Shown here: piece by piece, positions 1 through 64,000 of the stretch | Numbering within the stretch: the first letter of the stretch is position 1 | How the letters are laid out: each line of letters starts with the position of its first letter | NCBI GenBank assembly: GCA_041659505.1 | Contig: JBAZYF010000004.1 | Coordinates: 14,922-78,921 of the forward strand | Origin: Parcubacteria group bacterium | Lineage (GTDB): Bacteria > Patescibacteriota > Minisyncoccia > Moranbacterales > UBA2206 | Length of the DNA: 64,000 bases | Reading direction: 5' to 3' | The notes under the pieces: model-generated | The model's input: the letters and a program-made list of their open reading frames with translations, nothing else | What the model was told of the DNA's origin: nothing | The model's database searches: none | Made by a program: the position numbers and the translations under genes

Positions 1-165
1 AAATACTTTTATGTCCATATTTTTTATAAAAATATTTAGATCTGATATCAAACGTGAATCAAAATTTAAAATTTCATTTAATGTTTTAGCATCATCCGAA
101 GTGCAAAGCATTTAGATGTAGCGGAGCGGAATCGCATATTCCGTGTGCGATGTGTCTGACAATTT

Positions 166-699
166 TTATGTTTTAAAATCCACCATCTTTTTATATTCCT
201 CTGAACTCATAATCTTTCTCATATCTGTGATTTTTTCAGTAAATTCAATGCCATCCAAATGATCATACTCGTGCTGGATTACACGACCAAGCATGCCACC
301 CGCATCAAGTCTAAATTTGTTGCCATTTTCATCACTAGCCTCGATAATTATTTTTTCTGGACGGCGGATGGGAGCGAAAAGCTTAGCATAGGCAACGCTA
401 CCACAGCCCTCATAAATCACGACTTGCTTTTTAGATGACCAGACAATCTCAGGGTTGATATATATGCGAAGTTTGTCGGTGGGCAGATTTCGGTATTTAG
501 TTTTACGAACCTCGGTAACAAATATTCTAAGCTTTTCCCCTATTTGCGAAGCTGCTATACCAATTAAGTCATGATAACGCATCGAATCAACTAAGTTCGT
601 TATTACTCATTGCGTTTCTTTCGCATCAACCTTGGCAACAAATTTAGATGGACGGGTTAAAATCGGATTACCTATTTGTATTATTTCTTTTATAATCAT
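166..699 (-). CDS. def: peptide deformylase; reading frame contains an in-frame TGA at 607..609 (N-terminal 30 codons 610..699 + C-terminal 138 aa ORF 166..582)
   Basis: C-part has GIAASQIG (GΦGΦAAxQ), EGCGS and HEYDHLDG (HExxH) motifs. Hand translation upstream in the same frame gives MIIKEIIQIGNPILTRPSKFVAKVDAKETQ-TGA-VITNLVDSM..., a typical Def N-terminus, so the gene is one frame broken by a single TGA. Confidence 0.8.
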
Positions 700-717
700 G
701 GCTTTGAATTTAAATTT

Positions 718-1437
718 TCAAATTATCTTAGTGTCATTTATCACATCATAAACCAAATGAATAAATGAATTTTTCAAAACATTACATTCCTTCAGTTTCA
801 ACGCTTTTATATGTTTTAATTCTTTTTGAGTATGCAACGATTCTCCGTCAATTAGACTTGCTGTTTCTTTTCCTCCGATAAGACAGGGAGCGATAACAAT
901 AGACACCCGATCGATCAGATTGTTTCTCAAAAGCACCGCATTGAGCGTCCCGCCTGATTGAATAGTTAGCTTTTTTATTCCGTACTTACTTTTTAATTTT
1001 CTGAATAAATCAGGGAAATCGATCTTTTTTGGACACTGAAGCACCCTCAACCCATCCAGTTTCATTTTAATTGCTGGATGTGACTTTTCTGCTGTTACTA
1101 CCGTCAAAGAGTTAAATTTTTTTAAAAGATATTTTATGCCACGCATTTGCAAATTATGATTATCCACGATAATGCAGTTGGCGCAAAGCTTTTTTGGTTT
1201 ATCCTTTCTATTATTCACATCGAGCGACGGGCATTTTTTTGTCATTACTTTTCCTGTGATTAGAAAATGCAAATCCGTCTTTTTCTCTAAATCATAGTAT
1301 TGCTGTCTCCCCTCCTTTACGCCCTTGATTTTTTGGTAATCCGTGTCAGTATCCATGGCGTCAGTATCCCCTGTGGAAATTTTTCCATCAAGGGACGAAA
1401 GCATGAATAGCGTTGTGATTGGTCGAGTTTTGTCCAT
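718..1437 (-). CDS. RibD C-terminal domain / dihydrofolate-reductase-like reductase
   Basis: TLFMLSSLDGKIS and LTIQSGGTLNAVLLRNNLIDRVSIVIAPCLIGG match the RibD_C reductase fold signature. Confidence 0.65.
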   Translation of the reverse strand: MDKTRPITTLFMLSSLDGKISTGDTDAMDTDTDYQKIKGVKEGRQQYYDLEKKTDLHFLITGKVMTKKCPSLDVNNRKDKPKKLCANCIIVDNHNLQMRGIKYLLKKFNSLTVVTAEKSHPAIKMKLDGLRVLQCPKKIDFPDLFRKLKSKYGIKKLTIQSGGTLNAVLLRNNLIDRVSIVIAPCLIGGKETASLIDGESLHTQKELKHIKALKLKECNVLKNSFIHLVYDVINDTKII

Positions 1438-1496
1438 GTTATTACGTAATCTATTACTTACCTCTCAATTTTACTCGGCTTTTCACTTTTTGGCAA

Positions 1497-1529
1497 AACA
1501 AAAAAATCCCAAATAATTGGGATTTTTTA
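1497..1529 (-). terminator. rho-independent terminator (bidirectional hairpin AAAAAATCCCAA-TTAT-TTGGGATTTTTT) downstream of tRNA-Glu
   Basis: Perfect 8-bp stem flanked by an A-run and a T-run, seen directly in the sequence. Confidence 0.6.
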
Positions 1530-1612
1530 CTTGGTAGCCCCAAGGAGAGTCCCTGCCTACCGGCAGGCAGGGAACTCCTCTTTCCAGGATAACCTGCCCG
1601 CTGAAATGATTG

Positions 1613-1687
1613 TACCGCGTATGGGATTCGAACCCATGATTTCCAGGATGAGAACCTGGCGTCCTGACCGGGCTAGACGAACGCGGC
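1613..1687 (-). tRNA. tRNA-Glu (anticodon CUC)
   Basis: Reverse complement reads GCCGCGT-TC-GTCTAGCCCGGTCAGGAC-G-CCAGG-TTCTCAT-CCTGG-...-ATGGGTTCGAATCCCAT-ACGCGGT-A. Typical tRNA-Glu D-arm (GTCTAG..CAGGAC), GGTTCGAATCC T-loop and anticodon loop TTCTCAT. CCA is not encoded. Confidence 0.85.
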
Positions 1688-1823
1688 ATATAAATTGGCC
1701 CTGCCCGCAATGCTACGCATAGCGTTGCAGGCGGGCAAAATACCTAAAATTCAGTTTATCAGCAATCGAAAGATTTATCAAGTAGAGACGTAGCATTGCT
1801 ACGTCTGTGTCCCTACCGAATAA

Positions 1824-3479
1824 TCATTCCCTGACCGACATTACATAAAAAATATACTTGTTTTTATTGAAAGTATACTTGTCTGTTATTAGATTCGGGC
1901 ATTTCGCTCGATATTGGTCGCGGATCCATTGGTCGGATTCTTGAAAAACAAGTTGCACGTCCTCACAGTTAATCTGATTCAGTCCGTCGAACGGACGATA
2001 AAATATATATTCTTTTATTTTCGGATAAGCGATATATTCTGTCGTTTTGAGACTCGTGTCTTTACCGCCCGCTTTGATCGAAGTATTATAGGCCGTAATG
2101 ACATAATTATTTTTATGCACATCCAGATCTTTGATCAAAAGTCCCATCAGATAGAGTTTCCGTTCAAAACCGCCAGCCGTGCGCAGATCATTCGCCCAAG
2201 GTCCGAAATAGACGTAAACCTGGAGAAAGCCACTAACAATAATCACCGCGACAAGCCCAAGCATAAATGTTAATGTCATATTGGTACTTTTCCCTCGTAA
2301 AGTCACGTCGCTTGAATCGCGCATCTTGCGATAAATCTTCAGAATATATTCCATCGGAAAAACACAAAACAGAAACACGCCCGGAATCATCCCGATGATC
2401 CGCAAAGAATGAGGAATGCCTTCAATGCTAAGGACTCCCGGAATAAGCATCACCCAAAAGATAGCCTGCGCTAGGATGGCGGGATAAAATAAGCCAGAAG
2501 GACTAAATTCCGTACCTTTTTCGGTGTTTTTTCTAAGTTTTATTTTCCGGATCGTATTTTCAATGATTTCTTTCACGCTGATAATAAAACCCAGCACGAA
2601 AAAGGCCACCCAACCGGCGGGAATGAGCGGTTGGCCGTTATAGTTGTGGCGTGGATTATTGTCTCCGTGTACAAAAAAAGCTTGCAGATGACTCCAGAGA
2701 CTTTTGAAAAACGCTTGCGTAGCAGTCAATTTTCCTGGATGAAAAACAGAAACGGTCTGGCTTCGGAATAAAAATTCGGCCCAATGCGTATAGAAATAGA
2801 AAAAAATAGGCAGGGCGCAAGCGATACTGATAGAAATAAACAATAAGATTACTTTCCAATTTTTCTTGAGCCAACCCTTTTCAAATAAAATATAGAATAA
2901 GCCAAAGATGATAAAAATGAGTGGCGCCACGCGAAAAGCGATGTAGGAATAGAAACCCAAACCAAGGAAAATCCCCGACGAAATAAACAGCCAATAGCTC
3001 TTTCTATTTAGCCCGCGCAAGAGAAAAAAGAGCGCCCAAACCAAGCAGAATGGAACCATGATCGCGCGAAAGGCAGTACGAGAAAAATCCAAATGCCAGA
3101 AAGAAAAAGATAGCATAAAAATTCCCAACAGCACAGAAAGGCGGGACAGTTTGAGTTCGCGCAAAAGAAAATAAAAACCAATTAGTGTCAGCGAACCCCA
3201 CATCGCATTGGCCAGGCGCAGCGAAAGACTGCTCACACCGAACAATTTAATAAACATGGCAGTAACATTGATGTGCAATCCTTCCCGACCAGTATTTTCC
3301 GGATAAAATATTTTGTAATCCCCGGTTTCAATCGCACGGATCGCATCGATTCCATTATACGCCTCATCATATTGAATGCCCGGCGGAAGCACATCCAACT
3401 TCCAAAAACGCAAAAAAATTCCCGCAGTGAGAATTAGGATGACTAAAAAATAAAATATTTTCGTGTCTTTTTTTTGCAT
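1824..3479 (-). CDS. ArnT/PMT-like (GT39/GT83 family) membrane glycosyltransferase
   Basis: N-terminal LRFWKLDVLPPGIQYDEAYNG motif typical of undecaprenyl/dolichyl-phosphate sugar-dependent glycosyltransferases. Polytopic membrane protein. Confidence 0.6.
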   Translation of the reverse strand: MQKKDTKIFYFLVILILTAGIFLRFWKLDVLPPGIQYDEAYNGIDAIRAIETGDYKIFYPENTGREGLHINVTAMFIKLFGVSSLSLRLANAMWGSLTLIGFYFLLRELKLSRLSVLLGIFMLSFSFWHLDFSRTAFRAIMVPFCLVWALFFLLRGLNRKSYWLFISSGIFLGLGFYSYIAFRVAPLIFIIFGLFYILFEKGWLKKNWKVILLFISISIACALPIFFYFYTHWAEFLFRSQTVSVFHPGKLTATQAFFKSLWSHLQAFFVHGDNNPRHNYNGQPLIPAGWVAFFVLGFIISVKEIIENTIRKIKLRKNTEKGTEFSPSGLFYPAILAQAIFWVMLIPGVLSIEGIPHSLRIIGMIPGVFLFCVFPMEYILKIYRKMRDSSDVTLRGKSTNMTLTFMLGLVAVIIVSGFLQVYVYFGPWANDLRTAGGFERKLYLMGLLIKDLDVHKNNYVITAYNTSIKAGGKDTSLKTTEYIAYPKIKEYIFYRPFDGLNQINCEDVQLVFQESDQWIRDQYRAKCPNLITDKYTFNKNKYIFYVMSVRE

Positions 3480-3533
3480 AATATAAAAAAATCATCATCT
3501 TGAGGGGAATACTGATTTTTTATTAACACAAGG

Positions 3534-3674
3534 CTTGCGTATTTGCCTAAAAAAAGTTCGCACGTTCATCCTTCTTAGCATCCAAAGTGTCCGGTAGACC
3601 AGCAAGGGATAGCCAATGCTAGGAAACCGTGCTCTCGAGAACTTTTTTCAGGTAAATATGCAAGTCAGAAAAAT
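3534..3674. repeat. MITE-like element, copy 1 of 2 (TIR CTTGCGTATTTGCC...GGTAAATATGCAAG; conserved core GTTCGCACG...TCGAGAA)
   Basis: About 85% nt identity to 21199..21330 across a 95-nt core. Both copies are bounded by about 20-bp inverted repeats. Confidence 0.7.
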
Positions 3675-3681
3675 ATTGAAG

Positions 3682-6033
3682 CTATTGAATTATCTTTCCT
3701 CCTTTACCCACTTGATCAATCTTAACCGAAAGCAATTTCGACATTCCGTCTTCCCCCATCGTCACGCCATACAGGAGCGACGCTTGACGCATTGTTTCGC
3801 GGTTGTGTGTGATGATTATAAATTGTGTCGAGTCAGAAAGATCTTGGATGATCCGGCCGAAACGCTTGGAATTCGCCTCGTCCAATGCCGCTTCCACTTC
3901 ATCCAGGATAGAAAATGGTGGTGGATTGTGGGCAATAATCGCAAATAGTAAGGCCAAAGATGTCAGTGAGCGCTCTCCGCCAGAAAGCATCGCAAGACTG
4001 GCGATTTTTTTGCCGGCCGGACAAGCGGTGATATCAATACCGATTTCATCTTTGTTGTCAGCATCTTCCTCGATTGCATCTGGCGCCCCTTCCACTTCAC
4101 CTTCCTGCTGGGCAACTTCTTCTTCCGAAAGATCTTCTTTTGTCCGCCGCGCTTTAATTTTAACTTTCGTCAGATGCGCGTCCCCTCCGCCAAAAATGAT
4201 GCGGAAATATTTGGAAAATTCCCGGTTGATTTCATCAAAGGTTTCGTGAAATTTCTCATTCACTTTTTTCTCCATTTCTTTGATTACTTCGCGCAGCGAC
4301 ACCAATGCATTTTCCAAATCGGCTGATTCGGTCGTCAAAAATTGGAAGCGTTTTTCCGTCTCATCATATTCTGTCACCACCAATGGATCGATGCCACCGA
4401 TCTGTTCCATCTGAAATTTCAACTTGGCAATTTCTCGTTCCAAAGAAAATTGGTCGACAATTTCCAGCTTCTTTTCCAGCAGTTCCGCTTCCACTTTCAA
4501 TTCTTCCAAGATACGCGCCCGTAGATCTTCCTCACGCACCTCGATCTTAGCCAATGAAATCTTAAAATCATTAAACTTATCCTTGAAAGAATTAGCCTCA
4601 TCTTGTTTCAAGCGCAACTCTCGCTCAAGCTGAAAAAATTGCTGACGTTTTTGACGATCCAAGGTAATTTCCGCTTGAATTTCCCCTACAATTTTTCGCA
4701 ATTCTTCTTCGAGCGTTTTAATTTCCGCGCGTACTCGCACTGATTTGGCCTTAAGGTCAATGATGGCTTGCGAATCAACGGAAACAACAACTTCCACCGG
4801 TTTTGTTTCCACTTTTTTCACTGGAGCAGGCGTTTCCTTTTTGCCTTTTTCAATATCCCCGCGTAACTCAGTCAGTTTCTGTTGGATCTTCTTCGCCAAT
4901 TCCCGCACTACTTCAATATCTTTCAAATCTTTGGCCACGTTTAACTTTTGCACCAAAATTTCTTGATCCCGCCTGATCTCTTCCAAATTGCCTTTGACAT
5001 AGCTCAGATCGACCGGCTGGCTCTGAATCTTGATTTCTTCGATAATTTGGATGCTTTTTTGCTTTTCCTTTTCCAACTCGATCCGTCCCTCAGAAATGAT
5101 CAACTCGCGCTCCAACTCGTTCAGGCGACTTCTTTTTTCCCGTTGGATTTTTTCCAATTCCTGCAAAGTTTCATTAGTCTTTTCCTCCTTGGAACGCCGA
5201 TTAACTTCATCCATTAGCTTATCCGCTTCGCGCTGAATATTCATCATTCTCGCCCCAAATGTGTCTTTTTCTTCATTGAGCCTGACCTTGTCATCATTAA
5301 ATTTGTTCCAAAGATAAGTATAGAGCTTGGTCTGCTTTTCTTTCAGATCTTTGGAAACTATCTCGCTTTGCGCCGCTTTTTCTGCTTGGCGTTTGAGAAC
5401 CTTGAGGTGCGGCTTGATTTCTTCAATCAGTTCGCCTACGCGTACCAAATTCGCCTTGGTTGTTTCCAGTTTCCGCAGTGACCGTTCTTTTTTGATCTGA
5501 TACTGCTTCACTCCCGCCGCTTCCTCAATCACAAACCGGCGATCAAGCGGGGTGGCATTCAAGACTGAGTCCGCCATACCTTGATTGATAATGGCATGGC
5601 TTTCTTTCCCCACGCCGGCCTTGGCTAAAATATCCACGATATCTTGCAGTCTAACTCGAGAATTGTTGACCAAATATTCACTCTCACCACTGCGAAAAAT
5701 TTTGCGACAAATCGCTACCTCATCAAATTCGAGTGGCAAACGTTTTTCGCTGTTGTCAAAATAGAGCGTGACTTGCGCACTGCCCAATTTAGCTTTTTTT
5801 CCCGATCCGGCAAAAATGATGTCTTCCGATTTTTTACTGCGCAGATTTTTCATCGATTGCTCCCCAATCACCCAACGCATCGCGTCAGCAATATTGGATT
5901 TCCCCGAACCGTTCGGTCCGACAATCGCGGTTATCCCTTGCGCTCCGCCGTCGCTTGCAGACGCCGAAAAATCCAACACCGTTTTTGATGCGAAAGATTT
6001 GAATCCATTGATTTCCAGTTTTTTGAGAAACAT
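3682..6033 (-). CDS. smc: SMC-family chromosome segregation ATPase (short form, 783 aa)
   Basis: N-terminal Walker A GPNGSGKSN and a C-terminal LSGGERSLTSLALLFA signature followed by ILDEVEAALD (Walker B). Long coiled-coil middle. Confidence 0.75.
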   Translation of the reverse strand: MFLKKLEINGFKSFASKTVLDFSASASDGGAQGITAIVGPNGSGKSNIADAMRWVIGEQSMKNLRSKKSEDIIFAGSGKKAKLGSAQVTLYFDNSEKRLPLEFDEVAICRKIFRSGESEYLVNNSRVRLQDIVDILAKAGVGKESHAIINQGMADSVLNATPLDRRFVIEEAAGVKQYQIKKERSLRKLETTKANLVRVGELIEEIKPHLKVLKRQAEKAAQSEIVSKDLKEKQTKLYTYLWNKFNDDKVRLNEEKDTFGARMMNIQREADKLMDEVNRRSKEEKTNETLQELEKIQREKRSRLNELERELIISEGRIELEKEKQKSIQIIEEIKIQSQPVDLSYVKGNLEEIRRDQEILVQKLNVAKDLKDIEVVRELAKKIQQKLTELRGDIEKGKKETPAPVKKVETKPVEVVVSVDSQAIIDLKAKSVRVRAEIKTLEEELRKIVGEIQAEITLDRQKRQQFFQLERELRLKQDEANSFKDKFNDFKISLAKIEVREEDLRARILEELKVEAELLEKKLEIVDQFSLEREIAKLKFQMEQIGGIDPLVVTEYDETEKRFQFLTTESADLENALVSLREVIKEMEKKVNEKFHETFDEINREFSKYFRIIFGGGDAHLTKVKIKARRTKEDLSEEEVAQQEGEVEGAPDAIEEDADNKDEIGIDITACPAGKKIASLAMLSGGERSLTSLALLFAIIAHNPPPFSILDEVEAALDEANSKRFGRIIQDLSDSTQFIIITHNRETMRQASLLYGVTMGEDGMSKLLSVKIDQVGKGGKIIQ

Positions 6034-6157
6034 TAAACCAATCCTGTCTAAAGAATTATTTTCTAACTAATTCCACCCATCTTACTACATTATTATAGTA
6101 CTACACTTTTAGAGAAAAATAAACCCCCAACAGCGTTGACAAAATACTTCCTTGGAT

Positions 6158-7405
6158 TTATTTCAAATCCAAGAGCCATTTCCAAGCAGGAATTATTTCG
6201 ATTTTTTTCTTTCCGCTTTTTCTTTCCCCTTCCAGGCTCTCAGTGATAATTATGCCTTTTGTGAGTTTGAATTTTTCCATTGCCTCCAAGAGACCGGACA
6301 CCTCCCTGTCCGCAGTTTTTGGCTCCGCCAAGCTCAGCGTCACCTGAATCGCTTCACTAATTTTCAGGCCTTTTTTGACAATAAAATCACATTCTTTTTT
6401 GCCCTTATAATAATAGACCTCCATCCCTCGTCTTTTTAGCTCTAAAAAAATCAGATTTTCCAACATCTTTCCGGAATCGCCGGAAAAGGAAAATGCCACG
6501 GAATTTCGCAGACCATTATCAATAGCATACATTTTCTTGTTTGAAACATACTGCTTTTTCAAAGAAAAATCATACTTGAAAAGCTCGAAGGCTAAATAGC
6601 TTTCCGCAATAAATTCGATGTAATTTTTCACCGTTGTGGCGCTCTTTATCCCCAAAAAATTCTTAAGCGAATTATAGCTAATCTCGCTCGTGATATTGGT
6701 GAACAAATAATTGACCAGCGATTTGAAATTTTTGGTTTCCCGGATCTTAAAGCGTGCCAGAAGATCGCGATAAACAATATCCTCAAATATCTGCTTGGTT
6801 ATTTCACCATCTTTAGTTTTGACAAACTCGGGAAATCCACCACCGAACAGATATTGCTCAAAATATTTCAGCACTTCCACTTCTTTTTTCGTTCCTTCCT
6901 GTTCAATCGAAACAGAATGGAAATGCAGGAATTCCTTGAAGGAAAAAGGGTACAGTTCTATTTTCAAATACCGCCCGGTGAGGTGCGTCGCCAATTCGCC
7001 ACTAAGCAATTTCGCATTTGATCCGGTTAGAAAAATTTTATAACCTTCTTCGAAAATTCTCCGCACAAAGCGTTCCCATTTCGGCACATTTTGGATCTCA
7101 TCGAGCAAGATCACTTTTGTGTTTGATCTCTTTTGAAAAGCAACCATCAGATTTTGAAAATCCGCCACGGTAAAATCTACTAATCTTTCATCATCGAAAT
7201 TAAGATAGTGGAAGGCCGGATAATGCAAGGAAAATTGCTTGAGTAAAGTTGACTTACCAGCGCGCCGAATTCCCGAGATCACGGTTATTTGTTTTGTTTT
7301 CAGATATTTTTCAAAATCAACATCACGCAATGTTCCCGGTTTTTTTTCACGAAACGTTTCTGCTTGATCGCTGATTACCCGTCCCAAAAAGCCTAAATCT
7401 AGCAT
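6158..7405 (-). CDS. AAA+ ATPase with DUF4143 domain (COG1373 family)
   Basis: GIRRAGKSTLL Walker A and a C-terminal DUF4143-like region. Confidence 0.7.
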   Translation of the reverse strand: MLDLGFLGRVISDQAETFREKKPGTLRDVDFEKYLKTKQITVISGIRRAGKSTLLKQFSLHYPAFHYLNFDDERLVDFTVADFQNLMVAFQKRSNTKVILLDEIQNVPKWERFVRRIFEEGYKIFLTGSNAKLLSGELATHLTGRYLKIELYPFSFKEFLHFHSVSIEQEGTKKEVEVLKYFEQYLFGGGFPEFVKTKDGEITKQIFEDIVYRDLLARFKIRETKNFKSLVNYLFTNITSEISYNSLKNFLGIKSATTVKNYIEFIAESYLAFELFKYDFSLKKQYVSNKKMYAIDNGLRNSVAFSFSGDSGKMLENLIFLELKRRGMEVYYYKGKKECDFIVKKGLKISEAIQVTLSLAEPKTADREVSGLLEAMEKFKLTKGIIITESLEGERKSGKKKIEIIPAWKWLLDLK

Positions 7406-7514
7406 AATATTATTAACTTTAGTAATGTTGATAATTTAAGCATATCAACATTAGTATTATACATAAATTATGTGAACCCGTCAAGCCAATTTCGCTCACC
7501 CTCCTATTTTCAAT

Positions 7515-8933
7515 CTATTCCACACTCAATCCGCTCGGCGCAGTTGGCGAAACAGTATCAGCCTCTCCTTGCAATGGATGCGGATAAGTATATGGAGCGT
7601 ATCCCAAATATGCATTATCTCCTGTCGCAGTAAAAACCATATTGCCTGCGTTAGGGTAAACACTGCCGTCAGTCGGATAGCTGGCTGATGCGCCATTCGC
7701 TCCGGTGAAAGTTTCTTTGCCATGTGTGCAGACATTGCCATATCCATCGGTGGTGTCACCTGCTGCGCATGGGGCGTGGAGGAAAAAATCGCGATCTTGC
7801 AAGAGTCCGGCACTAACATGAGGCGAAGCTTCAACATAGCCATACTCTCCATCATTAAAATCAGCTCCCCGATAAGTATTGTTCCACATAAAAGAATTAT
7901 GCACCTGGTCTTCGGCCGGCCAAGCTGTTCGCAGGATTGACCAATTATCGCTGTAATATTCCTCCTCTTGAAAATAGATCCTTGGATTATATTGAACCGT
8001 TCCCGTGATGGAATTATTAAAAATCAGATTGGCAGAGCCCCGAGTCAAAAACATAAAATCAATTCGCTTGCCATGCTCGACGTTATTATAGAACTCGATA
8101 ACTGATTGACCCCTTCTCTGACAAGAACCGGCTTCCCAATAGCCTGCTCCGCCACAGCCACCATCAGCACTGCCATGAGCCATAAAAGGTGTATAAGTGC
8201 CTACTTCATCCGGTATATCATCAGCATCAAACTCATTATGCCGAACAACCAGTTTTCCGCCATTGAAAGTCGCTATTTGCTCTTGCGTGTAGCCAAGAGT
8301 GTAACTGGCATTGGTAACAAAATGATTATCCTCAACATACAGAGCGTCGGATGTTCCAGCTGCTAGCGAGCTCCAAGATGCATCAGCATTGGTTCGACTG
8401 CCCGAACTAAACTCGACGCCAATTACCGGATTATAAAAATAGTTATGATCAATCAGTCCTTTTAGATGATCAAACAATATTGGCTTGCTGCCAAAGTGAA
8501 AAATATTATTATCAATTCTAATTTCACCACCAGAAATACCACCTTGCATTTCATGCACAAAAATAGCAGCTTCTGGAGTCGCGTTTACCATTTGAAAGGT
8601 AAAATCAGTGATGCGCACCAGACTGCTCGCAGTGAAACCGGTAATGTTGAAAAATCCGTTCGGCATTGTTCCGCCGGCGGTGAGCGTTGTTTCATTACCC
8701 AAAATAGTCACCGCCTTCCCTACTGTAAGCGCTGATGACCAAGTGCACGCTCCGCTGACTGGAAAAGCAATTGTGTCTCCAGTTGATGCGGCATTGTAAG
8801 CCGTTGTGACATCCGCCAAGGAGCAACTGCCGGCAGTATGCGTGTCTGCAAGAGAATTCCTTGCCACCCCAAACACCCCACAAAAAATGATTGCGAGAAA
8901 GAATATTTTTAGTTTTAGATTTTTGATTGACAT
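7515..8933 (-). CDS. secreted right-handed beta-helix (pectin-lyase-fold) protein, paralog A1
   Basis: Signal peptide MSIKNLKLKIFFLAIIFCGVFGVA. Repeated N-x-I/V-x-x-N beta-helix rungs. C-terminal YTPYTYPHPLQGEADTVSPTAPSGLSVE-stop. About 70% identical to the 17058..18566 paralog. Confidence 0.75.
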   Translation of the reverse strand: MSIKNLKLKIFFLAIIFCGVFGVARNSLADTHTAGSCSLADVTTAYNAASTGDTIAFPVSGACTWSSALTVGKAVTILGNETTLTAGGTMPNGFFNITGFTASSLVRITDFTFQMVNATPEAAIFVHEMQGGISGGEIRIDNNIFHFGSKPILFDHLKGLIDHNYFYNPVIGVEFSSGSRTNADASWSSLAAGTSDALYVEDNHFVTNASYTLGYTQEQIATFNGGKLVVRHNEFDADDIPDEVGTYTPFMAHGSADGGCGGAGYWEAGSCQRRGQSVIEFYNNVEHGKRIDFMFLTRGSANLIFNNSITGTVQYNPRIYFQEEEYYSDNWSILRTAWPAEDQVHNSFMWNNTYRGADFNDGEYGYVEASPHVSAGLLQDRDFFLHAPCAAGDTTDGYGNVCTHGKETFTGANGASASYPTDGSVYPNAGNMVFTATGDNAYLGYAPYTYPHPLQGEADTVSPTAPSGLSVE

Positions 8934-8947
8934 TTTTTAGTTAAAAA

Positions 8948-10708
8948 TTATTCTACTGCCAGTCCGGTCGGAGATGTTGGCGAAGTGGTATCGGCTTCGC
9001 CTCGGAGTGGATGAGGATAGGTGTATGGCGTGTAATAAACAGACCAGGCATTTCCATTCCATTTATAAAGCGTTCCTGAAATATCATCACTCCTATTTTC
9101 TGAACCGACGCCTTTGGCCCCAATCAGAGTTGAGACATTGGAACAAGATTGATTGGTGACCCAAAAACCAACTCCTACATTAGTTCCGCTGCCTGGATTG
9201 ATCGCGTTCATTTGCGCCAATGTCCCGCAACCTACACCAGATGTTCCGTCGAAACTACTGGTATAATTCCAATAATCAACATTTTGAGTGATCGTATACG
9301 GCGAACCGACTGAAGCATCACTACAAAAATCAAAACCTTTTGTCATCGGCATCAGGCTGCCGCCGGAATAATTGATCCAGGTATATGTATTTTGGACATG
9401 TTGAGAATAGTTTGATCCGTCATTTTGACCGGCAGGATCCTGGCAGGAATCGCAAGAATATTGATTATAGGTAATCGTCGGTTTGTAATATGAATCATTA
9501 TCGTTATAAAACATCAATAACCAACTGCCGCGATGTGCTATCCAATTTGAAAAAGCCGGAGCGTTGACTATTTTGTTTCCATATACTTCCAGCTTGATAT
9601 TGGACCATTCTTGGCAATTGATATAAGTTGGATCACACAAATCATGTCCCTCATAACCGCAATCCCAATCCCTGCCCACCCGGTAGGAATCTCCGGACGC
9701 ATTGGCTGAACCCATAGCGTTAAAATGCAAAGTGTCATTGGTATTGGTCGTGGTAGTAATAGATGTGATCAAATCATATTGCCCCTTAGTTGTGTTATAA
9801 ACCAACGTACCGACTTTTGCTCCCAGCGCAACAAAATTTTTGGCAGTATCAATCAAAGTAGTTGTTGATCCACCCGTAGCCGTTCCAGTCGTGACGAGTG
9901 ATGATTTCATCGATTGCAAGCCATGATTAACCCAAAGACCGGATAGAGTGGCATTGGTCAAATCTTCAGTATTGTACCGAAACACCAAACCAGGCGAACC
10001 TTGCCCGTCATCAAAAAGCCCTCCTTCCATGGTTGTGGTCAAACTGACTAAATTGTCCTCTACAAATAATCCTACGTCCGTTCCGTATTCTCTCGGAACA
10101 ATTCCCCATGAAATGCTGTCATTTCCGCTCGGCCTGACCAGATAATCAACATTTATGAAATGATTCAAATAAATTACACCGTAGACTGGGCCATCCACCA
10201 TTATCATCGTTCCGTTAACTCCGCTATTTTGCAATATATTATTATGAATTTTAATATTGGATATTGCGTTGCTATTGCTTGAATTTATTATCCGCAATGA
10301 GCCTTGAGCTTTATAGGTTGAATCGCCATCCAAAGTAAATCCACTAAACTCAAAGGTCGCATCTGAAGTAATAGAATCCAGGTCGGGATAGTATAAAATT
10401 TGTCCTCGGTCAGTCGCGCCAGCAGCAATGATTTTAGTTGTTCCGCCGATTCCGCCTTCCAGCGCTATGCCTTTGGTAATATTCAATAAATGGCCATAGC
10501 CGTCGGCTCCTGTTGTTTCCGTCGACCAAGTAGCTGTTCCGGCACAAACTTGAATTGTGTCTCCCTTGCTAGCCGCTGCCACGGCCGCAACAACTGCAGG
10601 TTGAGCAGGGCCAACACAAGCCGCCAAAGAATTCCCAGCCACCCCAAAAATACCGCCAAAGATTATTGCAAGAAAAATAATTTTTAATTTTAATTTGTCA
10701 TTTTGCAT
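8948..10708 (-). CDS. secreted beta-helix protein, paralog B1 (true start at internal MQNDKLKLK; the ORF track extends it to 10843)
   Basis: Signal peptide KLKIIFLAIIFGGIFGVA. AACVGPAQPAVVAAVAAASKGDTIQVCAG N-domain shared with B2. C-terminal YTPYTYPHPLRGEADTTSPTSPTGLAVE-stop. Confidence 0.75.
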   Translation of the reverse strand: MQNDKLKLKIIFLAIIFGGIFGVAGNSLAACVGPAQPAVVAAVAAASKGDTIQVCAGTATWSTETTGADGYGHLLNITKGIALEGGIGGTTKIIAAGATDRGQILYYPDLDSITSDATFEFSGFTLDGDSTYKAQGSLRIINSSNSNAISNIKIHNNILQNSGVNGTMIMVDGPVYGVIYLNHFINVDYLVRPSGNDSISWGIVPREYGTDVGLFVEDNLVSLTTTMEGGLFDDGQGSPGLVFRYNTEDLTNATLSGLWVNHGLQSMKSSLVTTGTATGGSTTTLIDTAKNFVALGAKVGTLVYNTTKGQYDLITSITTTTNTNDTLHFNAMGSANASGDSYRVGRDWDCGYEGHDLCDPTYINCQEWSNIKLEVYGNKIVNAPAFSNWIAHRGSWLLMFYNDNDSYYKPTITYNQYSCDSCQDPAGQNDGSNYSQHVQNTYTWINYSGGSLMPMTKGFDFCSDASVGSPYTITQNVDYWNYTSSFDGTSGVGCGTLAQMNAINPGSGTNVGVGFWVTNQSCSNVSTLIGAKGVGSENRSDDISGTLYKWNGNAWSVYYTPYTYPHPLRGEADTTSPTSPTGLAVE

Positions 10709-10725
10709 TTTTATTTTTACACTTT

Positions 10726-12264
10726 TTAATTTACCATGAGTCCTGTCGGAGAAGTCGGAGAAATAGTATCCTCTCCGCCTCTCAGTGGATGTGGGTAGGT
10801 ATATGGTTGATAATAGAGCGTCCAAGTATTCGGTGCTGTGCATTTATAAAATCTTCCGGCTTGTGTATATGTTTTCATATCACCCATTTCTTCAGGGACT
10901 TCAGAGCAAGGCGAGTAGGAAGTCTGCCAATAGCCGTCGCCAATTGCACAAGAACTTGTCGGGACAGCACTTCCACAATTGATCCCCTTTTGCACATTGC
11001 CATCTAAAGTATTGGGATTATAATTCCAATAATCCACATTTTCCGTAATAGCATATGGTGAACCGACTGCATAATGCGCGCAATTGTCTTCCGAGACATA
11101 GATCGGGCGATTAGTACCATTGCCCAAATTATTCCAGACATAAGTATTTTGGACATGCATCGAGTATCTAGTTCCAGTTCCATTCTGGCAACTATCGCAA
11201 GAATATTGATAAATATCAGGAAGTGGCATATGCCCCGTTCCTGTTACTACATTATTGAACATCAGCATCCAACTACCCCGCAAACGCATCCATTCTTGCG
11301 GCGTGCTATAAGGATTGTAAAGATTAGAATGGATATTCCCGTACCACTCTGTTTTTATCTGCGACCACTGCTCACAACTTCGTCTTTCTGGATAACAAGA
11401 ATTGGGAACATTAAAAGGCGCATAGCCACACTGCAAATTCACAAAGCTATCATTATCATCTGTTGTCATGCTTTGCAATCCATGCAAATCTTGCCACTGA
11501 TTTCCATCCAAAAGCACTTGTCCCAAATCATATGTGTTATAGCGAATAATCATACTTCCACCCTGTCCAGCTGAAAATGCACCAGCCGATGGAACCGTAG
11601 TTGCCGATATCACATTATCTTCAAAGAAAAAATTATTGCCCGTGCCATATTCCCGTTGCCCCAGATCCCAAGATTTTTCATTACGTCCCTCTTCCCGAAT
11701 GACCGTTTCGCATTCGATAAATGTGTTGGCATATGCCACGCCATAGACCGGTCCGTTCAAGTTGATTGTTTCCTGGCGTTCATTTTTGAAAATATTGTCA
11801 TGGATTTTTATATTCGACAACGGAGTTGTTCCCGAATTACTGACATCCAGCACTCCTTCGTAATAAGTTATGTTATTTGCATCAACAGTAAACCCACTAA
11901 ATTCAAATGGAGTGTCGTTGGAAATTGAAGTCGTGTCAGGTTCGTAAAGAATCGCTCCATATGGCGCAGCGCCAGCAAGAGTTATGCTTGTCGTTCCGCC
12001 TATGCCACCTTTCAAATTAATTCCCTTTTTCATACACAACGCTGTGTTACCAGCGCATCCTTGCACTCCGGCCGTCCAAGTTGCGCTTCCCGCACAAACT
12101 TCCACTGTATCTCCATAAGTTGCGGCGACCACAGCAGAAACCACAGCCTCCTGAGCCGGTCCCACGCAAGCCGCCCAAGATTTCTCCGCCATACCAAAAA
12201 TACCGCAAAAGATTATCGTGAGAAAAAATATTTTTAGTTTTAGGTTTTGGATTTTGAAATTCAT
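10726..12264 (-). CDS. secreted beta-helix protein, paralog B2
   Basis: Signal peptide MNFKIQNLKLKIFFLTIIFCGIFGMA. C-terminal YQPYTYPHPLRGGEDTISPTSPTGLMVN-stop. Confidence 0.75.
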   Translation of the reverse strand: MNFKIQNLKLKIFFLTIIFCGIFGMAEKSWAACVGPAQEAVVSAVVAATYGDTVEVCAGSATWTAGVQGCAGNTALCMKKGINLKGGIGGTTSITLAGAAPYGAILYEPDTTSISNDTPFEFSGFTVDANNITYYEGVLDVSNSGTTPLSNIKIHDNIFKNERQETINLNGPVYGVAYANTFIECETVIREEGRNEKSWDLGQREYGTGNNFFFEDNVISATTVPSAGAFSAGQGGSMIIRYNTYDLGQVLLDGNQWQDLHGLQSMTTDDNDSFVNLQCGYAPFNVPNSCYPERRSCEQWSQIKTEWYGNIHSNLYNPYSTPQEWMRLRGSWMLMFNNVVTGTGHMPLPDIYQYSCDSCQNGTGTRYSMHVQNTYVWNNLGNGTNRPIYVSEDNCAHYAVGSPYAITENVDYWNYNPNTLDGNVQKGINCGSAVPTSSCAIGDGYWQTSYSPCSEVPEEMGDMKTYTQAGRFYKCTAPNTWTLYYQPYTYPHPLRGGEDTISPTSPTGLMVN

Positions 12265-12297
12265 TTGGAATTTGTCCGCCAGCTGGCGGATTAAAAT

Positions 12298-13917
12298 TTA
12301 TTCCACTGCCAGCCCCGAAGGCACAGTAGGCGGCGTCGTGTCACTTTCTCCAGAAACATATTCATAGGCACCAATGTCCCAGAGACCAGAGGATGGACGA
12401 GCGACGCCGTTTTTGTCAAAACAAATCTCCGGTGTTTCTGAGCACAATGCAGTCAGATTAAACCCGGCGCTGATGGCAGCTGATCCGACGCCCAACGTAC
12501 CGTTCGCTTGAAGGTTGAGAGCGGAAACTGTCGGCTGACTACCATGCTGGTCAAAACCACATTCTCCGGCCGGATAGACGCCGACCGTATTCCAGTTACT
12601 AAAGGAATAGATGGCGCCGGTTTGATTGGACCAGTTATCAGCGTCTCCGCAATAGAAATTATAGTCAATAGCAGACAAGTCCGGCCAAGGAATTTCCGAT
12701 CCATAAAGAGAAATGAAAGTGCCGGCATCATTTCTGATCAAATTGTTTTTGACAATTGTTGTCCCATCGGGATCAGTAAGACTAATTCCTATTCCACCAA
12801 CCCCATTGTCAATTATGGTATTATTGACCACCAAAAGATTAGTAAGCAGGTCATGATTCCAAGCGCCTGTAACGATCCTCCCATTGGCGGGATAATTTAT
12901 CGGGTCATAAGACGAGATGAAAAGATTGTTGAATATCTTATACCCGTCCATGATACACCCCTCTCCGCCATCAGGATTTAAGAATATGCCAAAGCTAGTT
13001 GTGTGGCTATCTACTGACGGATATTTGGAATAATAACCGTCAAAATAGTTGTCATAGATTTTGACATTAGACGATGTGCCGCTACAGAAGGCGTGGATTC
13101 CGTTGTGATGATAGAAATTGGACGGCTCGTCCCAATTATAGCAATCGCTCATTTCATTATCGTGGATCGAGCTGTTGCTAGAAGCTCCGATTTTGATGTG
13201 CCGATTGATATATTGGCTGTAATTGTTTTTCACCTCTGTTCCGCTGCCAGAAATATAAACCGCGCATTCAGCGTTTTTGATCGTGTTACTGTAAATCGTA
13301 TTATTATCCCCTGTCGTTACGATTCCTGTCGCCGTATAAAAATCTCCGTCATCAGTATTGGCAATATGTATCTGAAGATTTTCGATGTCCATTTTAGTAA
13401 CGCTGCAGTGGGAGCCAGCTACATTAATACCTGTACCTTCTGATTGGTAGGCGCAAGTCCCGCCAGGACAAGCTTGGCCAATGGTACCATCCAGAGTCGC
13501 GACGATTTTCCCGTTCGTACCGCCATCTACATTAACATAGTTGTGAGAAATATAAATTGCTCCCGTGGCATTTGGCCAAGCCGGAGAAGTCAAAACAGCA
13601 TCCGTTTCGAATTTGACCGTGATCGGTGCGCCGAATGAGCCATCGCCAGCCGAAGTGATCGCGTTAGTATTATAGGGCTCCGTTATGGTGCCGCATATGT
13701 GCAGTGTATTCCCAGCGATCCAATTGGAAGCATTATTAATACCATAATAAGAATCACCCAAGTCATAGGCATTGGCACAGTCTGTCCCATTCTCACTGCC
13801 TGCTGCCGATGAAGCAAAATAAACATCCGCCGCGAAAGACTCTCCTGCCATTCCAAAAACCCCGCAAAAAAGAATTGCAAGAAAAATAATTTTAAATTTT
13901 AATTTGTAATTTTGCAT
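12298..13917 (-). CDS. secreted beta-helix (PbH1-repeat) protein, paralog C1
   Basis: Signal peptide. NNTIYSNTIKNAECAVYISGSGTEVKNN and LVVNNTIIDNGVGGIGISLTD parallel-beta-helix repeats. C-terminal GAYEYVSGESDTTPPTVPSGLAVE-stop. Confidence 0.75.
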   Translation of the reverse strand: MQNYKLKFKIIFLAILFCGVFGMAGESFAADVYFASSAAGSENGTDCANAYDLGDSYYGINNASNWIAGNTLHICGTITEPYNTNAITSAGDGSFGAPITVKFETDAVLTSPAWPNATGAIYISHNYVNVDGGTNGKIVATLDGTIGQACPGGTCAYQSEGTGINVAGSHCSVTKMDIENLQIHIANTDDGDFYTATGIVTTGDNNTIYSNTIKNAECAVYISGSGTEVKNNYSQYINRHIKIGASSNSSIHDNEMSDCYNWDEPSNFYHHNGIHAFCSGTSSNVKIYDNYFDGYYSKYPSVDSHTTSFGIFLNPDGGEGCIMDGYKIFNNLFISSYDPINYPANGRIVTGAWNHDLLTNLLVVNNTIIDNGVGGIGISLTDPDGTTIVKNNLIRNDAGTFISLYGSEIPWPDLSAIDYNFYCGDADNWSNQTGAIYSFSNWNTVGVYPAGECGFDQHGSQPTVSALNLQANGTLGVGSAAISAGFNLTALCSETPEICFDKNGVARPSSGLWDIGAYEYVSGESDTTPPTVPSGLAVE

Positions 13918-13928
13918 TTTTACACTTT

Positions 13929-15431
13929 TTAATTTACCATAAGTCCGCTAGGAATATTTGGCGGAGTAATGTCAATTTCTCCTTGCAACGGATGTGGATA
14001 GGCGTAAGGAATATAATTCCAACTTGTTTTCGTTCCACAATCAATCGACGGATCGTGATAACAAAAATCTCTATCTTGAGCAAACCACGCACTGTCCCCT
14101 GCGATAGTCGCAGAATCATTACACGCGCCACCCGTCGCACAAGTTGCCGTAGTCCCATTATTATACCAATAGACTGGGGAGGGATATTGATTCCTTCCTC
14201 CAGCTCCATACTCCTGACCCCAGCCCGTCTGATCCCGACAAGGATAGCCATTTCCTCCACTGCTTCCATCTACATTATCCACAGTAGCAAGGCAAATTGC
14301 GCTCCCATCTGTACCGATAGGACAATCCGAATTACTCGTACAAGCTACTATGCACGATCCACTTGCACTTCCATAACAGTCTCCATCGCCTGAGCATACT
14401 GCATGGTTTCCACCGCTGCAATGCATAAAAGTAGGAGTATTACAAGCTCTTACTATTGCTCCTGTGCAAGCCGCACCCAAAAATCCAGACCCAACAGTTG
14501 CGCGCCAAACTTGGGCGAAACCCGGAGTCCAAAAATCGCCAGTAATCGTGTTGTCGTACACAATCGCACCCCCGCCCCGCAGAGCAACAGCTGTTAAATT
14601 ATTACAATTACCCCCGACACAATTTATTGTATTGTTGTAGACTTCTGTCATTCTTTGACCGCGCGCAGCAGGAGTGCTCCCCGTATCATGCATCTGGATA
14701 TCACCACCGTTAATAATATTATGCCTCACAACCAGCCTGACGCCATGCTCAGTGTCTGTCAGATCACCGTTAGCACCACCTGTCCAAGTGAAGGTCGAGT
14801 CTTCGATAAAAATAGCCCAATCAGTGCCATACTGATCTGCACTTTGCCAAGTAGAATTATTGCCAGCTATCTTAAGAAGCCTTGACCATTGATTGCTTAG
14901 AAGGGTGATATGATCAAACAACGCCTTTGGATGAGATGGGATGAGCCACCATGGATCAATCGTGAAAGCGTGTCCATTAATGTTGGTAAATTTTAGATGA
15001 TCCGCTCGAAGAGAATTCCAGATTGTGCTTTCATCCCCACTCAGGCGGATAAGTTGTTCTTCTAGCCCTCCACCGCCACCCACAGTTCCTGCAAACCCCA
15101 GATCGGTAATTCTAAAATTCGCCCCACTTGTAAGCGAAACGCTGAACAAGGTTGTATTATTAGCCGTCAAGGTTGTGGCATCGCTTCCATTGCCTTTTAT
15201 TGTTATCCCCTTTGTCACCGAGACATAAGACGACCATGTCGCCGATGTGCAGTTAAGATAGACCGTATCACCAGCAACAGCAGCATCAACAGCAGACTGA
15301 ACATTCGCTTGGGAACAGTTTGTCACATTAATTATCGTAGCTTGAGAATTTTCCACCAATCCAAAAATCCCGCCAAAGATAATTGCCAACAAAAATATTT
15401 TTAGTTTTAAATTGTCATTTCGCATTTTCAT
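13929..15431 (-). CDS. secreted beta-helix protein, paralog D
   Basis: Signal peptide MKMRNDNLKLKIFLLAIIFGGIFGLV. Cys/Gly-rich middle. C-terminal YIPYAYPHPLQGEIDITPPNIPSGLMVN-stop. Confidence 0.7.
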   Translation of the reverse strand: MKMRNDNLKLKIFLLAIIFGGIFGLVENSQATIINVTNCSQANVQSAVDAAVAGDTVYLNCTSATWSSYVSVTKGITIKGNGSDATTLTANNTTLFSVSLTSGANFRITDLGFAGTVGGGGGLEEQLIRLSGDESTIWNSLRADHLKFTNINGHAFTIDPWWLIPSHPKALFDHITLLSNQWSRLLKIAGNNSTWQSADQYGTDWAIFIEDSTFTWTGGANGDLTDTEHGVRLVVRHNIINGGDIQMHDTGSTPAARGQRMTEVYNNTINCVGGNCNNLTAVALRGGGAIVYDNTITGDFWTPGFAQVWRATVGSGFLGAACTGAIVRACNTPTFMHCSGGNHAVCSGDGDCYGSASGSCIVACTSNSDCPIGTDGSAICLATVDNVDGSSGGNGYPCRDQTGWGQEYGAGGRNQYPSPVYWYNNGTTATCATGGACNDSATIAGDSAWFAQDRDFCYHDPSIDCGTKTSWNYIPYAYPHPLQGEIDITPPNIPSGLMVN

Positions 15432-15442
15432 TTTTACACTTT

Positions 15443-16990
15443 TTAATCTACCATAAGTCCGCTCGGTGCTCCGGGCGCAGTCATATCACTTTCTCCAGAA
15501 ACATATTCATAGGCGCCAATGTCCCAGGCACTGCCTTGCGGACGAGGGACACCTAAATTGTCTGCTGTGAAATAGGAGGACAGGGAAACGCCGTGATCCT
15601 TAGCAACCACATCTGTTGCAGTCGACGCATAATTCGCATCCAGTGTTGGCTGACTGACTGTGCTGTGCGCATCAAAATTGTAGCCATGACTGGCGGTAGC
15701 TGCTTTCCAACCAGCAAAATCATATTGCGCCCAACTACCGTAAGAAAAAACTCCATCTCCGTAATATACATTATAATCACACTGCGCTACTGCATCATAA
15801 TCATAAGGTTCCACAACAAAGGAGGTGTTGTAAATCAGATTATTTTTAATAATATGCCCGATGTCCATCCCTCCACCCCAACCACCGACTTGCAATGACA
15901 ATCCCCCATCTAAGCCGATGAAAGTATTATTTGCCACAACGGCATAATTACTGCCCTTTAAATTCATCAATCCATTTCCGCAAGCACCATCAGGATCAAC
16001 TTCTTTGACTAAAACATTATTATAAATCTCGGGAGAATAAATATAGCCTTCCAGAAAAACCAATGCGGTTGAATTTGTTCCACACATTCCTGAAAAGTTA
16101 TTTGAATATATTTCCAATCCCTCTAGTCTCGATCCCTCATGCACCGCCCAAGCATGAATTAGGTTTGTGTGAATTTCCGGCGCACCGCTCCATTTGCGAC
16201 TTTTATGGAAAGTGTTGTCGTGAATTTGCACATCAGACATTGTTTCGTTGGTATTTTGCGAACCGACCGTCACACAACTGTGTCCGCAATCATCACAAAC
16301 ATTTCCGCTGATTTCTGCACCACTCGAACCGGCGCGATAGCCAATATACATTCCATTAGATGCGTCTTTCAAAATATTGTCCTGTAACGTTAGGTTGGTA
16401 GAAATTCCATCAAACCCGATGCCGATACAAATATTATTGGCATCCGTTCCTTCCACTCTTTCATACAACGGATAAACGGCTAAATTTTTAACTGTAACAT
16501 TCGAACCGTTATTGAAAAATACTCCGGCTATGTCGTACTGAAAAGTTCTGGCCGTCCCGTTGTCCGTTGCTTCAATAAGGCCGTTGGTTCCGCCATCAAT
16601 TGTGATGTAGGATTTGTTACTTCCATAAATCGCCGCATCCCCATTGCTTCCACTTTGGTACCAATGATTTTTGGACATTTTCGCGCCAGTTTCAAAGAAT
16701 ATGGTAATGGGACTCTCTGACGTTCCCGATCCTTGGATTGTGATTGGGGATGAAAAAGTTCCGCAAAGATGCGCGGTGTCTCCAGCACTGATTTTATTTG
16801 TGCCACTTCCCCAATTGCCAGAAGTGTTGAGCCATGAGACCGAATGCGCATTCACGCAATCCGCGCCAGTATCGGAGCCTGATACATTTTGAGCAATATA
16901 CAACTCTTCCGCGTGAGAATCCTCCATCAATCCAAAAATTCCGCAAAAAAGCACTACCAGAAAAAACATTTTTAGTTTTAGCTTTTGCAT
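15443..16990 (-). CDS. secreted beta-helix protein, paralog C2 (start at internal MQKLKLKMFF; the ORF track extends it to 17041)
   Basis: Signal peptide. Beta-helix rungs. C-terminal GAYEYVSGESDMTAPGAPSGLMVD-stop, pairing with C1. Confidence 0.75.
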   Translation of the reverse strand: MQKLKLKMFFLVVLFCGIFGLMEDSHAEELYIAQNVSGSDTGADCVNAHSVSWLNTSGNWGSGTNKISAGDTAHLCGTFSSPITIQGSGTSESPITIFFETGAKMSKNHWYQSGSNGDAAIYGSNKSYITIDGGTNGLIEATDNGTARTFQYDIAGVFFNNGSNVTVKNLAVYPLYERVEGTDANNICIGIGFDGISTNLTLQDNILKDASNGMYIGYRAGSSGAEISGNVCDDCGHSCVTVGSQNTNETMSDVQIHDNTFHKSRKWSGAPEIHTNLIHAWAVHEGSRLEGLEIYSNNFSGMCGTNSTALVFLEGYIYSPEIYNNVLVKEVDPDGACGNGLMNLKGSNYAVVANNTFIGLDGGLSLQVGGWGGGMDIGHIIKNNLIYNTSFVVEPYDYDAVAQCDYNVYYGDGVFSYGSWAQYDFAGWKAATASHGYNFDAHSTVSQPTLDANYASTATDVVAKDHGVSLSSYFTADNLGVPRPQGSAWDIGAYEYVSGESDMTAPGAPSGLMVD

Positions 16991-17057
16991 TTTATTAAAA
17001 AATAAATTGCTACCAGTGTTACTTACCTTGTTACGTAACAAGGTACTTACTCCAGTT

Positions 17058-18566
17058 TTAATCTACGCTCAATCCGCTCGGTGAAACTGGCGGAGTGATA
17101 TCAGTTTCTCCTTGTAATGGATGCGGATAAATATATGGGGTGTAATCAACGTAAGCGTTATCGCCCGTAGCCGAAAAAATCATATCACCTGCGTTAGGAT
17201 AGACACTATCATCGGTCGGATAACTAGCTGATGCGCCATTTTGCCCAATGAATGTTTCCTTACCGTGAGTGCAAACATTTCCATGTCCATCAGTCGTGTC
17301 TCCTGCTGCGCAGGGAGCGTGGAGGAAATAGTCGCGATCCTGGCGCAGAAACGGGTTGGATGTCGTGACAAGTTCATCACCACAAGTACCAGTTCCACTT
17401 CCCGTGCAACAAGCCATCGGAACACCATTGCCGGTACAGTCATAGTTGGTCGGGTATGTCCCGATAGAGCCAACCAGGCCATCATTAAAATCATGCCCGG
17501 CATAAATATTATCCCAAACAAAAGTGTTATGCACCTGATCTTCTGCTGGCCAAGCAGTTCGATGTATTGACCAATTATCACTAATATATTCTTCTTCGGA
17601 AAAATATATCCGCGGATTATTACTTACTATACTTGAAATGGAGTTATTATAAACTAAATTTGCTGAACCACGGGAGATAAACATAAAATCGATCCGTTTT
17701 CCATGTTCGATATTATTATAAAACTCAATGACAGATTGGCCTCTTCGCTGGCAAGAACTGGCTTCCCAATAGCCTGCTCCACCACAACCACCATCCGCGC
17801 TTCCGTGCGCCATGAAAGGCGTGCAAGTTTCCAGGCCATCCGGCACATTATCACAATCAAACTCATTATACCTTACAACTAATTTTCCACCATTATTTGT
17901 GCCGATTTGTTCTTGAGTATACCCCAGAGTATAATTTGCATCAGAAACAAAATGATTGTCTTCGATAAAAATTGCGTCCACAGTGCCAGCTGCCAGCGAA
18001 ACCCAAGCGGCATCTGCATTGGTTCTACTACCGGCGCTTATCACAACTCCTTGGATTGAATTATGAAAGTAGTTATGATCAATTAGGCCTTTTATATGAT
18101 CAAACACTATGGCCTTGTTCCCATAGTAAAAAGTATTATTGTCGATTCTAATATTTCCCCCATCTACTCCGCCCTGCATATCGTGCACATATACAGCGGT
18201 GGCAGGAGTCCAATCCATCATTTGAAAAGTAAAGCCACTGACACGAACAAGGCTACTGGCGGTAAAACCGGTAATGTTGAAAAAGCCATTACTCATAGCG
18301 CCGTCAGAGATTAAATTCGTATTGTTACCTGAAATTGTCAAAGCCTTGCTGACCGTAAACGCTGATGACCAAGTACACACCGTAAATGCAGGAAAAACAA
18401 TCGTGTCTCCACTCGAAGCAGCATCGTAGGCTGACTGGGCGTTTTCCAATGAGCAGTCCCCGTCACCATAATCCGCAATATTTATAGTTGCCGCAAAAGA
18501 ATTTTTTACTAATCCGAAAACCCCGTAGAAAAAAATTATGAGAAAAAAGATTTTTAGTTTTTGCAT
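17058..18566 (-). CDS. secreted beta-helix protein, paralog A2
   Basis: Signal peptide MQKLKIFFLIIFFYGVFGLV. C-terminal YTPYIYPHPLQGETDITPPVSPSGLSVD-stop. Close paralog of A1. Confidence 0.75.
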   Translation of the reverse strand: MQKLKIFFLIIFFYGVFGLVKNSFAATINIADYGDGDCSLENAQSAYDAASSGDTIVFPAFTVCTWSSAFTVSKALTISGNNTNLISDGAMSNGFFNITGFTASSLVRVSGFTFQMMDWTPATAVYVHDMQGGVDGGNIRIDNNTFYYGNKAIVFDHIKGLIDHNYFHNSIQGVVISAGSRTNADAAWVSLAAGTVDAIFIEDNHFVSDANYTLGYTQEQIGTNNGGKLVVRYNEFDCDNVPDGLETCTPFMAHGSADGGCGGAGYWEASSCQRRGQSVIEFYNNIEHGKRIDFMFISRGSANLVYNNSISSIVSNNPRIYFSEEEYISDNWSIHRTAWPAEDQVHNTFVWDNIYAGHDFNDGLVGSIGTYPTNYDCTGNGVPMACCTGSGTGTCGDELVTTSNPFLRQDRDYFLHAPCAAGDTTDGHGNVCTHGKETFIGQNGASASYPTDDSVYPNAGDMIFSATGDNAYVDYTPYIYPHPLQGETDITPPVSPSGLSVD

Positions 18567-18602
18567 TTTTTATACCTAAAAAACAGTTTATAAACTATCC
18601 TA

Positions 18603-18640
18603 ATTATAGCAAAAAATCACAAAAAAATAAACCTCGTTTT
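18603..18640 (-). promoter_or_regulatory. candidate promoter of the beta-helix array (-10 TATAAT in ...GCTATAATTAGG...) located after the rnc terminator
   Basis: Minus strand reads ctcgtGAAAacgag+T-run (rnc terminator), then ttgtgattttttgcTATAAT, then about 40 nt to the ATG of paralog A2. Confidence 0.4.
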
Positions 18641-18680
18641 CACGAGATTTAAATCAATAATCAAAATAGAAAAATGTTTC

Positions 18681-19397
18681 TTACCAGCCTTTTTCTTCCA
18701 AGGCTTTTTCAGCCGCATTGCGTTGCGCCTCTTGCTTAGAAAGTCCTTCACCCTTGGCGACCATTTCTTCCCCAACATAGGCACCGACGATAAATTTCTT
18801 GTCATGATCTGGACCAGTTTCTTCCAAGACGCGATAGGACGGCGTCACGCCAGCGCGTTCTTGCGCTTCTTCTTGGAAACGGCTTTTGGCATCAAGGTAT
18901 AGTTTCTTTTCGATGATATTGGGCAACTTGGTCACAACATGTTTCAGGATAAATTTTTTGCAAGCATCATAGCCTTTGGTTTTCTGGTCAAGATAGATCG
19001 CCCCAGTGATTGCTTCAAATGCATTTGCCAGCAGATATTGCCGGGCGCGTCCTTTGTCTTTCGCTTCGCCACGACTCATCATTAAAAATTCCTCCACGCC
19101 GATTTCCGTGGAAATGGTCGCGAGCATCTCGCCATTCACCAAGGCTGCTCGCCAGTTAGTCATTTCCCCTTCCGGATTATTGGGATAATTATTATAGAGA
19201 TATTCCGTCACAACCAGCTCCAAAACTGCATCACCCAAAAATTCCAATCGCTCATTATGCTCCAGTTTATAATCCCGATGCTCGTTCAAATAGGACCGAT
19301 GGGTAACGGCTTGTTGCAAAAGATCCAAATCGTTAAATTTTACCCCGATTTTTTTCGCTAGTTCTTCGATCACGAGAATAGAATTTTCAATTTTCAA
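18681..19397 (-). CDS. rnc: ribonuclease III
   Basis: ERLEFLGDAVLELVVTEYLY RNase III signature plus a C-terminal dsRBD. Confidence 0.93.
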   Translation of the reverse strand: MKIENSILVIEELAKKIGVKFNDLDLLQQAVTHRSYLNEHRDYKLEHNERLEFLGDAVLELVVTEYLYNNYPNNPEGEMTNWRAALVNGEMLATISTEIGVEEFLMMSRGEAKDKGRARQYLLANAFEAITGAIYLDQKTKGYDACKKFILKHVVTKLPNIIEKKLYLDAKSRFQEEAQERAGVTPSYRVLEETGPDHDKKFIVGAYVGEEMVAKGEGLSKQEAQRNAAEKALEEKGW

Positions 19398-19500
19398 TTT
19401 TCAATTTTCATTGAATTTCCAATTTTTTAATTTCCAATTTCAAAATTTATTGAAAATTAGCTAACTGAAAATTGATTGCAAATTGAGAATTGTGAATTGA
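19380..19500. repeat. AT-rich heptamer tandem repeats (CAATTTT x4 and imperfect inverse GAGAATT/GAAAATT copies)
   Basis: Direct reading of the rnc-nusB intergenic region. The two halves are imperfect inverted copies of each other. Confidence 0.6.
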
Positions 19501-19516
19501 GAATTAATATTAAAAA

Positions 19517-20041
19517 TTATTTCTCCTCAACTTTTTTATCACTTTCTTTCTTGATGGTCTTTTTCTTTTTTGTTTGGTCGTCTTTCATCGGCTCGCCCAG
19601 TTCGCGATAAATCGTTCCCAGCACACCATTCACAAACCGTCCGGAAGCGTCTCCACCAAAAGATTTGGCCAGCTCAATCGCTTCGTTGATCGCCACTTTC
19701 GGCGGGACTTCTTCGTAGTTGCCGAAAAGTAATTCGCAAATTCCCAAGCGCAAGATGTTGCGGTCGACCAGCGTCACTTGATCAAGCGGCCATTCGGGAG
19801 CACACTTCTCAATGAGCGGGTCGATTTTATCCTGGTTGTCCAACGTTGTATTGACTAAGGTTTCCACGAACGTACAATCGTCCATTCCAGGCGCAAATTC
19901 CTTAATGTTCTTTCGCATAATCTCACTCATCGCCTCTTTTACTCCACCCTTAAAATCCCACTCATAGAGAGATTGCATCGCTATTGACCTGGATAAGTGC
20001 CGATTTGCCATTCTTGTTTTTATGAAAAAACTAATTCGCAT
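19517..20041 (-). CDS. nusB: transcription antitermination factor NusB (probable start at internal MANRH)
   Basis: [13 protein letters not shown] ... [15 protein letters not shown] ... [27 protein letters not shown] match NusB throughout. Confidence 0.88.
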
Positions 20042-20071
20042 GTGCGCTTTCGCAGTGCGCTTTTCGCATAC

Positions 20072-20278
20072 TTATTTTTTCTTCGCTTTTCTGGCGAGCT
20101 TTTTGGTCGTATCGACCACTTCTTTGCCTTTATATTGGCCACAATTGCTACAAACCATATGGGCTTCAATCTTGGTCTTGCAATTAGGACATTCTACTAG
20201 ATTTTTTGGGCTAAGTTTATAGAACACTCGAGCTCGGTCTCTGCGGGCCTTAGTATGGCGTTTTCTTGCTACTGGCAT
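20072..20278 (-). CDS. rpmF: 50S ribosomal protein L32
   Basis: MPVARKRHTKARRDRARVFYKLSPKNLVECPNCKTKIEAHMVCSNCGQYKGKEV is the L32 zinc-ribbon pattern. Confidence 0.88.
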   Translation of the reverse strand: MPVARKRHTKARRDRARVFYKLSPKNLVECPNCKTKIEAHMVCSNCGQYKGKEVVDTTKKLARKAKKK

Positions 20279-20400
20279 AGTTTAAATATAATGGTTAATT
20301 TCACCTACGTAATATATCACCAATATTACTATTTGGCAAATACACGCACTGTGGAGACGCCCCGCTGGGGCGTCTTGGCTTGTTGCAATTAATTTTTAGA

Positions 20401-21168
20401 CTATTTTTCCGAAGGCGTAACACTTACGATTGTCACATCATCCACTGGTCGATCGGGTGTTGTCGTTGGGACGTTTTCAATCTTCAATGCAACATCAAGA
20501 CCACTGACGACTGAGCCAAAAACTGTATAATTTGCTGTAAGCGGTGCCGAAGGACTAGCAGTTACGATAAAAAATTGACTGCCATTGGTGTTTGGTCCAG
20601 AGTTGGCCATTGCCAAAGTTCCTTGCGGATAGGTTTCTGTGCCTGCGAGCTCGTCTTTAAATTTATAGCCTGGATCACCTGTTCCCCAGCGATTTTTCAT
20701 TGCAGCATCTTTTGAGAGCGGATCACCGGCTTGGATCATAAACCCTTTGATCACCCGATGAAATTTAGTATTGTCATAGAAATTCGCCTGAGCTAACTGC
20801 AAAAAATTCGTCACCGTGAGTGGTGTCGCTGTGCCATTAAATTTTACTTTAATATCCCCCAAACTCGTCTTGATCGTAGCGAAAGGATATTTCTTGATCA
20901 AATCCGAATTGACCACTGGCGCTGTCGGTGCATTTGTACTCATAGCTTTATCTTCGTTTAATGAATTATTTAACCGCGCATTTTCCGCGTCGGTCGCTTT
21001 GGCAATATCTTCCTTCGCCTTTTTACTGATATCCAACGGCTTAGTTACGGTCCCAGTCAATTGGTCCGCCGCCTTGTCCGCCGCGCTCCCGTCCCCATTG
21101 GAACAGCCAGCTAATATGACTGCCAAAAGCAACACTCCACATAAACCTAAAATTTTCTTTGTTTGCAT
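20401..21168 (-). CDS. ppiB: cyclophilin-type peptidyl-prolyl isomerase, lipoprotein (start at MQTKK; lipobox LAGC)
   Basis: FHRVIKGFMIQAGDP ... GTLAMANSGPNTNGSQFFIV cyclophilin signatures. N-terminal LLAVILAGCSN lipobox. Confidence 0.88.
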   Translation of the reverse strand: MQTKKILGLCGVLLLAVILAGCSNGDGSAADKAADQLTGTVTKPLDISKKAKEDIAKATDAENARLNNSLNEDKAMSTNAPTAPVVNSDLIKKYPFATIKTSLGDIKVKFNGTATPLTVTNFLQLAQANFYDNTKFHRVIKGFMIQAGDPLSKDAAMKNRWGTGDPGYKFKDELAGTETYPQGTLAMANSGPNTNGSQFFIVTASPSAPLTANYTVFGSVVSGLDVALKIENVPTTTPDRPVDDVTIVSVTPSEK

Positions 21169-21198
21169 GAATTTTAAAATTAATTTTTTATCCTGGAA

Positions 21199-21330
21199 CT
21201 TACGTAATCGCCAAAAAGTTGTTCGCACGTTTATTTCTTTTAGCATCCCAGGCTTCCGGTAAACCAGTAAGGGAAAGCCAAATTGAGGAAACCGCGCTTT
21301 CGAGAATAATTTTTTGGTGATTACGTAAGT
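21199..21330. repeat. MITE-like element, copy 2 of 2 (TIR ACTTACGTAATCGCCAAAAA ... TTTTTTGGTGATTACGTAAGT)
   Basis: Core 21221..21307 matches 3556..3652. Flanked by near-perfect 20-bp inverted repeats. Confidence 0.7.
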
Positions 21331-21379
21331 TCTGCACTCTTCTTATTTTAACTTTAATTTTAAAAAATGTCGAGAAGCA

Positions 21380-22252
21380 CTACTTTGTCACAACCACCTC
21401 GCATTTGTTCTTAGTACTCGCGCAATCATAAACCACATCACTCGACACATCTGTTCGCAAAATTTTAACATTCTCGTTTTTCAATCGTTCCAAAACTTCC
21501 GCCGTCGGATGGCCATAACGATTATTTTTCCCCACCGAAATCACGGCTTCACTAGGATGCACAAACTTCAAAAATTGCTCACTTGTAGCTGATTTTGATC
21601 CGTGATGAGCAACTTTCAGTACATCGGAATTGAGCGGTAATTTGGCGCCGACCAATTGACTTTCCATTTCTAGCGGAAAATCTCCCGTAAACAGAAAACT
21701 ATTTTCCCCAAACGTCAGTTTCGCCACGACACTGGCGGAATTTGTATCGTCTTTTTTCAGGCCAGAAATTATGCCATCAGTCGGGCTAAAAATTTCCAGT
21801 TGCGCATCATCATCCAATTTTATTTTCATCCCCCGCCGAGCCTTTTGTTTTTCCACTTTTTTATCCTCCGCCGTTTTTTCCAGAGCCGCAAAAATTTGTG
21901 ACTCACTCTGCGCCCCACTTTCAATCAATTGATCCACAGAATAGTTTTTGAGCACATCAACGAGGCCGGAGATGTGATCCGCGTCCGGATGCGTCGCAAT
22001 CACCACGTCAATCTTGCGATCCCAAAACGGTACATATTCTCCCAGCTTCTCCAAAAGTTTCGTCCCGCTCGGTCCGCCATCAATGAGGATTTGTTTTTCG
22101 CCCTGCGAAATCAAAATGGCGTCACCTTGCCCCACGTCCAAAAACGCTACTTGCAACTTTTGACTCTGCGCGTGAGAAGTCACGCCAAAGAATATCAGAC
22201 CAAAAGCTAAAAGCGCGCTTAGTGAAAAATAGATTAGTTTGCGGTTTGGCAT
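21380..22252 (-). CDS. comEC: ComEC/Rec2-related metallo-beta-lactamase-fold domain protein (C-terminal module of ComEC, as a separate ORF with its own TM/signal segment)
   Basis: VAFLDVGQGDAILI ... IATHPDADHISGL ... VAHHGS motifs of the ComEC MBL domain. Confidence 0.8.
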   Translation of the reverse strand: MPNRKLIYFSLSALLAFGLIFFGVTSHAQSQKLQVAFLDVGQGDAILISQGEKQILIDGGPSGTKLLEKLGEYVPFWDRKIDVVIATHPDADHISGLVDVLKNYSVDQLIESGAQSESQIFAALEKTAEDKKVEKQKARRGMKIKLDDDAQLEIFSPTDGIISGLKKDDTNSASVVAKLTFGENSFLFTGDFPLEMESQLVGAKLPLNSDVLKVAHHGSKSATSEQFLKFVHPSEAVISVGKNNRYGHPTAEVLERLKNENVKILRTDVSSDVVYDCASTKNKCEVVVTK

Positions 22253-22267
22253 AATTCTTTATTTGTC

Positions 22268-23899
22268 CTATGAATTCTCGTCTGAACTGCTATATAGCCG
22301 ATCCCGCACTCGCCCCCTAGTCACAATCTCTTGAGTGGGAGAAAAATATTCCTTACCGGATTCTTTTTTTATGAAATAGATTACGCCCACTAAAATTATA
22401 TACCAAACAAGCATTCCTTGCCACGAGAGCCCGACTGTGAGAGCAGAAAATTTGAGATTGGCGAAATAATTGATTACGAGAATTTCATAGCGCAGTGGCA
22501 AATATGCCAGCCAAGAAAAAAGGATCGCTAGTGGCTGAAAAATGAAACTAATGGCAATCGCCAAAAAACCGATGAGCATCGTGATGGGCAAAATCGGCAG
22601 GACTAAGATATTGGTCACGGGCGAAATGAGCGAGAGGGTTTGAAAGTTGAAAAGAATGATCGGTAAGACAAAAATTTGCGCACTGAGCGACATAAACAAA
22701 ATCTCAGCAATAAAGGGAACGCCGGCCGGATATTTTTTTAATTTTTCACCGAAATATTTATCCATCAACGGATAGAAATAGACGATACCGATCGTAGCTA
22801 GAAACGACAACTGGAATCCGACGTCATAGCGCAGAAGCAGCGGATTCCAGAAAAGCATCACTGCCGCCGAACATAAAATCGCATTGCCCGCATTCGCCAG
22901 CCGTCCATTTTTCATCGCATAGAGCAAAAGCGTTCCCATCACCCCCGCGCGGATCGCCGAGGCGGGAAAGCCAGTCATAAGGATAAAAACCCAAATACCG
23001 ATGAGCGCAAACCAAAACGCTTGCCGCCGCCACAACCCCAAAAAGAATCCCAAAAGCATCAGATATTGCGCCACGATGGTAATATTGTACCCGGAAACCG
23101 CCACAATATGCGTCATGCCAGTGCGCGAAAAATTGGCCTGGATTTCTTTGGACAAATTACCACTTCCGCCGATAATGAGGCCTTCCAAAAGGGCAGCTTC
23201 CGGCGAAGGAATAAGGGCGTAAATATTTTTGCTAAATTTATTTTTCAACATAACCACCGCACTATAAAACCGATTACCCAAATTCTGACCAGTCTTTTCC
23301 AACTGCGGTTTTTGACAAATGTAGAAAATATCTTGCCTGGCCAAATAGGCCCGGTAGTCAAAATCACTGTCCGCCATATTTTTTGGCAACGTAAGCTTAC
23401 ATTGCAAATCCAATTCTTCACCATAGACATATTTCTGATAAGCGCTCTCTTGGATGAGAATGTTGTAATTTATCTCCCCCGCCGTCGCAATATTGCTTTG
23501 GCGTGGCGAAGTTGAAGAAAAAACTAGGTCTTGCTGGTTGTCTTTTATTTTCGGCTCCGCCACGATCATTCCCCTCCTGGAAAAATCCACTTCCTCCGGC
23601 GCAGCTTCAAATGCTGCTATTTTATCAATCCTAATTTGCGTGACAAAAAAACCAGCTGCAAAAAACAAAAGCGCGAGTGTTATGAAAATCGCGTTTTTAT
23701 TTTTGTAACAGACAAAAAAGATGATAACCGCCGAAAGCAAAGCAAGCTGCGCAAAAATCGCAGGAATATAATTCGGATAAAAAAAAGAAGCGCCAAAAAC
23801 GCCCCCAATAAAACTTCCCGACACAGTCAAAAATATTTTCGCTTTGTCCATGAAAATATTATAACAGAAATTATCCAAGCCACTAAAAAGAGCCAGCAT
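22268..23899 (-). CDS. comEC: ComEC/Rec2 competence membrane channel domain protein (DUF4131 + Competence domain; N-terminal module of ComEC)
   Basis: Polytopic protein. FSRTGMTHIVAVSGYNITIV ... ASAIRAGVMGTLLLYA Competence-domain motifs. Ends 15 nt upstream of the MBL ORF. Confidence 0.8.
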   Translation of the reverse strand: MLALFSGLDNFCYNIFMDKAKIFLTVSGSFIGGVFGASFFYPNYIPAIFAQLALLSAVIIFFVCYKNKNAIFITLALLFFAAGFFVTQIRIDKIAAFEAAPEEVDFSRRGMIVAEPKIKDNQQDLVFSSTSPRQSNIATAGEINYNILIQESAYQKYVYGEELDLQCKLTLPKNMADSDFDYRAYLARQDIFYICQKPQLEKTGQNLGNRFYSAVVMLKNKFSKNIYALIPSPEAALLEGLIIGGSGNLSKEIQANFSRTGMTHIVAVSGYNITIVAQYLMLLGFFLGLWRRQAFWFALIGIWVFILMTGFPASAIRAGVMGTLLLYAMKNGRLANAGNAILCSAAVMLFWNPLLLRYDVGFQLSFLATIGIVYFYPLMDKYFGEKLKKYPAGVPFIAEILFMSLSAQIFVLPIILFNFQTLSLISPVTNILVLPILPITMLIGFLAIAISFIFQPLAILFSWLAYLPLRYEILVINYFANLKFSALTVGLSWQGMLVWYIILVGVIYFIKKESGKEYFSPTQEIVTRGRVRDRLYSSSDENS

Positions 23900-23939
23900 A
23901 ATAAATCTATGCTGGCTCCTATTCCTTGTTGAGGAGGAC

Positions 23940-24521
23940 TTAATTTCTCAACATTAACAAGGCAAAATCGCGGAAAACAAAGTAGTCAGAGAGATAGCGC
24001 CAACCCAACTTCACACGGACACTATCTGTATAAAGATACGGAACAAGGTAACCCCTGTTGTCTACAACGACCGACCCCCAGCCAAATACAAATTTTTTGG
24101 CAAAATATTTTCGGAAGAAAACAATGCCTCTGTCCTGAATAGCTTTAAGGTCAACAAGATTGCAGCAAGATTCGAGCATCTTATTTTTTTCCAAATACTT
24201 ATAAATATCATAGCCCCTTGCCGCATCATCCCTCTCCTCATCATAAGCAACAGCTTTGAGCTTGCCCTCCTGTATAGGATGTAGCCAAAGGCTAAGTTTA
24301 GTTACCAGAAAACTTGTCGGTCCTTGCAACTCAAGCTCAGGATTTGCAAGTTTTTTTACAAAATCAGGATATTTTGGCGATACGCTGCGGTTAATGCAGA
24401 TAATTGGATGCTCCATATCCATGATTGCATTACATTTCTTTTCATTAATCATCATAATAACCTCCTTTGTTTCAAATATAGAACGTACAATCAATTGATT
24501 TTCGCTACTCGCTATGGCCAC
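23940..24521 (-). CDS. hypothetical protein
   Basis: ORF only. No recognizable family. Confidence 0.4.
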   Translation of the reverse strand: MAIASSENQLIVRSIFETKEVIMMINEKKCNAIMDMEHPIICINRSVSPKYPDFVKKLANPELELQGPTSFLVTKLSLWLHPIQEGKLKAVAYDEERDDAARGYDIYKYLEKNKMLESCCNLVDLKAIQDRGIVFFRKYFAKKFVFGWGSVVVDNRGYLVPYLYTDSVRVKLGWRYLSDYFVFRDFALLMLRN

Positions 24522-24676
24522 AAAACGACTAAAATAATAATTTCATAGCTATAACGGAGCAATATTCGGTTTTTAATGTTCAACTATTAATACTAGCACA
24601 TTTTTAGGTTTTTGTCAAACCAAAAAACCAAAAAGACCGTAATGAAGCCCTCCATGTATTAAAATAAACCTAAAAA

Positions 24677-24925
24677 CTACTTAACCCCCAGGACATCCAC
24701 CATCTTCCTCTGCGTACTCTTTCCCCCAACAATCGTGATGAAACTTTTAGCCACGCCAAAATGTTCCGCCAAGATTTTAATCAGCGCATCATTCGCTTTA
24801 CCATCCACCGGCGGAGCAGTAAGGCGCACGCGATATTCTCCCTCACTGATTTTCTCCACACTGTTTTGCGAAGAGCGTGGACTGACCTTAAGATATATTC
24901 TCATTGGTTTTTGGGAAGAAAACAT
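24677..24925 (-). CDS. DUF167 (YggU) family protein
   Basis: VDGKANDALIKILAEHFGVAKSFITIVGGKSTQRKMV matches the YggU pattern. Confidence 0.75.
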   Translation of the reverse strand: MFSSQKPMRIYLKVSPRSSQNSVEKISEGEYRVRLTAPPVDGKANDALIKILAEHFGVAKSFITIVGGKSTQRKMVDVLGVK

Positions 24926-25742
24926 TCTTTAACTTCAAAAGCAGACTTACTACCATAAGAATGACGAGTAAAATATTCATTCCCAGAAAAATATCCCGCA
25001 CAATCCCAGTCTTCAAATCAGTTCCCAGGTTGATAGCATGAAAAAAAGCAAAAGCATAAAGCACGATGTTCAAAAAATGCGTGACGCGCCAAACGCGATA
25101 GGACAGATATTTGCGAAAGAATGATGTAAGAATAAGCGCAAGCATTAGATACATCCCAAGCACACCCAGCGTGACTGCTTCCGGATGATAGCTTGATGCG
25201 AACGGCACAAAAATATCCTTGAAGCTAAATTTAAGATATTCATCGCCCAGTAGCACCAAACCGTGGATGAGGGTAAAAAGCAAGGCTTGGACAGAAATCC
25301 AGGCATGAAAATTCAAAGAATTAATTGGTTGAAAAAAATTTTTCAAACCCGGAAAACGAATCGCGATGCCGAAAAAAATTGCTAAATATAAAAGCAAAAA
25401 AGAAACAAGACCGCCGGCTCTGGTGAGATACCACGCCCATTTTTCCGCTGCCGTTTGCGTCGATTCCCGAACGGTTATATTTTGCACCGCGCTCGGGCTA
25501 GTATTATCCAGGGGATTAGTGCCATTCAAAACTTCCGTACCATCCAAAATTCCATCACCATCCGAATCGGCAAGATTAGGATCAGTTTTATAAATCTGCT
25601 TTTCGCCTTCATCGGTCAGGCCGTCCAAATCATTGTCAAGAACTGGATCATTTCCATAATCCACCTTTGACTCTTGCGCCAAGGCCACGCCGAAATGCGT
25701 TCCTAAAATAATTATTGCGATGATGAGGAGTAGTTTTTTCAT
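24888..25742 (-). CDS. membrane protein: signal peptide, Ca-binding DxDxDG repeats, then a ferric-reductase-like (MsrQ/FRD-type) heme-binding TM domain
   Basis: DNDLDGLTDEGE and DSDGDGILDGTE loops. Four conserved His in consecutive TM helices (LIHGLVLL, SYHPEA, RVTHFLNIV, AFFHAINLG). Confidence 0.45.
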   Translation of the reverse strand: MKKLLLIIAIIILGTHFGVALAQESKVDYGNDPVLDNDLDGLTDEGEKQIYKTDPNLADSDGDGILDGTEVLNGTNPLDNTSPSAVQNITVRESTQTAAEKWAWYLTRAGGLVSFLLLYLAIFFGIAIRFPGLKNFFQPINSLNFHAWISVQALLFTLIHGLVLLGDEYLKFSFKDIFVPFASSYHPEAVTLGVLGMYLMLALILTSFFRKYLSYRVWRVTHFLNIVLYAFAFFHAINLGTDLKTGIVRDIFLGMNILLVILMVVSLLLKLKNVFFPKTNENIS

Positions 25743-25758
25743 AAACTATTCTTGCCAG

Positions 25759-26697
25759 TTATACCAAATAAAAATTCCTTTTCATCTCTCCCGAAACCCA
25801 AGCATTACCACGATAATCTAGAAAAATAGCTCTCAAACTATGCTCGAGTGCAAATTTTTTTCCATTCTCTCTGCCTTTAATAAATAATACTTTCGCCCAA
25901 AAATCCGCCTCCACTACTGTCCTAGCCATGACTGTCACTGATTGCAGATCAAAAGAAAAACTTTCCGGAGCTTGCGGATCCACCAAATGATGGAATCTTT
26001 TTTCGCCTCTTTGCCATTTGCGTTTTCCGATCCCTGATGTGGCCACGGCCTCATTTTTCAAAATCAATAATATTTTTTCTTCCGCAATTCCCTCAATATC
26101 AATTTTCCAATCCTCTCCTTTCTTATCCTTGCCCCAGGCTAGCATATCGCCGCCCGAATCAATAAGAAAATTTTTCCACCCGAATTGTTTCAGCATCTCG
26201 CCAGCATTGTCTGTGATATATCCCTTAGCAATTCCCGCAAAATCCATCCGCGCATTGAAAGAAATTTCTTCATCCCAAATGACCAAATCATCCTCCAGTC
26301 TGTGCGCATTAATTTTGGGAATGGCCTTTTCTTCTCTGATTGAAAGCAAATTCTCCACTTGCCCAAAATCCTTCGCATATCCAATTTGTTCTAAAATCGT
26401 AATCACTCGCGGATCAAACAGACCTTCGCTCAAATCATGATAATGTAATATTTTTTTTGCCACAGCGAGAAAATGTGACGAGGCTTTTGAAAATTTTCCC
26501 AAACTGTTATTCAGCTGATTCAGCTCGCTATTTTCCTCAAAACGGCTAAAAATATGCTCAGCCGAAAGATAGAAATCTCGCAGAGCCACCAAATCTTTTT
26601 CTGCCGCTTCCTTTAAGCTCTCATTGCAAACCAGCTGAAAATAGATATCCGTCCCGAGCGCTTTGAATCTTTTTTCCACCACCAGCTGTTTTTCCAT
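25759..26697 (-). CDS. apbE: FAD:protein FMN transferase ApbE (probable start at MEKQLVV)
   Basis: FAGIAKGYITDNAGEMLK ... LIDSGGDMLAWG ... KRFHHLVDPQAPES ApbE motifs. Confidence 0.8.
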   Translation of the reverse strand: MEKQLVVEKRFKALGTDIYFQLVCNESLKEAAEKDLVALRDFYLSAEHIFSRFEENSELNQLNNSLGKFSKASSHFLAVAKKILHYHDLSEGLFDPRVITILEQIGYAKDFGQVENLLSIREEKAIPKINAHRLEDDLVIWDEEISFNARMDFAGIAKGYITDNAGEMLKQFGWKNFLIDSGGDMLAWGKDKKGEDWKIDIEGIAEEKILLILKNEAVATSGIGKRKWQRGEKRFHHLVDPQAPESFSFDLQSVTVMARTVVEADFWAKVLFIKGRENGKKFALEHSLRAIFLDYRGNAWVSGEMKRNFYLV

Positions 26698-26701
26698 TTG
26701 G

Positions 26702-27013
26702 TTATTTTTCAAATTGATCCACAATGCCATTGCCATCGTTATCAGTTACGATATACATTTCCGGAATATTCGGATGCGGGTCATTGGGATCCAGGAGACC
26801 ATCACCATCACTGTCTTTTTGGACAATTGTTTTTGTACTCACATTAGTCGTTACCTCAGTTTTTGTCGAGCCACTGGTTGAAGTTGAGGTGCTTGTTGTT
26901 GGACGATCTTCTTCCTCCTCGTCATCATCTGCCAAGGTCAAATTGACCGTAGCCAAAAAAATAACCAGAAAAAGAAAAATCGCTAGAAATATTTTTGCTT
27001 TTTTTTCGTTCAT
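26702..27013 (-). CDS. small secreted acidic protein with a DSDGDGLLD calcium-binding loop
   Basis: Signal/TM segment, then a D/E-rich S/T-rich linker, then DSDGDGLLDPNDPHP. Same loop type as in 24888..25742. Confidence 0.45.
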   Translation of the reverse strand: MNEKKAKIFLAIFLFLVIFLATVNLTLADDDEEEEDRPTTSTSTSTSGSTKTEVTTNVSTKTIVQKDSDGDGLLDPNDPHPNIPEMYIVTDNDGNGIVDQFEK

Positions 27014-27017
27014 AATT

Positions 27018-27329
27018 TTACGATTTTTTTGTTGTACTACTACTTTTGCTTGGGCTTGGTTTAGTCACTGCGGTGTTGGTTGTTGTCGTTACCTGTTGAG
27101 TTTGCAACGCTTGCGGAGTGCTGTTCAGTTGACGCAACTTATTCTCTCGGTCAGCCGAAATGGCATTTTGCGTATCCAGAATTTTTGCGTCAAGCGGATC
27201 AAGCGTTGCATCTGTGCTCGTCTCCAGTGCCAAATTTTTCTGATCCTGATTTTTAATCACAAAAACTGCGATAATCATCAGTAGGATATTGATCGTAAAG
27301 ACTAAAATTTTAGTAAGATGTTTTTGCAT
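27018..27329 (-). CDS. small membrane-anchored Thr/Ser-rich protein
   Basis: N-terminal TM helix and a low-complexity tail. Confidence 0.35.
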   Translation of the reverse strand: MQKHLTKILVFTINILLMIIAVFVIKNQDQKNLALETSTDATLDPLDAKILDTQNAISADRENKLRQLNSTPQALQTQQVTTTTNTAVTKPSPSKSSSTTKKS

Positions 27330-27340
27330 AAATATTTATC

Positions 27341-27509
27341 TGTCATTCCCGCGAAGGCGGGAATCCAGGTTCCACTAGTTATAAACTCTATAAAATCGAG
27401 ATACAAGTCTTGGTGCCTTCCCGTTTCAGATAGTCTTGAATTTTAATAATTCGTTTTTTCTTAATTTTGAATCTGAGGTGCCTAGATTCCCGCCTTCGCG
27501 GGAATGACA
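27341..27509. repeat. MITE-like palindromic element, TGTCATTCCC family, copy 1 (TIR TGTCATTCCCGCGAAGGCGGGAATCCAGG)
   Basis: Ends are reverse complements of each other. Each end is itself a hairpin ATTCCCGC-GAAG-GCGGGAAT. About 85% identical to 54157..54324. Confidence 0.8.
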
Positions 27510-27580
27510 TGAGCCTGAAACCTCCGCAAAATTATAGCAGAAATCGATATTGCTGGCAATGGTCTGTCCGCAATCCTTTG

Positions 27581-28285
27581 CTAGCGTCTAATTCCCATCT
27601 TCTCAAAATTATCCCCAATTTGCGCTTGGATCTTTTCCAGATTGATTTTCTGGCCTTTCGTCTTTTGCTTCAGATTTTTATCCAAAATCACGTCCTCGCG
27701 ATATTCTTGTAAATAGTAGGCCATAGCGCCTTTTAGCCACTCAGCAATCACCAAAAAATCTTTTTCCCTATGGATACCCGGCACGACCGTCGTACGAAAT
27801 TCATAGGGCAGACGACTATTTTTGATCAACTCAACGCTTAATTTTATCCGCTCCGTGTCCACTTTCACACCGACCGTTTCGCCATATCGTCCAAGCTGAT
27901 TTTTAATATCCATCGCCACAAAATCCAACAGTTTTTCATCTAGCAGTTTTTTCAAAATATCCGGTCGTGCGCCGTTTGTGTCCAGTTTTATGCGAAAACC
28001 CAATGCGCGCACTTTTTGGACAAACTCGATCAAATCCGGTTGCAAAGTTGGCTCACCGCCCGTAATGCAAACTCCTTCCAGTTTGCCGATTCTTTTTTTC
28101 AAAAATGCGAAAAACTCCCGTTCCGTTTTATTCTCCATTCCTGATGTCTTGATACCCGCGCCCAAAACCAATTCCGGATTATGACAAAACGGACACCGAA
28201 AATTACAGCCAACAGTAAAAACGGTGGTTGCCAAGGTTCCGGGAAAATCAATCAAAGTTAATTTTTGATAGCCGCCGATGTTCAT
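27581..28285 (-). CDS. nrdG: anaerobic ribonucleoside-triphosphate reductase activating protein (radical SAM)
   Basis: GCNFRCPFCHN CxxxCxxC cluster and GGEPTLQPD. Sits in the operon with nrdD. Confidence 0.88.
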   Translation of the reverse strand: MNIGGYQKLTLIDFPGTLATTVFTVGCNFRCPFCHNPELVLGAGIKTSGMENKTEREFFAFLKKRIGKLEGVCITGGEPTLQPDLIEFVQKVRALGFRIKLDTNGARPDILKKLLDEKLLDFVAMDIKNQLGRYGETVGVKVDTERIKLSVELIKNSRLPYEFRTTVVPGIHREKDFLVIAEWLKGAMAYYLQEYREDVILDKNLKQKTKGQKINLEKIQAQIGDNFEKMGIRR

Positions 28286-28321
28286 ACTAATAATTTATGT
28301 TAGAAAATTTTGTTTATATCC

Positions 28322-28472
28322 CCTTCGCCCTCCGGGAGAAGGTGGCCGAAGGCCGGATGAGGGAAAGGGCTTAATATTAGGCAAAAGCTAAATTAGCACA
28401 GACTGTTTTTGATTTATAGCCCTTGCCCTAACCTGTCACGTGCTCGTGACATCCTCTCCCGAGGGGCGAGGA
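28322..28472. repeat. palindromic intergenic element (TIR CCTTCGCCCTCCGGGAGAAGG ... CCTCTCCCGAGGGGCGAGGAGG; inner GTCACGTGCTCGTGAC palindrome)
   Basis: The left arm and the reverse complement of the right arm align with few mismatches. Confidence 0.6.
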
Positions 28473-28537
28473 GGAAAATAAATATAATTCAGGGCAATCC
28501 CGAAAAATTCAAGATTGCCCCGCTATCTTTCTATTAT

Positions 28538-28798
28538 TTAGCAACAAGCAACGCCGTCCAGCTTGAATTCCTTGCGATCATCAAATTCCGCTTGTTTGCC
28601 TCCGTTCCATTGCGCTACCGGTCGGATATAGCCTACTACTCGAGAATAGACTTCGGTTCTTTGAAAATTACGTAGCACTGGATCGGCCTCATGACAACTC
28701 TTACACTTACAAAACTCTCCACTCTCTACGACATAACTCATATACTCTTCGTCCATCTTCAGCTCTCGGCCACAATCGTGGCAAATTTGTTTTTGCAT
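28538..28798 (-). CDS. stand-alone NrdD C-terminal homolog: zinc ribbon + glycyl-radical loop (GrcA-like candidate spare-part for class III RNR)
   Basis: 86 aa. CHDCG...CKCKSCH, then EVYSRVVGYIRPVAQWNGGKQAEFDDRKEFK, which is near-identical to the last 45 aa of the adjacent NrdD. The nt-level differences are concentrated at third codon positions. Confidence 0.65.
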   Translation of the reverse strand: MQKQICHDCGRELKMDEEYMSYVVESGEFCKCKSCHEADPVLRNFQRTEVYSRVVGYIRPVAQWNGGKQAEFDDRKEFKLDGVACC

Positions 28799-28835
28799 AT
28801 TGTTTTTTTAATTTATTATTTTATTTTGAAAAAAA

Positions 28836-31052
28836 TTATTTTTTCTTTTCTACTTTAAATTCCTTGCGATCATCGAACTCTGCTTGCTTGCCACTGTTCC
28901 ATTGCTCGACCGGTCGAATGTACCCTACAACACGGGAATACACTTCGGCTTTTTGCTCTGCGACGCACTTAGGACAATATGGATGCTCACCATTGATGTA
29001 GCCATGCACCGGGCAGATACTGAAAGTTGGCGTGAGGGTGAAATATGGAAGGGCATAGTTTTCCGCAATCTTGCGCACTAATTGCTTGGTCGTTTCGATG
29101 TCCCAAATGCGCTCTCCCAAAAATCCATGCAGCACCGTTCCGCCGGTATATTTCGTCTGCAATTTATCCTGCAGATCCAACGCTTCAAAAATATCTTCTG
29201 TGTGCTGGACTGGCAATTGCGATGAATTGGTGTAATATGGTTCAGCATTCTTCTCCTTAACTTTCTGGTCGTTGGCAAAAATAATATCCGGATGCTTTTT
29301 CTTGTCCATCCGCGCCAAGCGGTACGAAGTACCTTCGGCCGGCGTTGCTTCGAGATTATAGAGATTACCGGTTTCTTTTTGATAGCCGATGATTCTTTTG
29401 CGCATATGCGTCAGGATTTCTTCTGCCATTTTTTGTCCAGCCGGAGTCGTAATATCTTTCCCAATCAGATTAAGGAGCGCTTCGTTCATGCCGACTAGAC
29501 CGATTGTCGAGAAATGATTCGCCCAATATTGTCCACGGCGCATTTTGATCGGTGCCAGATAGAATTTGGTATAAGGATAAAGTCCGCCCTCGGTCAGTTT
29601 TTCTACCATCGTGCGTTTTGTCTCAAGACTCTCTTGCGCCAGATCCATTAGATGATTGAGTTTTGCCAAAAATTCTTGTTTGTTTTTTGCAATATATCCC
29701 AAGCGAGGCAGATTGATTGTCACCACGCCGATCGATCCAGTCAGTGGATTGGCACCAAACAGTCCGCCACCGCGCTTGTGCAATTCCCGATTATCCAAAC
29801 GCAACCGGCAACACATCGAACGCGCATCATCAGGATCCATATCTGAGTTCACAAAGTTGGCAAAGTACGGAATACCATATTTAGCAGTCATTTCCCAAAT
29901 CGCATCGAAACGCTTATCTGTCCAGTCAAAATCTTTGCCGATGTTATAGGTCGGGATGGGGAAAGTGAAAATCCGGCTGGCAGCGTCCCCCTCTGTCATC
30001 ACTTCGGCAAATGCCTTATTGATCAGATTCATCTCTTCTTGGAATTCACCATAAGTTTCTTTCTGGGGAAAACCGCCAAAAATCACTGCTTCATTTTTCA
30101 AGTTCTTGGGACAAGTGATGTCCATCGTGATATTAGAAAATGGCGTTTGGAATCCCACGCGCGTCGACACATTCATATTAAACACGTAAGACTGAATTTC
30201 TTGCTTAACCTCAGCATAAGTCAATTTATCATAGCGCACGAATGGAGCGAGCAAGGTGTCAAAATTGGAAAAAGCTTGCGCGCCGGCCACTTCACCTTGC
30301 GTCGTATAGGTAAAATTGACCATTTGTCCCAAAATTGAACCCAAGTGTTTGGCTGGTTTGCAAGCCACTTTTCCTGGCACACCAGTAAACCCACGGCGCA
30401 AAAGATCTTGCAAATCCCAACCGCAACAATAGGCTGCCAACAGTTGCAAATCATGAATGTGGAAATCTCCGCCCTCATGTGCCTCACGGATCGCTCTGGT
30501 GTACACACGATTCATCCAATATTTCGAGCTGACAATCGAGGAAATGTAATTATTAAGACCTTGGAGCGAATAAGCCATATTGGCGTTTTCTTTCACTTTC
30601 CAGTCGATTTCTTGGATATATTTATCCACCAGATTGACCGCCTCATCCAATGATTCCTGCGCTTCGCGATTTTTGCGATGTTGTTCGCGATAAAGGATAT
30701 AGGCCTTGGCAGTTTCTTCAAAATCCAAAATCATCAGCACTCTTTCCACCAGATCCTGGATCTCTTCGATCTCCGGCACATAACCTTTTTTATGTTTTCG
30801 CCCCAAAAGCTTCACCACTTTTTCCGTCACTTTCTTGGCATCATCCGCCGTACCTTCTTTGGTCGTCACAAAAGCCTTCGCCACTCCTTTAGTAATTTTC
30901 GCCTGGTCAAAATTCGCCACATTGCCATTACGCTTGATGACTTTTTTGATTTCTATATCCCCGCCCGCATCGCTACGCGAAGCGTTGCGGGCGGGCCCGC
31001 CTGATTTCTTCACTTCATTCCCCTTGCCGCTTTTTTTCACTTTTTTTGCCAT
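28836..31052 (-). CDS. nrdD: anaerobic ribonucleoside-triphosphate reductase (class III) with N-terminal ATP-cone
   Basis: ATP-cone (VIKRNGNVANFDQAKITKG). Glycyl-radical enzyme body. C-terminal CPVHGY...CPKC zinc site followed by the RVVGY glycyl loop. Confidence 0.93.
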   Translation of the reverse strand: MAKKVKKSGKGNEVKKSGGPARNASRSDAGGDIEIKKVIKRNGNVANFDQAKITKGVAKAFVTTKEGTADDAKKVTEKVVKLLGRKHKKGYVPEIEEIQDLVERVLMILDFEETAKAYILYREQHRKNREAQESLDEAVNLVDKYIQEIDWKVKENANMAYSLQGLNNYISSIVSSKYWMNRVYTRAIREAHEGGDFHIHDLQLLAAYCCGWDLQDLLRRGFTGVPGKVACKPAKHLGSILGQMVNFTYTTQGEVAGAQAFSNFDTLLAPFVRYDKLTYAEVKQEIQSYVFNMNVSTRVGFQTPFSNITMDITCPKNLKNEAVIFGGFPQKETYGEFQEEMNLINKAFAEVMTEGDAASRIFTFPIPTYNIGKDFDWTDKRFDAIWEMTAKYGIPYFANFVNSDMDPDDARSMCCRLRLDNRELHKRGGGLFGANPLTGSIGVVTINLPRLGYIAKNKQEFLAKLNHLMDLAQESLETKRTMVEKLTEGGLYPYTKFYLAPIKMRRGQYWANHFSTIGLVGMNEALLNLIGKDITTPAGQKMAEEILTHMRKRIIGYQKETGNLYNLEATPAEGTSYRLARMDKKKHPDIIFANDQKVKEKNAEPYYTNSSQLPVQHTEDIFEALDLQDKLQTKYTGGTVLHGFLGERIWDIETTKQLVRKIAENYALPYFTLTPTFSICPVHGYINGEHPYCPKCVAEQKAEVYSRVVGYIRPVEQWNSGKQAEFDDRKEFKVEKKK

Positions 31053-31094
31053 ACAGTTTTTGTTATTTTTTATTTCAATTAGCCCCCTAAAAAA

Positions 31095-31544
31095 TTATTT
31101 ATCAAATGTATCCAACTCCCGCTTAAAACTTTCGATATTCGCAAATGATTTATAGACACTAGCAAACCGCACATAGGCCACTTCATCCAACTCGCGCAGT
31201 TTTTTGAGAATGAGCTTGCCGATTTCGCGCGAAGTGATTTCTGGTTTTTCTCTTGAACGAATTTCGTACTCAATTTCTCCGATAAATTTGGCAATCTTCT
31301 CTTCCGAGACTGGACGTTTCTCAAGCGCCTTACGCACTCCTGTCTCGATCTTTGGCCGGGAATAGTCCACCCGTGTGCCATTCCTCTTTAGTACTGAGAG
31401 GCGCAAGAGTTCGACTTCCTCGTAAGTACTAAAACGCGCTTCACATTTCAGGCATTCGCGCCTTCGGCGTGTAATCTTGCCCTCATTGGTTTCCCGCGAA
31501 TCGACGACCTTGGTTTCAGTATTATTACAAAACGGACAATTCAT
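31095..31544 (-). CDS. nrdR: transcriptional repressor NrdR (start at internal MNCPFC; coordinates of the start approximate to +/-1)
   Basis: MNCPFCNNTETKVVDSRE...ITRRRRECLKCEARFSTYE zinc ribbon plus an ATP-cone. Confidence 0.9.
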   Translation of the reverse strand: MNCPFCNNTETKVVDSRETNEGKITRRRRECLKCEARFSTYEEVELLRLSVLKRNGTRVDYSRPKIETGVRKALEKRPVSEEKIAKFIGEIEYEIRSREKPEITSREIGKLILKKLRELDEVAYVRFASVYKSFANIESFKRELDTFDK

Positions 31545-31666
31545 ACTTTTTTCTCTTTTTATACTATATATAGTGTACCGCCATAGAATTATACCACAAC
31601 CGAAATTCCTGACAAGGGGCACATTTCAAGCCAAAAACAAGAGTTATCCACAGGGGGGAATTTTGA

Positions 31667-31894
31667 TTATTTTCCCCGCACCCCAAATTTCGCAACGATA
31701 ACTGCTAATGGACAATAACCGGTCAAGGAAAAGTTAATCAGCATCGCGCCGACCAAGAGTGTGAAATAGCGAAAATTAGGATGACCGGCCAAGGACATTA
31801 CTTCCGAAAGCACTACAAAAATTCCGGCAATCAAAAAAACGATTCTTTCCACATACCAACGATCGGTTTCTTGACGATAAATTTTCTTTTGCAT
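31667..31894 (-). CDS. DUF2892 family small membrane protein
   Basis: 75 aa, two TM helices, C-terminal LTGYCPLAVIVAKFG pattern. Confidence 0.55.
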   Translation of the reverse strand: MQKKIYRQETDRWYVERIVFLIAGIFVVLSEVMSLAGHPNFRYFTLLVGAMLINFSLTGYCPLAVIVAKFGVRGK

Positions 31895-31904
31895 ATTTTT
31901 ATTC

Positions 31905-32084
31905 TGAATGACTTACGCATTTGCCCAAGTCAGCCGTATTGGCTAAAAAATCCTGTTTGAGAATGCCTTTTTTCTTCAAAATTTTCCATTGGTTGCCGCT
32001 TCTTGAGGGGAAATTTTAAAAAGAAAAAAGAGCGTTCGAGTAATTTTTTTAGCCAATACGGCTGTGAGGTGAAATGCATAACTC
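31905..32084. repeat. about 180-bp nested-palindrome element, efflux-operon family copy 1 (abuts the RND pump stop codon)
   Basis: AGTCAGCCGTATTGGCTAAAAAA ... TTCTTCAAAATTTTCCA ... GGAAATTTTAAAAAGAAAAAAG ... TTTTTTAGCCAATACGGCTGTGAGG. Outer and inner inverted repeats. Confidence 0.8.
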
Positions 32085-35000
32085 CTAGTCTAAATGTTTA
32101 GCTCGCATTGAAGTGTCCCATTTTTTATGTTCAACCATATAATAGATGATTGGAAAAACCACCAAAGTGAGAAAAGTTGAAGCCGTGAGACCGAAGATGA
32201 GCGCCCAGGCCAGCCCTTCCCAGACCGGATCAGTTATGATTGTGAGCGATCCCAAAATGGCCGTAAGCGAGGTCAGGGTGATCGGAAGCAAACGAATTCT
32301 ACCTGTTTCAACCAAAGCCTCAATCATTGGCTTGCCAAGCTTTTTGAGCGGTTCGAGATATTCGAGATATATGACCGTATTTTTGACGGAAAGCCCCGCA
32401 AGTGCAATGACGCCAATCATCGACGTTGCATTAAAATAGGTGCCTTTGAGGGCGTTAAGGATTGCAAAGCCGGGAAAAACTCCAATGAGACCAAGCGGAA
32501 TACTTACCATCAAAAGAAGCGGCACAAAGAGTGATTCGGATTTGGCGGCCAAGACAAAATAGATGAGAAAAATCGCCACCCCCATCGCCAGTCCCAAGTC
32601 GCGAAAAACTTCCAAGGTCAATTTCCACTCGCCGTCGATTTTGACAAAATAATGCTCATGCGTCTGCGTGTTTTCATATTCCGCACCGAGCAGATTCCAA
32701 GCTACTACTTTCCCATTGCCATCCGGCAATTTATATTTGAGAAGCTTGGGGAAAAAATCCAAAACAGCATACACAATACTGCGATTATTCATCTCGGCGG
32801 AAAGATAGGTCGCTTGCCGGCGATCATCAGACAAAATTGGCAGATCGGTTGCACTGTCGGTTTTTTCAATAATTTCCAAAAGTGGCACACTCGTACCATT
32901 TCGTGAGGGAATTTCAATTTTCGCTAGATCCTCCTCTGTGTTGCGATCATCTTTTGGCAAACGCAAGATGATATATTCTTGCTCCGGTTTGCGCGAGTTG
33001 CCCGGCGTCACTTCATGATATTGTCCGACCGCAAAGCCAGATAGCGCCACATGCAAAAGCGTCGAGATGTCAGTCGGAGCGACGCCTAAAAGCTCCGCTT
33101 TATCGGTCCGGATGCGATAAGTATAATCCAATGTCCGCTCGGGAGTAGAAAGGTCGAGATCAATGACACCTGGGATATTTTCAATTTCTGCTTCGAAATC
33201 GCGCGCCATCTGTTCACGATTTTTTTCGTCCCTACTCTCAATTTTTAGCAAAAATGTCGCCAATACCGGCGGTCCCGGCGGATCCTCGACGATGCGCATC
33301 TTAATATTCGGATGTTCGCTCAGATATGGACTGGTCACATTAACAAATTCCTGCGCAAGCTTTTCTGAACTAATATTGCGCTCATTGCTTTCGGTCAGAT
33401 TCACCCTGAGCGTCGCTTGGTTTTGAAACAGACGGAAAGAACTACCCCGGAAAAGTCCATTGAAATCCACCACGGGCGCCTCACCCACAAAGCTCTCCAC
33501 ATTTTGCACTTCCGAATTTTCCAAAATCAGCTCCTCGATAGATTTAGCGTCAGCTTGCGTCTCACCCACAGCTGTGCCATTGGGCAGATTGATATAAACA
33601 TAGACTTGATTTTTGTCCGCTTTCGGAAGCATCCGAAAAGGCACAAGCGGAGTGAGTGGCAAGATGAGAGAAAAAACAAAAATAACCGCGACCACGCTAA
33701 TTATTTTTTTCCTTCTCCCGGCCGTTGCTAAAAAATATTTGAGCCATTTTGTATAGCGCTCTTCCAATTTTTTAAACTGGCGGAAGAAAAAACCTTCCTC
33801 ATAGCTTTTTCTCTTAATATTGGGATCATTTTTTGGTGTAAAAATCAACGCGAGATAGGGATTGATCGAAACAGAAAAAATAAGTGAAGCAAACAAAGCG
33901 GCCGGCACGAAAAACGGAATCGGCGCCATGTATGGTCCCATCATTCCGGTCACAAACGCCATCGGGATGAAAGCGATCGCCATCGTGAGTGTGGAAAGCG
34001 CCAGTGCCCCACCCACTTCATCCACCGCTCGTACAATTAATTTTATCCGATTCTCCTGCGGGTAGAGTCGAAAATAGCGCGCCACATTTTCAATCACCAC
34101 GATTGCGTCATCGACTAAAAGCCCTAAGGAAAGAATGAGGGCAAACAGTGTAATGCGGTTAACAGTTTGCCCAGCCAAAAGTCCCACACCAAACACGGCC
34201 AAAAGAACCAAGGGGATAGAAACCGCCGCCGTCATTGCGTTACGAAAACCCAAAAACAGCATAAGGAGTACCGCCACAACGAGGATCGATTTGGTCAGAT
34301 CGAAAGTCAGTTTGCTAATTTCTTCACTCGAAGTTTTGCCTTCATCGCGCAGCACTTCAACTTTGACATCTTGAGAGATCATCGTGCCTTTGAATTTTTC
34401 CAATTTCCCTATAACATCAGAAGAAACGGTTGTGGCATTGGTTCCCTTAAGCTTAGAAAGAGCAATGTGCACCACTGGCACATCCGCCTCGTTTTTCTTT
34501 GCCACTGAAACAAAACTAGTAATTTCTCCCGGACCGTAAGTAATCTCCGCGATATCTCCCAAACGCAAAATCGCACCTCCCTCTTGACGCAAAACTAAAT
34601 TTTTCAAATCTTCCACATTCCGAATATTTCCAGAAACATCCAAAAGTGGATTTCTTTTTGCTCCTTCGATTGGATTGACACTAAAAACACCGTTTGCACT
34701 AGTTATCGCTCCCATAATTTCAAAAAGAGAAATATTCCTTGCTGACAGTTCCCCCGCGCGCGGTTCCACAAAAAGATTATTGATCCGCCCACCTTTAATC
34801 TCGACTTTTGATATGCCCTTCGCCTGCTTGAGTTCATCAGAAACATCAAAAGCTAATTTCCGCAAAGTACTTTCCGATAATATACCAGAAGATAATCCAA
34901 TATCCAAAATTGGCACATCATCCGGATCAATCGCTTGGACGACGGGATCCATCGCGCCCGCTGGTTTCAGTCCAATATTATCCTGTAATTTTTGGTTCAG

Positions 35001-35381
35001 CTCAACTTTAGCATTCTCTAAATCAGACCCGACTAAAAATTTCACCATCACCATACTCCGCCCACCCGGAAAAGTTTGCGAAGAAATATTGTCAATCTTC
35101 GTCAACTCGGAAATTTTATCCTCCATAGGACGGGTGATCAGCTCATAAATCTCAGACGCGTCCGCATTGGGAAAATCGGTCGTGATGATAAACGCCGGGG
35201 CGACGATTTCCGGATTATACTGCTTGGGCGTGAGAATAAAAGAAAATGTCCCCCAAACCGCAATCACAATGATAGCTAAGATGGACAACTCTTTTTTTTG
35301 CAAAAACAACCGGGTAATTTTCCCCGCCAAGCCTAATTTTTCTTTGTGCGTATCATCAAAAGATTGGTCATTATTATGCAT
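32085..35381 (-). CDS. RND family efflux transporter (AcrB/CzcA superfamily), 12-TM
   Basis: 1098 aa. Conserved AcrB-family N-terminus and two large periplasmic loops. Confidence 0.88.
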   Translation of the reverse strand: MHNNDQSFDDTHKEKLGLAGKITRLFLQKKELSILAIIVIAVWGTFSFILTPKQYNPEIVAPAFIITTDFPNADASEIYELITRPMEDKISELTKIDNISSQTFPGGRSMVMVKFLVGSDLENAKVELNQKLQDNIGLKPAGAMDPVVQAIDPDDVPILDIGLSSGILSESTLRKLAFDVSDELKQAKGISKVEIKGGRINNLFVEPRAGELSARNISLFEIMGAITSANGVFSVNPIEGAKRNPLLDVSGNIRNVEDLKNLVLRQEGGAILRLGDIAEITYGPGEITSFVSVAKKNEADVPVVHIALSKLKGTNATTVSSDVIGKLEKFKGTMISQDVKVEVLRDEGKTSSEEISKLTFDLTKSILVVAVLLMLFLGFRNAMTAAVSIPLVLLAVFGVGLLAGQTVNRITLFALILSLGLLVDDAIVVIENVARYFRLYPQENRIKLIVRAVDEVGGALALSTLTMAIAFIPMAFVTGMMGPYMAPIPFFVPAALFASLIFSVSINPYLALIFTPKNDPNIKRKSYEEGFFFRQFKKLEERYTKWLKYFLATAGRRKKIISVVAVIFVFSLILPLTPLVPFRMLPKADKNQVYVYINLPNGTAVGETQADAKSIEELILENSEVQNVESFVGEAPVVDFNGLFRGSSFRLFQNQATLRVNLTESNERNISSEKLAQEFVNVTSPYLSEHPNIKMRIVEDPPGPPVLATFLLKIESRDEKNREQMARDFEAEIENIPGVIDLDLSTPERTLDYTYRIRTDKAELLGVAPTDISTLLHVALSGFAVGQYHEVTPGNSRKPEQEYIILRLPKDDRNTEEDLAKIEIPSRNGTSVPLLEIIEKTDSATDLPILSDDRRQATYLSAEMNNRSIVYAVLDFFPKLLKYKLPDGNGKVVAWNLLGAEYENTQTHEHYFVKIDGEWKLTLEVFRDLGLAMGVAIFLIYFVLAAKSESLFVPLLLMVSIPLGLIGVFPGFAILNALKGTYFNATSMIGVIALAGLSVKNTVIYLEYLEPLKKLGKPMIEALVETGRIRLLPITLTSLTAILGSLTIITDPVWEGLAWALIFGLTASTFLTLVVFPIIYYMVEHKKWDTSMRAKHLD

Positions 35382-35404
35382 ATTATTTTAATTTCACGAT
35401 TTAA

Positions 35405-35585
35405 GCGTTTACTCGAGTCAGCCGTATTTTTCTAAAAAAATCCTGCCTGAGAAGGCCTTTTTTCTTCAAAATTTTCCATTGGTTGCCTTTGATAGAGGGA
35501 AAATTTTGAAGAAAAAAGAGCCTTCGAGTTATTTTTTTAGAAAAATACCGGCTGCGAGGTGAAAAGCGTAACTCCTGAGTTTTGT
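35405..35585. repeat. nested-palindrome element, efflux-operon family copy 2 (between adaptor and pump genes)
   Basis: Same architecture and about 85% identity to copy 1. Confidence 0.8.
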
Positions 35586-35608
35586 AGCCCTATCTGACTT
35601 AGTACTCA

Positions 35609-36766
35609 TTATTCATCTGAAACCACATCTCCATCCAGCAAAAAATACTGCCCTTCTATGATGATTTTTTCGCCTGCCGTAATCCCGGAAAGTACCTCGC
35701 GCAATTCGCCGAACGAATCACCTAGCGTAATTTTATTTTTCGTAACTGTTCCATCTGCTTTTAAGCTAAACACAAAAGTATCATCATACTCGCGCAAAAT
35801 TGCTTCTTCGGGAATAAGAATAACCGCGCGCGAACTTCCCACAGGCACAGCCACGGTTGCATATTGCCCAAGCGAAAGCGCTCGAATGTTTTCTGCGGCG
35901 GAAAATCGGATCCGCATGATAGATTTTTGCGTCGCCGTTCCGACTGATTGCGCAGTAGAAAAAACGTAGCCGGACAATGACAAGTTTTTTTGTCCTTCGG
36001 GATAAACTGATACGGAAATGTTTTTTGAGCTATTTCCCGCCACCGAACTGGGAACCGAAACACTTACTTCCAACTCAGTTGGCGAAGCAATCGCATAGAG
36101 CGGTGTCCCCGGAGCGGCAAAAGAACCAACGGAAAAATATTTTCTTGTGATAACTCCGGAAAAAGGCGCGGTAATAGTGGCGTTTTTCGCCGCAATATGC
36201 GCTACCAATTCCCCGCCTTGAGCCGCGGCCTCATTCGCCTTCGCACCGGAATTTTGCAAATCACGCATTTTTTTTGCGCTATCCAATCCTTCTTCGGCAA
36301 TTTTTACGTCTTTTTTTGTCACATCGCTATTGGAATAGCTTTCCTTGGTTTTTTTGAGCGACGCCTCGGCTTCATCCACTTTTTGATCATAGAAATCTTT
36401 TGTGTCCCGAACAGTTTTTTTGATTGCATCAAGCGTCATTAGCGCACTCTGATCCATCGCCGCAAGTTCACTACCATCAAGCACAGCAAGCACCTCTCCC
36501 GCGCGCACCACGTCACCCTCTTCTTTCAAGAGCTTCGTCACATACCCGCCAGCCTTAGGCGAAACATCAGCTTGTTTTGCGCCGCTGACAAACCCTGAGA
36601 AATCTCGCGTCGGCTGAAAATCGGACTCCGTCGCAACAATGGTCTTGACGTTTTTAATCGAGTTACTAGTTTCAGATGTCTCCTCTCCCTTGGCAAAAAA
36701 AGCGCCTCGAATAAGATAAAAAAATGCAAACATAGCTAGCGTTCCGATGAGATATCTTTTTTTCAT
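35609..36766 (-). CDS. RND efflux periplasmic adaptor (membrane fusion protein, HlyD family)
   Basis: N-terminal TM anchor, coiled-coil hairpin, beta-barrel/MP domains. Adjacent to the RND pump. Confidence 0.72.
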   Translation of the reverse strand: MKKRYLIGTLAMFAFFYLIRGAFFAKGEETSETSNSIKNVKTIVATESDFQPTRDFSGFVSGAKQADVSPKAGGYVTKLLKEEGDVVRAGEVLAVLDGSELAAMDQSALMTLDAIKKTVRDTKDFYDQKVDEAEASLKKTKESYSNSDVTKKDVKIAEEGLDSAKKMRDLQNSGAKANEAAAQGGELVAHIAAKNATITAPFSGVITRKYFSVGSFAAPGTPLYAIASPTELEVSVSVPSSVAGNSSKNISVSVYPEGQKNLSLSGYVFSTAQSVGTATQKSIMRIRFSAAENIRALSLGQYATVAVPVGSSRAVILIPEEAILREYDDTFVFSLKADGTVTKNKITLGDSFGELREVLSGITAGEKIIIEGQYFLLDGDVVSDE

Positions 36767-36779
36767 AATGATTGAGGCT

Positions 36780-36957
36780 TACGCACTTACCCGAGTCAGC
36801 CGTATTTTCTAAAAAAATACTGTCTGAGAATGCCTTTTTTCTTCAAAATTTTCCACCGGATGCCGTTGATTGAGGGAAAGTTTTGAAAAGAAAAAAGAGC
36901 GTTCGAGTCATTTTTTTAGAAAATACGATTGCGAGGTTAAATGAGTAAATTCCGATG
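36780..36957. repeat. nested-palindrome element, efflux-operon family copy 3 (abuts the csoR stop codon)
   Basis: Same architecture. The right TIR is partly degraded (GAAAATACGATTGCGAGG). Confidence 0.75.
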
Positions 36958-36962
36958 GTAAT

Positions 36963-37208
36963 TTATTTTTTAATTATTTCTTTCAAAAGTCTGCCCAACT
37001 TATTCCTATCACTGGTTTTCATTTTCGCAGCGCAATCAACTAAACTCTGTTCGGTATATCCAGTCATCACACGTTCAAACGCCGCCTTGGCCGCTTTCAT
37101 CTGGATCAGCACGGAAAAACAATCCTGGTTTTTTTCCGTAAGCATCTTTTTGATTCCCTCCAGCTGACCGATGACATTATTGATCAACTGCTCGTTACTT
37201 TTTGACAT
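36963..37208 (-). CDS. csoR: CsoR/RcnR-family metal-sensing transcriptional repressor
   Basis: 81 aa. VIGQLEGIKKMLTEKNQDCFSVLIQMKAAKAAFERV...CAAK matches the DUF156 pattern, with Cys residues at the metal-site positions. Confidence 0.78.
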   Translation of the reverse strand: MSKSNEQLINNVIGQLEGIKKMLTEKNQDCFSVLIQMKAAKAAFERVMTGYTEQSLVDCAAKMKTSDRNKLGRLLKEIIKK

Positions 37209-37250
37209 ATTTTTTTAAAAGTTAATACTTAGTGATTCCAAGTCTAACAT

Positions 37251-37270
37251 ACACCCCCTGGGGGTGTCAA
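37251..37270 (-). promoter_or_regulatory. candidate CsoR operator: perfect G/C-tract palindrome ACACCCCC-T-GGGGGTGT overlapping a TTGACA -35 hexamer upstream of csoR
   Basis: Seen directly in the sequence. Established CsoR operators are CCCC-N-GGGG type pseudo-palindromes. Confidence 0.55.
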
Positions 37271-37297
37271 GGGTTTACTAGTTTTCCTTCGCCTTGC

Positions 37298-37333
37298 AAA
37301 CAAAAACACTCCCAAAAAAGAGTGCTTTTGATC
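37298..37333 (-). terminator. rho-independent terminator (GCACTC-TTTTTTG-GGAGTG + T-run) after hypothetical gene 37428..38195
   Basis: Hairpin plus TTTTTGTTTG on the minus strand. Confidence 0.55.
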
Positions 37334-37427
37334 AGATTCTATTGCAGAATCATATTACCACTACCTATTTATCAACTATAACAACAAATAAACGCGCTGC
37401 TGGCTCGTGAGTCAAACAGCCCAATCA

Positions 37428-38195
37428 TTAGATTCTTTTTTGTACGCCACCATTTTCAGATTGATTTAGGTATTTTTTTAAAAAATCTTCTCTCGTCATG
37501 TGAGCACTCCTAGTAGTTTTACCTATCGCAGATCCATCAGTTTCATCAATGACAAAACCAAACTTCTCTATAATTTTTGGATGTCTTGCAATAATCCATG
37601 ATTCTCCTTTGACCATTTCTATATCTTTATTTTTATTCACAATCTCAGCTAATATTTCCAACCCGTTTTTAAGTTTCACAATAGTTTCACCCAAAGATTC
37701 TCTCGGCCGTATATGTATCTCCGCGATATTTTTCTTCATATGACAGACGAGCAATTCATTGATTTGTATTCGTTCAAAATCATCCAAAGGATCCTTCTCG
37801 TTAAGTTCCGGGTATTTGATTGTTAAATCAACCAATGGCTTAATCAATTTAAACACTTGTTCGATAAATTCTCTCTTATCTTTTATGTTCGCGCATTGAT
37901 CTAATTCTACGCCGATCGTGTTTTCAACTCCATGTAGTTTCATAATCCTCGCCAAATTCTCTTTCATGGAATCTACTCGCTCCTTCCCTTTCTGATAAGT
38001 CTTAAAAATGACACCGATTTTGGTTTTTACCACGACATACTCCCTTTCCTTTTCTATATCCTCATGAGATTTTTGCAGTTCCTTTTTCCCATCAGAACTC
38101 TCCTGTTTTAAAATTTCTTCTCTCATTTTTTTAAGCTTACAGACATAATTAACTCCCCCTTGAACCACTTCCTGATTGTACCACAAATAAATCAA
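37428..38195 (-). CDS. hypothetical protein located inside the copper island (between copA and csoR)
   Basis: ORF only. No recognized domain. Probable start at internal MREEIL. Confidence 0.4.
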   Translation of the reverse strand: MIYLWYNQEVVQGGVNYVCKLKKMREEILKQESSDGKKELQKSHEDIEKEREYVVVKTKIGVIFKTYQKGKERVDSMKENLARIMKLHGVENTIGVELDQCANIKDKREFIEQVFKLIKPLVDLTIKYPELNEKDPLDDFERIQINELLVCHMKKNIAEIHIRPRESLGETIVKLKNGLEILAEIVNKNKDIEMVKGESWIIARHPKIIEKFGFVIDETDGSAIGKTTRSAHMTREDFLKKYLNQSENGGVQKRI

Positions 38196-38201
38196 ACCAT
38201 C

Positions 38202-40394
38202 CTACTTCGAAACACGCAGACTATTGAGAACCACAGAAACCGAACTGAAAGACATCGCTATCGCCGCGATTGCCGGCGTGAGAAAGCCAAACATCGCGAG
38301 CGGTATGGCAATGATGTTGTAGAAAAAAGCCCAAAAAAGATTTTGCCTGATTGCACGGAAAGTTTTGCGGGAAATTAAAATCGCCTCCACGACTTTTTTC
38401 AGATTATTCTCCAGCATCACGATCTGCCCAGCTTCCTTGGCGATATCCATCGCGCTACCCATCGCAATCCCCAGATCGGCCTGGATAAGACTTGGCGCGT
38501 CATTGATCCCATCGCCGACAAAAACAATTTTTTCTCCCCGCACTTGAAGCCGTCTGATCGCTTCCAGTTTCTCATGCGGCAATACATCAGCAATGACATT
38601 TTCAATTCCCAAATGCTCAGCCACAGACTGCGCCACCACTTCGCGATCACCGGAAATTATTCCCACCTTGAGACGCATTTTTTTCAACGTATCGACAACT
38701 TTTTTCGCTTCATCGCGAATTTCATCTTCGATCAAGAATGCCCCTAGAACAGTGCCGCCTTGAGCCACAAAAAGAAGCGCGCCTGTTTGATTTTTAGGGT
38801 CAGCCTCCATCTTAGAAATCCACTTTCCGCTCAACTCATTTTCTGCCATAATTTTTGCATTACCCAAAAGAACTGTTTTTCTTTCTCCATCGATTCCCGA
38901 AATTCCCCGCCCTTTATACTCCAACGTACTTTTTAGCTTTCGTTTTTCCATAGCGAGATTCAAGCTATTGGCATAAGCTACGATCGCCTTGGAATAGGGA
39001 TGCTCAGAATTTAGCGCCAAGCTATAGGCGATACTCAAAAAATCCGTCTCTGATGTTTTTACTTCCGGATTTTTAAGGATCACTTTGACGACCGGCCTAC
39101 CTTTGGTCAATGTCCCAGTTTTGTCGAAAATAACCATCGAAATATCCTTGATCCGTTCAAAGCTTTCTCCGCTTTTAAACAAAATTCCCTGTTTCGCCCC
39201 GCGCCCCGCCCCCACCATAATGGCTGTCGGCGTAGCCAGGCCGAGAGCACAAGGACAAGCAATAACTAAAACAGAAACCGCATAGATGACCGCTTGGACG
39301 CCCTTTTCCGTAAAAAAGTACCACGCAAGAAAAGTAATGAGCGTAAGCAAAAGTACCGTCGGCACAAAAACTCGCGCCACCTTGTCTGCTAATTTTTGAA
39401 TGGGCGGTTTGGAATTCTGTGCCTCTTCAACTGTTCGAATGATCTGTGCCAGCGCCGTCCCTTCGCCCGTCTGCGCTACCCGCACCTTGAGAATACCGTC
39501 TTCATTGAGCATCGCGCCAAAAACATAATCGCCCACTTTTTTTTCAACCAGTAATGACTCTCCTGTAAGCATCGATTCATCCACCGATGAATGTCCCTCA
39601 ACAATGTAGCCGTCCAGTGGAATTTTTTCGCCCGGTCGCACCACCACCACATCTCCAATTTTGAGCTCAGAAATCTCCACTTCTTTTTCTTCCCCACTAA
39701 TCAATATCCGTGCCCGCTTGGCACCCAACTCCAAAAGTTTTCGCATCGCTTCACCCGTTTTTTGCACACTGATATCCTCCAGATATTTCCCTAAAAGGAT
39801 AAACATGATGATCATTGCCGCGGTTTCAAAATAGTCCTTTTGCCCGTGGAAAACCGCCCAGAGGCTGAAAAAATAGGCGACGAGCGTACCCATTGAAATC
39901 AAACTATCCATATTAGCTTCTTTTTTTCTAGCCTGAAGATAAGCCATGCGATGAAACGGCCAACCCAAAATGAACACCACAATTGTTGCCAAAACAATAT
40001 GCACCCACATCACAAAATCAATTCCTGCAATCAAAAAACCAGACTTAATCTTAAAAAACATCCCCAAAAGGATCGGTAAAGAAAAAAGTGCCGATAAAAC
40101 TAGCCGGACTTTAATATTACCAAAAAGTTCATTTTTATACTGCGCATACTTATTAACTATCTGATACCTGCGCGAACGTTCACTGCCAATTCCATAACCA
40201 TTGGAAAGGATGATCTTTTTGACATCACTTTCGCTAAGCAGCTTATCATCATATTCCACCAAGGCTTTTTTGGTCGCAAAATTAATCGAAGCTTTTTTGA
40301 TTCCTGGCGTTTTCACCAGCACCCGTTCATTACTCGCCGCACAGCTGGCGCAGGTCATTCCGGTGATTTCAAAAATAATTTTCTTTGTTGGCAT
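38202..40394 (-). CDS. copA: copper-translocating P1B-type ATPase
   Basis: N-terminal [16 protein letters not shown] motif ([12 protein letters not shown]). [15 protein letters not shown]. Confidence 0.93.
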
Positions 40395-40444
40395 AAGTTT
40401 AACTAAATTAATTGATTCTTATTCTAAGGTTACTACATAAACTA

Positions 40445-40609
40445 ATTGTCATCCTGAGCGAAATTCTGTACTCAGAACGCAGTCGAAGCCTGCCTGCCGG
40501 TAGGCAGGGATCTACTTACCAAAACCTCTAGTTTTGAAGATATAGACTAAACTTAGGATAGCGCAAGGCAGATTCTTCGACTCCACTACGTTTCGCTCAG
40601 AATGACAAT
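40445..40609. repeat. MITE-like element (TIR ATTGTCATCCTGAGCGAAA ... TTTCGCTCAGAATGACAAT) containing the CCTGCCTGCCGGTAGGCAGG hairpin
   Basis: 19-bp terminal inverted repeats with 1 mismatch. The inner hairpin is the reverse complement of the hairpin at 1549..1570. Confidence 0.7.
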
Positions 40610-40613
40610 ATTT

Positions 40614-41996
40614 CTACTCTACTATAAATTTACCACGAACCATCCCCATCCAACAACTAAACGGGATTTCGCCGACTTTATCAGGAGGAGTAAAATTCAC
40701 GACATTATCTCCAGAGCTGATACTTTGCGAAATCTTGAGACTAGGCACAATAATTTTATTCGTACAGCTTGTCACACTATCCCCTTTGATCACCCAACGC
40801 ACCGGCACGCCCTTTTTCAAATGTAAGGTATTTGGTGAGAATCCTGCGTTAGTCACATGCATTTCCACCACTTGCTCTGCCACATCAGTTTTTGCCGTTC
40901 CCATTTGTTCTTTTTGATTACTTTGATCGCCGAACACATTGCCCGATACGCCAACCAACGCCAAGCCGGAATTGAACGTATAAAAGGCAAAAATAACAAC
41001 TAGCATGCCAGCTACCTTTTGAAAAATCGCCGCATTTTTACCCTTGCTCCAAGCGGTAGTCACGCCAAGAGTGAGAAGGGACGGCACAGTGCCGAGTGCA
41101 AAAAGAAACATCCCAAGCCCTCCGCGCATAAAACTGCCCGAAGCAATGGCAAGGATCTGCATACTTTGCGTAAAACCACAGGGCAGAAAAAAAGTCATAA
41201 TTCCTAAGAGAAAAGGCGCGGCTGGATTTTGAGATTTTTTCAGCCTATTCCAGGGCGCGCTGAAAAATCTCGGCATCCGCATTCCCAGACTGGCGATATC
41301 AGGAAATAATCCCAATACATTAAGACCCAAAATTGCTAAAACCACTGCAATAATGATAGTGTAGACCGCGACAAAATTTCCACTGATATTTATCTCTCCG
41401 CCAATCGCACCGAGCAGTCCACCTAGGACAAAAAATCCGCCTAACCGGCCAAGATGGAAAAATAAGTTCGGCTTCACGGCTCCACCTAAAAACCCGCGCT
41501 TATCACCTTTATATTTTTCTGAAAAAGCAATCACCACCGATCCCACTACGACCAAGCAACTAGAAACAGAAGCGACAAGTCCGATGAGAAAGGCTGTTCC
41601 AAAATCAGCGCCAGAACCAGTGACACCGATTTTTTGCCCGAAACTAGAACCTTGAAACAGTTGAAAACCAAAAATTATTAAAATAACAAAAGCCACGGCC
41701 CAAAGCCAAGATTGCCAAGAACTCTTTCCAGCCTTCTCTATAGACATGATCGTTTTTCGCTCCGATGCAGTATGACCAAATTTCTCTACTATCTTTTTAA
41801 CTTCAGAAAAATCCGGCTCGGTATCTGCATAATCAAGTTCCACACTGCCTTTTTTTCGATCGGCACGAATCTTTTTTACGCCCGGAACGCCAGCCAATTC
41901 ATCATCGAGCAACTTCTCGCAACTAACACAATGCATCCCTTGGATATAGATTATTTTTGTTTGCATATTCATCCCCCACCACTTTTTCGCTCGCAT
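40614..41996 (-). CDS. HMA-domain / DsbD-CcdA-like transmembrane / C-terminal cupredoxin-like domain fusion protein
   Basis: GMHCVSCEK HMA motif. 6-8 TM helices with Cys residues (SSCLVVVGS, FFLPCGF). C-terminal beta-rich domain with ...SCWMGM. Confidence 0.5.
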   Translation of the reverse strand: MRAKKWWGMNMQTKIIYIQGMHCVSCEKLLDDELAGVPGVKKIRADRKKGSVELDYADTEPDFSEVKKIVEKFGHTASERKTIMSIEKAGKSSWQSWLWAVAFVILIIFGFQLFQGSSFGQKIGVTGSGADFGTAFLIGLVASVSSCLVVVGSVVIAFSEKYKGDKRGFLGGAVKPNLFFHLGRLGGFFVLGGLLGAIGGEINISGNFVAVYTIIIAVVLAILGLNVLGLFPDIASLGMRMPRFFSAPWNRLKKSQNPAAPFLLGIMTFFLPCGFTQSMQILAIASGSFMRGGLGMFLFALGTVPSLLTLGVTTAWSKGKNAAIFQKVAGMLVVIFAFYTFNSGLALVGVSGNVFGDQSNQKEQMGTAKTDVAEQVVEMHVTNAGFSPNTLHLKKGVPVRWVIKGDSVTSCTNKIIVPSLKISQSISSGDNVVNFTPPDKVGEIPFSCWMGMVRGKFIVE

Positions 41997-42104
41997 CCGC
42001 GATTAAGCTAGAGGTAATTTATTAAATTATGCTATTGACATATCATGTGATTTATTAAAATAAAAAACGTAATCATAAAAGCGAAAAAGTGGTGGGGGAT
42101 AAAC

Positions 42105-42374
42105 TTACTTAGACATCTTATTCAATCGCAAAATCTCATCGATCATTTCTTGCTTTCTTTTCTCGTTCGTTCCTTTCATAGCATTTATAAAACAACTATT
42201 GAGATGGCGCGCTAACAGCTTATCATTAGCAGATTTTAAAAGTCCCATCACAGCCAAATTCTGTTGCATGATCGAAACACAATATTCCCCACCCTCGACC
42301 ATCGTAATCACTTTCGCCAAATGCGTTCGCGCCTTTTTAAGCCCAATCAAAATTTGCCCATCTTCTTTTTGCAT
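42105..42374 (-). CDS. csoR: CsoR/RcnR-family metal-sensing repressor, second copy
   Basis: LKKARTHLAKVITMVEGGEYCVSIMQQNLAVMGLL...HLNSC matches the DUF156 pattern. Confidence 0.78.
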   Translation of the reverse strand: MQKEDGQILIGLKKARTHLAKVITMVEGGEYCVSIMQQNLAVMGLLKSANDKLLARHLNSCFINAMKGTNEKRKQEMIDEILRLNKMSK

Positions 42375-42474
42375 ATTGTTATAAGTTTAGGAAATTATTC
42401 TGATTCGTATTTTTTAAAATTAAAAATTTTAAATTTTAAATTCCGCCTTAGCGGGTTACCTCCCCCCTAGGTAT

Positions 42475-42503
42475 AATATACTCGCACCTGGAAATCTTGT
42501 CAA
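42475..42503 (-). promoter_or_regulatory. sigma70-type promoter for csoR copy 2: TTGACA-17 bp-TATATT, followed by TACCTAGGGGGGAGGTA pseudo-palindrome (candidate operator at about 42455..42471)
   Basis: Minus strand reads TTGACAagatttccaggtgcgagTATATTatacctaggggggaggta. Confidence 0.6.
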
Positions 42504-42504
42504 A

Positions 42505-42537
42505 TAAAAAAACACCGGCAAAAAAGCTCCGGTGTTT
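42505..42537 (-). terminator. rho-independent terminator after mraY (CACCGG-agcttttttg-CCGGTG + TTTTTTTA)
   Basis: Hairpin plus T-run on the minus strand, immediately downstream of the mraY stop codon. Confidence 0.65.
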
Positions 42538-42556
42538 CTATGTTATCTTTTTGTAA

Positions 42557-43663
42557 TTAGTGGTATTTCCCCATCCCGACAATTCCCACGATTATACCGA
42601 TAAGCGCCGTGACGGCGGTAAAGATCCAGACACGCATCGTCACTTTGGTCTCCGGCCAGCCCTTGGCTTCAAAATGATGATGAATCGGCGCTGCCAAAAA
42701 GACTTTGCGATGGAAAAATCTTTTGGAAGTCAATTGGATCGCCACCGAGCCAGATTCCAAAAGATAGATGAACACGATTATGAACAAAACTAGCGTTGAA
42801 TTAGTCAGCATTGCCACAACACCCAACGTTGCGCCAAGCGAAATCGCTCCCGTGTCTCCCATAAAAAAACGGGCCGGATGGATATTGAACCAAAGAAATG
42901 CCAGAAGTGCCCCGGCAATCGCTACGCAAAAAGCGGCCAAGTCGATCTTATTTTGAAAAAAAGAAATGAGCCCGAAAGAACTGAAAGCGATCAAAAGCAC
43001 CCCGGCATTAAGTCCGTCCAATCCGTCAGTTTCATTGGAAGAAATTGCTGTAAAAAGAATGACAAACATAAACAGCGGAAGGTACCAAAGACCAATATTA
43101 AAATCGCCTACGGCTGGAATATGGATATTATCCCAACCCAACTTATAATAAAACCACCAGGCGCCAAGAGCGGAAATCAAAATCAGCCAACCGAATCGAT
43201 AAAGAAAACGGATACCTCCGCCCTTATTCTTACCGATCCCTCGCACGCTTGCCCAATCATCGCAAAGCCCCAAAATGCCAGCCGAAATCAAAGCGAATAA
43301 TGGAAGCCAGACTTGCTTTCTGCTAAAAAAATCCAGCCGTGCCAAAAAATTAACTCCGGTCCACTCCGCAAACAAAGGAAAAAGATAATGCGAGGCATAA
43401 ACTAAAACTAAAACAGAAAACCATACCAGTACCCCGCCCATACTAGGTGTTCCGTTTTTATGTTTATGCAACTCACTAACATAGGTCAATTTTTCTCCGT
43501 CCACTCCATTAGTTTTGATCCTGATTCCGATTTTGTATTTATATAAGAAATGAGTGAGTAGCGGCGTCAAAAAAAACGCCAGCAGAAAGGCTAAAAAACC
43601 GGTGAATAAAACCTTAAGCATATCAAGCACAGCAGGAATAGTTTGGATTTGCGCTAGTTCCAT
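42557..43663 (-). CDS. mraY: phospho-N-acetylmuramoyl-pentapeptide transferase
   Basis: FFMGDTGAISLGATLG, APIHHHFE and 10-TM topology. Confidence 0.9.
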   Translation of the reverse strand: MELAQIQTIPAVLDMLKVLFTGFLAFLLAFFLTPLLTHFLYKYKIGIRIKTNGVDGEKLTYVSELHKHKNGTPSMGGVLVWFSVLVLVYASHYLFPLFAEWTGVNFLARLDFFSRKQVWLPLFALISAGILGLCDDWASVRGIGKNKGGGIRFLYRFGWLILISALGAWWFYYKLGWDNIHIPAVGDFNIGLWYLPLFMFVILFTAISSNETDGLDGLNAGVLLIAFSSFGLISFFQNKIDLAAFCVAIAGALLAFLWFNIHPARFFMGDTGAISLGATLGVVAMLTNSTLVLFIIVFIYLLESGSVAIQLTSKRFFHRKVFLAAPIHHHFEAKGWPETKVTMRVWIFTAVTALIGIIVGIVGMGKYH

Positions 43664-43669
43664 AATATT

Positions 43670-44725
43670 TTATTTCCATTCATAGTTATTATACACCCAA
43701 CTTAGAAGTACCCGCATATCATCCCAGCGCTTTTCGTCATTCAGAAGTACGGTAATCACCTTATGCTTGCCGGTTGGATCAGTCGATCCCATAAGGAGCG
43801 ACTTGCCAGCCAGCGGAGTAAACCCGGTTTTGCCGCCTAAGCAATTGGAAATATTGCCCAAAAGCAGATCGGTATTTTTCAGCTGATGCATATACTTTCC
43901 GTCGGTGGAATAGAACTGACCTTCTGGTATTTTCATTATATCCCAGATCAACTCATATTGCATAGAAGCAGCAGCGATCCGTGCGATATCGTAGGCGGAA
44001 GAATAGCACTCATTTTCCCGACCGTCAATCTCCAAGCCCGACGGGGTGCAAAAATGCGTATCGATAAGTCCCATGTTCTTAGCTTTTTGATTCATCTCTT
44101 CCACGAATTTTTCTGGCGTGCCTGAAATATATATCCCCAAAGATGTTGCCGCGTCATTGGCACTATTCAAAAGCATCGCTTTCAAAAGATCGATAGCATG
44201 CACCTTCTCCCCTGCATACATTTGATTGCCATTACAAAACACACTGGTCGGACAACCCACCACCGTCCCGTCAACACGCAACCCTTCCTTTTTTATCGTC
44301 ACTTCCGCAGTAAGATCGGGAATATTTTCGATCGTCAAGATTGCCGTCATCATCTTGGTAAGTGAAGCGATCTGGGTCTGCTTGCGACCATTATCATAGT
44401 GCAAAATTGTTCCGCTGTCTACATCGATGGCCACTGACGAACCGGCCCAGACCTGCAGATCGGTACAATTGGTTTTTCGTTTTGGCACCAACCCTGAGCT
44501 GGATAGATCGAGAGAGGAAAAATCCGGCTTTTGCGTCAAATCAAAATTCTTTTCCGCAGCAGCTCCATCACTACTTGTCATTATGACTTCCTCACCCAAA
44601 ACTTTCTGGCTTTGACCGCCGGCGAAAAGCCGCTCCTTCATCTGCCCTAGATCACGTGAAAAATTCCCAGAAAAAATGCTAGGCAACATCAGGACAAACA
44701 AAATTGTATAAAGCATATTAAACAT
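43670..44725 (-). CDS. dacA: D-alanyl-D-alanine carboxypeptidase (PBP5/S11 family)
   Basis: SLTKMMT (SxxK), LNSANDAA (SxN) and KTGFT (KTG) motifs. Signal peptide. Confidence 0.88.
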   Translation of the reverse strand: MFNMLYTILFVLMLPSIFSGNFSRDLGQMKERLFAGGQSQKVLGEEVIMTSSDGAAAEKNFDLTQKPDFSSLDLSSSGLVPKRKTNCTDLQVWAGSSVAIDVDSGTILHYDNGRKQTQIASLTKMMTAILTIENIPDLTAEVTIKKEGLRVDGTVVGCPTSVFCNGNQMYAGEKVHAIDLLKAMLLNSANDAATSLGIYISGTPEKFVEEMNQKAKNMGLIDTHFCTPSGLEIDGRENECYSSAYDIARIAAASMQYELIWDIMKIPEGQFYSTDGKYMHQLKNTDLLLGNISNCLGGKTGFTPLAGKSLLMGSTDPTGKHKVITVLLNDEKRWDDMRVLLSWVYNNYEWK

Positions 44726-44755
44726 CGTAAGTGGTGGACGGTAAAATTTTAAATC

Positions 44756-45388
44756 CTAACTTTCAGCCTCGGCTGTCTTTTCGATCTCGTCATCATTTTT
44801 CTCCCCCGCCTTCTCTACTACCTCAGCACTATTTTTTTCCGGCGCTGAAGGAACTTCTTGAGTATTTTCTTCAATTTTCTTATTTAAAACTTCCCAATCC
44901 GGCAATTTCTCGACACTGTCCATTCCCAATTTTTTCAAAAAATCCAGAGAAACGCTGTAAATATAGCGGCGATTATCTTTGATATTTTCTGTCCGGTCCA
45001 TAAGGCCCCGGATGAGCAATGCGCGTATAGTAAAACTGCAATTCACCCCGCGGATCGCCTCTATCTCTGCTCGCGTCATCGGTCCGCGATAAGCGACGAT
45101 CGAAAGAACTTCTAGGGCTGCTTGGCTCAAATTTTCTTGGATCTCACTCTTGACCAGTTCCGCCACAAACTCGGCATTCTCAGGATTGGTTACCAACTGA
45201 AGTTCATCCTTGATCCTAACAATCAAAAGTCCGCGGCCCTTGGCATAATCTTCATTTAGTTTTGCAATTGCCTCCTCCACTTCCGCTTCGGTCGCGTCAG
45301 AAACTTTCGCCAACTTCAGAAGCTTCATCGGTTCACCGCTGACAAAAAGGATACTTTCGATGATTGATTTGATTTTTTCCGGTTGCAT
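44756..45388 (-). CDS. scpB: segregation and condensation protein B
   Basis: IIESILFVSGEPMKL ... SQAALEVLSIVAYRGPMTRAEIEAIRGV winged-helix pattern. Confidence 0.88.
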   Translation of the reverse strand: MQPEKIKSIIESILFVSGEPMKLLKLAKVSDATEAEVEEAIAKLNEDYAKGRGLLIVRIKDELQLVTNPENAEFVAELVKSEIQENLSQAALEVLSIVAYRGPMTRAEIEAIRGVNCSFTIRALLIRGLMDRTENIKDNRRYIYSVSLDFLKKLGMDSVEKLPDWEVLNKKIEENTQEVPSAPEKNSAEVVEKAGEKNDDEIEKTAEAES

Positions 45389-45476
45389 AAGATTGGATTA
45401 TTAGAATTTAAGCTAATAAATTCGGCATTATAAAATTGATGAATTGGAAATTGTTTAGAAATTAAAAATTAAAAAT

Positions 45477-46220
45477 TTACTCACCCGTTCCGCTCTGCAT
45501 GCTTAGTTTAATTTCCTGAAACAACTCCTGTTGTTCTACTCGGATGATCCGTTGCTTCACCATCTCCAGCATCGCCAAAAAGGAAATAATTACATCAATT
45601 TTGTCCTTCGCCTCAGCCACCAGTTCGGAAAAGCAGGTTTCTATCTTGTTGCGCAAGGCCACTTCCAGGTCACTGATTCGTTCTTCCAGGGTAATGACTT
45701 CTCCCACAATCTCTTCTTGCAACACGGAAACGATCGGGACTTCACAAAGCACTTTTTGGAAATATTTTTTCAGATCATAAGCATTGATGCCTTCTGGCGG
45801 ATAGAAAACTGACCGGATTCCCAAATACGGCGGCTTGGAATAGCAAACGTGGTTTTCCACCGCCAGTTTCTTGATTTTGGCGGAGATGTCTTTGAACCGC
45901 TTATACTCCGCCAACTGCTCCGCCAAATCTTCAATTTCCTCCTCCTCTTCATCAGTAAATTTAAGGATCGGCAAAAGAGCGCGCGATTTGATGAGGATCA
46001 ATTTAGCCGCCACAGACAAAAAATCCGCCAAATGCTCCAGGTGGATATTTTGATTATCCCGGATATAGTCCAGATATTGATCCGCCACTCGAGCCAAGTT
46101 CAGCTCGGTGATGCTCAATTTTTCTTTCTCAATCAGCTCCAAAAGCAATTCCAACGGGCCCTCAAATTTTTCTAACTTGACCTGGTACACAAAATTATAC
46201 GCTAATCTTTTTAACCTCAC
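45477..46220 (-). CDS. scpA: segregation and condensation protein A
   Basis: LEKFEGPLELLLELIEKEKLSITELNLARVADQYLDYI kleisin N-terminus. Confidence 0.88.
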   Translation of the reverse strand: MRLKRLAYNFVYQVKLEKFEGPLELLLELIEKEKLSITELNLARVADQYLDYIRDNQNIHLEHLADFLSVAAKLILIKSRALLPILKFTDEEEEEIEDLAEQLAEYKRFKDISAKIKKLAVENHVCYSKPPYLGIRSVFYPPEGINAYDLKKYFQKVLCEVPIVSVLQEEIVGEVITLEERISDLEVALRNKIETCFSELVAEAKDKIDVIISFLAMLEMVKQRIIRVEQQELFQEIKLSMQSGTGE

Positions 46221-46255
46221 TATCTTAGCACCTTTTTTTCAAAATGGCCACCTCC

Positions 46256-47428
46256 CTATTTCCGCTTCCCCGACAAGCGATAAGCGGGGATCAAAGCGGA
46301 AAAAACCACCAGTGCCAACAAGATAAAAATGGCGGAAAGTGGTAAAAATAGCAAAAGAGCAAAAGACAAACTGGCGGCTACGATATAGCCGACCGGCATC
46401 GCTGTGCGAAAAAAACCGATCAGATCAACATCATCCCCGTCGATCCGTTTATAAAAATAGGAATCGCGCAAAATTTCCACCATCGCCGCGCCGATCCTGG
46501 TCAGAAGCAGGACCAACGACCACAAGAGGACATTCGGCGAATGAGTCAGAAAAACTACGACTGAAGCAATCACCATGATGAACAGAGCAAAAATCAAAAG
46601 TTTTTTTTCACCGGTTTTTTTATCCGCTAGAAAACCCATCGGGTATTGCAAAAAAACAAACGGCAGAAGCATTGCGGAAAAAATAATGCCGATCTGGTTC
46701 CAGTCTAAACCTAGATCGATGAGGTATAGAGGCATATAGATGATCATCAGCGCGTAAAAAAATTCCAAGACAAAAGAAATATAATAGATCGCCATCACAT
46801 TTTTCCGCTGATAAACTTTTCTCAGCAGATTGGATATGGAAATATCCCTTTGCGGTTTTTCATTCGTATCCCTCAGCTTGGTCAGTGCATAGAAAAAAAC
46901 CACTATGTTAAAAAGCAAGAGAAAAATAAAAATACCGGAAAAATCAAAATGCTCCAAGATTCGGGTCGAAATAAACGGACCCAATAGAAAACCCGTATTA
47001 AGAATCGTGAGGTGCATCCCGCGGATCCGTCCCGACTCTTTGTCGCAAGAAAAAGATTCCAAAATCGTGTCCAGACTGACCCACTCCAAACCGGAAAAAA
47101 TCACATAGAGCATCAAAAGAAAGATGCCCCAACCGGACGGCTGCGAATTAGCCAAAAAAACTAGGCTGACAATCTTAAGGGCCAAAATTACCAAAAAAAT
47201 ACTAGTTTTCCCCAATGTTCTCGTCAATTTATACAGATTCAAAAGGATAAGCAGCGAGATTGCGTAGGCGATAAGATAAAAGCCTCCGACATTTTCCGTG
47301 CCGGAAGCTTCTCTGAAATAACTCGACATCACATAGATCAAGACGGCCTGTGAAAAGCCTAGGAAAAATGAAATGAAATTGATCGCTTTAGTTTTTTTGT
47401 GATCCAAATGTTCTTTGTGTTTTGGCAT
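46256..47428 (-). CDS. MFS transporter
   Basis: 12 predicted TM helices with two-fold repeat architecture. Confidence 0.65.
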   Translation of the reverse strand: MPKHKEHLDHKKTKAINFISFFLGFSQAVLIYVMSSYFREASGTENVGGFYLIAYAISLLILLNLYKLTRTLGKTSIFLVILALKIVSLVFLANSQPSGWGIFLLMLYVIFSGLEWVSLDTILESFSCDKESGRIRGMHLTILNTGFLLGPFISTRILEHFDFSGIFIFLLLFNIVVFFYALTKLRDTNEKPQRDISISNLLRKVYQRKNVMAIYYISFVLEFFYALMIIYMPLYLIDLGLDWNQIGIIFSAMLLPFVFLQYPMGFLADKKTGEKKLLIFALFIMVIASVVVFLTHSPNVLLWSLVLLLTRIGAAMVEILRDSYFYKRIDGDDVDLIGFFRTAMPVGYIVAASLSFALLLFLPLSAIFILLALVVFSALIPAYRLSGKRK

Positions 47429-47460
47429 CGTACTTTTTTGTTTTTAATTTTACTATTGAA

Positions 47461-48780
47461 TTATGGCGTAATTCTTTTCACATCGCGTGGAAAAAGGATC
47501 GCTTCTTTGATACTGCCAAGATTTAGGATCTTTTGTACGATCCGCTCTGAACCAAGACCCCAGCCGCCATGCGCCGGCATGCCTAATTTGAAAATATCCA
47601 AATAAGACTCAAATTCATCCGGCACCAGGCCGTGTTTCAAGATGCTTTTTTTCAATTCTTCATAGATATGGATCCGTTGTCCGCCACTGGCAATTTCCAC
47701 TCCGCGAAAAATCAGGTCGAAAGTTTCTGTGTATTGTCCGTCCGCACTCGGCATCGAGTAGAACGGTCGAACATTGACAGGATAATGCGTGAGAAAAACA
47801 AAATCACTATTGTGCGTCTTTTTCGCCCATTCACAGATCAAGCGCTCGCCTTCCGGATCAATATCCACGTCTTCCGTCTTTTTGCCATATTCCTTTTCCA
47901 AAATCTCTAGCGCTTCAGTCAGGCGCAAACGCGGAAATTTCTCCAAAAACAAAAGTTCTCCCGCAGCATATTCCGCCAACTCATTCTGGCAATTCTTAGA
48001 GACATCTGAAAGCATCCGCCGCATCACCTTTTCCAAAGCATCCATCACATCAGAGAAACTATCGATGAAACCCATTTCAGCATCAAGCCCGGTATATTCG
48101 TTGACGTGGCGCGTAGTAAAATGCGGTTCGGCGCGAAAGACAGTGCCAATTTCAAATACCCGTTCAAATGCGCCCACTCCGGCTTGCTTGTAGAACTGCG
48201 GACTTTGAGCTAAAAACGCATCCCGATCGAAATATTTTATTTTGAAAAAATTCGCACCTCCCTCGGTGGCGGCAGCTACAATTTTAGGTGTTTTAATTTC
48301 CAAAAAGGAGTTTTCCCGCATCACCTCAGAGTATGATTTCAGAAGTTCCGCATTGACCTTGAAAATATCATTGACTTTCTTGTTGCGCAAGACCAGATTA
48401 CGGTTGTCCAAAAGCGTATTCAGATTGACATCCAACTCATTTTTTGCTACATCAAAAGGCAACTCCGCTTCTACTTTTGAAATAATCGTTATTTTCGCCG
48501 CCTCTACTTCAATTTTCCCAATTTTATCCTCTTTCCCCTGCCCACCAGGACGTTCTTTCACTAAGCCTTCGATTTCTACCACAAATTCAATACGGACATC
48601 TTTCGCATTTTGGTAGGCGCTTTCCTTGTCAGGAATGACCACGACCTGGACCACCCCACTCCGGTCGCGCAAATCGATAAAAATTAATTTCCCATGGTCA
48701 CGCCGGGAGTTGACCCAGCCTGCCAGCTTAACATATTGGCCAATCATTCTCGGCGCATCGACAATAAGCGTTCGTTCCAT
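47461..48780 (-). CDS. aspS: aspartate--tRNA ligase, archaeal/eukaryal type (class IIb, short form)
   Basis: N-terminal OB fold (KLIFIDLRDRSGVVQVVV). FRAEPHFTTRHVNEYTGLDAEM motif 2. GGQRIH motif 3. 439 aa. Confidence 0.8.
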   Translation of the reverse strand: MERTLIVDAPRMIGQYVKLAGWVNSRRDHGKLIFIDLRDRSGVVQVVVIPDKESAYQNAKDVRIEFVVEIEGLVKERPGGQGKEDKIGKIEVEAAKITIISKVEAELPFDVAKNELDVNLNTLLDNRNLVLRNKKVNDIFKVNAELLKSYSEVMRENSFLEIKTPKIVAAATEGGANFFKIKYFDRDAFLAQSPQFYKQAGVGAFERVFEIGTVFRAEPHFTTRHVNEYTGLDAEMGFIDSFSDVMDALEKVMRRMLSDVSKNCQNELAEYAAGELLFLEKFPRLRLTEALEILEKEYGKKTEDVDIDPEGERLICEWAKKTHNSDFVFLTHYPVNVRPFYSMPSADGQYTETFDLIFRGVEIASGGQRIHIYEELKKSILKHGLVPDEFESYLDIFKLGMPAHGGWGLGSERIVQKILNLGSIKEAILFPRDVKRITP

Positions 48781-48784
48781 AAAT

Positions 48785-49159
48785 TTACTCGGTAATATTA
48801 GTTAATCTCTTAATTTCTTCTACCATTTCGCTCGGAGTGTATTGCGACTTTGTGATAAACCCATTAGCTCCAAGTGCCATCACCTTGTTCCTCTCTTCTT
48901 TTTGACTCAAATTGCTAGAGACAATAATTTTGATGTTTTTGTCATAGTTTCCATCCCGCAAACTTTTAATTACACCAAAACCATCAATTCTGGGAAGCAT
49001 CAAGTCCAAAAGTATTATATCCACTTTTTGTTTTTTAACTATTTCCAGAACTTGATCGCCAGAAAAAACAGTTAAAACTTCATAACCTATTTCCTTAAAT
49101 TTACGCTCATAAATCTCAGAGATCATTGAGTCATCCTCTGCAATAAGAATTTTCGTCAT
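48785..49159 (-). CDS. stand-alone response regulator receiver (CheY-like)
   Basis: ILIAEDD ... IILLDLMLP ... receiver-domain Asp residues. Confidence 0.8.
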   Translation of the reverse strand: MTKILIAEDDSMISEIYERKFKEIGYEVLTVFSGDQVLEIVKKQKVDIILLDLMLPRIDGFGVIKSLRDGNYDKNIKIIVSSNLSQKEERNKVMALGANGFITKSQYTPSEMVEEIKRLTNITE

Positions 49160-49320
49160 ATTTTATTTTAAGCTATTATTAAATGGGCGCTTCTGTGCCA
49201 TAATTAGTCACTTTTGAATTATAGCGCAGTAGTAGAAAAAATCAACTCTTTTGCTAAAATTTACCTTTTTAGCTATTATTCATAAGTTAGTGCTAAATTA
49301 ACTAATAACTTTAAAAAAAT

Positions 49321-50646
49321 ATGGCAAACGAAAAGTCCGCCTCCGCCAAAGCTTCGGCGAATAAAAAAAAGCTCGAGTCTGTGGCAATTATCGGTCTGGG
49401 TTATGTCGGGTTACCGCTCGCGATGCGTTGTGTGGAAAAGGGCTATGCGACTTATGGACTTGATCTCGATAAACGGAAAGTGGATTTAATCAAAAAAGGT
49501 CAAAGCCCGTTCAAGGAAGAATTCATTGAAGACAGAAAAACTCTACTCAAAAAAATCACTGCTACGACTGATCCGGCCATTCTCAAAAAGGCCGACATTA
49601 TTGTGGTCTGCGTACCAACACCCGTCGATGAAAAATTTTTTCCCATCCTCACTCCCCTCACTTCCGCGACAGAGATGATTGTCAAAAACCACAAAACCGG
49701 CCAACTGATCATGATCGAATCAACCATCAACCCAGGTATCTGCGATGATGTGATTGCGCCAATTCTCATTGAAGCGGGACTCAAAGAAGGCAAAGATTTC
49801 TACCTCGGCCATTGTCCGGAGCGGATCAATCCAGGTGATAAGAAATGGAACGTCACCAATATCCCACGAGTGCTGGGCGCATCTTCCCCGGCCGGACTCG
49901 CTATCGCTAAAAATTTCTATGAATCAATCATCGACGCACCGATCAAACTGATGGGTTCGATCAAAGAAGCCGAAGCATGCAAAGTGGTGGAAAATTCTTT
50001 CCGCGACATCAACATTGCCTTTGTCAACGAACTAGCGAAAAGTTTTGACAAATTGGAAATCGACGTCAAAAACGTGATTGATGGCGCCGCCACCAAACCC
50101 TTCGCTTTTATGGCGCACTACCCCGGCCGTGGCGTGGGCGGTCACTGCATCCCGGTCGATCCTTACTATCTGATTGAAAAAGCCAAAGCGTCTGGCTTTG
50201 ACCACAAATTCTTGCGCGTCGCCAGAGAAATCAATAATTCTATGCCAGCCTATACTGTTGAATCGATGCAAGATCTTTTAAATGAAATCAAACTCCCGAT
50301 GAAAGACACGGCCATCGGCGTGATGGGACTGTCCTACAAAGCCAACGTAGATGATTTGCGCGAATCCCCGGCCATCAAAATCATTTTGGAACTCAAAAAG
50401 AAAAAAGCCAAAATCATCCGTTATGACCCCTTCATCAAATCAATGTCTGATGTCGCCGATCTCAAAACCTTCCTCAAAAAATGCACCGCGATAATTTTAG
50501 TCACCAACCACCAAGAATTTGCAGAACTTGATCCAAAAGAATTCAAGAAGAATAATGTCAAAGCAATTGTCGATGGAATGAACTGCCTAGACAAAAACAA
50601 AATCAAAAAACTCGGCATCAAATATCGTGGGATTGGGAGGAAATAA
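49321..50646 (+). CDS. nucleotide-sugar dehydrogenase (UDP-glucose/UDP-ManNAc dehydrogenase family)
   Basis: VAIIGLGYVGLPLA Rossmann motif. Catalytic GGHCIPVDPYY. Only plus-strand gene in the window. Confidence 0.88.
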   Translation: MANEKSASAKASANKKKLESVAIIGLGYVGLPLAMRCVEKGYATYGLDLDKRKVDLIKKGQSPFKEEFIEDRKTLLKKITATTDPAILKKADIIVVCVPTPVDEKFFPILTPLTSATEMIVKNHKTGQLIMIESTINPGICDDVIAPILIEAGLKEGKDFYLGHCPERINPGDKKWNVTNIPRVLGASSPAGLAIAKNFYESIIDAPIKLMGSIKEAEACKVVENSFRDINIAFVNELAKSFDKLEIDVKNVIDGAATKPFAFMAHYPGRGVGGHCIPVDPYYLIEKAKASGFDHKFLRVAREINNSMPAYTVESMQDLLNEIKLPMKDTAIGVMGLSYKANVDDLRESPAIKIILELKKKKAKIIRYDPFIKSMSDVADLKTFLKKCTAIILVTNHQEFAELDPKEFKKNNVKAIVDGMNCLDKNKIKKLGIKYRGIGRK

Positions 50647-50701
50647 TGTTATTCGCTTCGCGAACCCGTACTACGAAAACGGGACATGCGAAGAAATTCA
50701 C

Positions 50702-50737
50702 AAAAAAAAGCGCTCCAGAAATCGGAGCGCTTTTTGA
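50702..50737. terminator. bidirectional rho-independent terminator (AGCGCTCC-agaaatc-GGAGCGCT flanked by an A-run and a T-run) between the dehydrogenase and proS
   Basis: Perfect 8-bp stem, seen directly in the sequence. Confidence 0.7.
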
Positions 50738-50761
50738 AAACCCTATTAGAATGAGCCCGGA

Positions 50762-51994
50762 TTATTTCACCATTCCCAAAAGCTCATCAATTTTCACAAT
50801 TTTACTGTCTGTTTCATTACGTTTTTTGAGTTCTACTCCGCCGGCAGTGAGGGATTTTTCGCTGATAATGACGCGATAGGGCAAGCCTAAAAGATCCGCG
50901 TCGGCGAATTTTTCTCCAGCCGAAACCTCGCGGTCATCAAAGAGCACTTCAATTTTTTCGGTGTTCAGTTTTTGATAGAGCTCTTCTGCCGCTGATGCGT
51001 CCTTGCCCAAACTGATCAAATGCACTTTAAACGGTGCCACCGCTTCTGGCCAGATAATCCCTTTTTCGTCATGAAAAATCTCCACGATTGTGCCCATAAG
51101 CCGCGCCAGGCCAATTCCATAGCAACCCATAACAATCAGTTGCTCTTCGCCATTTTGATCCTTATAGGTCAGATTGAAGGGCTTGGAATATTTTGTACCC
51201 AGTTTGAAGATGTTGCCTACTTCGACCGCTTTCGTTTCACGTAAATCGGCATTGCCACAGAGCGGGCATTTGTGTTCCAAGTCTTCAATAATTTCTTTGT
51301 TGATAGCGATGTGGCAAGCATCGCAAACATAGATCGTGTCTTCACCCGCTTCAGTTTCGGCTTGAAATTCGTGGGAATATTTGGCAAATGTTCCACCAGA
51401 GGCATAAGTGAAATATGTTCTCGCTCCGATGCCAGCACGCTCAAAAATATTTTTGTAGGCTTGTGCAACGCGGTCATAATATTTATCCAAATCCGCTTGA
51501 TCGACATGGAAAGAATAAAGATCTTTCATGATAAATTCGCGCAAACGCAAGATGCCTGATTTGGCTCTTTTTTCTCCGCGGAATTTGTTTTGAAAATGAT
51601 AGACGGCTTTGGGCATATCTTTGTAGGACTCGATGATTTTTTTGGCGAGCGGCGCTACAACTTCCTCATGGGTCGGCGCGAGCGCCATATTTTTTTCTTC
51701 GCCCAGTCCGACTTTCACCAAAACATCAAGGTCATCCCAACGCCCGGTCTTTTCCCAGTTCTCCTTTGGATGCATTGAAGGCATAAAAAGTTCTTGGCCG
51801 GAAACAGCGTTCATTTCTTCTCGGATAATCTCTTCTATTTTTTTGCAAGTGCGCCAACCGAGCGGCAGATAGGTATAGGTGCCCGCCATTAGCTTGTCGA
51901 CATAGCCTCCGCGGATCAGCAGTTGAGCATTGATGCTTTCCTCATCTTTGGGCGCGACTTTGTTGGTTTTGGAAAATAGTTGTGATTGTTTCAT
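50762..51994 (-). CDS. proS: proline--tRNA ligase (short form, no editing insertion)
   Basis: LLIRGGYVDKLMAGTYTYLPLGWRTCKKIEEIIREEM ... class II motifs. C-terminal Cys cluster. Confidence 0.8.
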   Translation of the reverse strand: MKQSQLFSKTNKVAPKDEESINAQLLIRGGYVDKLMAGTYTYLPLGWRTCKKIEEIIREEMNAVSGQELFMPSMHPKENWEKTGRWDDLDVLVKVGLGEEKNMALAPTHEEVVAPLAKKIIESYKDMPKAVYHFQNKFRGEKRAKSGILRLREFIMKDLYSFHVDQADLDKYYDRVAQAYKNIFERAGIGARTYFTYASGGTFAKYSHEFQAETEAGEDTIYVCDACHIAINKEIIEDLEHKCPLCGNADLRETKAVEVGNIFKLGTKYSKPFNLTYKDQNGEEQLIVMGCYGIGLARLMGTIVEIFHDEKGIIWPEAVAPFKVHLISLGKDASAAEELYQKLNTEKIEVLFDDREVSAGEKFADADLLGLPYRVIISEKSLTAGGVELKKRNETDSKIVKIDELLGMVK

Positions 51995-52117
51995 GATAGT
52001 AATTATTATGATTATTTAGTTTAAGAATAGGTTTTATTTGCCTATTTGTCAAAGATTAGTTATGAGAGCGGAGCGTTGACCGCTCTCATAATTTTTCTGT
52101 TTTTACTCGGAAAAATT

Positions 52118-52453
52118 TCATCCTCCAGGGAACATCCACTGTCTTTGTTTTTCAGCAATTCCAGTTTTTACATGACTTTCACTTTCCCAGGTCTTTTTGC
52201 TGAAAATTACCGAGAAAAAACTGGCCTTAATTTCTGTCTTTTTCTTTTTACTGAGCTTAATGAAATAAAACACATCGGCCCTGTCTTGACCAGCTACTTG
52301 GGCAAAAGCAATGATTTCTTCATTTTCATTAGTCGCAACAAGACAGCGCGAGGACAAAATTCTATCAACAGTTATTTCGATTCCATTTTTTCCCAAAAGA
52401 CTGGTTGCCTCCCCTGCCTGCACTCGGTTGAGTTTTTCAATTTCATAGTCCAT
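52118..52453 (-). CDS. hypothetical protein
   Basis: ORF only. Confidence 0.3.
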   Translation of the reverse strand: MDYEIEKLNRVQAGEATSLLGKNGIEITVDRILSSRCLVATNENEEIIAFAQVAGQDRADVFYFIKLSKKKKTEIKASFFSVIFSKKTWESESHVKTGIAEKQRQWMFPGG

Positions 52454-52514
52454 AGCTTTTTCCTTTCATTTTCGTTGAAATAATAAAGTAAAAACAATGA
52501 CCTCATCCAAAGAA

Positions 52515-52549
52515 CAAAAAAACAGCTCGCGGAAGGCAAGCTGTTTTTG
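52515..52549. terminator. bidirectional rho-independent terminator (AACAGCT-cgcggaaggca-AGCTGTT + T-run) about 160 nt downstream of hpf
   Basis: Seen directly in the sequence. Confidence 0.55.
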
Positions 52550-52711
52550 AGTGTTTGCAATAGTTTCGTCTAATCCCCGATTCCAAACACACAAAAAGAG
52601 CCTGCCCTTGCCGGAACCGGAAAACCTTGGGAAATTGTGCGTTTGGCCTTTTGCATGTGTTTAAAATATTTACGCTTTCACTCTAGCAAGAAATGGTTAT
52701 TTTTGTCAAAC

Positions 52712-53086
52712 CTATTTTTTGAACCGTGCGTCTCCGTCAATCACAATTTTTTTCTTAAGCGATCTCGCTCCACGTCTCTTGAGATCAACCATTTTACTTT
52801 TATCTTTGACAATTTGCAATGTCAACTCCTCGCAAGCGATGTCGGCTGAACCTTCAATACTCTCCGAAATTTCTTCCGCCCGATAGAGCGCGTAGGGAGT
52901 TTTCACCATCAGCTCGACACGATACTTGCCTTTTTTGTCCAGAGATATTTCCACCTCAAACTCCAAAACATTCTTGATAATTCTGTTCACTTTTTGTAAT
53001 CTTTTTTCAATATACTCCTGGGCTTTTTTGTTCGAGTCCAGGCCCTTAAACATAAATCTCATACTTTGCGGTTTTTTCACTACCAT
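52712..53086 (-). CDS. hpf: ribosome hibernation promoting factor / RaiA family
   Basis: KGLDSNKKAQEYIEKRLQKVNR ... SIEGSADIACEELTLQIVKDKSK matches the RaiA fold pattern. Confidence 0.82.
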   Translation of the reverse strand: MVVKKPQSMRFMFKGLDSNKKAQEYIEKRLQKVNRIIKNVLEFEVEISLDKKGKYRVELMVKTPYALYRAEEISESIEGSADIACEELTLQIVKDKSKMVDLKRRGARSLKKKIVIDGDARFKK

Positions 53087-53155
53087 ATGTTTTGATCAGT
53101 ATTGAAGAGAAACTGACATATTCTCTAAAAAACCGATTAATTAACTTTCTTAGGA

Positions 53156-54142
53156 CTAAAAACCAACATACATTATCTCTTCTTTGATTTGCGTATCATA
53201 ACCTTCTCGTAATTTTTGCTTGATGATTCCAGCCAGAATGATCACGTCTTCCGCTGTAGCTGTTCCGTCATTGATGAAAAAATTGGCATGTTTTTCACTC
53301 ACCATCACTCCACCGATTTTCTTCCCCTTAAATCCAGCCTCTTCGATCAACCAGCCAGCCGGAATTTTTCCATTTGGCGCTTTTGCTCCAGTTTCTTTTT
53401 CAAATTCTTGCAAAACTTCTGGATTATCTACGACTGGATTTTGGAAAAAACTGCCCGAGCTGAAACCTTTTGGCTGATGCTCGATGCGTTTTTTTGCGAT
53501 TTCCTTCATCCTCTCTGTGATTGTTTTTTTGTCCCCTTTTTCTAATTTTAACTTGACTGATAGGACCACCAGGTTTGGATTTTTCTTAAAAAGGCTAGTG
53601 CGATAGGCATAATCACAATCCGCTCTTTTGTATTCCTCAACCTTACTACGATTATCGGAGATTTTTAGCGCACGCACACTTTCCAAATTATCCGCCATTT
53701 CCCCGCCAAAGGCTCCGGCATTGCCCCGCACCGCTCCGCCAACCGTCCCAGGAATTCCCATCGCCCACTCCATTCCAGTCAAACTATTTTCCCTAGCAAA
53801 ATTAACAACACTCGACAAACTTTCCCCCGCCCAGCATTCAATTGATTCTCCTACAACTTTAATTCCCGTTTGTTTCTTGCTTGCCTGCCAAATCTTTAGC
53901 GCAGGCAGGTCTCTTGTTTCTTGTACCTTGATGATTAGTCCATCAAAGCCCTGGTCGCTAAAAAGAATATTGCTCCCACCGCCTAACATAAAAATTTCCA
54001 ATTTATTTTCTCGAGCAAAATCCAACGCCTCCAAAAGCTCCGTTTCATTTTTCACCTCCGCAAAAAACTTCGCCGGTCCGCCGATTTTGAAAGTAGTGAG
54101 TGGTGCTAAGGGGATGTTTTTTTGGATGATTATCTTGGACAT
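53156..54142 (-). CDS. murB: UDP-N-acetylenolpyruvoylglucosamine reductase
   Basis: FKIGGPAKFFAEVKNETELLEALDFARENKLEIFMLGGGSNILF FAD-binding N-terminus. Catalytic C-terminus. Confidence 0.9.
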   Translation of the reverse strand: MSKIIIQKNIPLAPLTTFKIGGPAKFFAEVKNETELLEALDFARENKLEIFMLGGGSNILFSDQGFDGLIIKVQETRDLPALKIWQASKKQTGIKVVGESIECWAGESLSSVVNFARENSLTGMEWAMGIPGTVGGAVRGNAGAFGGEMADNLESVRALKISDNRSKVEEYKRADCDYAYRTSLFKKNPNLVVLSVKLKLEKGDKKTITERMKEIAKKRIEHQPKGFSSGSFFQNPVVDNPEVLQEFEKETGAKAPNGKIPAGWLIEEAGFKGKKIGGVMVSEKHANFFINDGTATAEDVIILAGIIKQKLREGYDTQIKEEIMYVGF

Positions 54143-54156
54143 AATTGAAAAATATG

Positions 54157-54324
54157 TGTCATTCCCACGGAGGCGGGAATCCAGGTTCCACTAATTATAA
54201 ACCATAGAAAATTGAGCTACGAGCCTGAAAACTCTCTACCTCAAAAAGTCTTGAATTTTAATAATTCGTTTTCTCTTTATTTTTAGCTTGAGGTGCCTGG
54301 ATCCCCGCCTTCGCGGGGATGACA
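54157..54324. repeat. MITE-like palindromic element, TGTCATTCCC family, copy 2
   Basis: TGTCATTCCCACGGAGGCGGGAATCCAGGTTCCACTAATTATAAAC ... GAGGTGCCTGGATCCCCGCCTTCGCGGGGATGACA. Homologous along its whole length to 27341..27509. Confidence 0.8.
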
Positions 54325-54367
54325 TCAAACTAGAATACTATAATTCTAGCATAAAACTAGCTTTCAT

Positions 54368-57148
54368 TCAAGCTGATTTTCCACCGTTTTGAGCATCCTC
54401 TTTCCGCACTTCTTCCCAAAAAAAGACCGCCAAAAATGAACCTAGAACAACCAGCCAGTCTATCCAATCAATCGGAAGCATCCGCAGATATGCTTGGCAA
54501 AATGGCAAATACATAAACACCAACAATATCACAACCGAAATCAAAACCGCTCCAATCGCGTACCTATTTTTGAAAAATCCCAGCCGAAAAGGTGAAAGCG
54601 TTTCACTGCGCGCCTGCAAAAGATTGGCCATCTGCGTCATTGAAAGGACGGCATAAGCGGCTGTAGTTGATTTGAGATAAAGTATACTATCAACGGAAAA
54701 GCTCTGACCAAAATGCCAGCCACCGCGAAGCATCGACCAAAGAAATGCCACCACCGCACCCGTTGCCATAATCAGCCCAAGGTAAATTATCCGGCGAAAT
54801 CCGCCAAAACTCATCACACTATTTCTAGAGTTCAAGTTTGTCTTTGAAGCACCAGGCTCTTCCGGCTCAAGACCGAGCGCAAAAGAAGGAAAAATATCTG
54901 TCCCTAAATCAATTGCTAAAATCTGCACGGCTGAAATTGGCGAGGGAATTTGCAAGAGCACGCCAAAAATTACCGTGAAAAGTTCACTGGCGTTCGATGT
55001 GAAAACATAGTGCACAAATTTTTTGAGATTTTGAAAAACGGTCCGTCCCGTCCGCACCCCTTTCACGATCGATGCAAAATTGTCGTCCATTAGGATCATG
55101 CTGGCCGCTTCTTTGGAAACATCCGTTCCGATAATGCCCATCGCCACGCCGATATCGGCTTTTTTCAGTGCCGGTGCATCATTCACGCCGTCCCCTGTCA
55201 TCGCAATCACTTCGCCATTTTTTTTGAGCACGGTCGCAATCCGCAATTTTTGTTCCGGCGCGATCCGCGCAAAAACACAGGCGCCATTTTTGATTCTTTG
55301 ATATAATATTTTATCAGAAAGCTCGTCAAGCTGCTTGCCATTAATGACCAGGCTAGCTCCCTTGGGATCGGAGCCAGGCTCCGGTTTTATCAGACCGACA
55401 TTTTCCGCAATTGCGCGTGCGGTTATTTCATAATCACCAGTAATCATAACAACATCAATCCCCAAATCTCGACACTCCGCAATCGCCTTGCCAACATTGG
55501 CACGTGGCGGATCAATCATTGCCATCATCCCGACCCAGACTAGGCCTTTTTCCGCTTCGACAAGATATTTATCTTGCGAAAATCCATCCAGCTCGCGATA
55601 GGCAAAAGCTAGGACGCGCAGAGCATCCTTGGACATCTGGTCGTATAACGCCTTAGCTTTATTTTTTTCCTCAGCGTTAAAGGGCAAGATCCGCTCACCA
55701 ACCTTGGTGAAATTACAAAGGTCGATCATTACGTCTGGCGAACCCTTGACGAAAGAAATCGTTTTAGCGTTGCGGTAAATCACACTCATCCGCATCCGCT
55801 CTGAGGAAAAAGGATTTTCTGTAATTTTTTTCTCTCCACGCTCATAGAATTTTTTAGCCTTGTTATATTTTTGCCCCGCCACAATGATCGCCCCCTCCGT
55901 CGGATCACCGATTATTTTATAATTTTTCTTGTCCGTCGTCAGACTGGCGTCATTGCACAACGAACCGACACGAAAAAGCAGCTCCAAATTCGCCACCTCT
56001 TTCGGATTTATTTTTGCTTCGTTACGATAAAAATTTCCCACCGGTTCATAGCCAGTACCATCGACCTCCAAAACTTCACCATTAATCACAATTTTTGTCA
56101 CAGACAATTCGTTGCGGGTAATCGTACCGGTCTTATCTGTACAAATGAGCGAAACGGAACCTAGTGTCTCCACGGCATTCAATTTTTTCGCCAGGACATT
56201 CTCATTGATAAGCCGCTTCATCCCAAAAGACAAGGCGACAGAGATAGCAGCAGGAAGACCTTCCGGCACGACCGAAACGGACAGCGCTAAAGCAAACAGA
56301 AAATTTTGATAGAGCGACATCTTGAAATATTGACCCGCAATGAGCACAACAATGCCGATAAAAACCGAGAGGACCGTCACATCCCGGCCGAGCGTGCGCA
56401 TTTGTTTCTGGAGTGGCGTCGCGTCAGATGCCACCTCTTGCGTCAAATGAGCAATCCGACCTAATTCCGTATCCATCCCCGTCCCCGTCACCACAAAACG
56501 CGCTTCACCGGTCGCCACTGTTTCTCCCATAAACACCATATTATCAATATCTGTAAAAGCGATGCCGGTTTCTTTGATGATTTTTGCTTCCTTCCTTTTT
56601 GGTTTTGATTCGCCGGTGAAGATAAAACTATTAACCTTAAGATCATAGCTTTCTAAAAGATATCCGTCTGCTGCGATACTGTCTCCGGCAGCGATGAAAA
56701 TGACATCACCGGGCACGACCAATTTCGTGTCGAGTTGTTTTTTCTCTCCATCTCGAAACACCAGCGCATAACTGGCTGTTAATTTTTTGATGCTCTCCAG
56801 GACGCGATCGGCCTTGAATTCCTGAAAAAATCCGACCGTCGCGTTAAGCAAAACAATGATGCCGATAATCGTTGCGTCGCGATATTCTGAGAACGCCAAA
56901 GCCAACCCAGATGCAACCAGAAGGATCCAAACCAGCGCATCATCAAACTGGGCGAAAATTAATTTCAACCATTTCCAGTTCTGCTTTTTAATCAACTTAT
57001 TTTCACCAAATTCTTGGAGCTTCTGTTTCGCTTCATCTACACTCAAGCCTTCTAGACTTGAACCAAACTTTTTCAAGATTTCTTCCGGCGAAAGATTATA
57101 AATTTGTTTTTTGTTTTTTCCGCCCAAGGCGGATGCGTGTTTTGGCAT
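54368..57148 (-). CDS. cation-transporting P-type ATPase, type IIA (Ca2+-ATPase-like)
   Basis: DKTGTITRNEL, TGDGVNDAPALKKADIGVAMG, 10 TM helices, N-terminal cation-ATPase domain. Confidence 0.88.
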   Translation of the reverse strand: MPKHASALGGKNKKQIYNLSPEEILKKFGSSLEGLSVDEAKQKLQEFGENKLIKKQNWKWLKLIFAQFDDALVWILLVASGLALAFSEYRDATIIGIIVLLNATVGFFQEFKADRVLESIKKLTASYALVFRDGEKKQLDTKLVVPGDVIFIAAGDSIAADGYLLESYDLKVNSFIFTGESKPKRKEAKIIKETGIAFTDIDNMVFMGETVATGEARFVVTGTGMDTELGRIAHLTQEVASDATPLQKQMRTLGRDVTVLSVFIGIVVLIAGQYFKMSLYQNFLFALALSVSVVPEGLPAAISVALSFGMKRLINENVLAKKLNAVETLGSVSLICTDKTGTITRNELSVTKIVINGEVLEVDGTGYEPVGNFYRNEAKINPKEVANLELLFRVGSLCNDASLTTDKKNYKIIGDPTEGAIIVAGQKYNKAKKFYERGEKKITENPFSSERMRMSVIYRNAKTISFVKGSPDVMIDLCNFTKVGERILPFNAEEKNKAKALYDQMSKDALRVLAFAYRELDGFSQDKYLVEAEKGLVWVGMMAMIDPPRANVGKAIAECRDLGIDVVMITGDYEITARAIAENVGLIKPEPGSDPKGASLVINGKQLDELSDKILYQRIKNGACVFARIAPEQKLRIATVLKKNGEVIAMTGDGVNDAPALKKADIGVAMGIIGTDVSKEAASMILMDDNFASIVKGVRTGRTVFQNLKKFVHYVFTSNASELFTVIFGVLLQIPSPISAVQILAIDLGTDIFPSFALGLEPEEPGASKTNLNSRNSVMSFGGFRRIIYLGLIMATGAVVAFLWSMLRGGWHFGQSFSVDSILYLKSTTAAYAVLSMTQMANLLQARSETLSPFRLGFFKNRYAIGAVLISVVILLVFMYLPFCQAYLRMLPIDWIDWLVVLGSFLAVFFWEEVRKEDAQNGGKSA

Positions 57149-57160
57149 TTTATTTTAAAA

Positions 57161-57847
57161 CTATTCCAAAATATATTTTTCTAATTCTTTTTTCTCCCTG
57201 AAATAATCGATGTTATTTTGCATAAACTTTTCATATTCCAATGGATCATTATCAAACTGACCGAGGATTGTTTCTTTCACGCAGAGTTTCCCATCCCTCT
57301 TTCCAGTATAGTCTAAATAACTAGAACATGGCCAGTCTTTTTCAGGATAGTTATGAATCGCATGATTAGCGTTTACATAAACCGAGAGATGCAAAAGATA
57401 TTCATTAGAATCGATATGGATGGATTTGAATGGTCCTTGAAAAAGAGAACCGGAACGGGCGTGTTTTTTATTGAAATATGCTGTATACCCAGAGCTAATT
57501 TTCAACATGAATTTACTTATTCCGTTTTTTTGTAGCTGCCTCAAAACAAAATGGTAATGGTTTGGATTAAGACAGTAATAAATTATTTCTACTAATTTTT
57601 TGATTTCGGGATTGTTAACGGCATTAGGGGCTAAGTCCCCTATAGGGGACTTAGCCCCTTGAATTGCCACTAACTTTTCTCGATAATTTTTTTCATACAA
57701 ACTTCCAATCGCTTCAATACGATTAAATTCATTCATACCCACAATAAACCGAGTATAATCTCCATCACTCAAGAACACCTCCCGCTTATCCACTCCGCGA
57801 TTGTAGATATGATAATATTCGCCATTGGCAAATTCTGTTTTTCGCAT
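57161..57847 (-). mobile_element. IS200-like Y1 (HuH) transposase, REP-associated tyrosine transposase (RAYT)-like, carrying an in-frame 32-bp palindrome
   Basis: YHIYNRGVDKREVF N-terminus. HuH motif NHYHFVLRQ. Downstream catalytic region YLLHLSVYVNANHAIHNY. No flanking IS ends detected, so the gene appears to stand alone. Confidence 0.7.
57627..57658. repeat. perfect palindrome GGGGCTAAGTCCCC-TATA-GGGGACTTAGCCCC inside the RAYT ORF (encodes GAKSPIGDLAPN in frame)
   Basis: Seen directly in the sequence. Both arms are exact reverse complements. Confidence 0.85.
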
Positions 57848-57861
57848 GTTGCTTCAATATG

Positions 57862-59325
57862 TCAGTAATTACGCATCCAATCACTGGGGTTTAAAAGATT
57901 TGGTTTTGGCTCTGTATTTATTTCATCATGTCTCGTGGAAATACTTATGCCAGCACAATCTAATTGGACGACAAAATTAAGAAAGTTGCCATTATCGTAT
58001 TTGCTTAAAACTTGTTTTTTTGCTTCTGGGATTTTGGTAATCGAAAGGTCTATCATATAAATCATTCTACTGGGAAGTGCTGTTATGAATTCTTTTGATG
58101 GCACCTCGAATATTTCCATTGTTTTTATACCTACTTCAGCACGTTCAAAAACAATTCTCAACCAGTCTACCCGCTTATTAATCATTTCTCTTAACTGTCG
58201 CGTCTTAGGATTAACAGTGGATTCGCTACTATCGGAAAAATAGCCATTTAAAAAAGTTTGCACCCTAAATAATTCATGCAAATAACCTTGACTGAAATTA
58301 GACCAGATATTACGTCGCAACTCTTCACAATAATCATCATATTGATTATGATTTTTTTCTATTTCTGATATTCTTCCTACTACACGCTCCTGATAAGCGT
58401 CCTCCCATCTATTCATCTTAATATAATCCAAAATATCATTTCGCCCCATATTTTGTAACTCTTGAATAAGGCGCCTCGCTTCATCTTTATCCTCGGGGGC
58501 TGGCGGAATCGCTTCATACTTTTTTTTGGGCTTATCTCGATATGCCTGCTCTTTCTCTAGAATCCGAATTTTGTCTGTGACGACTCTCAATTGAGGCTTC
58601 AATTTATTACATTCATTACTTATTTCCCCAATCTTCACAGATAACTCAGAAGACGTTTGAGAAAGTTCTGCACATTTTTGTTTAAAACTATTTTCTTTTT
58701 GTTCCTCTGTGATACCCAATTCTCGTTCTTGAGCTATTGTTGTGATAAGCGGCTCTTCTTGAGTTTTGTGTGCTAATTTTATCTCGCTTAATTTATTTTC
58801 ATAGGACTGCAGTAATTTAGAATCTTCTTCTGAAAATTTTTTAAACTCAGTCAAAGATTCATCGCGTTGAGCTTTTTCTTTTTTTCTTTTCCAAAATTTG
58901 AGACGAGAAATTTTCATCGACTGAAGCTCTTCTTTTTTGCCCAAGCGCTCCTCTGTTCTAATCCTTGTTTGCTGTATTTTATTCTCGATCGCCAAAATAT
59001 CCTCTGCTTGTTTTGCTCGCAGTTGAGAAAGTTGCTCTTCCAGCTGGCTAGTATTTAAAGTATGGGACTCTCTGGATTTAGCCACTGAATCTTTCACATA
59101 ACTCCATTCTATTATAAGCCGTTGTTGTTGTTTTTCTGTTTCACGCTTCTGCTTATTAAGTGTCTCAACCTGCAGACGCATTTCTTCTATCACTGGCATA
59201 ATTTGCTTTTCCCTACCACGCAAATCATCCAGCATGCGATTTAATTCGTCTTGTGTATATTTCTCAGGAGTAAACTCTTGACTTATTTGTTCCTGAGGTT
59301 TTTGTTTTGGTTCTTTTATATCCAT
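57862..59325 (-). CDS. hypothetical coiled-coil protein with a globular C-terminal domain
   Basis: About 280 aa of K/E/Q-rich heptad-like sequence, followed by an about 200-aa C-terminal domain of unknown family. Confidence 0.4.
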   Translation of the reverse strand: MDIKEPKQKPQEQISQEFTPEKYTQDELNRMLDDLRGREKQIMPVIEEMRLQVETLNKQKRETEKQQQRLIIEWSYVKDSVAKSRESHTLNTSQLEEQLSQLRAKQAEDILAIENKIQQTRIRTEERLGKKEELQSMKISRLKFWKRKKEKAQRDESLTEFKKFSEEDSKLLQSYENKLSEIKLAHKTQEEPLITTIAQERELGITEEQKENSFKQKCAELSQTSSELSVKIGEISNECNKLKPQLRVVTDKIRILEKEQAYRDKPKKKYEAIPPAPEDKDEARRLIQELQNMGRNDILDYIKMNRWEDAYQERVVGRISEIEKNHNQYDDYCEELRRNIWSNFSQGYLHELFRVQTFLNGYFSDSSESTVNPKTRQLREMINKRVDWLRIVFERAEVGIKTMEIFEVPSKEFITALPSRMIYMIDLSITKIPEAKKQVLSKYDNGNFLNFVVQLDCAGISISTRHDEINTEPKPNLLNPSDWMRNY

Positions 59326-59444
59326 ACTGTGTAGAATTATAAAATAAATTTTATCAACTTAAAATTTTATTAGAAAAATAGCTTCTCATTATTTCACATA
59401 GTTCCTCCTTCGAAAAAATCAAGCCAATCCTTTAATCCTGCAAA

Positions 59445-60842
59445 TCATGGTTCAGACAATTTACTAACCACCTCCCAACCATTCCCCGCACCGATAGCAA
59501 TCACCACATCGTCCGTGCCGATTTTATCTTTAAGAAATTCCACCACCTCATCAATCGTCGCAATATGCTCCGCTTTGCCACGATCATATTTATTGACCAG
59601 ATCCACCAGATCTTTTGAATGCACGCCACCTTGCGCTTCACGAGCACTGCCATAGATATCGAGAATAATCACATGATCTGCATCAGAAAAGCTTTGGGAA
59701 AACTCCGAAAGCAAGGCTTTGGTGCGCGTGAAGGTGTGGGGATGAAAAATTGCCCAAATATTTTTCTCCGGATATAGTTCGCGCGCCGCTTGGAGTGTCG
59801 CCCGAATTTCATCCGGATGATGACCATAGTCATCAATGAGCGTTGCACCGTTGCGTTCACCGATAAATTCGAATCTGCGCGCCGTCCCACGAAAAGTTTT
59901 GAGCGCCTCTTGGATTTTCTCCGCGCTAAAATTAAGCTTGTGGCAAACCGCAATTACGGCCAGCGCATTTAGCACATTATGTTTTCCAAATAATTGTATT
60001 TCAAATTTTCCCAAATTTTCTTCTCCACGCAATACCTCAAATATCTGACTCGGAAGCATCGAGACTTCTCTTTTTAATTCTAAATTAATTATCTGATAAT
60101 CACAATCGGCAGAAAAACCATAGGTCAAAACTGCACAGGTCGCTTCCTTGGCAACTTCTAGAGTAGAGGTTGCATCACCGCAAACGACCAAAAAACCAGT
60201 TTTGGGAATTCTTGCTACAAAATCCTTAAAGACTTTTTTATACGCCTCAAAATCCGGGAAAAAATCCGGGTGATCGTAATCACAACTGGTCAAAATTACG
60301 CTGTTGGGATTGTAGCGCGCTAATTTATTCTGATACTCATCCGCTTCCAATACGAAAATCTCCCCTGTTCCAGTAAGTGCGTTTCCTGCCCAATTCGTCA
60401 CGCAACTGCCAATTGCCGCTCCAGGCTCCGCACCCAATTCTTTCAATGTATTGGCGAGCCAGGCTGAAGTAGTGGTTTTTCCATGCGTCCCACAAATCGC
60501 AATCCCATAGCGCCCATTAAAAAGTTGCGCTAATATTTCCGGATAACTGATTATTGGTAATTTTCTTTTGATTATTTCCTGAACCTCCACATTATTATTT
60601 TCGTTATAGGCGCTGGAATGAATTACCAAATCAATATCGGCTGGAATATTGTCCGCCGAAAATTTTTCGAAATACTGGATCTGATTTTTCTGAAGCACCG
60701 CATCGGTGAAAAACTTTTCCGCCGTATCAGAGCCTATTACCTCAATTCCCCCGGCCTTTAGTATTTCCGCAACACCCACCACGCCAGAACCTTTGATGCC
60801 AATCACATAAACTTTTTTGATTTTTTCCAGATCGATTGCCAT
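59445..60842 (-). CDS. murC: UDP-N-acetylmuramate--L-alanine ligase
   Basis: VYVIGIKGSGVVGVAEIL ... GTHGKTTTS Mur ligase motifs. Confidence 0.9.
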   Translation of the reverse strand: MAIDLEKIKKVYVIGIKGSGVVGVAEILKAGGIEVIGSDTAEKFFTDAVLQKNQIQYFEKFSADNIPADIDLVIHSSAYNENNNVEVQEIIKRKLPIISYPEILAQLFNGRYGIAICGTHGKTTTSAWLANTLKELGAEPGAAIGSCVTNWAGNALTGTGEIFVLEADEYQNKLARYNPNSVILTSCDYDHPDFFPDFEAYKKVFKDFVARIPKTGFLVVCGDATSTLEVAKEATCAVLTYGFSADCDYQIINLELKREVSMLPSQIFEVLRGEENLGKFEIQLFGKHNVLNALAVIAVCHKLNFSAEKIQEALKTFRGTARRFEFIGERNGATLIDDYGHHPDEIRATLQAARELYPEKNIWAIFHPHTFTRTKALLSEFSQSFSDADHVIILDIYGSAREAQGGVHSKDLVDLVNKYDRGKAEHIATIDEVVEFLKDKIGTDDVVIAIGAGNGWEVVSKLSEP

Positions 60843-60861
60843 ATGTTTAAAACTAAAAAAA

Positions 60862-61965
60862 TTATTCTTTGATCATTCCCAGGATCCCCTGTGCAATTTT
60901 TTCTGTCGCATCAGGATGATAGAATGTCGCAATATTCTCAGCCAGTTTCTCGCGCAATGCTTCATTCTCCATCAACTCGTCGATTTTTTCTAAGAGCATA
61001 TGCTCGCCCATATTACTTTCTTCCATCACGATACATCCACCGATTCGCGCCAAAGAATAGGCGTTCATCCGTTGATGATCGCTCGCAGATGTTTCCAGGG
61101 GAATGAGAATGGCTGGTTTTTTGTTGGCAGCAATCTCGGAAATAGTCGTTGCACTACCACGAGAAATTACCAGATCCGCCACTGCAAGAACGTCTTCAAT
61201 ATTTTCCTTGATAAAGGCGATCGGATAATAACCTTCGCGCCCCGCCTTAAAACCAAGTTCTCCCGCCATATGAACAACATTTTCAAAATCATGTTCTCCT
61301 GTTTGATGAATAATTTGATATTTGTGCAAAAGTTGAGGCAAGATCCGCAAAATTTTATCATTGATACTTTTCGCCCCTTGTGATCCGCCCGTGACAAAGA
61401 TGACTTTTTTTGACTCTGTGAGATTGAACGTTTGTCTGGCGCGATTAACATCGCCCTGCGTAATTTTTTCACTCAAAGGGTTACCCGTAAGCACCACTTG
61501 CGCCGCCGGAAAATATTTTTCCGCTTCCGGATAAGACACCGCCACGCGATCGGAAAATTTTCCCAACATTGAGTTGGCCAATCCCGGATTGGAATCTGAC
61601 TCGTGGATCATAATCGGGATACGATAAAGCCAACCGACGACGACGACCGGAAAAGAAGCATAGCCGCCTTTGGAAAAAATCGCGTCCGGCATCAAAACCA
61701 ACAAAAGCCACATTGATTTTAATATTCCAAAAGGAATCTTAAAAAAATCGGTCACATTCTGGAAAGAAAAATAACGGCGCAATTTTCCCGCCTGGATATT
61801 GCGGATCGGGATATTTTCCCGCCCCATAATTTCATCTTCCAACTTGCCCTTCGGACCGATGAAATAGAATTCCACCTCCGGCACAATTTCTCTGATTTTC
61901 TTGGCCACCGCTATGAGCGGAGTCAGATGTCCGCCAGTCCCCCCTCCGGTAAGTACGATACGCAT
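60862..61965 (-). CDS. murG: undecaprenyldiphospho-muramoylpentapeptide beta-N-acetylglucosaminyltransferase (start at internal MRIVLTGGG)
   Basis: RIVLTGGGTGGHLTPLIAVA G-loop. C-terminal UDP-GlcNAc-binding domain. Confidence 0.9.
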   Translation of the reverse strand: MRIVLTGGGTGGHLTPLIAVAKKIREIVPEVEFYFIGPKGKLEDEIMGRENIPIRNIQAGKLRRYFSFQNVTDFFKIPFGILKSMWLLLVLMPDAIFSKGGYASFPVVVVGWLYRIPIMIHESDSNPGLANSMLGKFSDRVAVSYPEAEKYFPAAQVVLTGNPLSEKITQGDVNRARQTFNLTESKKVIFVTGGSQGAKSINDKILRILPQLLHKYQIIHQTGEHDFENVVHMAGELGFKAGREGYYPIAFIKENIEDVLAVADLVISRGSATTISEIAANKKPAILIPLETSASDHQRMNAYSLARIGGCIVMEESNMGEHMLLEKIDELMENEALREKLAENIATFYHPDATEKIAQGILGMIKE

Positions 61966-61987
61966 AAATTTCGTATTTGATAAAAAA

Positions 61988-63088
61988 TTAATTATTACCA
62001 ATTTGCTTGGAAATATTCAAAAGCACGCCGATTCCTGCCATCAGAAAAACGAGCGACGTTCCACCATAGCTAATGAAGGGCAATGGAATGCCGGTGAGCG
62101 GGATGAGGCCGGAAATGGCGGAGATGTTGATGAAGGCCTGAAAAACAATCCAGGAAGTGATGCCGACGGCAGCTAATTGCGAAAAGCGATCTGGGGCATT
62201 TTGTGCTATGCGAAAACCGATCATCGCCAACGCTAAAAATAAAATAACTATAACAACCACGCCGATCAAGCCCAATTCCTCACCGATAATCGCAAAGATC
62301 GAATCACCAACCGGTTCCGGCAGATAATTAAATTTTTGCATGCTATGGCCCAGACCCACGCCAAAAATTCCACCCGAACCAATCGCCAGAAGCGCCTGAT
62401 TGATCTGATAGCCGATCCCGCGCGGATCAAGTTCAGGATGGAGAAATACTAAGAACCGATCCATCCGATAGGACTCAAATTTGATGAGCAGTCCCAAGGC
62501 GGCAAAACCGGAAATTGCTATTAGTGCCATATGAGACAGCCTCGCGCCAGAAATGAAAAAAATCGACATGGCAATAAAAATAATCACGCCAAGCGTTCCC
62601 ATATCTGGCTGTTTTTCCAAAAGAAAACTAACCACCGCTACCACTGCTAGAAACGGCAAAAGTCCCTCATAGAAATCCTTCACTTTTTCCGCCCGGCTTT
62701 CCAGCCAGGCCGCCAGATAAATAATAATCGACAATTTCAACATTTCTGAAGGCTGGAAAGAAAACGGACCGAGTTGCAACCAACGACTGGCTCCGTAGAC
62801 CCGAGAACCGACACCTGGCACGAAAACGAGAATAAGCAGAAAAATGCTTAAGATAAACAAGGGAAAGGCAATTTTTTTCCAAAAATTATAGTTGATTTTT
62901 TGCACTGCATAGAGAACTAGGAGTCCCGGCAAAACTCCATAGAATAATTGATGCTTGAAAAAATAGTAGGAATCGCCAAACCGACTATGCGAATAAGCGA
63001 TGCCCGCCGATGCGATCATCGCCAAACCAAAAGTGAGCAGTGTCAGAACGACAAATAATAAATTTTTGTTTATTGTTTTTCCCGCCAT
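61988..63088 (-). CDS. ftsW: SEDS-family peptidoglycan glycosyltransferase FtsW/RodA
   Basis: 10-TM SEDS protein. SRWLQLGPFSFQPSEMLKLSIIIYLAAWL motif. Confidence 0.88.
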   Translation of the reverse strand: MAGKTINKNLLFVVLTLLTFGLAMIASAGIAYSHSRFGDSYYFFKHQLFYGVLPGLLVLYAVQKINYNFWKKIAFPLFILSIFLLILVFVPGVGSRVYGASRWLQLGPFSFQPSEMLKLSIIIYLAAWLESRAEKVKDFYEGLLPFLAVVAVVSFLLEKQPDMGTLGVIIFIAMSIFFISGARLSHMALIAISGFAALGLLIKFESYRMDRFLVFLHPELDPRGIGYQINQALLAIGSGGIFGVGLGHSMQKFNYLPEPVGDSIFAIIGEELGLIGVVVIVILFLALAMIGFRIAQNAPDRFSQLAAVGITSWIVFQAFINISAISGLIPLTGIPLPFISYGGTSLVFLMAGIGVLLNISKQIGNN

Positions 63089-63750
63089 TTTTTTATCTCA
63101 TTATGATTTCCGCTGAGTAGCACTTCTGGCACTTGCCAGCCATTAAAATTTTCCGGCTTGCTGTATTGTGGATGCTCTTTATAGTTTTTTTCTTTATGCG
63201 ATTCATGCTTCGCACTTTCCGCGTTTCCTAAAACTCCCGGCAAGAGCCGCGTCACCGAATCCACAAGTACCATAGCCGGAAGCTCCCCACCTGTAAGAAC
63301 ATAATCACCGATCGAAATCTCTTCATCGGCAATTTGCTCTGCCACCCGCTCGTCCACACCCTCATAGCGCCCGCAGATCAAAATTAGATTGGCATATTTT
63401 GAGAGTCGCTCCGCCGTCCGTTGGGTATATTTTTTGCCTTTGGCAGAAAATAAAATTGTTCTGGTTTCCGCCCTAGGCGGACCCGCCTTGGGCGGGTTTT
63501 CTTCCCTGCTTTTTGCAATCAGCTTTTTCACAGCTTCCACGCAAGCATAAATCGGCTGAACTTGTAGCACCATCCCTGCTCCTCCGCCATAAGGCGTATC
63601 ATCAACTTTTCCATGCTTATCGGTCGTGTGATCCCGCAAATTATGCGCGGTAACTTCGATCGCCCCACTTTTTTGGGCACGACCAATAATTGACTCTTTG
63701 AGATAGGAGTCGAAAATAGACGAAAAAATTGTAACAATATGAAATTGCAT
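63070..63750 (-). CDS. trmD: tRNA (guanine37-N1)-methyltransferase
   Basis: FHIVTIFSSIFDSYLKESIIGRAQKSGAIEV ... DDTPYGGGAGMVL and a SPOUT knot region. Confidence 0.9.
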   Translation of the reverse strand: MQFHIVTIFSSIFDSYLKESIIGRAQKSGAIEVTAHNLRDHTTDKHGKVDDTPYGGGAGMVLQVQPIYACVEAVKKLIAKSREENPPKAGPPRAETRTILFSAKGKKYTQRTAERLSKYANLILICGRYEGVDERVAEQIADEEISIGDYVLTGGELPAMVLVDSVTRLLPGVLGNAESAKHESHKEKNYKEHPQYSKPENFNGWQVPEVLLSGNHNEIKKWREKQ

Positions 63751-63840
63751 AATAATCTAATCATAGCAAAATAAATCAAAAAAGGCTAACTTTCGTCAGC
63801 CTTGAATTTTGTTTGCTATAATACACATTATACCTAAAAA
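63751..63840 (-). promoter_or_regulatory. trmD-ftsW-murG-murC leader: TATAAT -10 element, then a GGCTGAC-gaaag-TTAGCCT hairpin + T-run, immediately before the trmD ATG
   Basis: Minus strand reads ggTATAATgtg ... aaggctgacgaaagttagccttttttgatttattttgctatgattagattattATG. Confidence 0.35.
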
Positions 63841-63844
63841 AACT

Positions 63845-63888
63845 AAAAAGGCCTCTGGGGAAAATTCTTCCCCGAAGGCCTTTTTTTG
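63845..63888. terminator. bidirectional rho-independent terminator (GGCCTCTGGGGAA-aattc-TTCCCCGAAGGCC flanked by an A-run and a T-run)
   Basis: Seen directly in the sequence. Lies downstream of the partial minus-strand gene at the window edge. Confidence 0.65.
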
Positions 63889-63892
63889 AAAC

Positions 63893-64000
63893 TTATCTTA
63901 GCCCTGCAGTTTTCTGCAGGGCGTGAACGACCTCTGCAATGCCGATTTTTTTGTCGCCGTTGACGTCGCCACTGACGTCTACGGAAACGCTTTTCCCTGC
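63893..64000 (-). CDS. 3' end of a gene truncated by the window edge; C-terminus contains a dockerin/EF-hand-like loop DVNGDKKIGIAE
   Basis: The only open frame reads ...SVDVSGDVNGDKKIGIAEVVHALQKTAGLR-stop. The 12-residue D-x-N-x-D...E Ca-binding loop resembles a dockerin repeat. Confidence 0.3.
   Translation of the reverse strand, partial: AGKSVSVDVSGDVNGDKKIGIAEVVHALQKTAGLR

Follow-up and report, generated by a model that had tools for sequence, protein, structure and literature searches.

Ten small non-coding repeats of six families were found in the window (the whole stretch of DNA that was analysed, 64,000 nucleotides from a Parcubacteria group bacterium), and with a probability of roughly 0.55 they are mobile repeats of the REPIN/NIME type, non-autonomous and hairpin-forming, and not classical MITEs moved by a DDE transposase. 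They represent kinds of repeat that are already known (REPIN-, NTS/NIME- and MITE-like) and they are mobile, having been gained and lost between close relatives. Such elements would spread in the form of ssDNA hairpins that structure-specific enzymes for ssDNA, with genes elsewhere in the genome, cut and join.

Ten elements in six families

All elements sit in intergenic spacers. The nine listed in the initial annotation were each recovered in place by a repeat search and by blastn, and a tenth was added to them, which constitutes family (vi). Each of the ten folds as a single long hairpin (MFE z-scores relative to shuffled sequences, -5 to -10). Copy 1 of family (i) (3532..3666, + strand) is a long hairpin with the ends GGCTTGCGTATTTGCC / GGTAAATATGCAAGTC and is flanked by SMC-like and PMT genes. 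Copy 2 (21196..21332, + strand), with arms of 29 nt that are 90% complementary, lies between genes for a metallo-beta-lactamase-fold protein and a cyclophilin; both copies are in direct orientation and share 74% identity. The three copies of family (ii), all on the + strand and 83-86% identical, occupy the RND|YgaP-like junction (ii-1, 31910..32084, adjoining the stop codon of the RND pump gene), the MFP|RND junction (ii-2, 35398..35574) and the CsoR|MFP junction (ii-3, 36776..36952).

The remaining elements were recorded without a strand. Copy 1 of family (iii) (27341..27509) consists of two convergent NTS/SRM hairpins (TGTCATTCCCGCGAAGGCGGGAATCYAG) that enclose an interior of 113 nt, and copy 2 (54157..54324), 81% identical to it, lies between the genes for MurB and a P-type ATPase. 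Both are intergenic and hairpin-forming, with sharp boundaries (TGTCAT...ATGACA). Family (iv) (40445..40609) has the ends ATTGTCATYCTGAGCGAAA..GTCGAAG and a small hairpin, CCTGCCTGCCGGTAGGCAGG, nested inside, and family (v) (28320..28474) is a doublet with self-folding, GC-rich ends (CCCTTCGCCC-TCCG-GGAGAAGG...). Family (vi) (41966..42105; ends TTCATCCCCCACCACTTTTTCGCT / AGCGAAAAAGTGGTGGGGGAT) has arms of 24 nt with 96% complementarity and is located immediately upstream of the HMA-DsbD gene. A solo small hairpin, TCCCTGCCTACCGGCAGGCAGG, is present 3' of tRNA-Glu (1550..1571); it is the unit nested in family (iv), whose 22-nt hairpin CCTGCCTGCCGGTAGGCAGGGA does recur there, as had been noticed before, in inverted form and with 100% complementarity.

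The density of elements, previously called unusual, was compared in two crude uniform scans, which gave 0.78 versus 0.52 and 1.25 versus 1.37 per 10 kb for the window and related CPR loci, respectively. These values are close to each other and the density is therefore not exceptional.

Gain, loss and dispersal among relatives

In a presence/absence comparison with relatives, orthologous spacers measured 9-25 nt in four or five lineages versus the elements of about 170 nt found here. The CsoR|MFP spacer, 196 nt long with ii-3, is 9-11 nt in L003, L006, L007, L235 and L237, and the MFP|RND spacer, which contains ii-2, is 15-25 nt in L006, L007, L235 and L237. At the MFP|RND junction of L003 a family (i) element stands in place of family (ii), and in L234 a family (i) element, oriented opposite to its operon, is found at the MFP|RND junction of a paralogous RND operon. 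This junction is occupied in three genomes, in one of them via the paralogous operon. Copy ii-1 is missing at the corresponding junctions of L003 and L006, and the junction between an 86-aa ORF and NrdG carries family (v) here versus an NTS doublet in L027. The intergenic spacers of these streamlined genomes turn over fast, with one junction holding different families in close relatives.

The elements are dispersed, both within this genome and in related CPR genomes. A further copy of family (iv) lies elsewhere in this genome (L211, 20208-20352), and the family is also found in L246; further copies of family (v) are present in L246 (two), L012 and L027, and a copy of family (i) in a GTDB Moraniibacteriota MAG. 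Family (vi) is retained upstream of HMA-DsbD in L003 and L235, and L003/L010 have copies reduced to its termini in the space that separates nrdD from the 86-aa ORF. At this nrdD|86-aa ORF site L011 carries a family (vi) copy with 71% identity over 143 nt.

Family ends, stem evolution and candidate enzymes

The NTS/SRM hairpin, known from the Neisseria dRS3/NIME elements, is recognised as ssDNA by the GIY-YIG nucleases of the Ssn type and can be searched with the SRM pattern HGTCWYN(0-2)YYVSBRHN(0-5)WNVSBRGN(0-2)RNCYNB (PMC11893778, Chenal et al. 2025). Three of the four family (iii) ends match this pattern (27341(+), 27509(-) and 54324(-); mean expectation in shuffles 0.16), and the degenerate end of copy 2, at 54157, differs from it by two substitutions. 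The TGTCATTCCCGCGAAGGCGGGAATCYAG ends fit the NTS consensus CGTCATTCCCGCGMAVGCGGGAATCYRG, the first base excepted. Judged by sequence, family (iii) elements are inverted doublets of a hairpin known before, the NTS/SRM hairpin. The ends of family (iv) are NTS-like, with a GTCAT leader and a GAATCT trailer; they do not match the SRM pattern and only the GTCAT...GAATCT frame is common to both. The initial annotation had recognised neither the NTS/SRM ends of family (iii) nor the NTS-like ends of family (iv).

In Neisseria intergenic mosaic elements, dRS3 (ATTCCC-N8-GGGAAT) delimits the units, which usually stand in tandem. As in these, the units described here are bounded by a motif and are 70-180 nt long, and the motif is an extragenic hairpin with a directional GTCAT leader; they form single inverted doublets rather than arrays. 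In 1 Mb of CPR DNA all adjacent SRM pairs (8/8) were single convergent doublets, whereas direct arrays are seen in Neisseria-type contigs. A further difference is the host, here a CPR bacterium; the word "Patescibacteria" is absent from the main text of PMC11893778.

The Ssn system comprises a small single-domain GIY-YIG (cd10448) gene, ssnA, next to which the motif often occurs, and the cognate nuclease binds and cuts the motif as ssDNA only. A nuclease system of this Ssn type may act on family (iii) and probably on family (iv). Against the REPIN/NIME reading, neither the window nor the genes called in 9.3 kb added on its left included a GIY-YIG/Ssn ORF, a difference from the known system within the DNA covered. 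GIY-YIG genes are encoded at the related CPR loci L045 and L050, there without flanking motifs. In the non-CPR loci L131 and L191 NTS hairpins lie on both sides of a GIY-YIG gene, and the pair in L191 is convergent, as in the doublets.

Families (i) and (ii) do share an end, and it is longer than the about 14 bp claimed before: 16-20 nt (GACTTACGCATTTRCC), with the majority consensus GACTTACG(T/C)ATTTRCC, in which the two families agree at 15 of 16 positions; in the best copies further letters (..CCCGA) lengthen it to about 19 nt. The interiors are unrelated, as had been proposed, with no blastn similarity between them. In another genome, a third family (L035, 463-562) combines these ends with yet another unrelated interior. 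Three families with one end and unrelated interiors fit a single end-recognising enzyme, as proposed earlier; the classical MITE reading is unsupported. One such enzyme would serve the whole superfamily of (i), (ii) and L035 defined by GACTTACGCATTTRCC.

In families (i), (ii) and (vi) the ends do not fold on themselves as REP units do but form plain long inverted repeats of the kind seen in MITEs, which counts against the REPIN/NIME reading. In its favour, the five window copies of (i)/(ii) have one common strand orientation and lie in a region of uniform GC skew. In all five the + strand, which is the C-rich strand, folds better by 3-8 kcal/mol. The C-rich folding strand is not the one expected on the lagging-strand template under the IS608 model, a further point against the REPIN/NIME reading, and so is the flipped orientation of the L234 copy relative to its operon.

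The stems have evolved as paired structures. Among four copies of family (i), 11 of 28 outer-stem pairs are changed on both sides, few are broken and a G.U pair is conserved; in the three copies of family (ii), 5 pairs are changed on both sides. Stem-preserving compensatory changes likewise occur in REPINs (PMC3116915). Compensatory change along the whole stem is a REPIN signature and not that of a DDE-transposase MITE.

The alternative that the elements are MITEs in the classical sense, that is deletion derivatives of one or more DDE-transposase insertion sequences mobilised in trans via their TIRs, is considered unlikely. Bacterial MITEs, for instance Correia, RUP and ERIC-type elements, resemble the repeats described here in size (100-180 nt), long terminal inverted repeats, lack of coding capacity, common ends among families (here one 16-20 nt end in three families with unrelated interiors), several dispersed and insertion-polymorphic copies, and insertion both between genes and within operons. 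However, no TSD was seen, and no consistent direct repeat, at 7 (i)/(ii)-type and 11 (iii)-type copies; a single 6-nt repeat (CTATTG) near the L003 copy is offset from the ends. No autonomous IS with (i)/(ii) ends, nor any pair of these ends at the scale of an IS, was detected in 1.2 Mb of related CPR loci, and IMG/VR gave 0 matches. The sole DDE transposase seen (L007, ISAs1-like) has unrelated ends. Moreover, compensatory change covers the full 28-bp stem, beyond a conserved transposase-binding end, and the family (iii) ends are known as the target of an ssDNA nuclease. The classical MITE reading is in this respect not supported.

REPINs are doublets of REP sequences that form hairpins and are associated with RAYT / TnpA_REP (PMC3116915, Bertels and Rainey 2011; PMC5581495, Bertels et al. 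2017). Families (iii) and (v) are likewise inverted doublets of a short self-folding palindrome that together form a long hairpin, and compensatory stem changes, absence of TSDs and intergenic location are found here as there. Unlike in REPINs, families (i), (ii) and (vi) do not carry a self-folding REP unit at each end, and several unrelated families coexist. IS200/IS605-derived palindrome-associated elements and the E. coli BIMEs are also comparable, being dependent on hairpins, free of TSDs and subject to a strand-specific logic, and the corresponding Y1 enzyme class is present in this genome. The ends of IS200/IS605 are subterminal hairpins without TIRs, whereas here the two ends pair along 25-60 bp. 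REPIN/RAYT systems have tens to hundreds of copies per genome; the analysis here covered about 76 kb of this genome.

A gene overlooked before (57161..57847, - strand) encodes a RayT-like Y1/HUH transposase of 228 aa. The protein scores 28.3 bits against PF01797 (Y1_Tnp; Pfam cut-off 23), the fold that it matches best is that of TnpA_REP with a bound REP hairpin (4ER8), and in 22 homologues the HUH histidines and Tyr157 are invariant. Its family counts more than 4,800 relatives. It is by their flanking REP/REPIN that RAYTs are linked to their REPs. Two observations differ from REPIN/RAYT systems and weaken the REPIN/NIME reading: the protein reaches only 25 bits against the RAYT equivalog model REP_Tyr_transpos of NCBIfam (cut-off 80), and the gene has no flanking REP/REPIN in any of three genomes, with repeat-free spacers of 12-14 nt in the window, of 2 and 5 nt in L246 and of 31 and 4 nt in L249. 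The RayT-like protein is the sole candidate seen for the enzyme recognising the (i)/(ii)/L035 ends, which raises the question of which hairpin family, if any, is acted on by this abundant CPR protein.

A bolder and rather doubtful extension is that CPR bacteria (Moranbacteria/Parcubacteria) harbour several parallel ssDNA-hairpin systems. The RayT-like Y1 protein, whose bare gene sits between unrelated genes, would move the GACTTACGCATTTRCC superfamily along with other families of plain hairpins, NTS doublets would be MITE-like derivatives of NTS-ssnA-NTS, and the reuse of junctions would reflect targeting or a selective advantage of hairpins between cistrons. If so, the RayT-like Y1 protein would be a RAYT variant uncoupled from its REPs.

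Host function, artefacts and wider relevance

Rather improbable, and somewhat more so than the MITE alternative, is that the elements are primarily cis-acting RNA or DNA structures (mRNA stabilisers, RNase III sites or operator hairpins) kept for the host, with mobility being incidental. Consistent with this, a single metal-efflux operon has three (ii) copies between its cistrons, the MFP|RND junction carries an element in three genomes including the paralogous operon, in three lineages family (vi) directly precedes the start codon of HMA-DsbD, the window has a gene for RNase III, and family (i) combines the conserved G.U pair with, like family (ii), one better-folding strand. Against it, orthologous operons mostly work without the elements, the same families occur in unrelated gene contexts, and a terminator-like signal was looked for at the elements and was absent. 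The better-folding strand runs antisense to the genes in the window, and in L234 the copy has the reverse orientation. Among the Rfam 15 covariance models only tRNA-Glu passes, no element matches a family, and sub-threshold matches, confined to ii-2, are at chance level. Under the preferred REPIN/NIME reading, long RNA hairpins would form once elements have come to lie between cistrons, and a putative effect on operon expression would be secondary.

That the elements are chance palindromes or assembly artefacts has practically no probability left and is already refuted, although such repeats tend to break contigs and L210 terminates within an NTS hairpin, because a strict ungapped scan of the window yielded 5 inverted repeats versus 0.1 in shuffles, the families exist in other genomes, and independent ENA and JGI assemblies carry the elements identically (the JGI contig L002 contains ii-2 and ii-3 base for base).

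These data extend hairpin-type mobile repeats, including the NTS/SRM motif recently described for the Ssn ssDNA nucleases, to the ultra-small genomes of CPR bacteria. CPR bacteria rely on the uptake of DNA, and the window includes a ComEC gene. In practical terms, metagenome contigs break at these repeats, which also give rise to spurious ORFs. The repeats can also insert in frame, as seen in the N-terminal tail of NrdD.

Hairpin elements of the window and their genomic setting

The window corresponds to about 14,936-78,935 of ENA contig ERZ27247358:k141_1339487 (152,425 bp). Its G+C content is 42.6%, almost every gene is on the minus strand and GC skew is negative throughout. Proteins of the window have homologues assigned to Candidatus Moranbacteria, Moraniibacteriota and Parcubacteria, and one has an NCBI entry from a 'Parcubacteria group bacterium' MAG, so that the host is a CPR bacterium. 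Ten intergenic elements were located, belonging to family (i) (3532-3666 and 21196-21332), family (ii) (31910-32084, 35398-35574 and 36776-36952, termed ii-1, ii-2 and ii-3), family (iii) (27341-27509 and 54157-54324), family (iv) (40445-40609), family (v) (28320-28474) and family (vi) (41966-42105). All nine MITE/REPIN-like elements described in the initial annotation were found, confirming its observation, and the family (vi) element is a tenth, absent from its list. Each of the ten folds into a single long hairpin (z-scores of -5 to -10). No element was matched in Rfam at gathering or permissive thresholds, where tRNA was the only match, and intrinsic terminators were ruled out as an explanation, as no element resembles one. 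An inverted-repeat detector based on blastn self-minus alignment was too insensitive, recovering 2 of 10 elements. Assembly artefacts, named initially as an alternative, are refuted because ii-2 and ii-3 are identical in a JGI contig. Literature searches for MITEs in CPR bacteria gave nothing relevant, and those for peptide motifs encoded by the repeats (IPAFAGMT and others) returned no papers. An RNase III gene at 18681-19397 (minus strand) is of relevance to how long hairpins fare in transcripts. A tandem run of seven paralogous genes occupies 7515-18566 (minus strand); their products have about 470-630 aa, with blocks conserved at both the N-terminus and the C-terminus, and no Pfam match was obtained for the three that were scanned.

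The density of elements had been considered unusual, which was not borne out. In a strict ungapped inverted-repeat scan, the window had 0.78 elements per 10 kb, against 0.52 across 979 kb of related CPR loci, all of them nrdD-centred; shuffles of the window gave about 0.1 per 64 kb. With a crude energy-based scan of intergenic sequence, uncorrected for G+C and including tRNAs and terminators, the values were 1.25 and 1.37 per 10 kb, respectively. Some relatives (L007, L078 and L087) carry no elements. On these measures, element density greatly exceeds chance and lies near the level of the clade.

Insertion and dispersal of the elements

To compare orthologous positions, the CsoR-MFP-RND metal-efflux loci of five relatives were used (MFP identity 81% in locus L003, and 69%, 63%, 62% and 61%). 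The CsoR/MFP spacer measures 9-11 nt in all five relatives, whereas here it is 196 nt long with ii-3 inside. Likewise, the MFP/RND spacer of 15-25 nt in four relatives is filled by ii-2 here and by a family (i) element instead in L003, and ii-1 is missing from the RND/YgaP spacer of both L003 and L006. The junction that holds family (iv) here lacks it in L003 and has it in the lineage with 61% MFP identity. In three lineages, family (vi) is retained upstream of the HMA-DsbD gene; an extra copy lies between nrdD and an 86-aa ORF in L003, L010 and L011, with none there in the window. At the junction of the 86-aa ORF and NrdG, family (v) is found here, versus a doublet of the Neisseria Transformation Sequence (NTS) in L027. 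The comparison with relatives that the initial annotation had proposed thus yielded compact spacers elsewhere and element-filled ones here: the elements are insertions. Two CsoR-type repressor genes are present in this region. The first (36963-37208, minus strand) has the palindrome ACACCCCCTGGGGGTGT upstream, at 37235-37275, and between the second (42105-42374, minus strand) and the HMA-DsbD gene lie the family (vi) ends CCCCCACCAC / GTGGTGGGGG.

The MFP/RND junction is occupied in three genomes (window 35398-35574, L003 11172-11312, L234 7697-7843), with differing families and orientations. Three of the seven known family (i)/(ii) copies lie at such a junction; the one in L234 belongs to a paralogous operon, with an RND protein just 25-30% identical. 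Two further (i)/(ii) copies share the operon of ii-2. Targeting, local hopping or selection for intercistronic hairpins could each explain this clustering.

The elements had been read as dispersed families and not single-locus repeats, and copies elsewhere in the contig, in L003, in L234 and in other CPR loci uphold this. A second family (iv) copy lies on the same contig, about 9 kb beyond the window's left end, and the L003 genome carries two family (v) copies and one of family (iv) close to the RayT-like gene it encodes. Across nrdD-linked CPR loci totalling about 1 Mb, the ends of families (iii), (iv) and (v) were found again in many loci, and families (i) and (ii) were restricted to the window's genome and L003. 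When contigs of species-representative genomes were scanned with the family (i) core, one real copy was obtained, in L234 (a GTDB Moraniibacteriota MAG), besides 19 probable chance matches; as the window's own family (i) copies were not recovered, its genome is probably not among the representatives scanned. A Logan contig of the same organism terminates inside an NTS hairpin (L210, 1-33), about 3 kb beyond the window's right end; repeats of this kind break assemblies. The small hairpin CCTGCCTRCCGGYAGGCAGG is likewise dispersed as a unit of its own: CPR loci amounting to about 1.06 Mb contain six separate sites, one nested in family (iv) and the others at window 1550-1571, L015 6721, L019 17143, L050 145 and L051 4127.

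Shared ends and the mode of spread

Families (i) and (ii) have unrelated interiors and the common end GACTTACG(T/C)ATTTRCC, the family consensus matching at 15 of 16 positions and the similarity reaching about 19 nt in the best copies. A 100-nt element in L035 has the same ends around a third unrelated interior. As the ends are common to three families with unrelated interiors, something probably recognises them. Of the initial proposal that one transposase does so, recognition of the ends is the part that holds. No insertion sequence carrying such ends was found: an IS-scale pair of these ends (GACTTACGCATTTRCC) was not detected in 1.2 Mb of related CPR loci, and the (i)/(ii) end had no match among viral contigs (IMG/VR). 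In L007, the RND gene is immediately followed by an ISAs1-like DDE transposase (14490-15700) broken into two ORFs; it was rejected, its inverted ends GGCACGGCTGGTACGTTCT being unrelated to the families.

Target-site duplications, a further check suggested initially, were not consistently present around any of the 18 copies considered, 7 of them of (i)/(ii) type and 11 of (iii) type. Among four family (i) copies, 11 of 28 outer-stem pairs are changed on both sides and one G.U pair is invariant; in family (ii), 5 pairs are changed on both sides among three copies. REPINs show the same compensatory pattern (Bertels and Rainey, PMC3116915), which families (i) and (ii) thus share with them. The lack of consistent target-site duplications and the compensatory stem changes argue against a classical MITE mechanism. 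Of the original interpretation, the dispersed insertions and shared ends stand and this mechanism is not supported. The five (i)/(ii) copies of the window have one strand orientation, in which folding is better by 3-8 kcal/mol; the family (i) copy of L234 is flipped relative to its operon. Taken together, the elements add new families and hosts to repeat kinds already known, namely REPIN-like, NTS/NIME-like and MITE-like; their mechanism of spread is inferred.

The ends of family (iii), TGTCATTCCCGCGAAGGCGGGAATCYAG, fit the NTS, CGTCATTCCCGCGMAVGCGGGAATCYRG, as well as the Ssn-related-motif (SRM) pattern of Chenal et al. 2025 (PMC11893778). Judged by these ends, family (iii) is a known motif. 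The NTS contains dRS3, and small GIY-YIG nucleases (Ssn) bind its hairpin and cut beside it, on ssDNA only; NTS-ssnA-NTS was noted as resembling an insertion sequence (PMC11893778). The motif core was found in more than 120 stretches of IMG/VR, on contigs of 32-72% G+C, and in two of these contigs (L131 and L191) NTS hairpins lie on both sides of a GIY-YIG gene, convergently in L191. Adjacent motif pairs in CPR loci were convergent doublets in 8 of 8 cases, with sharp TGTCAT...ATGACA boundaries, and resemble a version of L191's convergent NTS-gene-NTS unit that lacks coding sequence. Family (iv) ends have the GTCAT leader and GAATCT trailer of the NTS but do not fit the SRM pattern. Their 27-base signature occurs on 8 viral contigs (41-59% G+C), none with a GIY-YIG gene beside the motif, and no such gene was found in the part of the window's genome that was read. 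A gene for the competence channel ComEC at 22268-23899 (minus strand) bears on ssDNA entry and on the part that Ssn/NTS reportedly play in transformation. Directly downstream of the family (iii) copy at 27341-27509 lie two tandem 103-aa paralogues (26702-27013 and 27018-27329, minus strand) without a family match, whose L003 versions have 107 and 109 aa.

RayT-like and nrdD-linked genes

A RayT-like Y1/HUH transposase gene encoding 228 aa, missed initially, is located at 57161-57847 (minus strand). Its product scored 28.3 bits with Pfam Y1_Tnp (cut-off 23) and 25 bits with NCBIfam REP_Tyr_transpos (cut-off 80), and all of 22 homologues retain its HUH histidines and Tyr157. The best match of its AlphaFold model (pLDDT 78.8) was 4ER8, TnpA_REP bound to a REP hairpin, followed by the TnpA proteins of IS608 and ISDra2; this match came from the fold search only, a sequence-profile search of the family against the PDB returning nothing. 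The family comprises 4,827 relatives, many in Moranbacteria and Parcubacteria. Flanking repeats are the positional hallmark of RAYTs (PMC5581495); the RayT-like gene lacks them in three genomes, where it has spacers of 2-31 nt and unrelated neighbours. The protein is a plausible candidate enzyme for some hairpin family, none in particular. In the window, the gene sits with 12-14 nt spacers between a P-type ATPase gene and a 487-aa orphan ORF, with which a homologue search returned only itself. Since homologues in relatives have quite different gene contexts and equally short spacers, the bare gene may itself be mobile or subject to shuffling.

Right after nrdD, the 86-aa ORF (28538-28798, minus strand), conserved in L003 and L006, duplicates the C-terminal glycyl-radical domain of NrdD (PF13597 positions 509-562). 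GrcA is a spare-part protein for PFL, and by analogy the ORF may be one for NrdD. Inside nrdD, at about 30965-31000 (minus strand), a GC-rich hairpin, CCCGCCCGCAACGCTTCGCGTAGCGATGCGGGCGGG, is read in frame and contributes PARNASRSDAGG to the Lys-rich N-terminal tail of NrdD. This hairpin, absent from L006 and present in L003 (PARNATHSVAGG), looks like a repeat that has inserted into a coding region.

What the first reader, a model, noticed from the sequence alone, without database searches (positions are those of the whole stretch)
28538..28798. Free-standing 86-aa duplicate of the NrdD zinc-ribbon + glycyl-radical tail between nrdD and nrdG: candidate GrcA-like spare part for class III ribonucleotide reductase
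The ORF encodes CHDCG...CKCKSCH followed by EVYSRVVGYIRPVAQWNGGKQAEFDDRKEFK. The last 45 aa of the adjacent NrdD read CPVHGY..CPKC...EVYSRVVGYIRPVEQWNSGKQAEFDDRKEFK, so the glycyl-radical loop R-V-V-G-Y is fully conserved. The two DNA copies are about 75-80% identical, with the differences concentrated at third codon positions. The fragment has its own ATG and an intact frame, so it is under purifying selection and is not a decaying pseudogene. The canonical case of this logic is GrcA/YfiD, a small protein that replaces the oxygen-cleaved glycyl-radical domain of pyruvate formate-lyase. An analogous module for anaerobic RNR, activated by the co-encoded NrdG, would rescue NrdD after oxygen-induced cleavage at the glycyl radical. 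I am not aware of such a spare part being established for NrdD.
Basis: partly seen in the sequence, partly recalled or inferred. Interest (0 to 1): 0.75.

Follow-up and report, generated by a model that had tools for sequence, protein, structure and literature searches.

The report
Free-standing radical domain for anaerobic RNR
Between the genes for the oxygen-sensitive ribonucleotide reductase NrdD and its activating enzyme sits a conserved 86-residue gene that encodes only the enzyme's radical-carrying end piece, and relatives that have lost the built-in piece show it can supply that piece separately, making it the first strong candidate "spare part" for this enzyme.

Summary
A minus-strand ORF (28538-28798, 86 aa) lies between nrdD and nrdG. 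Its residues 46-81 match NrdD 700-735 (30/36 identical, E 2e-20; 80% DNA identity, differences mostly synonymous).

It is not debris. Hundreds of 80-113-aa orthologues exist in Candidate Phyla Radiation bacteria, with dN/dS about 0.03 and four invariant zinc-binding cysteines plus the RVVGY loop.

The key evidence comes from a search seeded with the NrdD core only. Twenty-one of 119 usable close NrdD relatives end just after their zinc ribbon, with a decayed glycine loop. Each one whose neighbourhood was examined has an intact copy of this small gene between nrdD and nrdG, so the small protein must supply the glycyl radical in trans.

Related stand-alone copies sit beside PerR-like regulators, superoxide dismutase and rubrerythrin, which links the family to oxygen stress. 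Others occur in phages.

The small protein is not homologous to GrcA (no PF01228 match) but plausibly works like it. A 2026 review states that no spare part is known outside pyruvate formate-lyase.

The repair role in this genome is inferred, not shown. The main rival is that it is an ordinary alternative radical subunit.

The parts
28538..28798 (-). Free-standing glycyl-radical domain (GRD) gene, 86 aa plus stop.
   Evidence: ORF. Pfam NRDD hit at aa 4-78 against profile positions 509-562. A conserved family of at least 602 clusters. dN/dS 0.03.
28691..28783 (-). Zinc-ribbon part of the small protein (C6, C9, C32, C35, with conserved H7, D8, K31, H36).
   Evidence: These columns are invariant in 40 orthologues. 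This is the best-predicted part of the AlphaFold model, with pLDDT 78-85.
28556..28663 (-). Tail homologous to NrdD 700-735. It includes the glycine loop R53-V-V-G56-Y57 (28628..28642; Gly56 codon at 28631..28633) and the W64-N-x-G-K-x-x-E motif.
   Evidence: It aligns to the T. maritima NrdD glycine loop, residues 612-644.
28541..28546 (-). C-terminal Cys85-Cys86, nearly invariant in nrdD-adjacent orthologues; role unknown.
28836..31052 (-). nrdD, class III ribonucleotide reductase (738 aa) with an ATP-cone. It has its own zinc ribbon (C680..C696, 28965..29015) and its own glycine loop (aa 700-735 at 28848..28955; Gly710 at 28923..28925).
   Evidence: Alignment to P. copri NrdD places Gly710 opposite Gly711 and Cys415 opposite Cys416.
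27581..28285 (-). nrdG, the radical-SAM activating enzyme (NrdG2 type). It is the presumed installer of the radical on both the cis tail and the small protein.
   Evidence: TIGR02495 at 210 bits against a cut-off of 131.
28490..28522 (-). Terminator-like hairpin (15 pairs) directly after the small ORF stop, inside the 252-nt spacer before nrdG.
   Evidence: This is a consensus match only.
31095..31544 (-). nrdR, the repressor of RNR genes. The probable start is Met27 of the listed ORF.
   Evidence: Pfam Zn_ribbon_NrdR begins at aa 27. Sequence.
31561..31615 (-). Promoter-like site (TTGTCA-16-TATAAT, 31615..31588) followed by an NrdR-box-like palindrome, ACACTATATATAGTAT (31576..31561). This is the likely control region of nrdR-nrdD-small ORF.

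Best explanation
The 86-aa ORF encodes a complete, free-standing glycyl-radical domain of class III ribonucleotide reductase: a zinc ribbon, the buried glycine loop and the surface tail.

Proposed mechanism:
1. NrdG, encoded downstream, abstracts the hydrogen from Gly56 of the small protein, as it does from Gly710 of NrdD.
2. The small protein inserts its glycine loop into the NrdD barrel next to the thiyl cysteine (Cys415), taking the place of the cis domain.
3. In this genome NrdD still has its own domain. The small protein therefore most likely serves as a replacement after oxygen has cleaved NrdD at Gly710. It restores activity without resynthesis of the 738-aa enzyme, in the way GrcA/YfiD does for pyruvate formate-lyase.

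Shown by sequence comparison: the homology, the conservation, the purifying selection, and the strict retention of the small gene wherever the cis loop has been lost.

Inferred: radical installation by NrdG, docking into the barrel, and the oxygen-repair role.
For: 1. Domain identity. establish the homology. The P. copri NrdD domain is defined as residues 676-739: a zinc site, the Gly711 loop and a tail. It behaves as a mobile rigid body (PMC11226230).

2. Conservation. At least 602 clusters were found, and the top 120 are all 80-113 aa. The zinc ligands and E49/Y51/S52/R53/V55/G56/Y57/I58/R59/P60/Q63/W64/N65/K68/E71/R75 are invariant. dN/dS is 0.03 against L001. Against the other 15 orthologues compared, synonymous sites are saturated while non-synonymous differences are 0.09-0.37.

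3. Trans function. A search seeded with the NrdD core only (aa 140-699) returned 120 close relatives, of which 22 lack the glycine loop. One of these is a frameshift-ridden contig and is set aside. Nine genuinely tail-less genes were looked up, and all nine have an intact small gene between nrdD and nrdG. Four more are linked by identical longest-contig lengths.

4. The tail-less NrdDs remain functional-looking. They keep SMCCRLRLD and AAYCCGWD (SAYCCGWD in L015) and evolve with pN/pS 0.06-0.30. Decayed remnants of the loop are visible, for example '..TVYLKVVMAD*' and '..EVFLKVGEE..'. The loss happened at least three times independently.

5. Co-evolution. The small protein's tail tracks the cis tail of the same genome. 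Identity within a genome is 0.879 against 0.748 for shuffled pairings, and 0 of 20000 shuffles reached the observed value.

6. Oxygen link. Stand-alone relatives have PerR-like Fur-family genes immediately upstream, with SOD, rubrerythrin, desulfoferrodoxin or hemerythrin nearby. This holds for 23 of 29 short orphan loci.

7. The operon context with nrdG is conserved.
Against: - No expression or biochemical data are available.
- The window copy sits in an NrdR-box operon, not in an oxygen-stress operon.
- Repeated loss of the cis tail fits a plain two-subunit enzyme as well as it fits a repair part.
- The stand-alone model has low confidence in the tail, with pLDDT 43-64.
- I could not check whether genomes with orphan copies also carry a full NrdD.
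- I could not check whether genomes with a tail-less NrdD hide a second complete nrdD elsewhere.
- The C-terminal Cys-Cys has no role in this scheme.
Confidence: 0.62

Rival explanations
1. The small protein is an ordinary alternative or primary radical subunit of a two-component class III reductase. It is used in normal catalysis, not as a repair part, and the cis tail in this genome is a redundant ancestral feature on its way out.
For: About 18% of close NrdD relatives have already lost the cis loop and rely on the small protein. The window gene is co-oriented in the NrdR-controlled nrd operon. P. copri NrdD shows that only one monomer has an ordered radical domain at a time, so an exchangeable domain is conceivable.
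Against: The cis tail is itself under strong purifying selection in the window and in 15 other genomes, with non-synonymous differences of 0.00-0.13 while synonymous differences reach 0.93. Both copies are therefore maintained, not just one. Relatives located away from nrd genes sit in oxygen-stress loci, which a housekeeping subunit would not explain.
Confidence: 0.25
2. The small protein is a decoy or regulator. It competes with NrdD for NrdG, or stores the radical, and so tunes activation without ever completing an active site.
For: It carries the full NrdG recognition element, the zinc ribbon plus glycine loop. It also has extra conserved features absent from cis tails: H7, D8, H36 and the C-terminal Cys-Cys.
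Against: In tail-less lineages it is the only glycine loop available to an otherwise intact, selected NrdD. A pure decoy there would leave the cell with a dead enzyme.
Confidence: 0.07
3. The ORF is non-functional duplication debris, or an artefact of a split or frameshifted nrdD.
For: Sources annotate such ORFs as 'anaerobic ribonucleoside-triphosphate reductase', as if they were fragments. One low-coverage contig (L243) does show frameshift artefacts.
Against: The start codon and length are conserved over hundreds of clusters. dN/dS is 0.03. The ORF has its own distinct zinc ribbon. Base composition is homogeneous across the region. The reading frame relative to nrdD varies between loci, which excludes read-through (coordinates). 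Orphan and phage copies lie far from any nrdD.
Confidence: 0.02

Closest known systems
GrcA / YfiD of Escherichia coli (autonomous glycyl radical cofactor, IPR011140)
   Same: [quoted passage not shown] GrcA is activated by the enzyme's own activase and replaces the oxygen-cleaved domain (PMC8683613, PMC13450708). As with GrcA, the parent enzyme here keeps its own domain.
   Different: The protein families differ. The small ORF matches the NrdD end of PF13597 and gives no PF01228 hit even at E 10. It has a zinc ribbon where YfiD has a disordered N-terminus. Its target would be ribonucleotide reductase, not pyruvate formate-lyase. In some lineages it has become the only radical domain, which is not reported for GrcA.
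Y06I of bacteriophage T4 (phage-encoded spare part for pyruvate formate-lyase)
   Same: Viruses also carry stand-alone radical domains. Homologues of the present family occur on contigs with tail tube, tape measure, endolysin, helicase and SbcC genes, and in ANMV-1 virus.
   Different: Y06I is PFL-type, whereas these are NrdD-type. The ANMV-1 copy (144 aa) was read as a whole oxygen-sensitive reductase (PMC4372165).
The cis glycyl-radical domain of NrdD (for example P. copri NrdD 676-739, T. maritima NrdD Gly621 region)
   Same: The order of elements is the same: a zinc site, the buried R-x-x-G-Y loop, then a W-N-x-G-K tail. The small ORF is 83% identical to the neighbouring NrdD over 36 residues.
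   Different: It is a separate polypeptide. The ribbon is about 21 residues longer and has four cysteines, where this clade's NrdD has C-x2-H ... C-x2-C. It also has a conserved C-terminal cysteine pair.
Class I ribonucleotide reductase with its separate radical-generating subunit (NrdB)
   Same: In the tail-less lineages the radical is housed on a separate small subunit that must dock with the catalytic subunit. This is a conceptual analogy only.
   Different: There is no homology. The radical is a glycyl radical made by a radical-SAM activase, not a metallo-cofactor-derived tyrosyl radical.

Membership tests
NrdD glycyl-radical domain (C-terminal ~55 positions of Pfam PF13597) | Significant match to the C-terminal end of the NRDD profile. 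| tested here: met
   47.3 bits (gathering cut-off 26.2), aa 4-78 against profile positions 509-562 of 562. TIGR02487 positions 528-580 of 581 also match.
NrdD glycyl-radical domain (C-terminal ~55 positions of Pfam PF13597) | Radical glycine in an R-[VI]-x-G-Y loop that aligns with the experimentally assigned glycine of solved NrdDs. | tested here: met
   R53-V-V-G56-Y57. The tail aligns with T. maritima NrdD 612-644. The neighbouring NrdD's Gly710 aligns with P. copri Gly711.
NrdD glycyl-radical domain (C-terminal ~55 positions of Pfam PF13597) | Structural zinc site of four ligands just before the loop. | tested here: met
   C6, C9, C32 and C35 are invariant in 40 sequences. Metal binding itself was not tested.
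NrdD glycyl-radical domain (C-terminal ~55 positions of Pfam PF13597) | Covalently joined to the ten-stranded barrel of the reductase. | tested here: not met
   It is a separate 86-aa ORF with its own ATG, 37 nt after the nrdD stop and in a different frame.
GrcA/YfiD autonomous glycyl radical cofactors | Pfam PF01228 (Gly_radical) domain of the PFL type. | tested here: not met
   No PF01228 hit at E up to 10 for the window protein or for four relatives.
GrcA/YfiD autonomous glycyl radical cofactors | Small free-standing copy of the parent enzyme's radical domain, coexisting with an intact parent enzyme. | tested here: met
   (state A: the window and 15 other loci).
GrcA/YfiD autonomous glycyl radical cofactors | Radical installed on the small protein by the parent enzyme's activase. 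| not testable with these tools
   nrdG is adjacent. An EPR experiment is needed.
GrcA/YfiD autonomous glycyl radical cofactors | Restores activity to the oxygen-cleaved parent enzyme. | not testable with these tools
   Support is indirect only. Naturally tail-less NrdDs, which resemble the cleaved form, always retain the small gene.
GrcA/YfiD autonomous glycyl radical cofactors | Link to oxygen or stress conditions. | tested here: inconclusive
   Orphan relatives lie in PerR-like/SOD/rubrerythrin loci. The window copy lies in an NrdR-box nrd operon.
Pseudogene or split-gene artefact | Frame disruptions, relaxed selection, or absence from relatives. | tested here: not met
   The copy is intact in relatives, dN/dS is 0.03 and the start is conserved.

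The most novel reading that the evidence does not exclude
A large, unrecognised family of free-standing NrdD-type glycyl-radical domains exists in Candidate Phyla Radiation bacteria, Desulfobacterota, phages and an archaeal virus. It would be the first spare-part system for a glycyl radical enzyme other than pyruvate formate-lyase. In several bacterial lineages it has replaced the built-in domain altogether, creating a two-subunit class III ribonucleotide reductase (catalytic barrel plus a detachable, replaceable radical subunit).
Probability: 0.6. Interest if true: 0.9.

Novelty: new variant of a known kind. Interest (0 to 1): 0.82.

Why it matters
All glycyl radical enzymes are destroyed by oxygen through chain cleavage at the radical glycine. 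Only pyruvate formate-lyase is known to have a replacement part. [quoted passage not shown]

A spare radical domain for the anaerobic ribonucleotide reductase would explain how small-genome anaerobes keep making DNA precursors after transient oxygen exposure.

The naturally tail-less NrdD plus small-protein pairs offer a ready-made two-piece system for studying radical installation, domain docking and radical transfer. The phage copies suggest that viruses exploit the same trick. The result would also correct a widespread annotation error, since these genes are named as the whole reductase.

Tried and rejected
1. Structure search. A Foldseek search of the AlphaFold model (mean pLDDT 67.6) against the PDB returned only generic ribosomal zinc-ribbon proteins at E 0.035 or worse. 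It was uninformative, as expected for a domain that folds onto a partner.

2. Complex modelling. I built an NrdD(1-699)-linker-small-protein alignment from 15 loci (A2).

3. GrcA membership was rejected, because there is no PF01228 hit. No dedicated NCBIfam or PHROG family exists.

4. Intron, intein or read-through explanations for the tail-less arrangement were rejected. The gaps are only 25-140 nt, the frames relative to nrdD differ between loci, and the small ORF brings its own ribbon.

5. Recent gene conversion as the sole cause of the similarity in the window was rejected. Synonymous divergence between the two copies there is 0.68-0.75. Conversion does seem to act in some genomes, where it is 0.18-0.38.

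6. My first tally, that no NrdD lacks both tail and small gene, was biased, because those loci had been found through the tail itself. I repeated the test with a core-seeded search.

7. One apparent tail-less case (P0314/L243) proved to be a frameshift-ridden contig at 2.9x coverage and was excluded.

8. Foreign origin of the gene was not supported: GC content is even across the locus.

9. Literature searches for an NrdD spare part found nothing.

Full report
**What is there.** Four genes lie in a row on the minus strand: nrdR (probable start 31544), nrdD (31052..28836), an 86-aa ORF (28798..28538) and nrdG (28285..27581). NrdD is 738 aa with an ATP-cone and the NRDD domain. NrdG is a radical-SAM activase of the NrdG2 type. 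A promoter-like site (31615..31588) and an NrdR-box-like palindrome (31576..31561) precede nrdR. A 15-pair terminator-like hairpin (28522..28490) follows the small ORF. The small gene therefore looks like part of the NrdR-controlled nrd transcription unit.

Residues 46-81 of the small protein match NrdD 700-735, with 30 of 36 identical and E 2e-20. The match includes R-V-V-G-Y and the W-N-x-G-K-Q-A-E-F-D-D-R-K-E-F tail. The DNA copies share 86 of 108 bases. Synonymous sites differ at 0.68 and non-synonymous sites at 0.08.

The N-terminal half is a four-cysteine zinc ribbon. It matches the NRDD profile (aa 4-78 to positions 509-562) but is not a recognisable copy of the neighbour's C-x2-H ... 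C-x2-C ribbon. In P. copri NrdD the radical domain is defined as a zinc site, then the buried glycine loop, then a surface tail. It moves as a rigid, highly dynamic body (PMC11226230). The 86-aa ORF therefore encodes a whole radical domain and nothing else.

**It is a conserved gene family, not debris.** A search of 5.8 billion proteins gave at least 602 clusters. The best 120 are all 80-113 aa and 58-91% identical over the full length. Where a source names an organism for them, it is Moranbacteria, Parcubacteria or Pacebacteria in most cases.

In 40 aligned members the start, the four zinc cysteines, H7, D8, K31 and 16 tail residues including G56 are invariant. A C-terminal cysteine is nearly so. 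Against the closest orthologue dN/dS is 0.03. Against the other 15 compared, synonymous sites are saturated (0.75-0.97) while non-synonymous differences stay at 0.09-0.37.

A profile search of 1.84 billion representatives found 472 hits at E 1e-10 or better, and the best 150 are all 42-159 aa. Free-standing NrdD-type radical domains are therefore a large and diverse family. No Pfam, NCBIfam or PHROG model is dedicated to them. Sources label them as the reductase itself.

**The small protein must work in trans.** In genome loci the order nrdR-nrdD-small-nrdG recurs. In several of these loci NrdD stops shortly after its own zinc ribbon. Decayed remnants of the glycine loop are still visible, such as '..TVYLKVVMAD*' and '..EVFLKVGEEELR..' in place of EVYSRVVGY.

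Those loci had been found through the tail itself, so I repeated the test without that bias. A search seeded with the NrdD core only (aa 140-699) returned 120 close relatives at 83-94% identity. Twenty-two of them lack the loop.

Ten of the 22 were looked up in their contigs. Nine are genuine, and all nine have an intact small gene between nrdD and nrdG. In one of these (L251) the ORF is present but had not been called. The tenth is a frameshift-ridden contig at 2.9x coverage in which both copies are present in pieces. Four more tail-less genes share their longest-contig length with a small-protein cluster in the two result lists.

The tail-less enzymes look functional. They keep the thiyl-cysteine loop SMCCRLRLD and AAYCCGWD (SAYCCGWD in L015), and evolve with pN/pS 0.06-0.30. 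On a tree of NrdD cores the loss occurred at least three times independently. The small gene was lost only in lineages that keep the cis tail (L037, L040).

An intact, selected reductase whose only available radical glycine lies on a separate protein implies two things. The separate protein is activated, and it docks into the barrel. This is inference from comparative data, but it is strong.

**The two tails evolve together.** In all 16 genomes that have both copies, the small protein's tail is closer to its own genome's NrdD tail than to the mean of the NrdD tails of the other genomes. Mean identity is 0.879 against 0.748 for shuffled pairings, and 0 of 20000 shuffles reached the observed value. 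The shuffle ignores phylogeny, so the number is only indicative.

Synonymous divergence between the two copies ranges from 0.18 to 0.93. Occasional gene conversion and shared constraint both seem to contribute. In the window the figure is 0.68-0.75 depending on the stretch compared, so selection, not recent conversion, keeps the copies alike there. Interchangeable tails are what one expects if both fit the same socket and the same activase.

**The oxygen link.** Closely related small proteins (87-112 aa) also occur far from any nrd gene. In those cases a Fur-family gene lies immediately upstream, often overlapping by about 29 nt. Its best NCBIfam matches are PerR models (95-100 bits against about 50-60 for Fur models, and below the curated cut-offs). 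Fe/Mn superoxide dismutase, rubrerythrin, desulfoferrodoxin or hemerythrin lie next door.

Of 90 free-standing copies in genome and metagenome loci:
- 32 are next to nrdD or nrdG;
- 24 are within 1.5 kb of such oxygen-stress genes;
- 34 are elsewhere.

Among the short orphan type, 23 of 29 are in a stress context. The same subfamily is found in both settings (L022, L034 and L102-L104 are nrd-linked). This association is the main support for a repair role after oxygen damage.

Longer forms (110-135 aa, carrying an N-terminal helix) occur in Desulfobacterota with uninformative neighbours.

**Mechanism proposed.** NrdG generates a radical on Gly56. The small domain inserts its loop beside Cys415 of NrdD. 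In this genome it replaces the cis domain after oxygen-dependent scission at Gly710. Cleavage at the radical glycine is established knowledge for glycyl radical enzymes (PMC13450708, PMC12288474). The truncated enzyme that results resembles the naturally tail-less NrdDs, which evidently function with the small protein.

Shown: homology, conservation, selection, and obligatory co-occurrence. Inferred: activation, docking, and the physiological trigger.

**Comparison with what is known.** The closest functional analogue is GrcA/YfiD, together with phage T4 Y06I. The present protein is not a member of that family, since it gives no PF01228 hit even at E 10. It differs in having a zinc ribbon. It also differs in having become the sole radical domain in some lineages. 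The accessible literature holds no report of a spare part for NrdD. A 2026 review calls the question open.

**Limits.**
- There are no expression data, and the complex could not be modelled.
- The stand-alone model is of modest confidence and its fold search was uninformative.
- Whole-genome co-occurrence could not be checked.
- The conserved C-terminal cysteine pair is unexplained. It is present in 30 of 76 short small proteins, while only one cis tail (L016) carries a comparable terminal motif.

**Verdict.** The main alternative is that the protein is simply a regular detachable radical subunit. Either way, this is an unrecognised component of class III ribonucleotide reductase.

Noticed in passing
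L183:4863-5300, L185:4932-5276, L195:4989-5246, L175:4947-5309 (IMG/VR contigs); L241:3914-4348 (ANMV-1 virus, KP703175.1): About 38 viral contigs carry stand-alone NrdD-type radical domains with no nrdD or nrdG within 5 kb. PHROGs confirm a phage context on four of them (tail tube, tape measure, endolysin, helicase, SbcC/SbcD, RuvC). The 144-aa ANMV-1 gene is annotated as the whole anaerobic reductase. [quoted passage not shown]
   Followed up: partly
L027, L033, L035, L038, L039, L081-L099 (for example L035:6622-7264): Orphan small radical-domain genes are translationally coupled to an upstream PerR-like Fur-family gene (about 29 nt overlap). They are followed by Fe/Mn superoxide dismutase, rubrerythrin, desulfoferrodoxin or hemerythrin. 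This looks like a compact oxygen-stress operon in Candidate Phyla Radiation bacteria.
   Followed up: yes
window 28541-28546 and orthologues (alignment A1, columns for C85/C86): A C-terminal Cys-Cys, Cys-x-Cys or Cys-x2-Cys motif is nearly invariant in nrdD-adjacent small proteins. Of the cis tails examined, only L016 ('NPACESC') carries a comparable terminal motif. H7, D8 and H36, next to the zinc ligands, are also conserved. A second metal site or a redox role is possible, but nothing tested here bears on it.
   Followed up: partly
L071:4894-7123: A distant lineage has a truncated NrdD (687 aa) followed by a 46-aa ORF. That ORF holds only the glycine loop and tail (MKKVTRQRCEVYSRVVGYIRPISQWNVGKQAEWGDRKFFKMNSCGC), with no zinc ribbon. 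It is either a simpler kind of split or a recent nonsense or frameshift event.
   Followed up: no
L242, L245-L248, L250 (small ORFs downstream of tail-less NrdD): Small proteins paired with tail-less NrdDs often form a distinct subgroup (MKKLxCHDCKKELEKGDEYVLYEVVSDKFIKCK...). They carry a lysine-rich C-terminal extension resembling the lysine-rich end of full-length NrdD in this clade.
   Followed up: no
window 28286-28537: The spacer between the small ORF and nrdG is 252 nt here, against about 60 nt in the closest relatives (L001, L002). It contains a strong terminator-like hairpin (28522..28490) and G+C-rich stretches (about 28320-28370 and 28420-28475). No Rfam family matched. Spacer length varies from 47 to 258 nt among relatives.
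   Followed up: partly
window 27341-27399 and 27451-27509: A 59-nt inverted repeat (75% complementary, arms 51 nt apart) lies just downstream of nrdG. It is built around TGTCATTCCCGCGAAGGCGGGAATC-type hairpin units and may be a small repeated palindromic element.
   Followed up: no
window 31545-31622: The listed nrdR ORF starts at a GTG 26 codons too early. The NrdR zinc ribbon begins at Met27 (ATG 31544). The upstream 78 nt hold the promoter-like site and an NrdR-box-like palindrome (31561-31576).
   Followed up: yes
L104:889-3984, L154:812-4159, L155:551-3886, L197:2076-5156: Some NrdD genes in related loci are 1026-1115 aa instead of about 710-740 aa, which suggests an inserted element such as an intein.
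   Followed up: no
L047, L049, L050, L052, L054, L065 (NrdD C-termini): NrdDs labelled Saccharibacteria have R-V-V-G-F instead of R-V-V-G-Y at the radical loop. The small protein of L030 shows the same Y-to-F change.
   Followed up: no

What the first reader, a model, noticed from the sequence alone, without database searches (positions are those of the whole stretch)
31905..36957. Three copies of a 180-bp nested-palindrome element placed exactly 3' of each gene of the csoR-adaptor-RND pump operon
Copies at 31905..32084, 35405..35585 and 36780..36957 are about 85% identical and in the same orientation. Each starts within a few nt of the stop codon of csoR, the adaptor gene and the RND pump gene respectively. 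Each carries outer inverted repeats (AGTCAGCCGTATT / AATACGGCTG) and inner inverted repeats (TTCTTCAAAATTTTCCA / GGAAAATTTTGAAGAA). It can therefore fold into a long hairpin in the mRNA. This placement is typical of REP/BIME-like elements that stabilize upstream mRNA segments or set differential expression within an operon. It is also compatible with local MITE proliferation.
Basis: seen in the sequence. Interest (0 to 1): 0.6.

Follow-up and report, generated by a model that had tools for sequence, protein, structure and literature searches.

The report
Hairpin transposon copies between operon genes
The three 180-base hairpin repeats are copies of a small mobile DNA element (a MITE) that jumped independently into the tiny gaps between genes of a copper-type efflux operon in an uncultured Moranbacteria-like bacterium, so it is a new family of an already known kind of element, not a purpose-built regulator.

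Summary
Three co-oriented ~180-nt copies (31909-32087, 35397-35577, 36775-36954, minus strand) are 81-82% identical, and each folds into one long hairpin. They fill the csoR|adaptor, adaptor|RND and RND|ygaP-like gaps.

They are insertions. Orthologous operons in four relatives (80-89% RND identity) have spacers of only 9-29 nt at these junctions. One relative carries a different element with the same termini at the adaptor|RND junction.

The family is dispersed. I found 22 more copies at 20 unrelated loci in Moranbacteria-like metagenome contigs (rpoB|rpoC, rplO|secY, kinase|regulator, guaB|guaA and others). Five contigs break inside a copy.

The window copies are each closer to copies elsewhere than to each other, so they did not arise by local copy-paste.

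No Rfam family, terminator, promoter excess, attC core site, phage match or plasmid match was found.

Best reading: a non-autonomous terminal-inverted-repeat element (MITE). Its closeness to stop and start codons follows from how short the ancestral spacers were.

Three features remain unexplained: a 19:3 sense-orientation bias, covarying outer arms around a nearly invariant core, and an unresolved target duplication. Any effect on mRNA is untested.

Verdict: new member of a known kind, moderate-to-low interest.

The parts
31909..32087 (-). Family-A hairpin element, copy 1, between the RND pump gene and the YgaP-like small membrane protein gene. Its first three bases, TAG, are the RND stop codon. 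It ends 14 nt before the next ATG (31894).
35397..35577 (-). Family-A hairpin element, copy 2, between the adaptor (membrane fusion protein) gene and the RND gene. It starts 31 nt after the adaptor stop and ends 15 nt before the RND ATG (35381).
36775..36954 (-). Family-A hairpin element, copy 3, between the csoR-like gene and the adaptor gene. It starts 8 nt after the stop and ends 8 nt before the ATG (36766).
36963..37208 (-). csoR-like metal-sensing repressor gene (81 aa, PF02583), first gene of the operon.
35609..36766 (-). RND adaptor (membrane fusion protein) gene, 385 aa.
32085..35381 (-). RND permease gene, 1098 aa (PF00873).
31667..31894 (-). YgaP-like transmembrane protein gene, 75 aa (PF11127), last gene after copy 1.
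37241..37273 (-). Promoter-like site TTGACA-18-TAGACT enclosing a G+C palindrome (ACACCCCC.GGGGGTGT). It is conserved in relative L026. It is the likely CsoR-controlled operon promoter, from which the three elements would be co-transcribed (inferred).
3532..3667 (-). Family-B hairpin element. It has the same terminal motif (TGACTTGCATATTTACC...) as family A but a different core.
21196..21332 (-). Second family-B copy (GAACTTACGTAATC...GATTACGTAAGTTC).

Best explanation
The three repeats are copies of a non-autonomous, non-coding terminal-inverted-repeat element. It is a bacterial MITE, here called family A. The host is an uncultured Moranbacteria-like member of the Patescibacteria (candidate phyla radiation).

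What is shown:
- The element is about 180 nt long, or 200 nt in a subfamily with a nested 20-nt G+C palindrome.
- It is a near-perfect palindrome from end to end.
- Its termini are 5'-(TA)GGAGTTACGCATTT... and ...AAATGCGTAAGTCA(TA)-3'.
- The same ~16-nt terminal motif (GRSTTACGCRTTTRCC) is shared with other element families that have different cores (families B and F). This is expected if one transposase moves them all.
- After the window's lineage split from relatives that are 80-89% identical in the RND protein, three separate copies landed in three consecutive intercistronic spacers of the csoR-adaptor-RND-ygaP operon.

What is inferred:
- Those spacers were only about 9-29 nt long, so any insertion that leaves both genes intact must abut a stop codon and a start codon. 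Selection against disruptive insertions then leaves the observed pattern.
- The copies are transcribed within the operon mRNA from the CsoR-type promoter upstream of csoR. Each folds on itself into a closed hairpin that brings the upstream stop and the downstream start back close together.
- This makes the insertion largely harmless. As shown for Correia and ERIC elements, the hairpins may change local mRNA processing or stability.
For: Mobility and dispersal:
- One full and one partial copy occur in two genome-collection MAG contigs (the 'Bdellovibrionales' label of L002 was corrected). Twenty further copies occur in metagenome contigs. Together with the three window copies that makes 25 family-A copies.
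- The contexts are unrelated: rpoB|rpoC, rplO|secY, kinase|response regulator, guaB|guaA, glycosyltransferases, uppS.
- Five contigs end inside a copy.

Filled versus empty sites:
- The window has the element at all three junctions.
- L028-L030, L031/L032 and L033 have spacers of 9, 23-27 and 29 nt. L026/L027 has 11 nt at junction 1.
- The reciprocal case also exists. L016 has two copies where the window's own genome (L035) has 9 nt and 102 nt without an element.

Independent arrival: the window copies are 81-82% identical to each other but 85-88% identical to copies elsewhere.

Shared termini with other cores: L026 junction 2, window 3532-3667 and 21196-21332, and two copies in L013.

Replicative spread: a derived 20-nt insertion at one fixed position is shared by 7 copies at different loci.

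Non-coding: 1-2-nt and 20-nt indels fall between copies.

Nothing specific found: no Rfam family at the gathering threshold and only generic hairpin matches far below it; no terminator-like site inside the elements and no promoter excess; no phage or plasmid match.

The element fits the published description of bacterial MITEs: under 200 bp, inverted-repeat ends, TA at the termini, A+T-rich, long stem-loop transcripts (PMC2229807).
Against: - No transposase or autonomous element with matching ends was found in the sequence held, and the public collections could not be scanned for one.
- The target-site duplication is unresolved. TA precedes the 5' end in 15 of 22 copies but follows the 3' end in only 8 of 22, with TG in 7. 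The cleanest filled/empty comparison in the window (junction 1) fits a TC or ATC duplication, not TA.
- Contrary to the usual MITE pattern, the terminal arms are the most variable part and covary, while the inner ~110-nt core is nearly invariant. That core also occurs with quite different outer arms in L002 and L009.
- A 19:3 orientation bias relative to the genes is not predicted by double-strand cut-and-paste transposition unless selection acts on orientation.
- Three copies in three consecutive junctions, out of about 55 junctions in the window, would arise by chance only about 0.2% of the time (my arithmetic). Some local tolerance or preference must be assumed.
Confidence: 0.8

Rival explanations
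1. Selected intercistronic RNA hairpins that work like REP/BIME or ERIC. On this view the copies are kept because, in the operon mRNA, they block 3' exonucleases or are cut by RNase III or RNase E. That would set different levels of repressor, adaptor, pump and YgaP-like protein.
For: - The copies lie inside a transcription unit, and no promoter or terminator is predicted between the genes.
- The hairpins are very stable.
- 19 of 22 orientable copies are in the sense orientation.
- Base pairing is maintained through changes on both sides at 15 of 54 pairs, against 6.9 +/- 1.6 in shuffles.
- There is precedent: Correia elements are RNase III substrates, including one in the mtrCDE RND operon (PMC2649163). 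ERIC elements change upstream mRNA stability in an orientation-dependent way (PMC2229807).
Against: - Four relatives run the same operon with 9-29-nt spacers and no element.
- The same element sits in unrelated operons and between divergent starts, in L007 and L012.
- The sense-strand RNA is always the weaker folder, by a mean of 13 kcal/mol, because the family's fixed mismatches are A.C on the sense strand.
- Copy-specific deviations show no excess of G.U (24) over A.C (33) on the sense strand. An excess would be expected if the RNA fold were under selection.
- The covariation counts sequences rather than events. It could also come from arm-to-arm conversion in a DNA palindrome.
Confidence: 0.12
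2. The element is mobile but moves as a single-stranded DNA hairpin rather than by double-strand cut-and-paste. A structure-recognising enzyme (an HUH/Y1 type as in IS200/IS605 or REP-RAYT, or an attC-like single-strand mechanism) would insert it strand-specifically at the replication fork.
For: - The orientation bias is 19:3 in family A, and families B (3 of 3) and F (2 of 2) are also co-oriented.
- 50 of 56 window genes lie on one strand, so gene direction and replication direction coincide.
- In the outer arms the structure is conserved but not the sequence.
- No clean target duplication is seen.
- The same core occurs with different arms.
Against: - The inverted repeat runs symmetrically to the very ends, with TA-type termini, as in cut-and-paste MITEs. 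IS200/IS605 and REP ends are not inverted repeats of each other (established knowledge).
- The two L016 copies are flanked by TA on both sides at sites that look like TA targets in the empty homologue.
- No Y1 transposase appears in the Pfam calls for about 40 kb around the window, although this covers only a small part of the genome.
Confidence: 0.15
3. Integron-like cassette boundaries. Each gene would be followed by its own attC-type recombination site, so the operon would be a cassette array.
For: There is only a superficial resemblance: an imperfect palindrome directly 3' of each gene, all in one orientation.
Against: - The gene order csoR-adaptor-RND-ygaP is conserved in relatives without the elements.
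- The GTTRRRY and RYYYAAC core sites are absent from copies 1 and 2.
- No integrase appears among the neighbouring genes.
- The element also lies between rpoB and rpoC and between rplO and secY.
Confidence: 0.01
4. Intrinsic terminators or attenuators between the cistrons.
For: An A7 tract and a T7 tract flank the inner hairpin.
Against: - The terminator scan places none of its 11 sites inside the elements.
- The stem next to the T tract is an A+T-rich, partly unpaired internal loop.
- Termination after csoR or after the adaptor gene would silence the pump.
Confidence: 0.03

Closest known systems
Correia / NEMIS elements of Neisseria (PMC2649163)
   Same: - 100-160-bp non-coding inverted-repeat elements in many copies.
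- Inserted next to or between genes and co-transcribed.
- The transcripts fold into hairpins.
- Insertion polymorphism between strains.
- One sits in the control region of an RND efflux operon (mtrCDE).
   Different: - No sequence relation. The quoted Correia core ends and IHF site are absent.
- In Correia elements only the 24-26-bp ends pair, whereas here the whole 180 nt is one hairpin.
- The host phylum is different.
- RNase III cleavage, promoter creation and IHF binding are demonstrated for Correia elements and untested here.
ERIC / IRU elements of enterobacteria and Yersinia (reviewed in PMC2229807)
   Same: - An imperfect palindrome of about 127 bp in transcribed intergenic regions.
- A whole-element stem-loop.
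- Species-specific insertion sites.
- The effect on upstream mRNA depends on orientation, which parallels the orientation bias seen here.
   Different: - No sequence relation was tested or expected.
- The ERIC orientation effect was measured. Here only a bias in retained orientation is seen.
RUP of Streptococcus pneumoniae, mobilised by IS630-Spn1 (PMC2229807, PMC3049150)
   Same: A small A+T-rich element of about 107 bp with TA-type termini and many intergenic copies.
   Different: RUP has an identified candidate transposase with matching ends. No partner is known here, and the TA duplication is not established.
REP / BIME elements (PMC3733652)
   Same: Palindromic, extragenic, often at gene 3' ends inside operons, and proposed to stabilise upstream mRNA.
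   Different: REPs are 20-40 bp and G+C-rich, and they are often clustered in alternating orientation. This element is 180 nt, A+T-rich and single. The nested 20-nt G+C palindrome CCTGCCTRCCGGCAGGCAGG is the only REP-sized piece.

Membership tests
Bacterial MITE (criteria as listed in PMC2229807) | Short (under about 200-300 bp) and non-coding | tested here: met
   The element is 178-204 nt. Indels of 1-2 nt and of 20 nt between copies break any reading frame.
Bacterial MITE (criteria as listed in PMC2229807) | Terminal inverted repeats | tested here: met
   The arms are complementary from end to end. Across 22 copies, 54 consensus pairs are 95.9% paired.
Bacterial MITE (criteria as listed in PMC2229807) | Many copies dispersed at unrelated loci | tested here: met
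   25 copies at 21 different places, counting the operon as one. Contigs break inside copies. The census is incomplete, because the metagenome scan missed a contig known to carry the element.
Bacterial MITE (criteria as listed in PMC2229807) | Insertion polymorphism: filled versus empty orthologous sites | tested here: met
   All three window junctions are empty in relatives. Two L016 junctions are empty in the window's own genome.
Bacterial MITE (criteria as listed in PMC2229807) | Target-site duplication / 5'-TA-3' at both termini | tested here: inconclusive
   TA is at the 5' side in 15 of 22 copies and at the 3' side in 8 of 22 (TG in 7). It is on both sides in 6 of 22. The L016 comparisons fit TA, but window junction 1 fits TC or ATC.
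Bacterial MITE (criteria as listed in PMC2229807) | Autonomous insertion sequence with the same ends | not tested
   Only solo ends and other non-coding families with the same ends were found in the sequence held.
REP / BIME | 20-40-bp G+C-rich imperfect palindrome units | tested here: not met
   The unit is about 180 nt and A+T-rich.
REP / BIME | Clusters of units in alternating orientation (BIME) | tested here: not met
   There is one unit per gap, and all three have the same orientation.
REP / BIME | Associated RAYT (Y1 transposase) gene in the genome | not tested
   No such Pfam family appears in about 40 kb of called genes. The rest of the genome was not seen.
Correia / NEMIS | Correia core ends (CCGGTACGG, TCAGGACAA) and IHF site CTTCAGCACCTTA, as quoted in PMC2649163 | tested here: not met
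   None was found in the three copies, allowing 1-2 mismatches.
Integron attC site | Core sites RYYYAAC ... GTTRRRY at the ends | tested here: not met
   Absent from copies 1 and 2. Copy 3 has one incidental match.
Integron attC site | Flanked genes are independent cassettes next to an integrase | tested here: not met
   The same four genes occur in the same order without elements in four relatives, and no integrase is nearby.
Intrinsic terminator | G+C-rich stem directly followed by a T run | tested here: not met
   None of the 11 terminator-like sites lies inside an element.
Any Rfam 15 RNA family | Match at the family's gathering score | tested here: not met
   The window's only match is one tRNA. 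In E-value mode the elements match only plant microRNA-precursor hairpin models, at 24-34 bits against thresholds of 83-140.

The most novel reading that the evidence does not exclude
Moranbacteria-like genomes may carry a superfamily of whole-element hairpins that differ from ordinary cut-and-paste MITEs in three ways.
- They would be moved by an enzyme that recognises the folded single strand. This would explain why the outer arms covary instead of being conserved, why one core occurs with different arms, and why the orientation bias is strong.
- They would insert preferentially right after stop codons in operons.
- They would nest inside one another: a 20-nt palindrome inside the core, the core inside the outer arms, and family D inside another element in L028.

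The closed hairpin would bring the stop and the next start together. Translation of the downstream gene could then continue, which would explain how streamlined genomes tolerate so many of these elements.
Probability: 0.15. Interest if true: 0.6.

Novelty: new member of a known kind. Interest (0 to 1): 0.35.

Why it matters
- Candidate-phyla-radiation genomes are small and tightly packed, and they are usually described as poor in mobile DNA. This 64-kb window carries about nine to ten hairpin elements from at least five families.
- I found no paper in the held library describing MITEs in this group.
- In practice, these repeats break metagenome assemblies. They also inflate intergenic gaps and could be mistaken for regulatory RNAs.
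- Biologically, they offer a natural experiment. The same operon exists with 0, 1 or 3 hairpins between its cistrons in closely related lineages.
- That lets one ask how large structured inserts affect operon expression in organisms whose genes here show no Shine-Dalgarno sequence ahead of the start codon.

Tried and rejected
- Rfam, at gathering and E-value thresholds: nothing specific.
- Viral contigs scan with the conserved 22-mer: no match.
- Phage and plasmid collections, distant blastn: no match.
- Promoter and terminator scans: counts are no higher than in shuffled sequence, and no site lies inside an element.
- Small ORF in the core (MENFEEKRHSQTGFF, and the 49-aa ORF in copy 1): rejected, because indels and the 20-nt insertion shift the frame between copies.
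- The idea that the element inserts into the TA of the stop codon, so that one orientation regenerates TAG: rejected as a general rule. The stop codon coincides with the terminal TAG only in window copy 1. In two other copies it abuts or overlaps the element's first base (gap 0 or -1). Elsewhere it lies 2-83 nt upstream.
- Local copy-paste within the operon: rejected from the identities.
- RNA-level selection read from G.U versus A.C counts: no signal. The consistent strand asymmetry in folding energy comes down to six mismatches shared within subfamilies. That is only a few events, so I do not lean on it.
- Cross-phylum spread suggested by the 'Bdellovibrionales' label of L002: rejected. Its rpoC is 84-85% identical to Moranbacteria/Patescibacteria proteins.
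- Search for a transposase: plus-strand ORFs and ORFs of unknown function in the window gave no transposase domain. Isolated ends in the held loci belonged to other non-coding families.
- Separating gene direction from replication direction: not possible, because 50 of 56 window genes share one strand.
Full report
OBSERVATION

The three repeats are real. They lie at 31909-32087, 35397-35577 and 36775-36954 and are co-oriented on the minus strand. A profile built from them scores each copy at E = 1e-59 to 1e-62, and nothing else in the 64-kb window scores better than E = 0.03. Pairwise identity is 81-82%.

Each copy folds as a single long hairpin. RNA energies are -65.4, -75.4 and -54.1 kcal/mol, with z = -7.0, -8.0 and -5.5 against shuffled sequence.

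GENE CONTEXT

All the genes concerned are on the minus strand. In order they are:
- a csoR-like repressor gene (37208-36963)
- copy 3
- the adaptor gene (36766-35609)
- copy 2
- the RND permease gene (35381-32085)
- copy 1
- a 75-aa YgaP-like membrane protein gene (31894-31667)
- nrdR and nrdD

A promoter-like TTGACA-18-TAGACT enclosing a G+C palindrome lies upstream of csoR at 37241-37273. It is conserved in a relative. No comparable signal lies between the cistrons.

The elements fill the gaps completely. They start -3, 31 and 8 nt from the upstream stop codons and end 14, 15 and 8 nt before the next start codons. So 'just 3' of each gene' is true, and '5' of each next gene' is equally true.

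ORGANISM

The window is part of ENA contig ERZ27247358 k141_1339487 (152 kb). The same operon, with its elements, also occurs on a JGI contig from sample 3300014208.

The RND protein is annotated by NCBI as coming from a Parcubacteria-group MAG. Its nearest relatives are Candidatus Moranbacteria/Moraniibacteriota.

THE ELEMENTS ARE INSERTIONS

I fetched orthologous operons from relatives.

| Relative | RND identity | csoR\|adaptor | adaptor\|RND | RND\|ygaP |
|---|---|---|---|---|
| L028-L030 | 80% | 9 nt | 26 nt | 29 nt |
| L031/L032 | 81% | 9 nt | 27 nt | different downstream gene |
| L033 | 81% | 9 nt | 23 nt | 81 nt |
| L026/L027 | 89% | 11 nt | 205 nt, different element | 77 nt, unrelated small hairpin |

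The 205-nt sequence in L026/L027 has the same termini as the finding (TGACTTGCATGCTTACC ... CACGTAAGTCC) around a different core. Alignments between the window and these loci break exactly at the element ends.

The ancestral operon therefore had tight spacers, and the window lineage acquired three insertions.

The reverse case also exists. Locus L016 (UppS 82% identical) has two copies flanking a polyprenyl synthase gene. At the same junctions the window's own genome (L035) has 9 nt and 102 nt with no element.

THE FAMILY IS DISPERSED

A 22-mer from one arm found a full copy and a partial copy in two MAG contigs. An independent 21-mer from the other arm found 20 metagenome contigs. Nineteen of them carry true copies, two carry two copies each, and most come from sample 3300014208.

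The contexts are unrelated: rpoB|rpoC, rplO|secY, histidine kinase|response regulator, guaB|guaA, glycosyltransferases and uppS. Five contigs end inside a copy, which is typical of assembly breaking at repeats.

The census is incomplete. The scan returned exactly 20 loci and missed a contig known to hold two exact matches.

L002 is labelled 'Bdellovibrionales', but its rpoC is 84-85% identical to Moranbacteria/Patescibacteria proteins. All hosts seen so far therefore belong to one lineage.

There is no match in the viral, phage or plasmid collections.

NOT LOCAL COPY-PASTE

Each window copy is closer to copies at other loci (85-88%) than to its two neighbours (81-82%). A further ~12 kb of the same genome holds no other family-A copy.

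Three copies in three consecutive junctions, out of about 55, would be a roughly 0.2% event if placement were uniform (my arithmetic). However, the whole copper-resistance cluster is crowded with hairpin elements:
- Family E lies between the first csoR and the HMA/DsbD gene.
- Family D lies between that gene and copA.
- Family A occurs three times.

Relatives carry their own, different inserts at these junctions. The simplest reading is that a conditionally used accessory cluster tolerates insertions.

ANATOMY OF THE FAMILY

Twenty-two full copies align over 210 columns.
- The ends read (TA)GGAGTTACGCATTTC... and ...GAAATGCGTAAGTCA(TA).
- Seven copies share a 20-nt perfect G+C palindrome (CCTGCCTRCCGGCAGGCAGG) inserted at one fixed position. 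This marks a subfamily that spread after acquiring it.
- The same 20-mer also occurs alone next to a tRNA and inside family D.

Of 54 consensus pairs, 95.9% of cells are paired. Fifteen pairs show changes on both sides, against 6.9 +/- 1.6 in shuffles (0 of 500 shuffles reach 15) and 2-6 in slid controls.

Unusually for a MITE, the covariation is concentrated in the outer arms. The inner ~110-nt core is almost invariant: 19 of the 25 pairs in its helix never vary. That core also occurs with quite different outer arms in L002 and L009.

Conversely, the outer ~16 nt recur on families B and F, which have other cores. In L028 a family-D element sits inside an element with these ends. The 'nested palindrome' may therefore be literally nested insertions.

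POSITION AND ORIENTATION

Of 24 placeable copies:
- 19 are in the sense orientation of the flanking genes
- 3 are antisense (L003, L010, L017)
- 2 lie between divergent starts (L007, L012)

The 19:3 split has a two-sided binomial p of about 0.001 (my arithmetic).

In sense copies the 5' end lies a median of 3 nt after the upstream stop, and the 3' end lies about 13 nt before the next start. Because the ancestral spacers were 9-29 nt, insertions that spare both genes and the A-rich stretch ahead of the start codon can only lie there.

The orientation bias is not explained. Fifty of 56 window genes share one strand, so gene direction and replication direction cannot be separated.

The sense-strand RNA always folds less stably than the antisense strand, by a mean of 13 kcal/mol. 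This comes down to six consensus A.C mismatches that are shared within subfamilies, so it reflects only a few events. Copy-specific deviations show no excess of G.U (24) over A.C (33) on the sense strand. There is therefore no positive sign that the mRNA fold itself is under selection.

TARGET DUPLICATION

This is unresolved. TA is at the 5' side in 15 of 22 copies, at the 3' side in 8 of 22 (TG in 7), and on both sides in 6 of 22. The two L016 filled/empty pairs fit a TA target. Window junction 1 fits TC or ATC.

WHAT IT IS NOT

- Not an Rfam family.
- Not an intrinsic terminator. None of the 11 terminator-like sites lies inside an element, and promoter-like sites are no more frequent than in shuffled sequence.
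- Not an attC site. The core sites are absent, no integrase is nearby, and the operon gene order is conserved without the elements.
- Not a Correia element by sequence.
- Not REP/BIME by size, composition or arrangement.
- Not coding.

MECHANISM

Shown:
- It is a mobile, non-coding, whole-palindrome element family.
- Insertions are lineage-specific.
- Its termini are shared with other families.
- It arrived independently three times in this operon.

Inferred:
- It is mobilised in trans by an unidentified transposase.
- It is co-transcribed from the CsoR-type promoter.
- It folds on itself in the mRNA, so the stop and the next start stay close and the insertion is tolerated.
- By analogy with Correia elements (RNase III; PMC2649163) and ERIC elements (orientation-dependent mRNA stability; PMC2229807), it may have side effects on processing or stability.

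A selected regulatory role and a single-strand hairpin mode of transposition remain as minority rivals.

VERDICT

This is a new family of a known kind, the bacterial MITE, in a group where I found no published description. The MITE alternative is supported, though not as local proliferation. The REP/BIME-like function is untested and not favoured.

Noticed in passing
window 3532-3667, 21196-21332; L026 5796-6000: Family B: ~135-nt hairpin elements with the same terminal motif as the finding (GACTTRCRYATTTRCC) but a different core. All three copies are in the same orientation relative to their genes.
   Followed up: partly
window 27341-27509 and about 54155-54324; L026 13812-13970: Family C: ~170-nt hairpin elements with ends TGTCATTCCCGCGAAGGCGGGAATC. 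There are two copies in the window.
   Followed up: no
window 40445-40609 (between the HMA/DsbD gene and copA); L028 391-628 and 1994-2217: Family D: ~165-nt hairpin with ends TGTCATYCTGAGCGAA. The window copy contains the 20-nt G+C palindrome. In L028 a family-D copy is nested inside an element with CTTACGC-type ends.
   Followed up: partly
window 41968-42103; L026 12534-12678: Family E: ~136-nt hairpin with ends TTATCCCCCACCACTTTTTCGCT. It lies between the first csoR and the HMA/DsbD/cupredoxin gene, so five junctions of the copper cluster carry hairpin inserts.
   Followed up: no
window 1552-1571 and 40489-40508; L005 819-838: The 20-nt perfect palindrome CCTGCCTRCCGGCAGGCAGG occurs alone just 3' of a tRNA gene (window and L005), inside family D, and nested in 7 family-A copies. 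It behaves like a REP-sized module.
   Followed up: partly
window 37428-38195 (-): A 255-aa ORF with no Pfam match lies between copA and the second csoR. It is absent from relatives L026 and L028, where that gap is 148-158 nt.
   Followed up: partly
window 37241-37273 (-); L026 4223-4380: A conserved promoter-like TTGACA-18-TAGACT encloses the palindrome ACACCCCC.GGGGGTGT. It is a probable CsoR operator for the efflux operon.
   Followed up: partly
L013 2395-2541 and 3230-3369: Two copies of another family (F), with the same CTTACGC-type ends, flank a single glycosyltransferase gene. A family-A copy lies at 1-110 of the same 3.4-kb contig. Element-gene-element arrangements recur (also in L012 and L016).
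   Followed up: partly
window about 28286-28537; L026 12940-13106; L028 12929-13216: A conserved G+C hairpin (GAAAGATAGCGGGGCAA...TTGCCC) starts the long gap after the small NrdD-like ORF in all three genomes. In each it is followed by different structured sequence.
   Followed up: no
L002 (CAYLWX010000006.1): The contig is labelled 'uncultured Bdellovibrionales', but its rpoC is 84-85% identical to Moranbacteria/Patescibacteria proteins. It is probably mis-binned.
   Followed up: yes
whole window: 50 of 56 ORF-level genes are on the minus strand. The start codons examined are preceded by A/T-rich sequence with no Shine-Dalgarno motif.
   Followed up: partly
metagenome scan: The scan returned exactly 20 loci and missed Ga0172379_10103428 (L025), which holds two exact matches to the pattern. 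Copy counts from it are lower bounds.
   Followed up: partly
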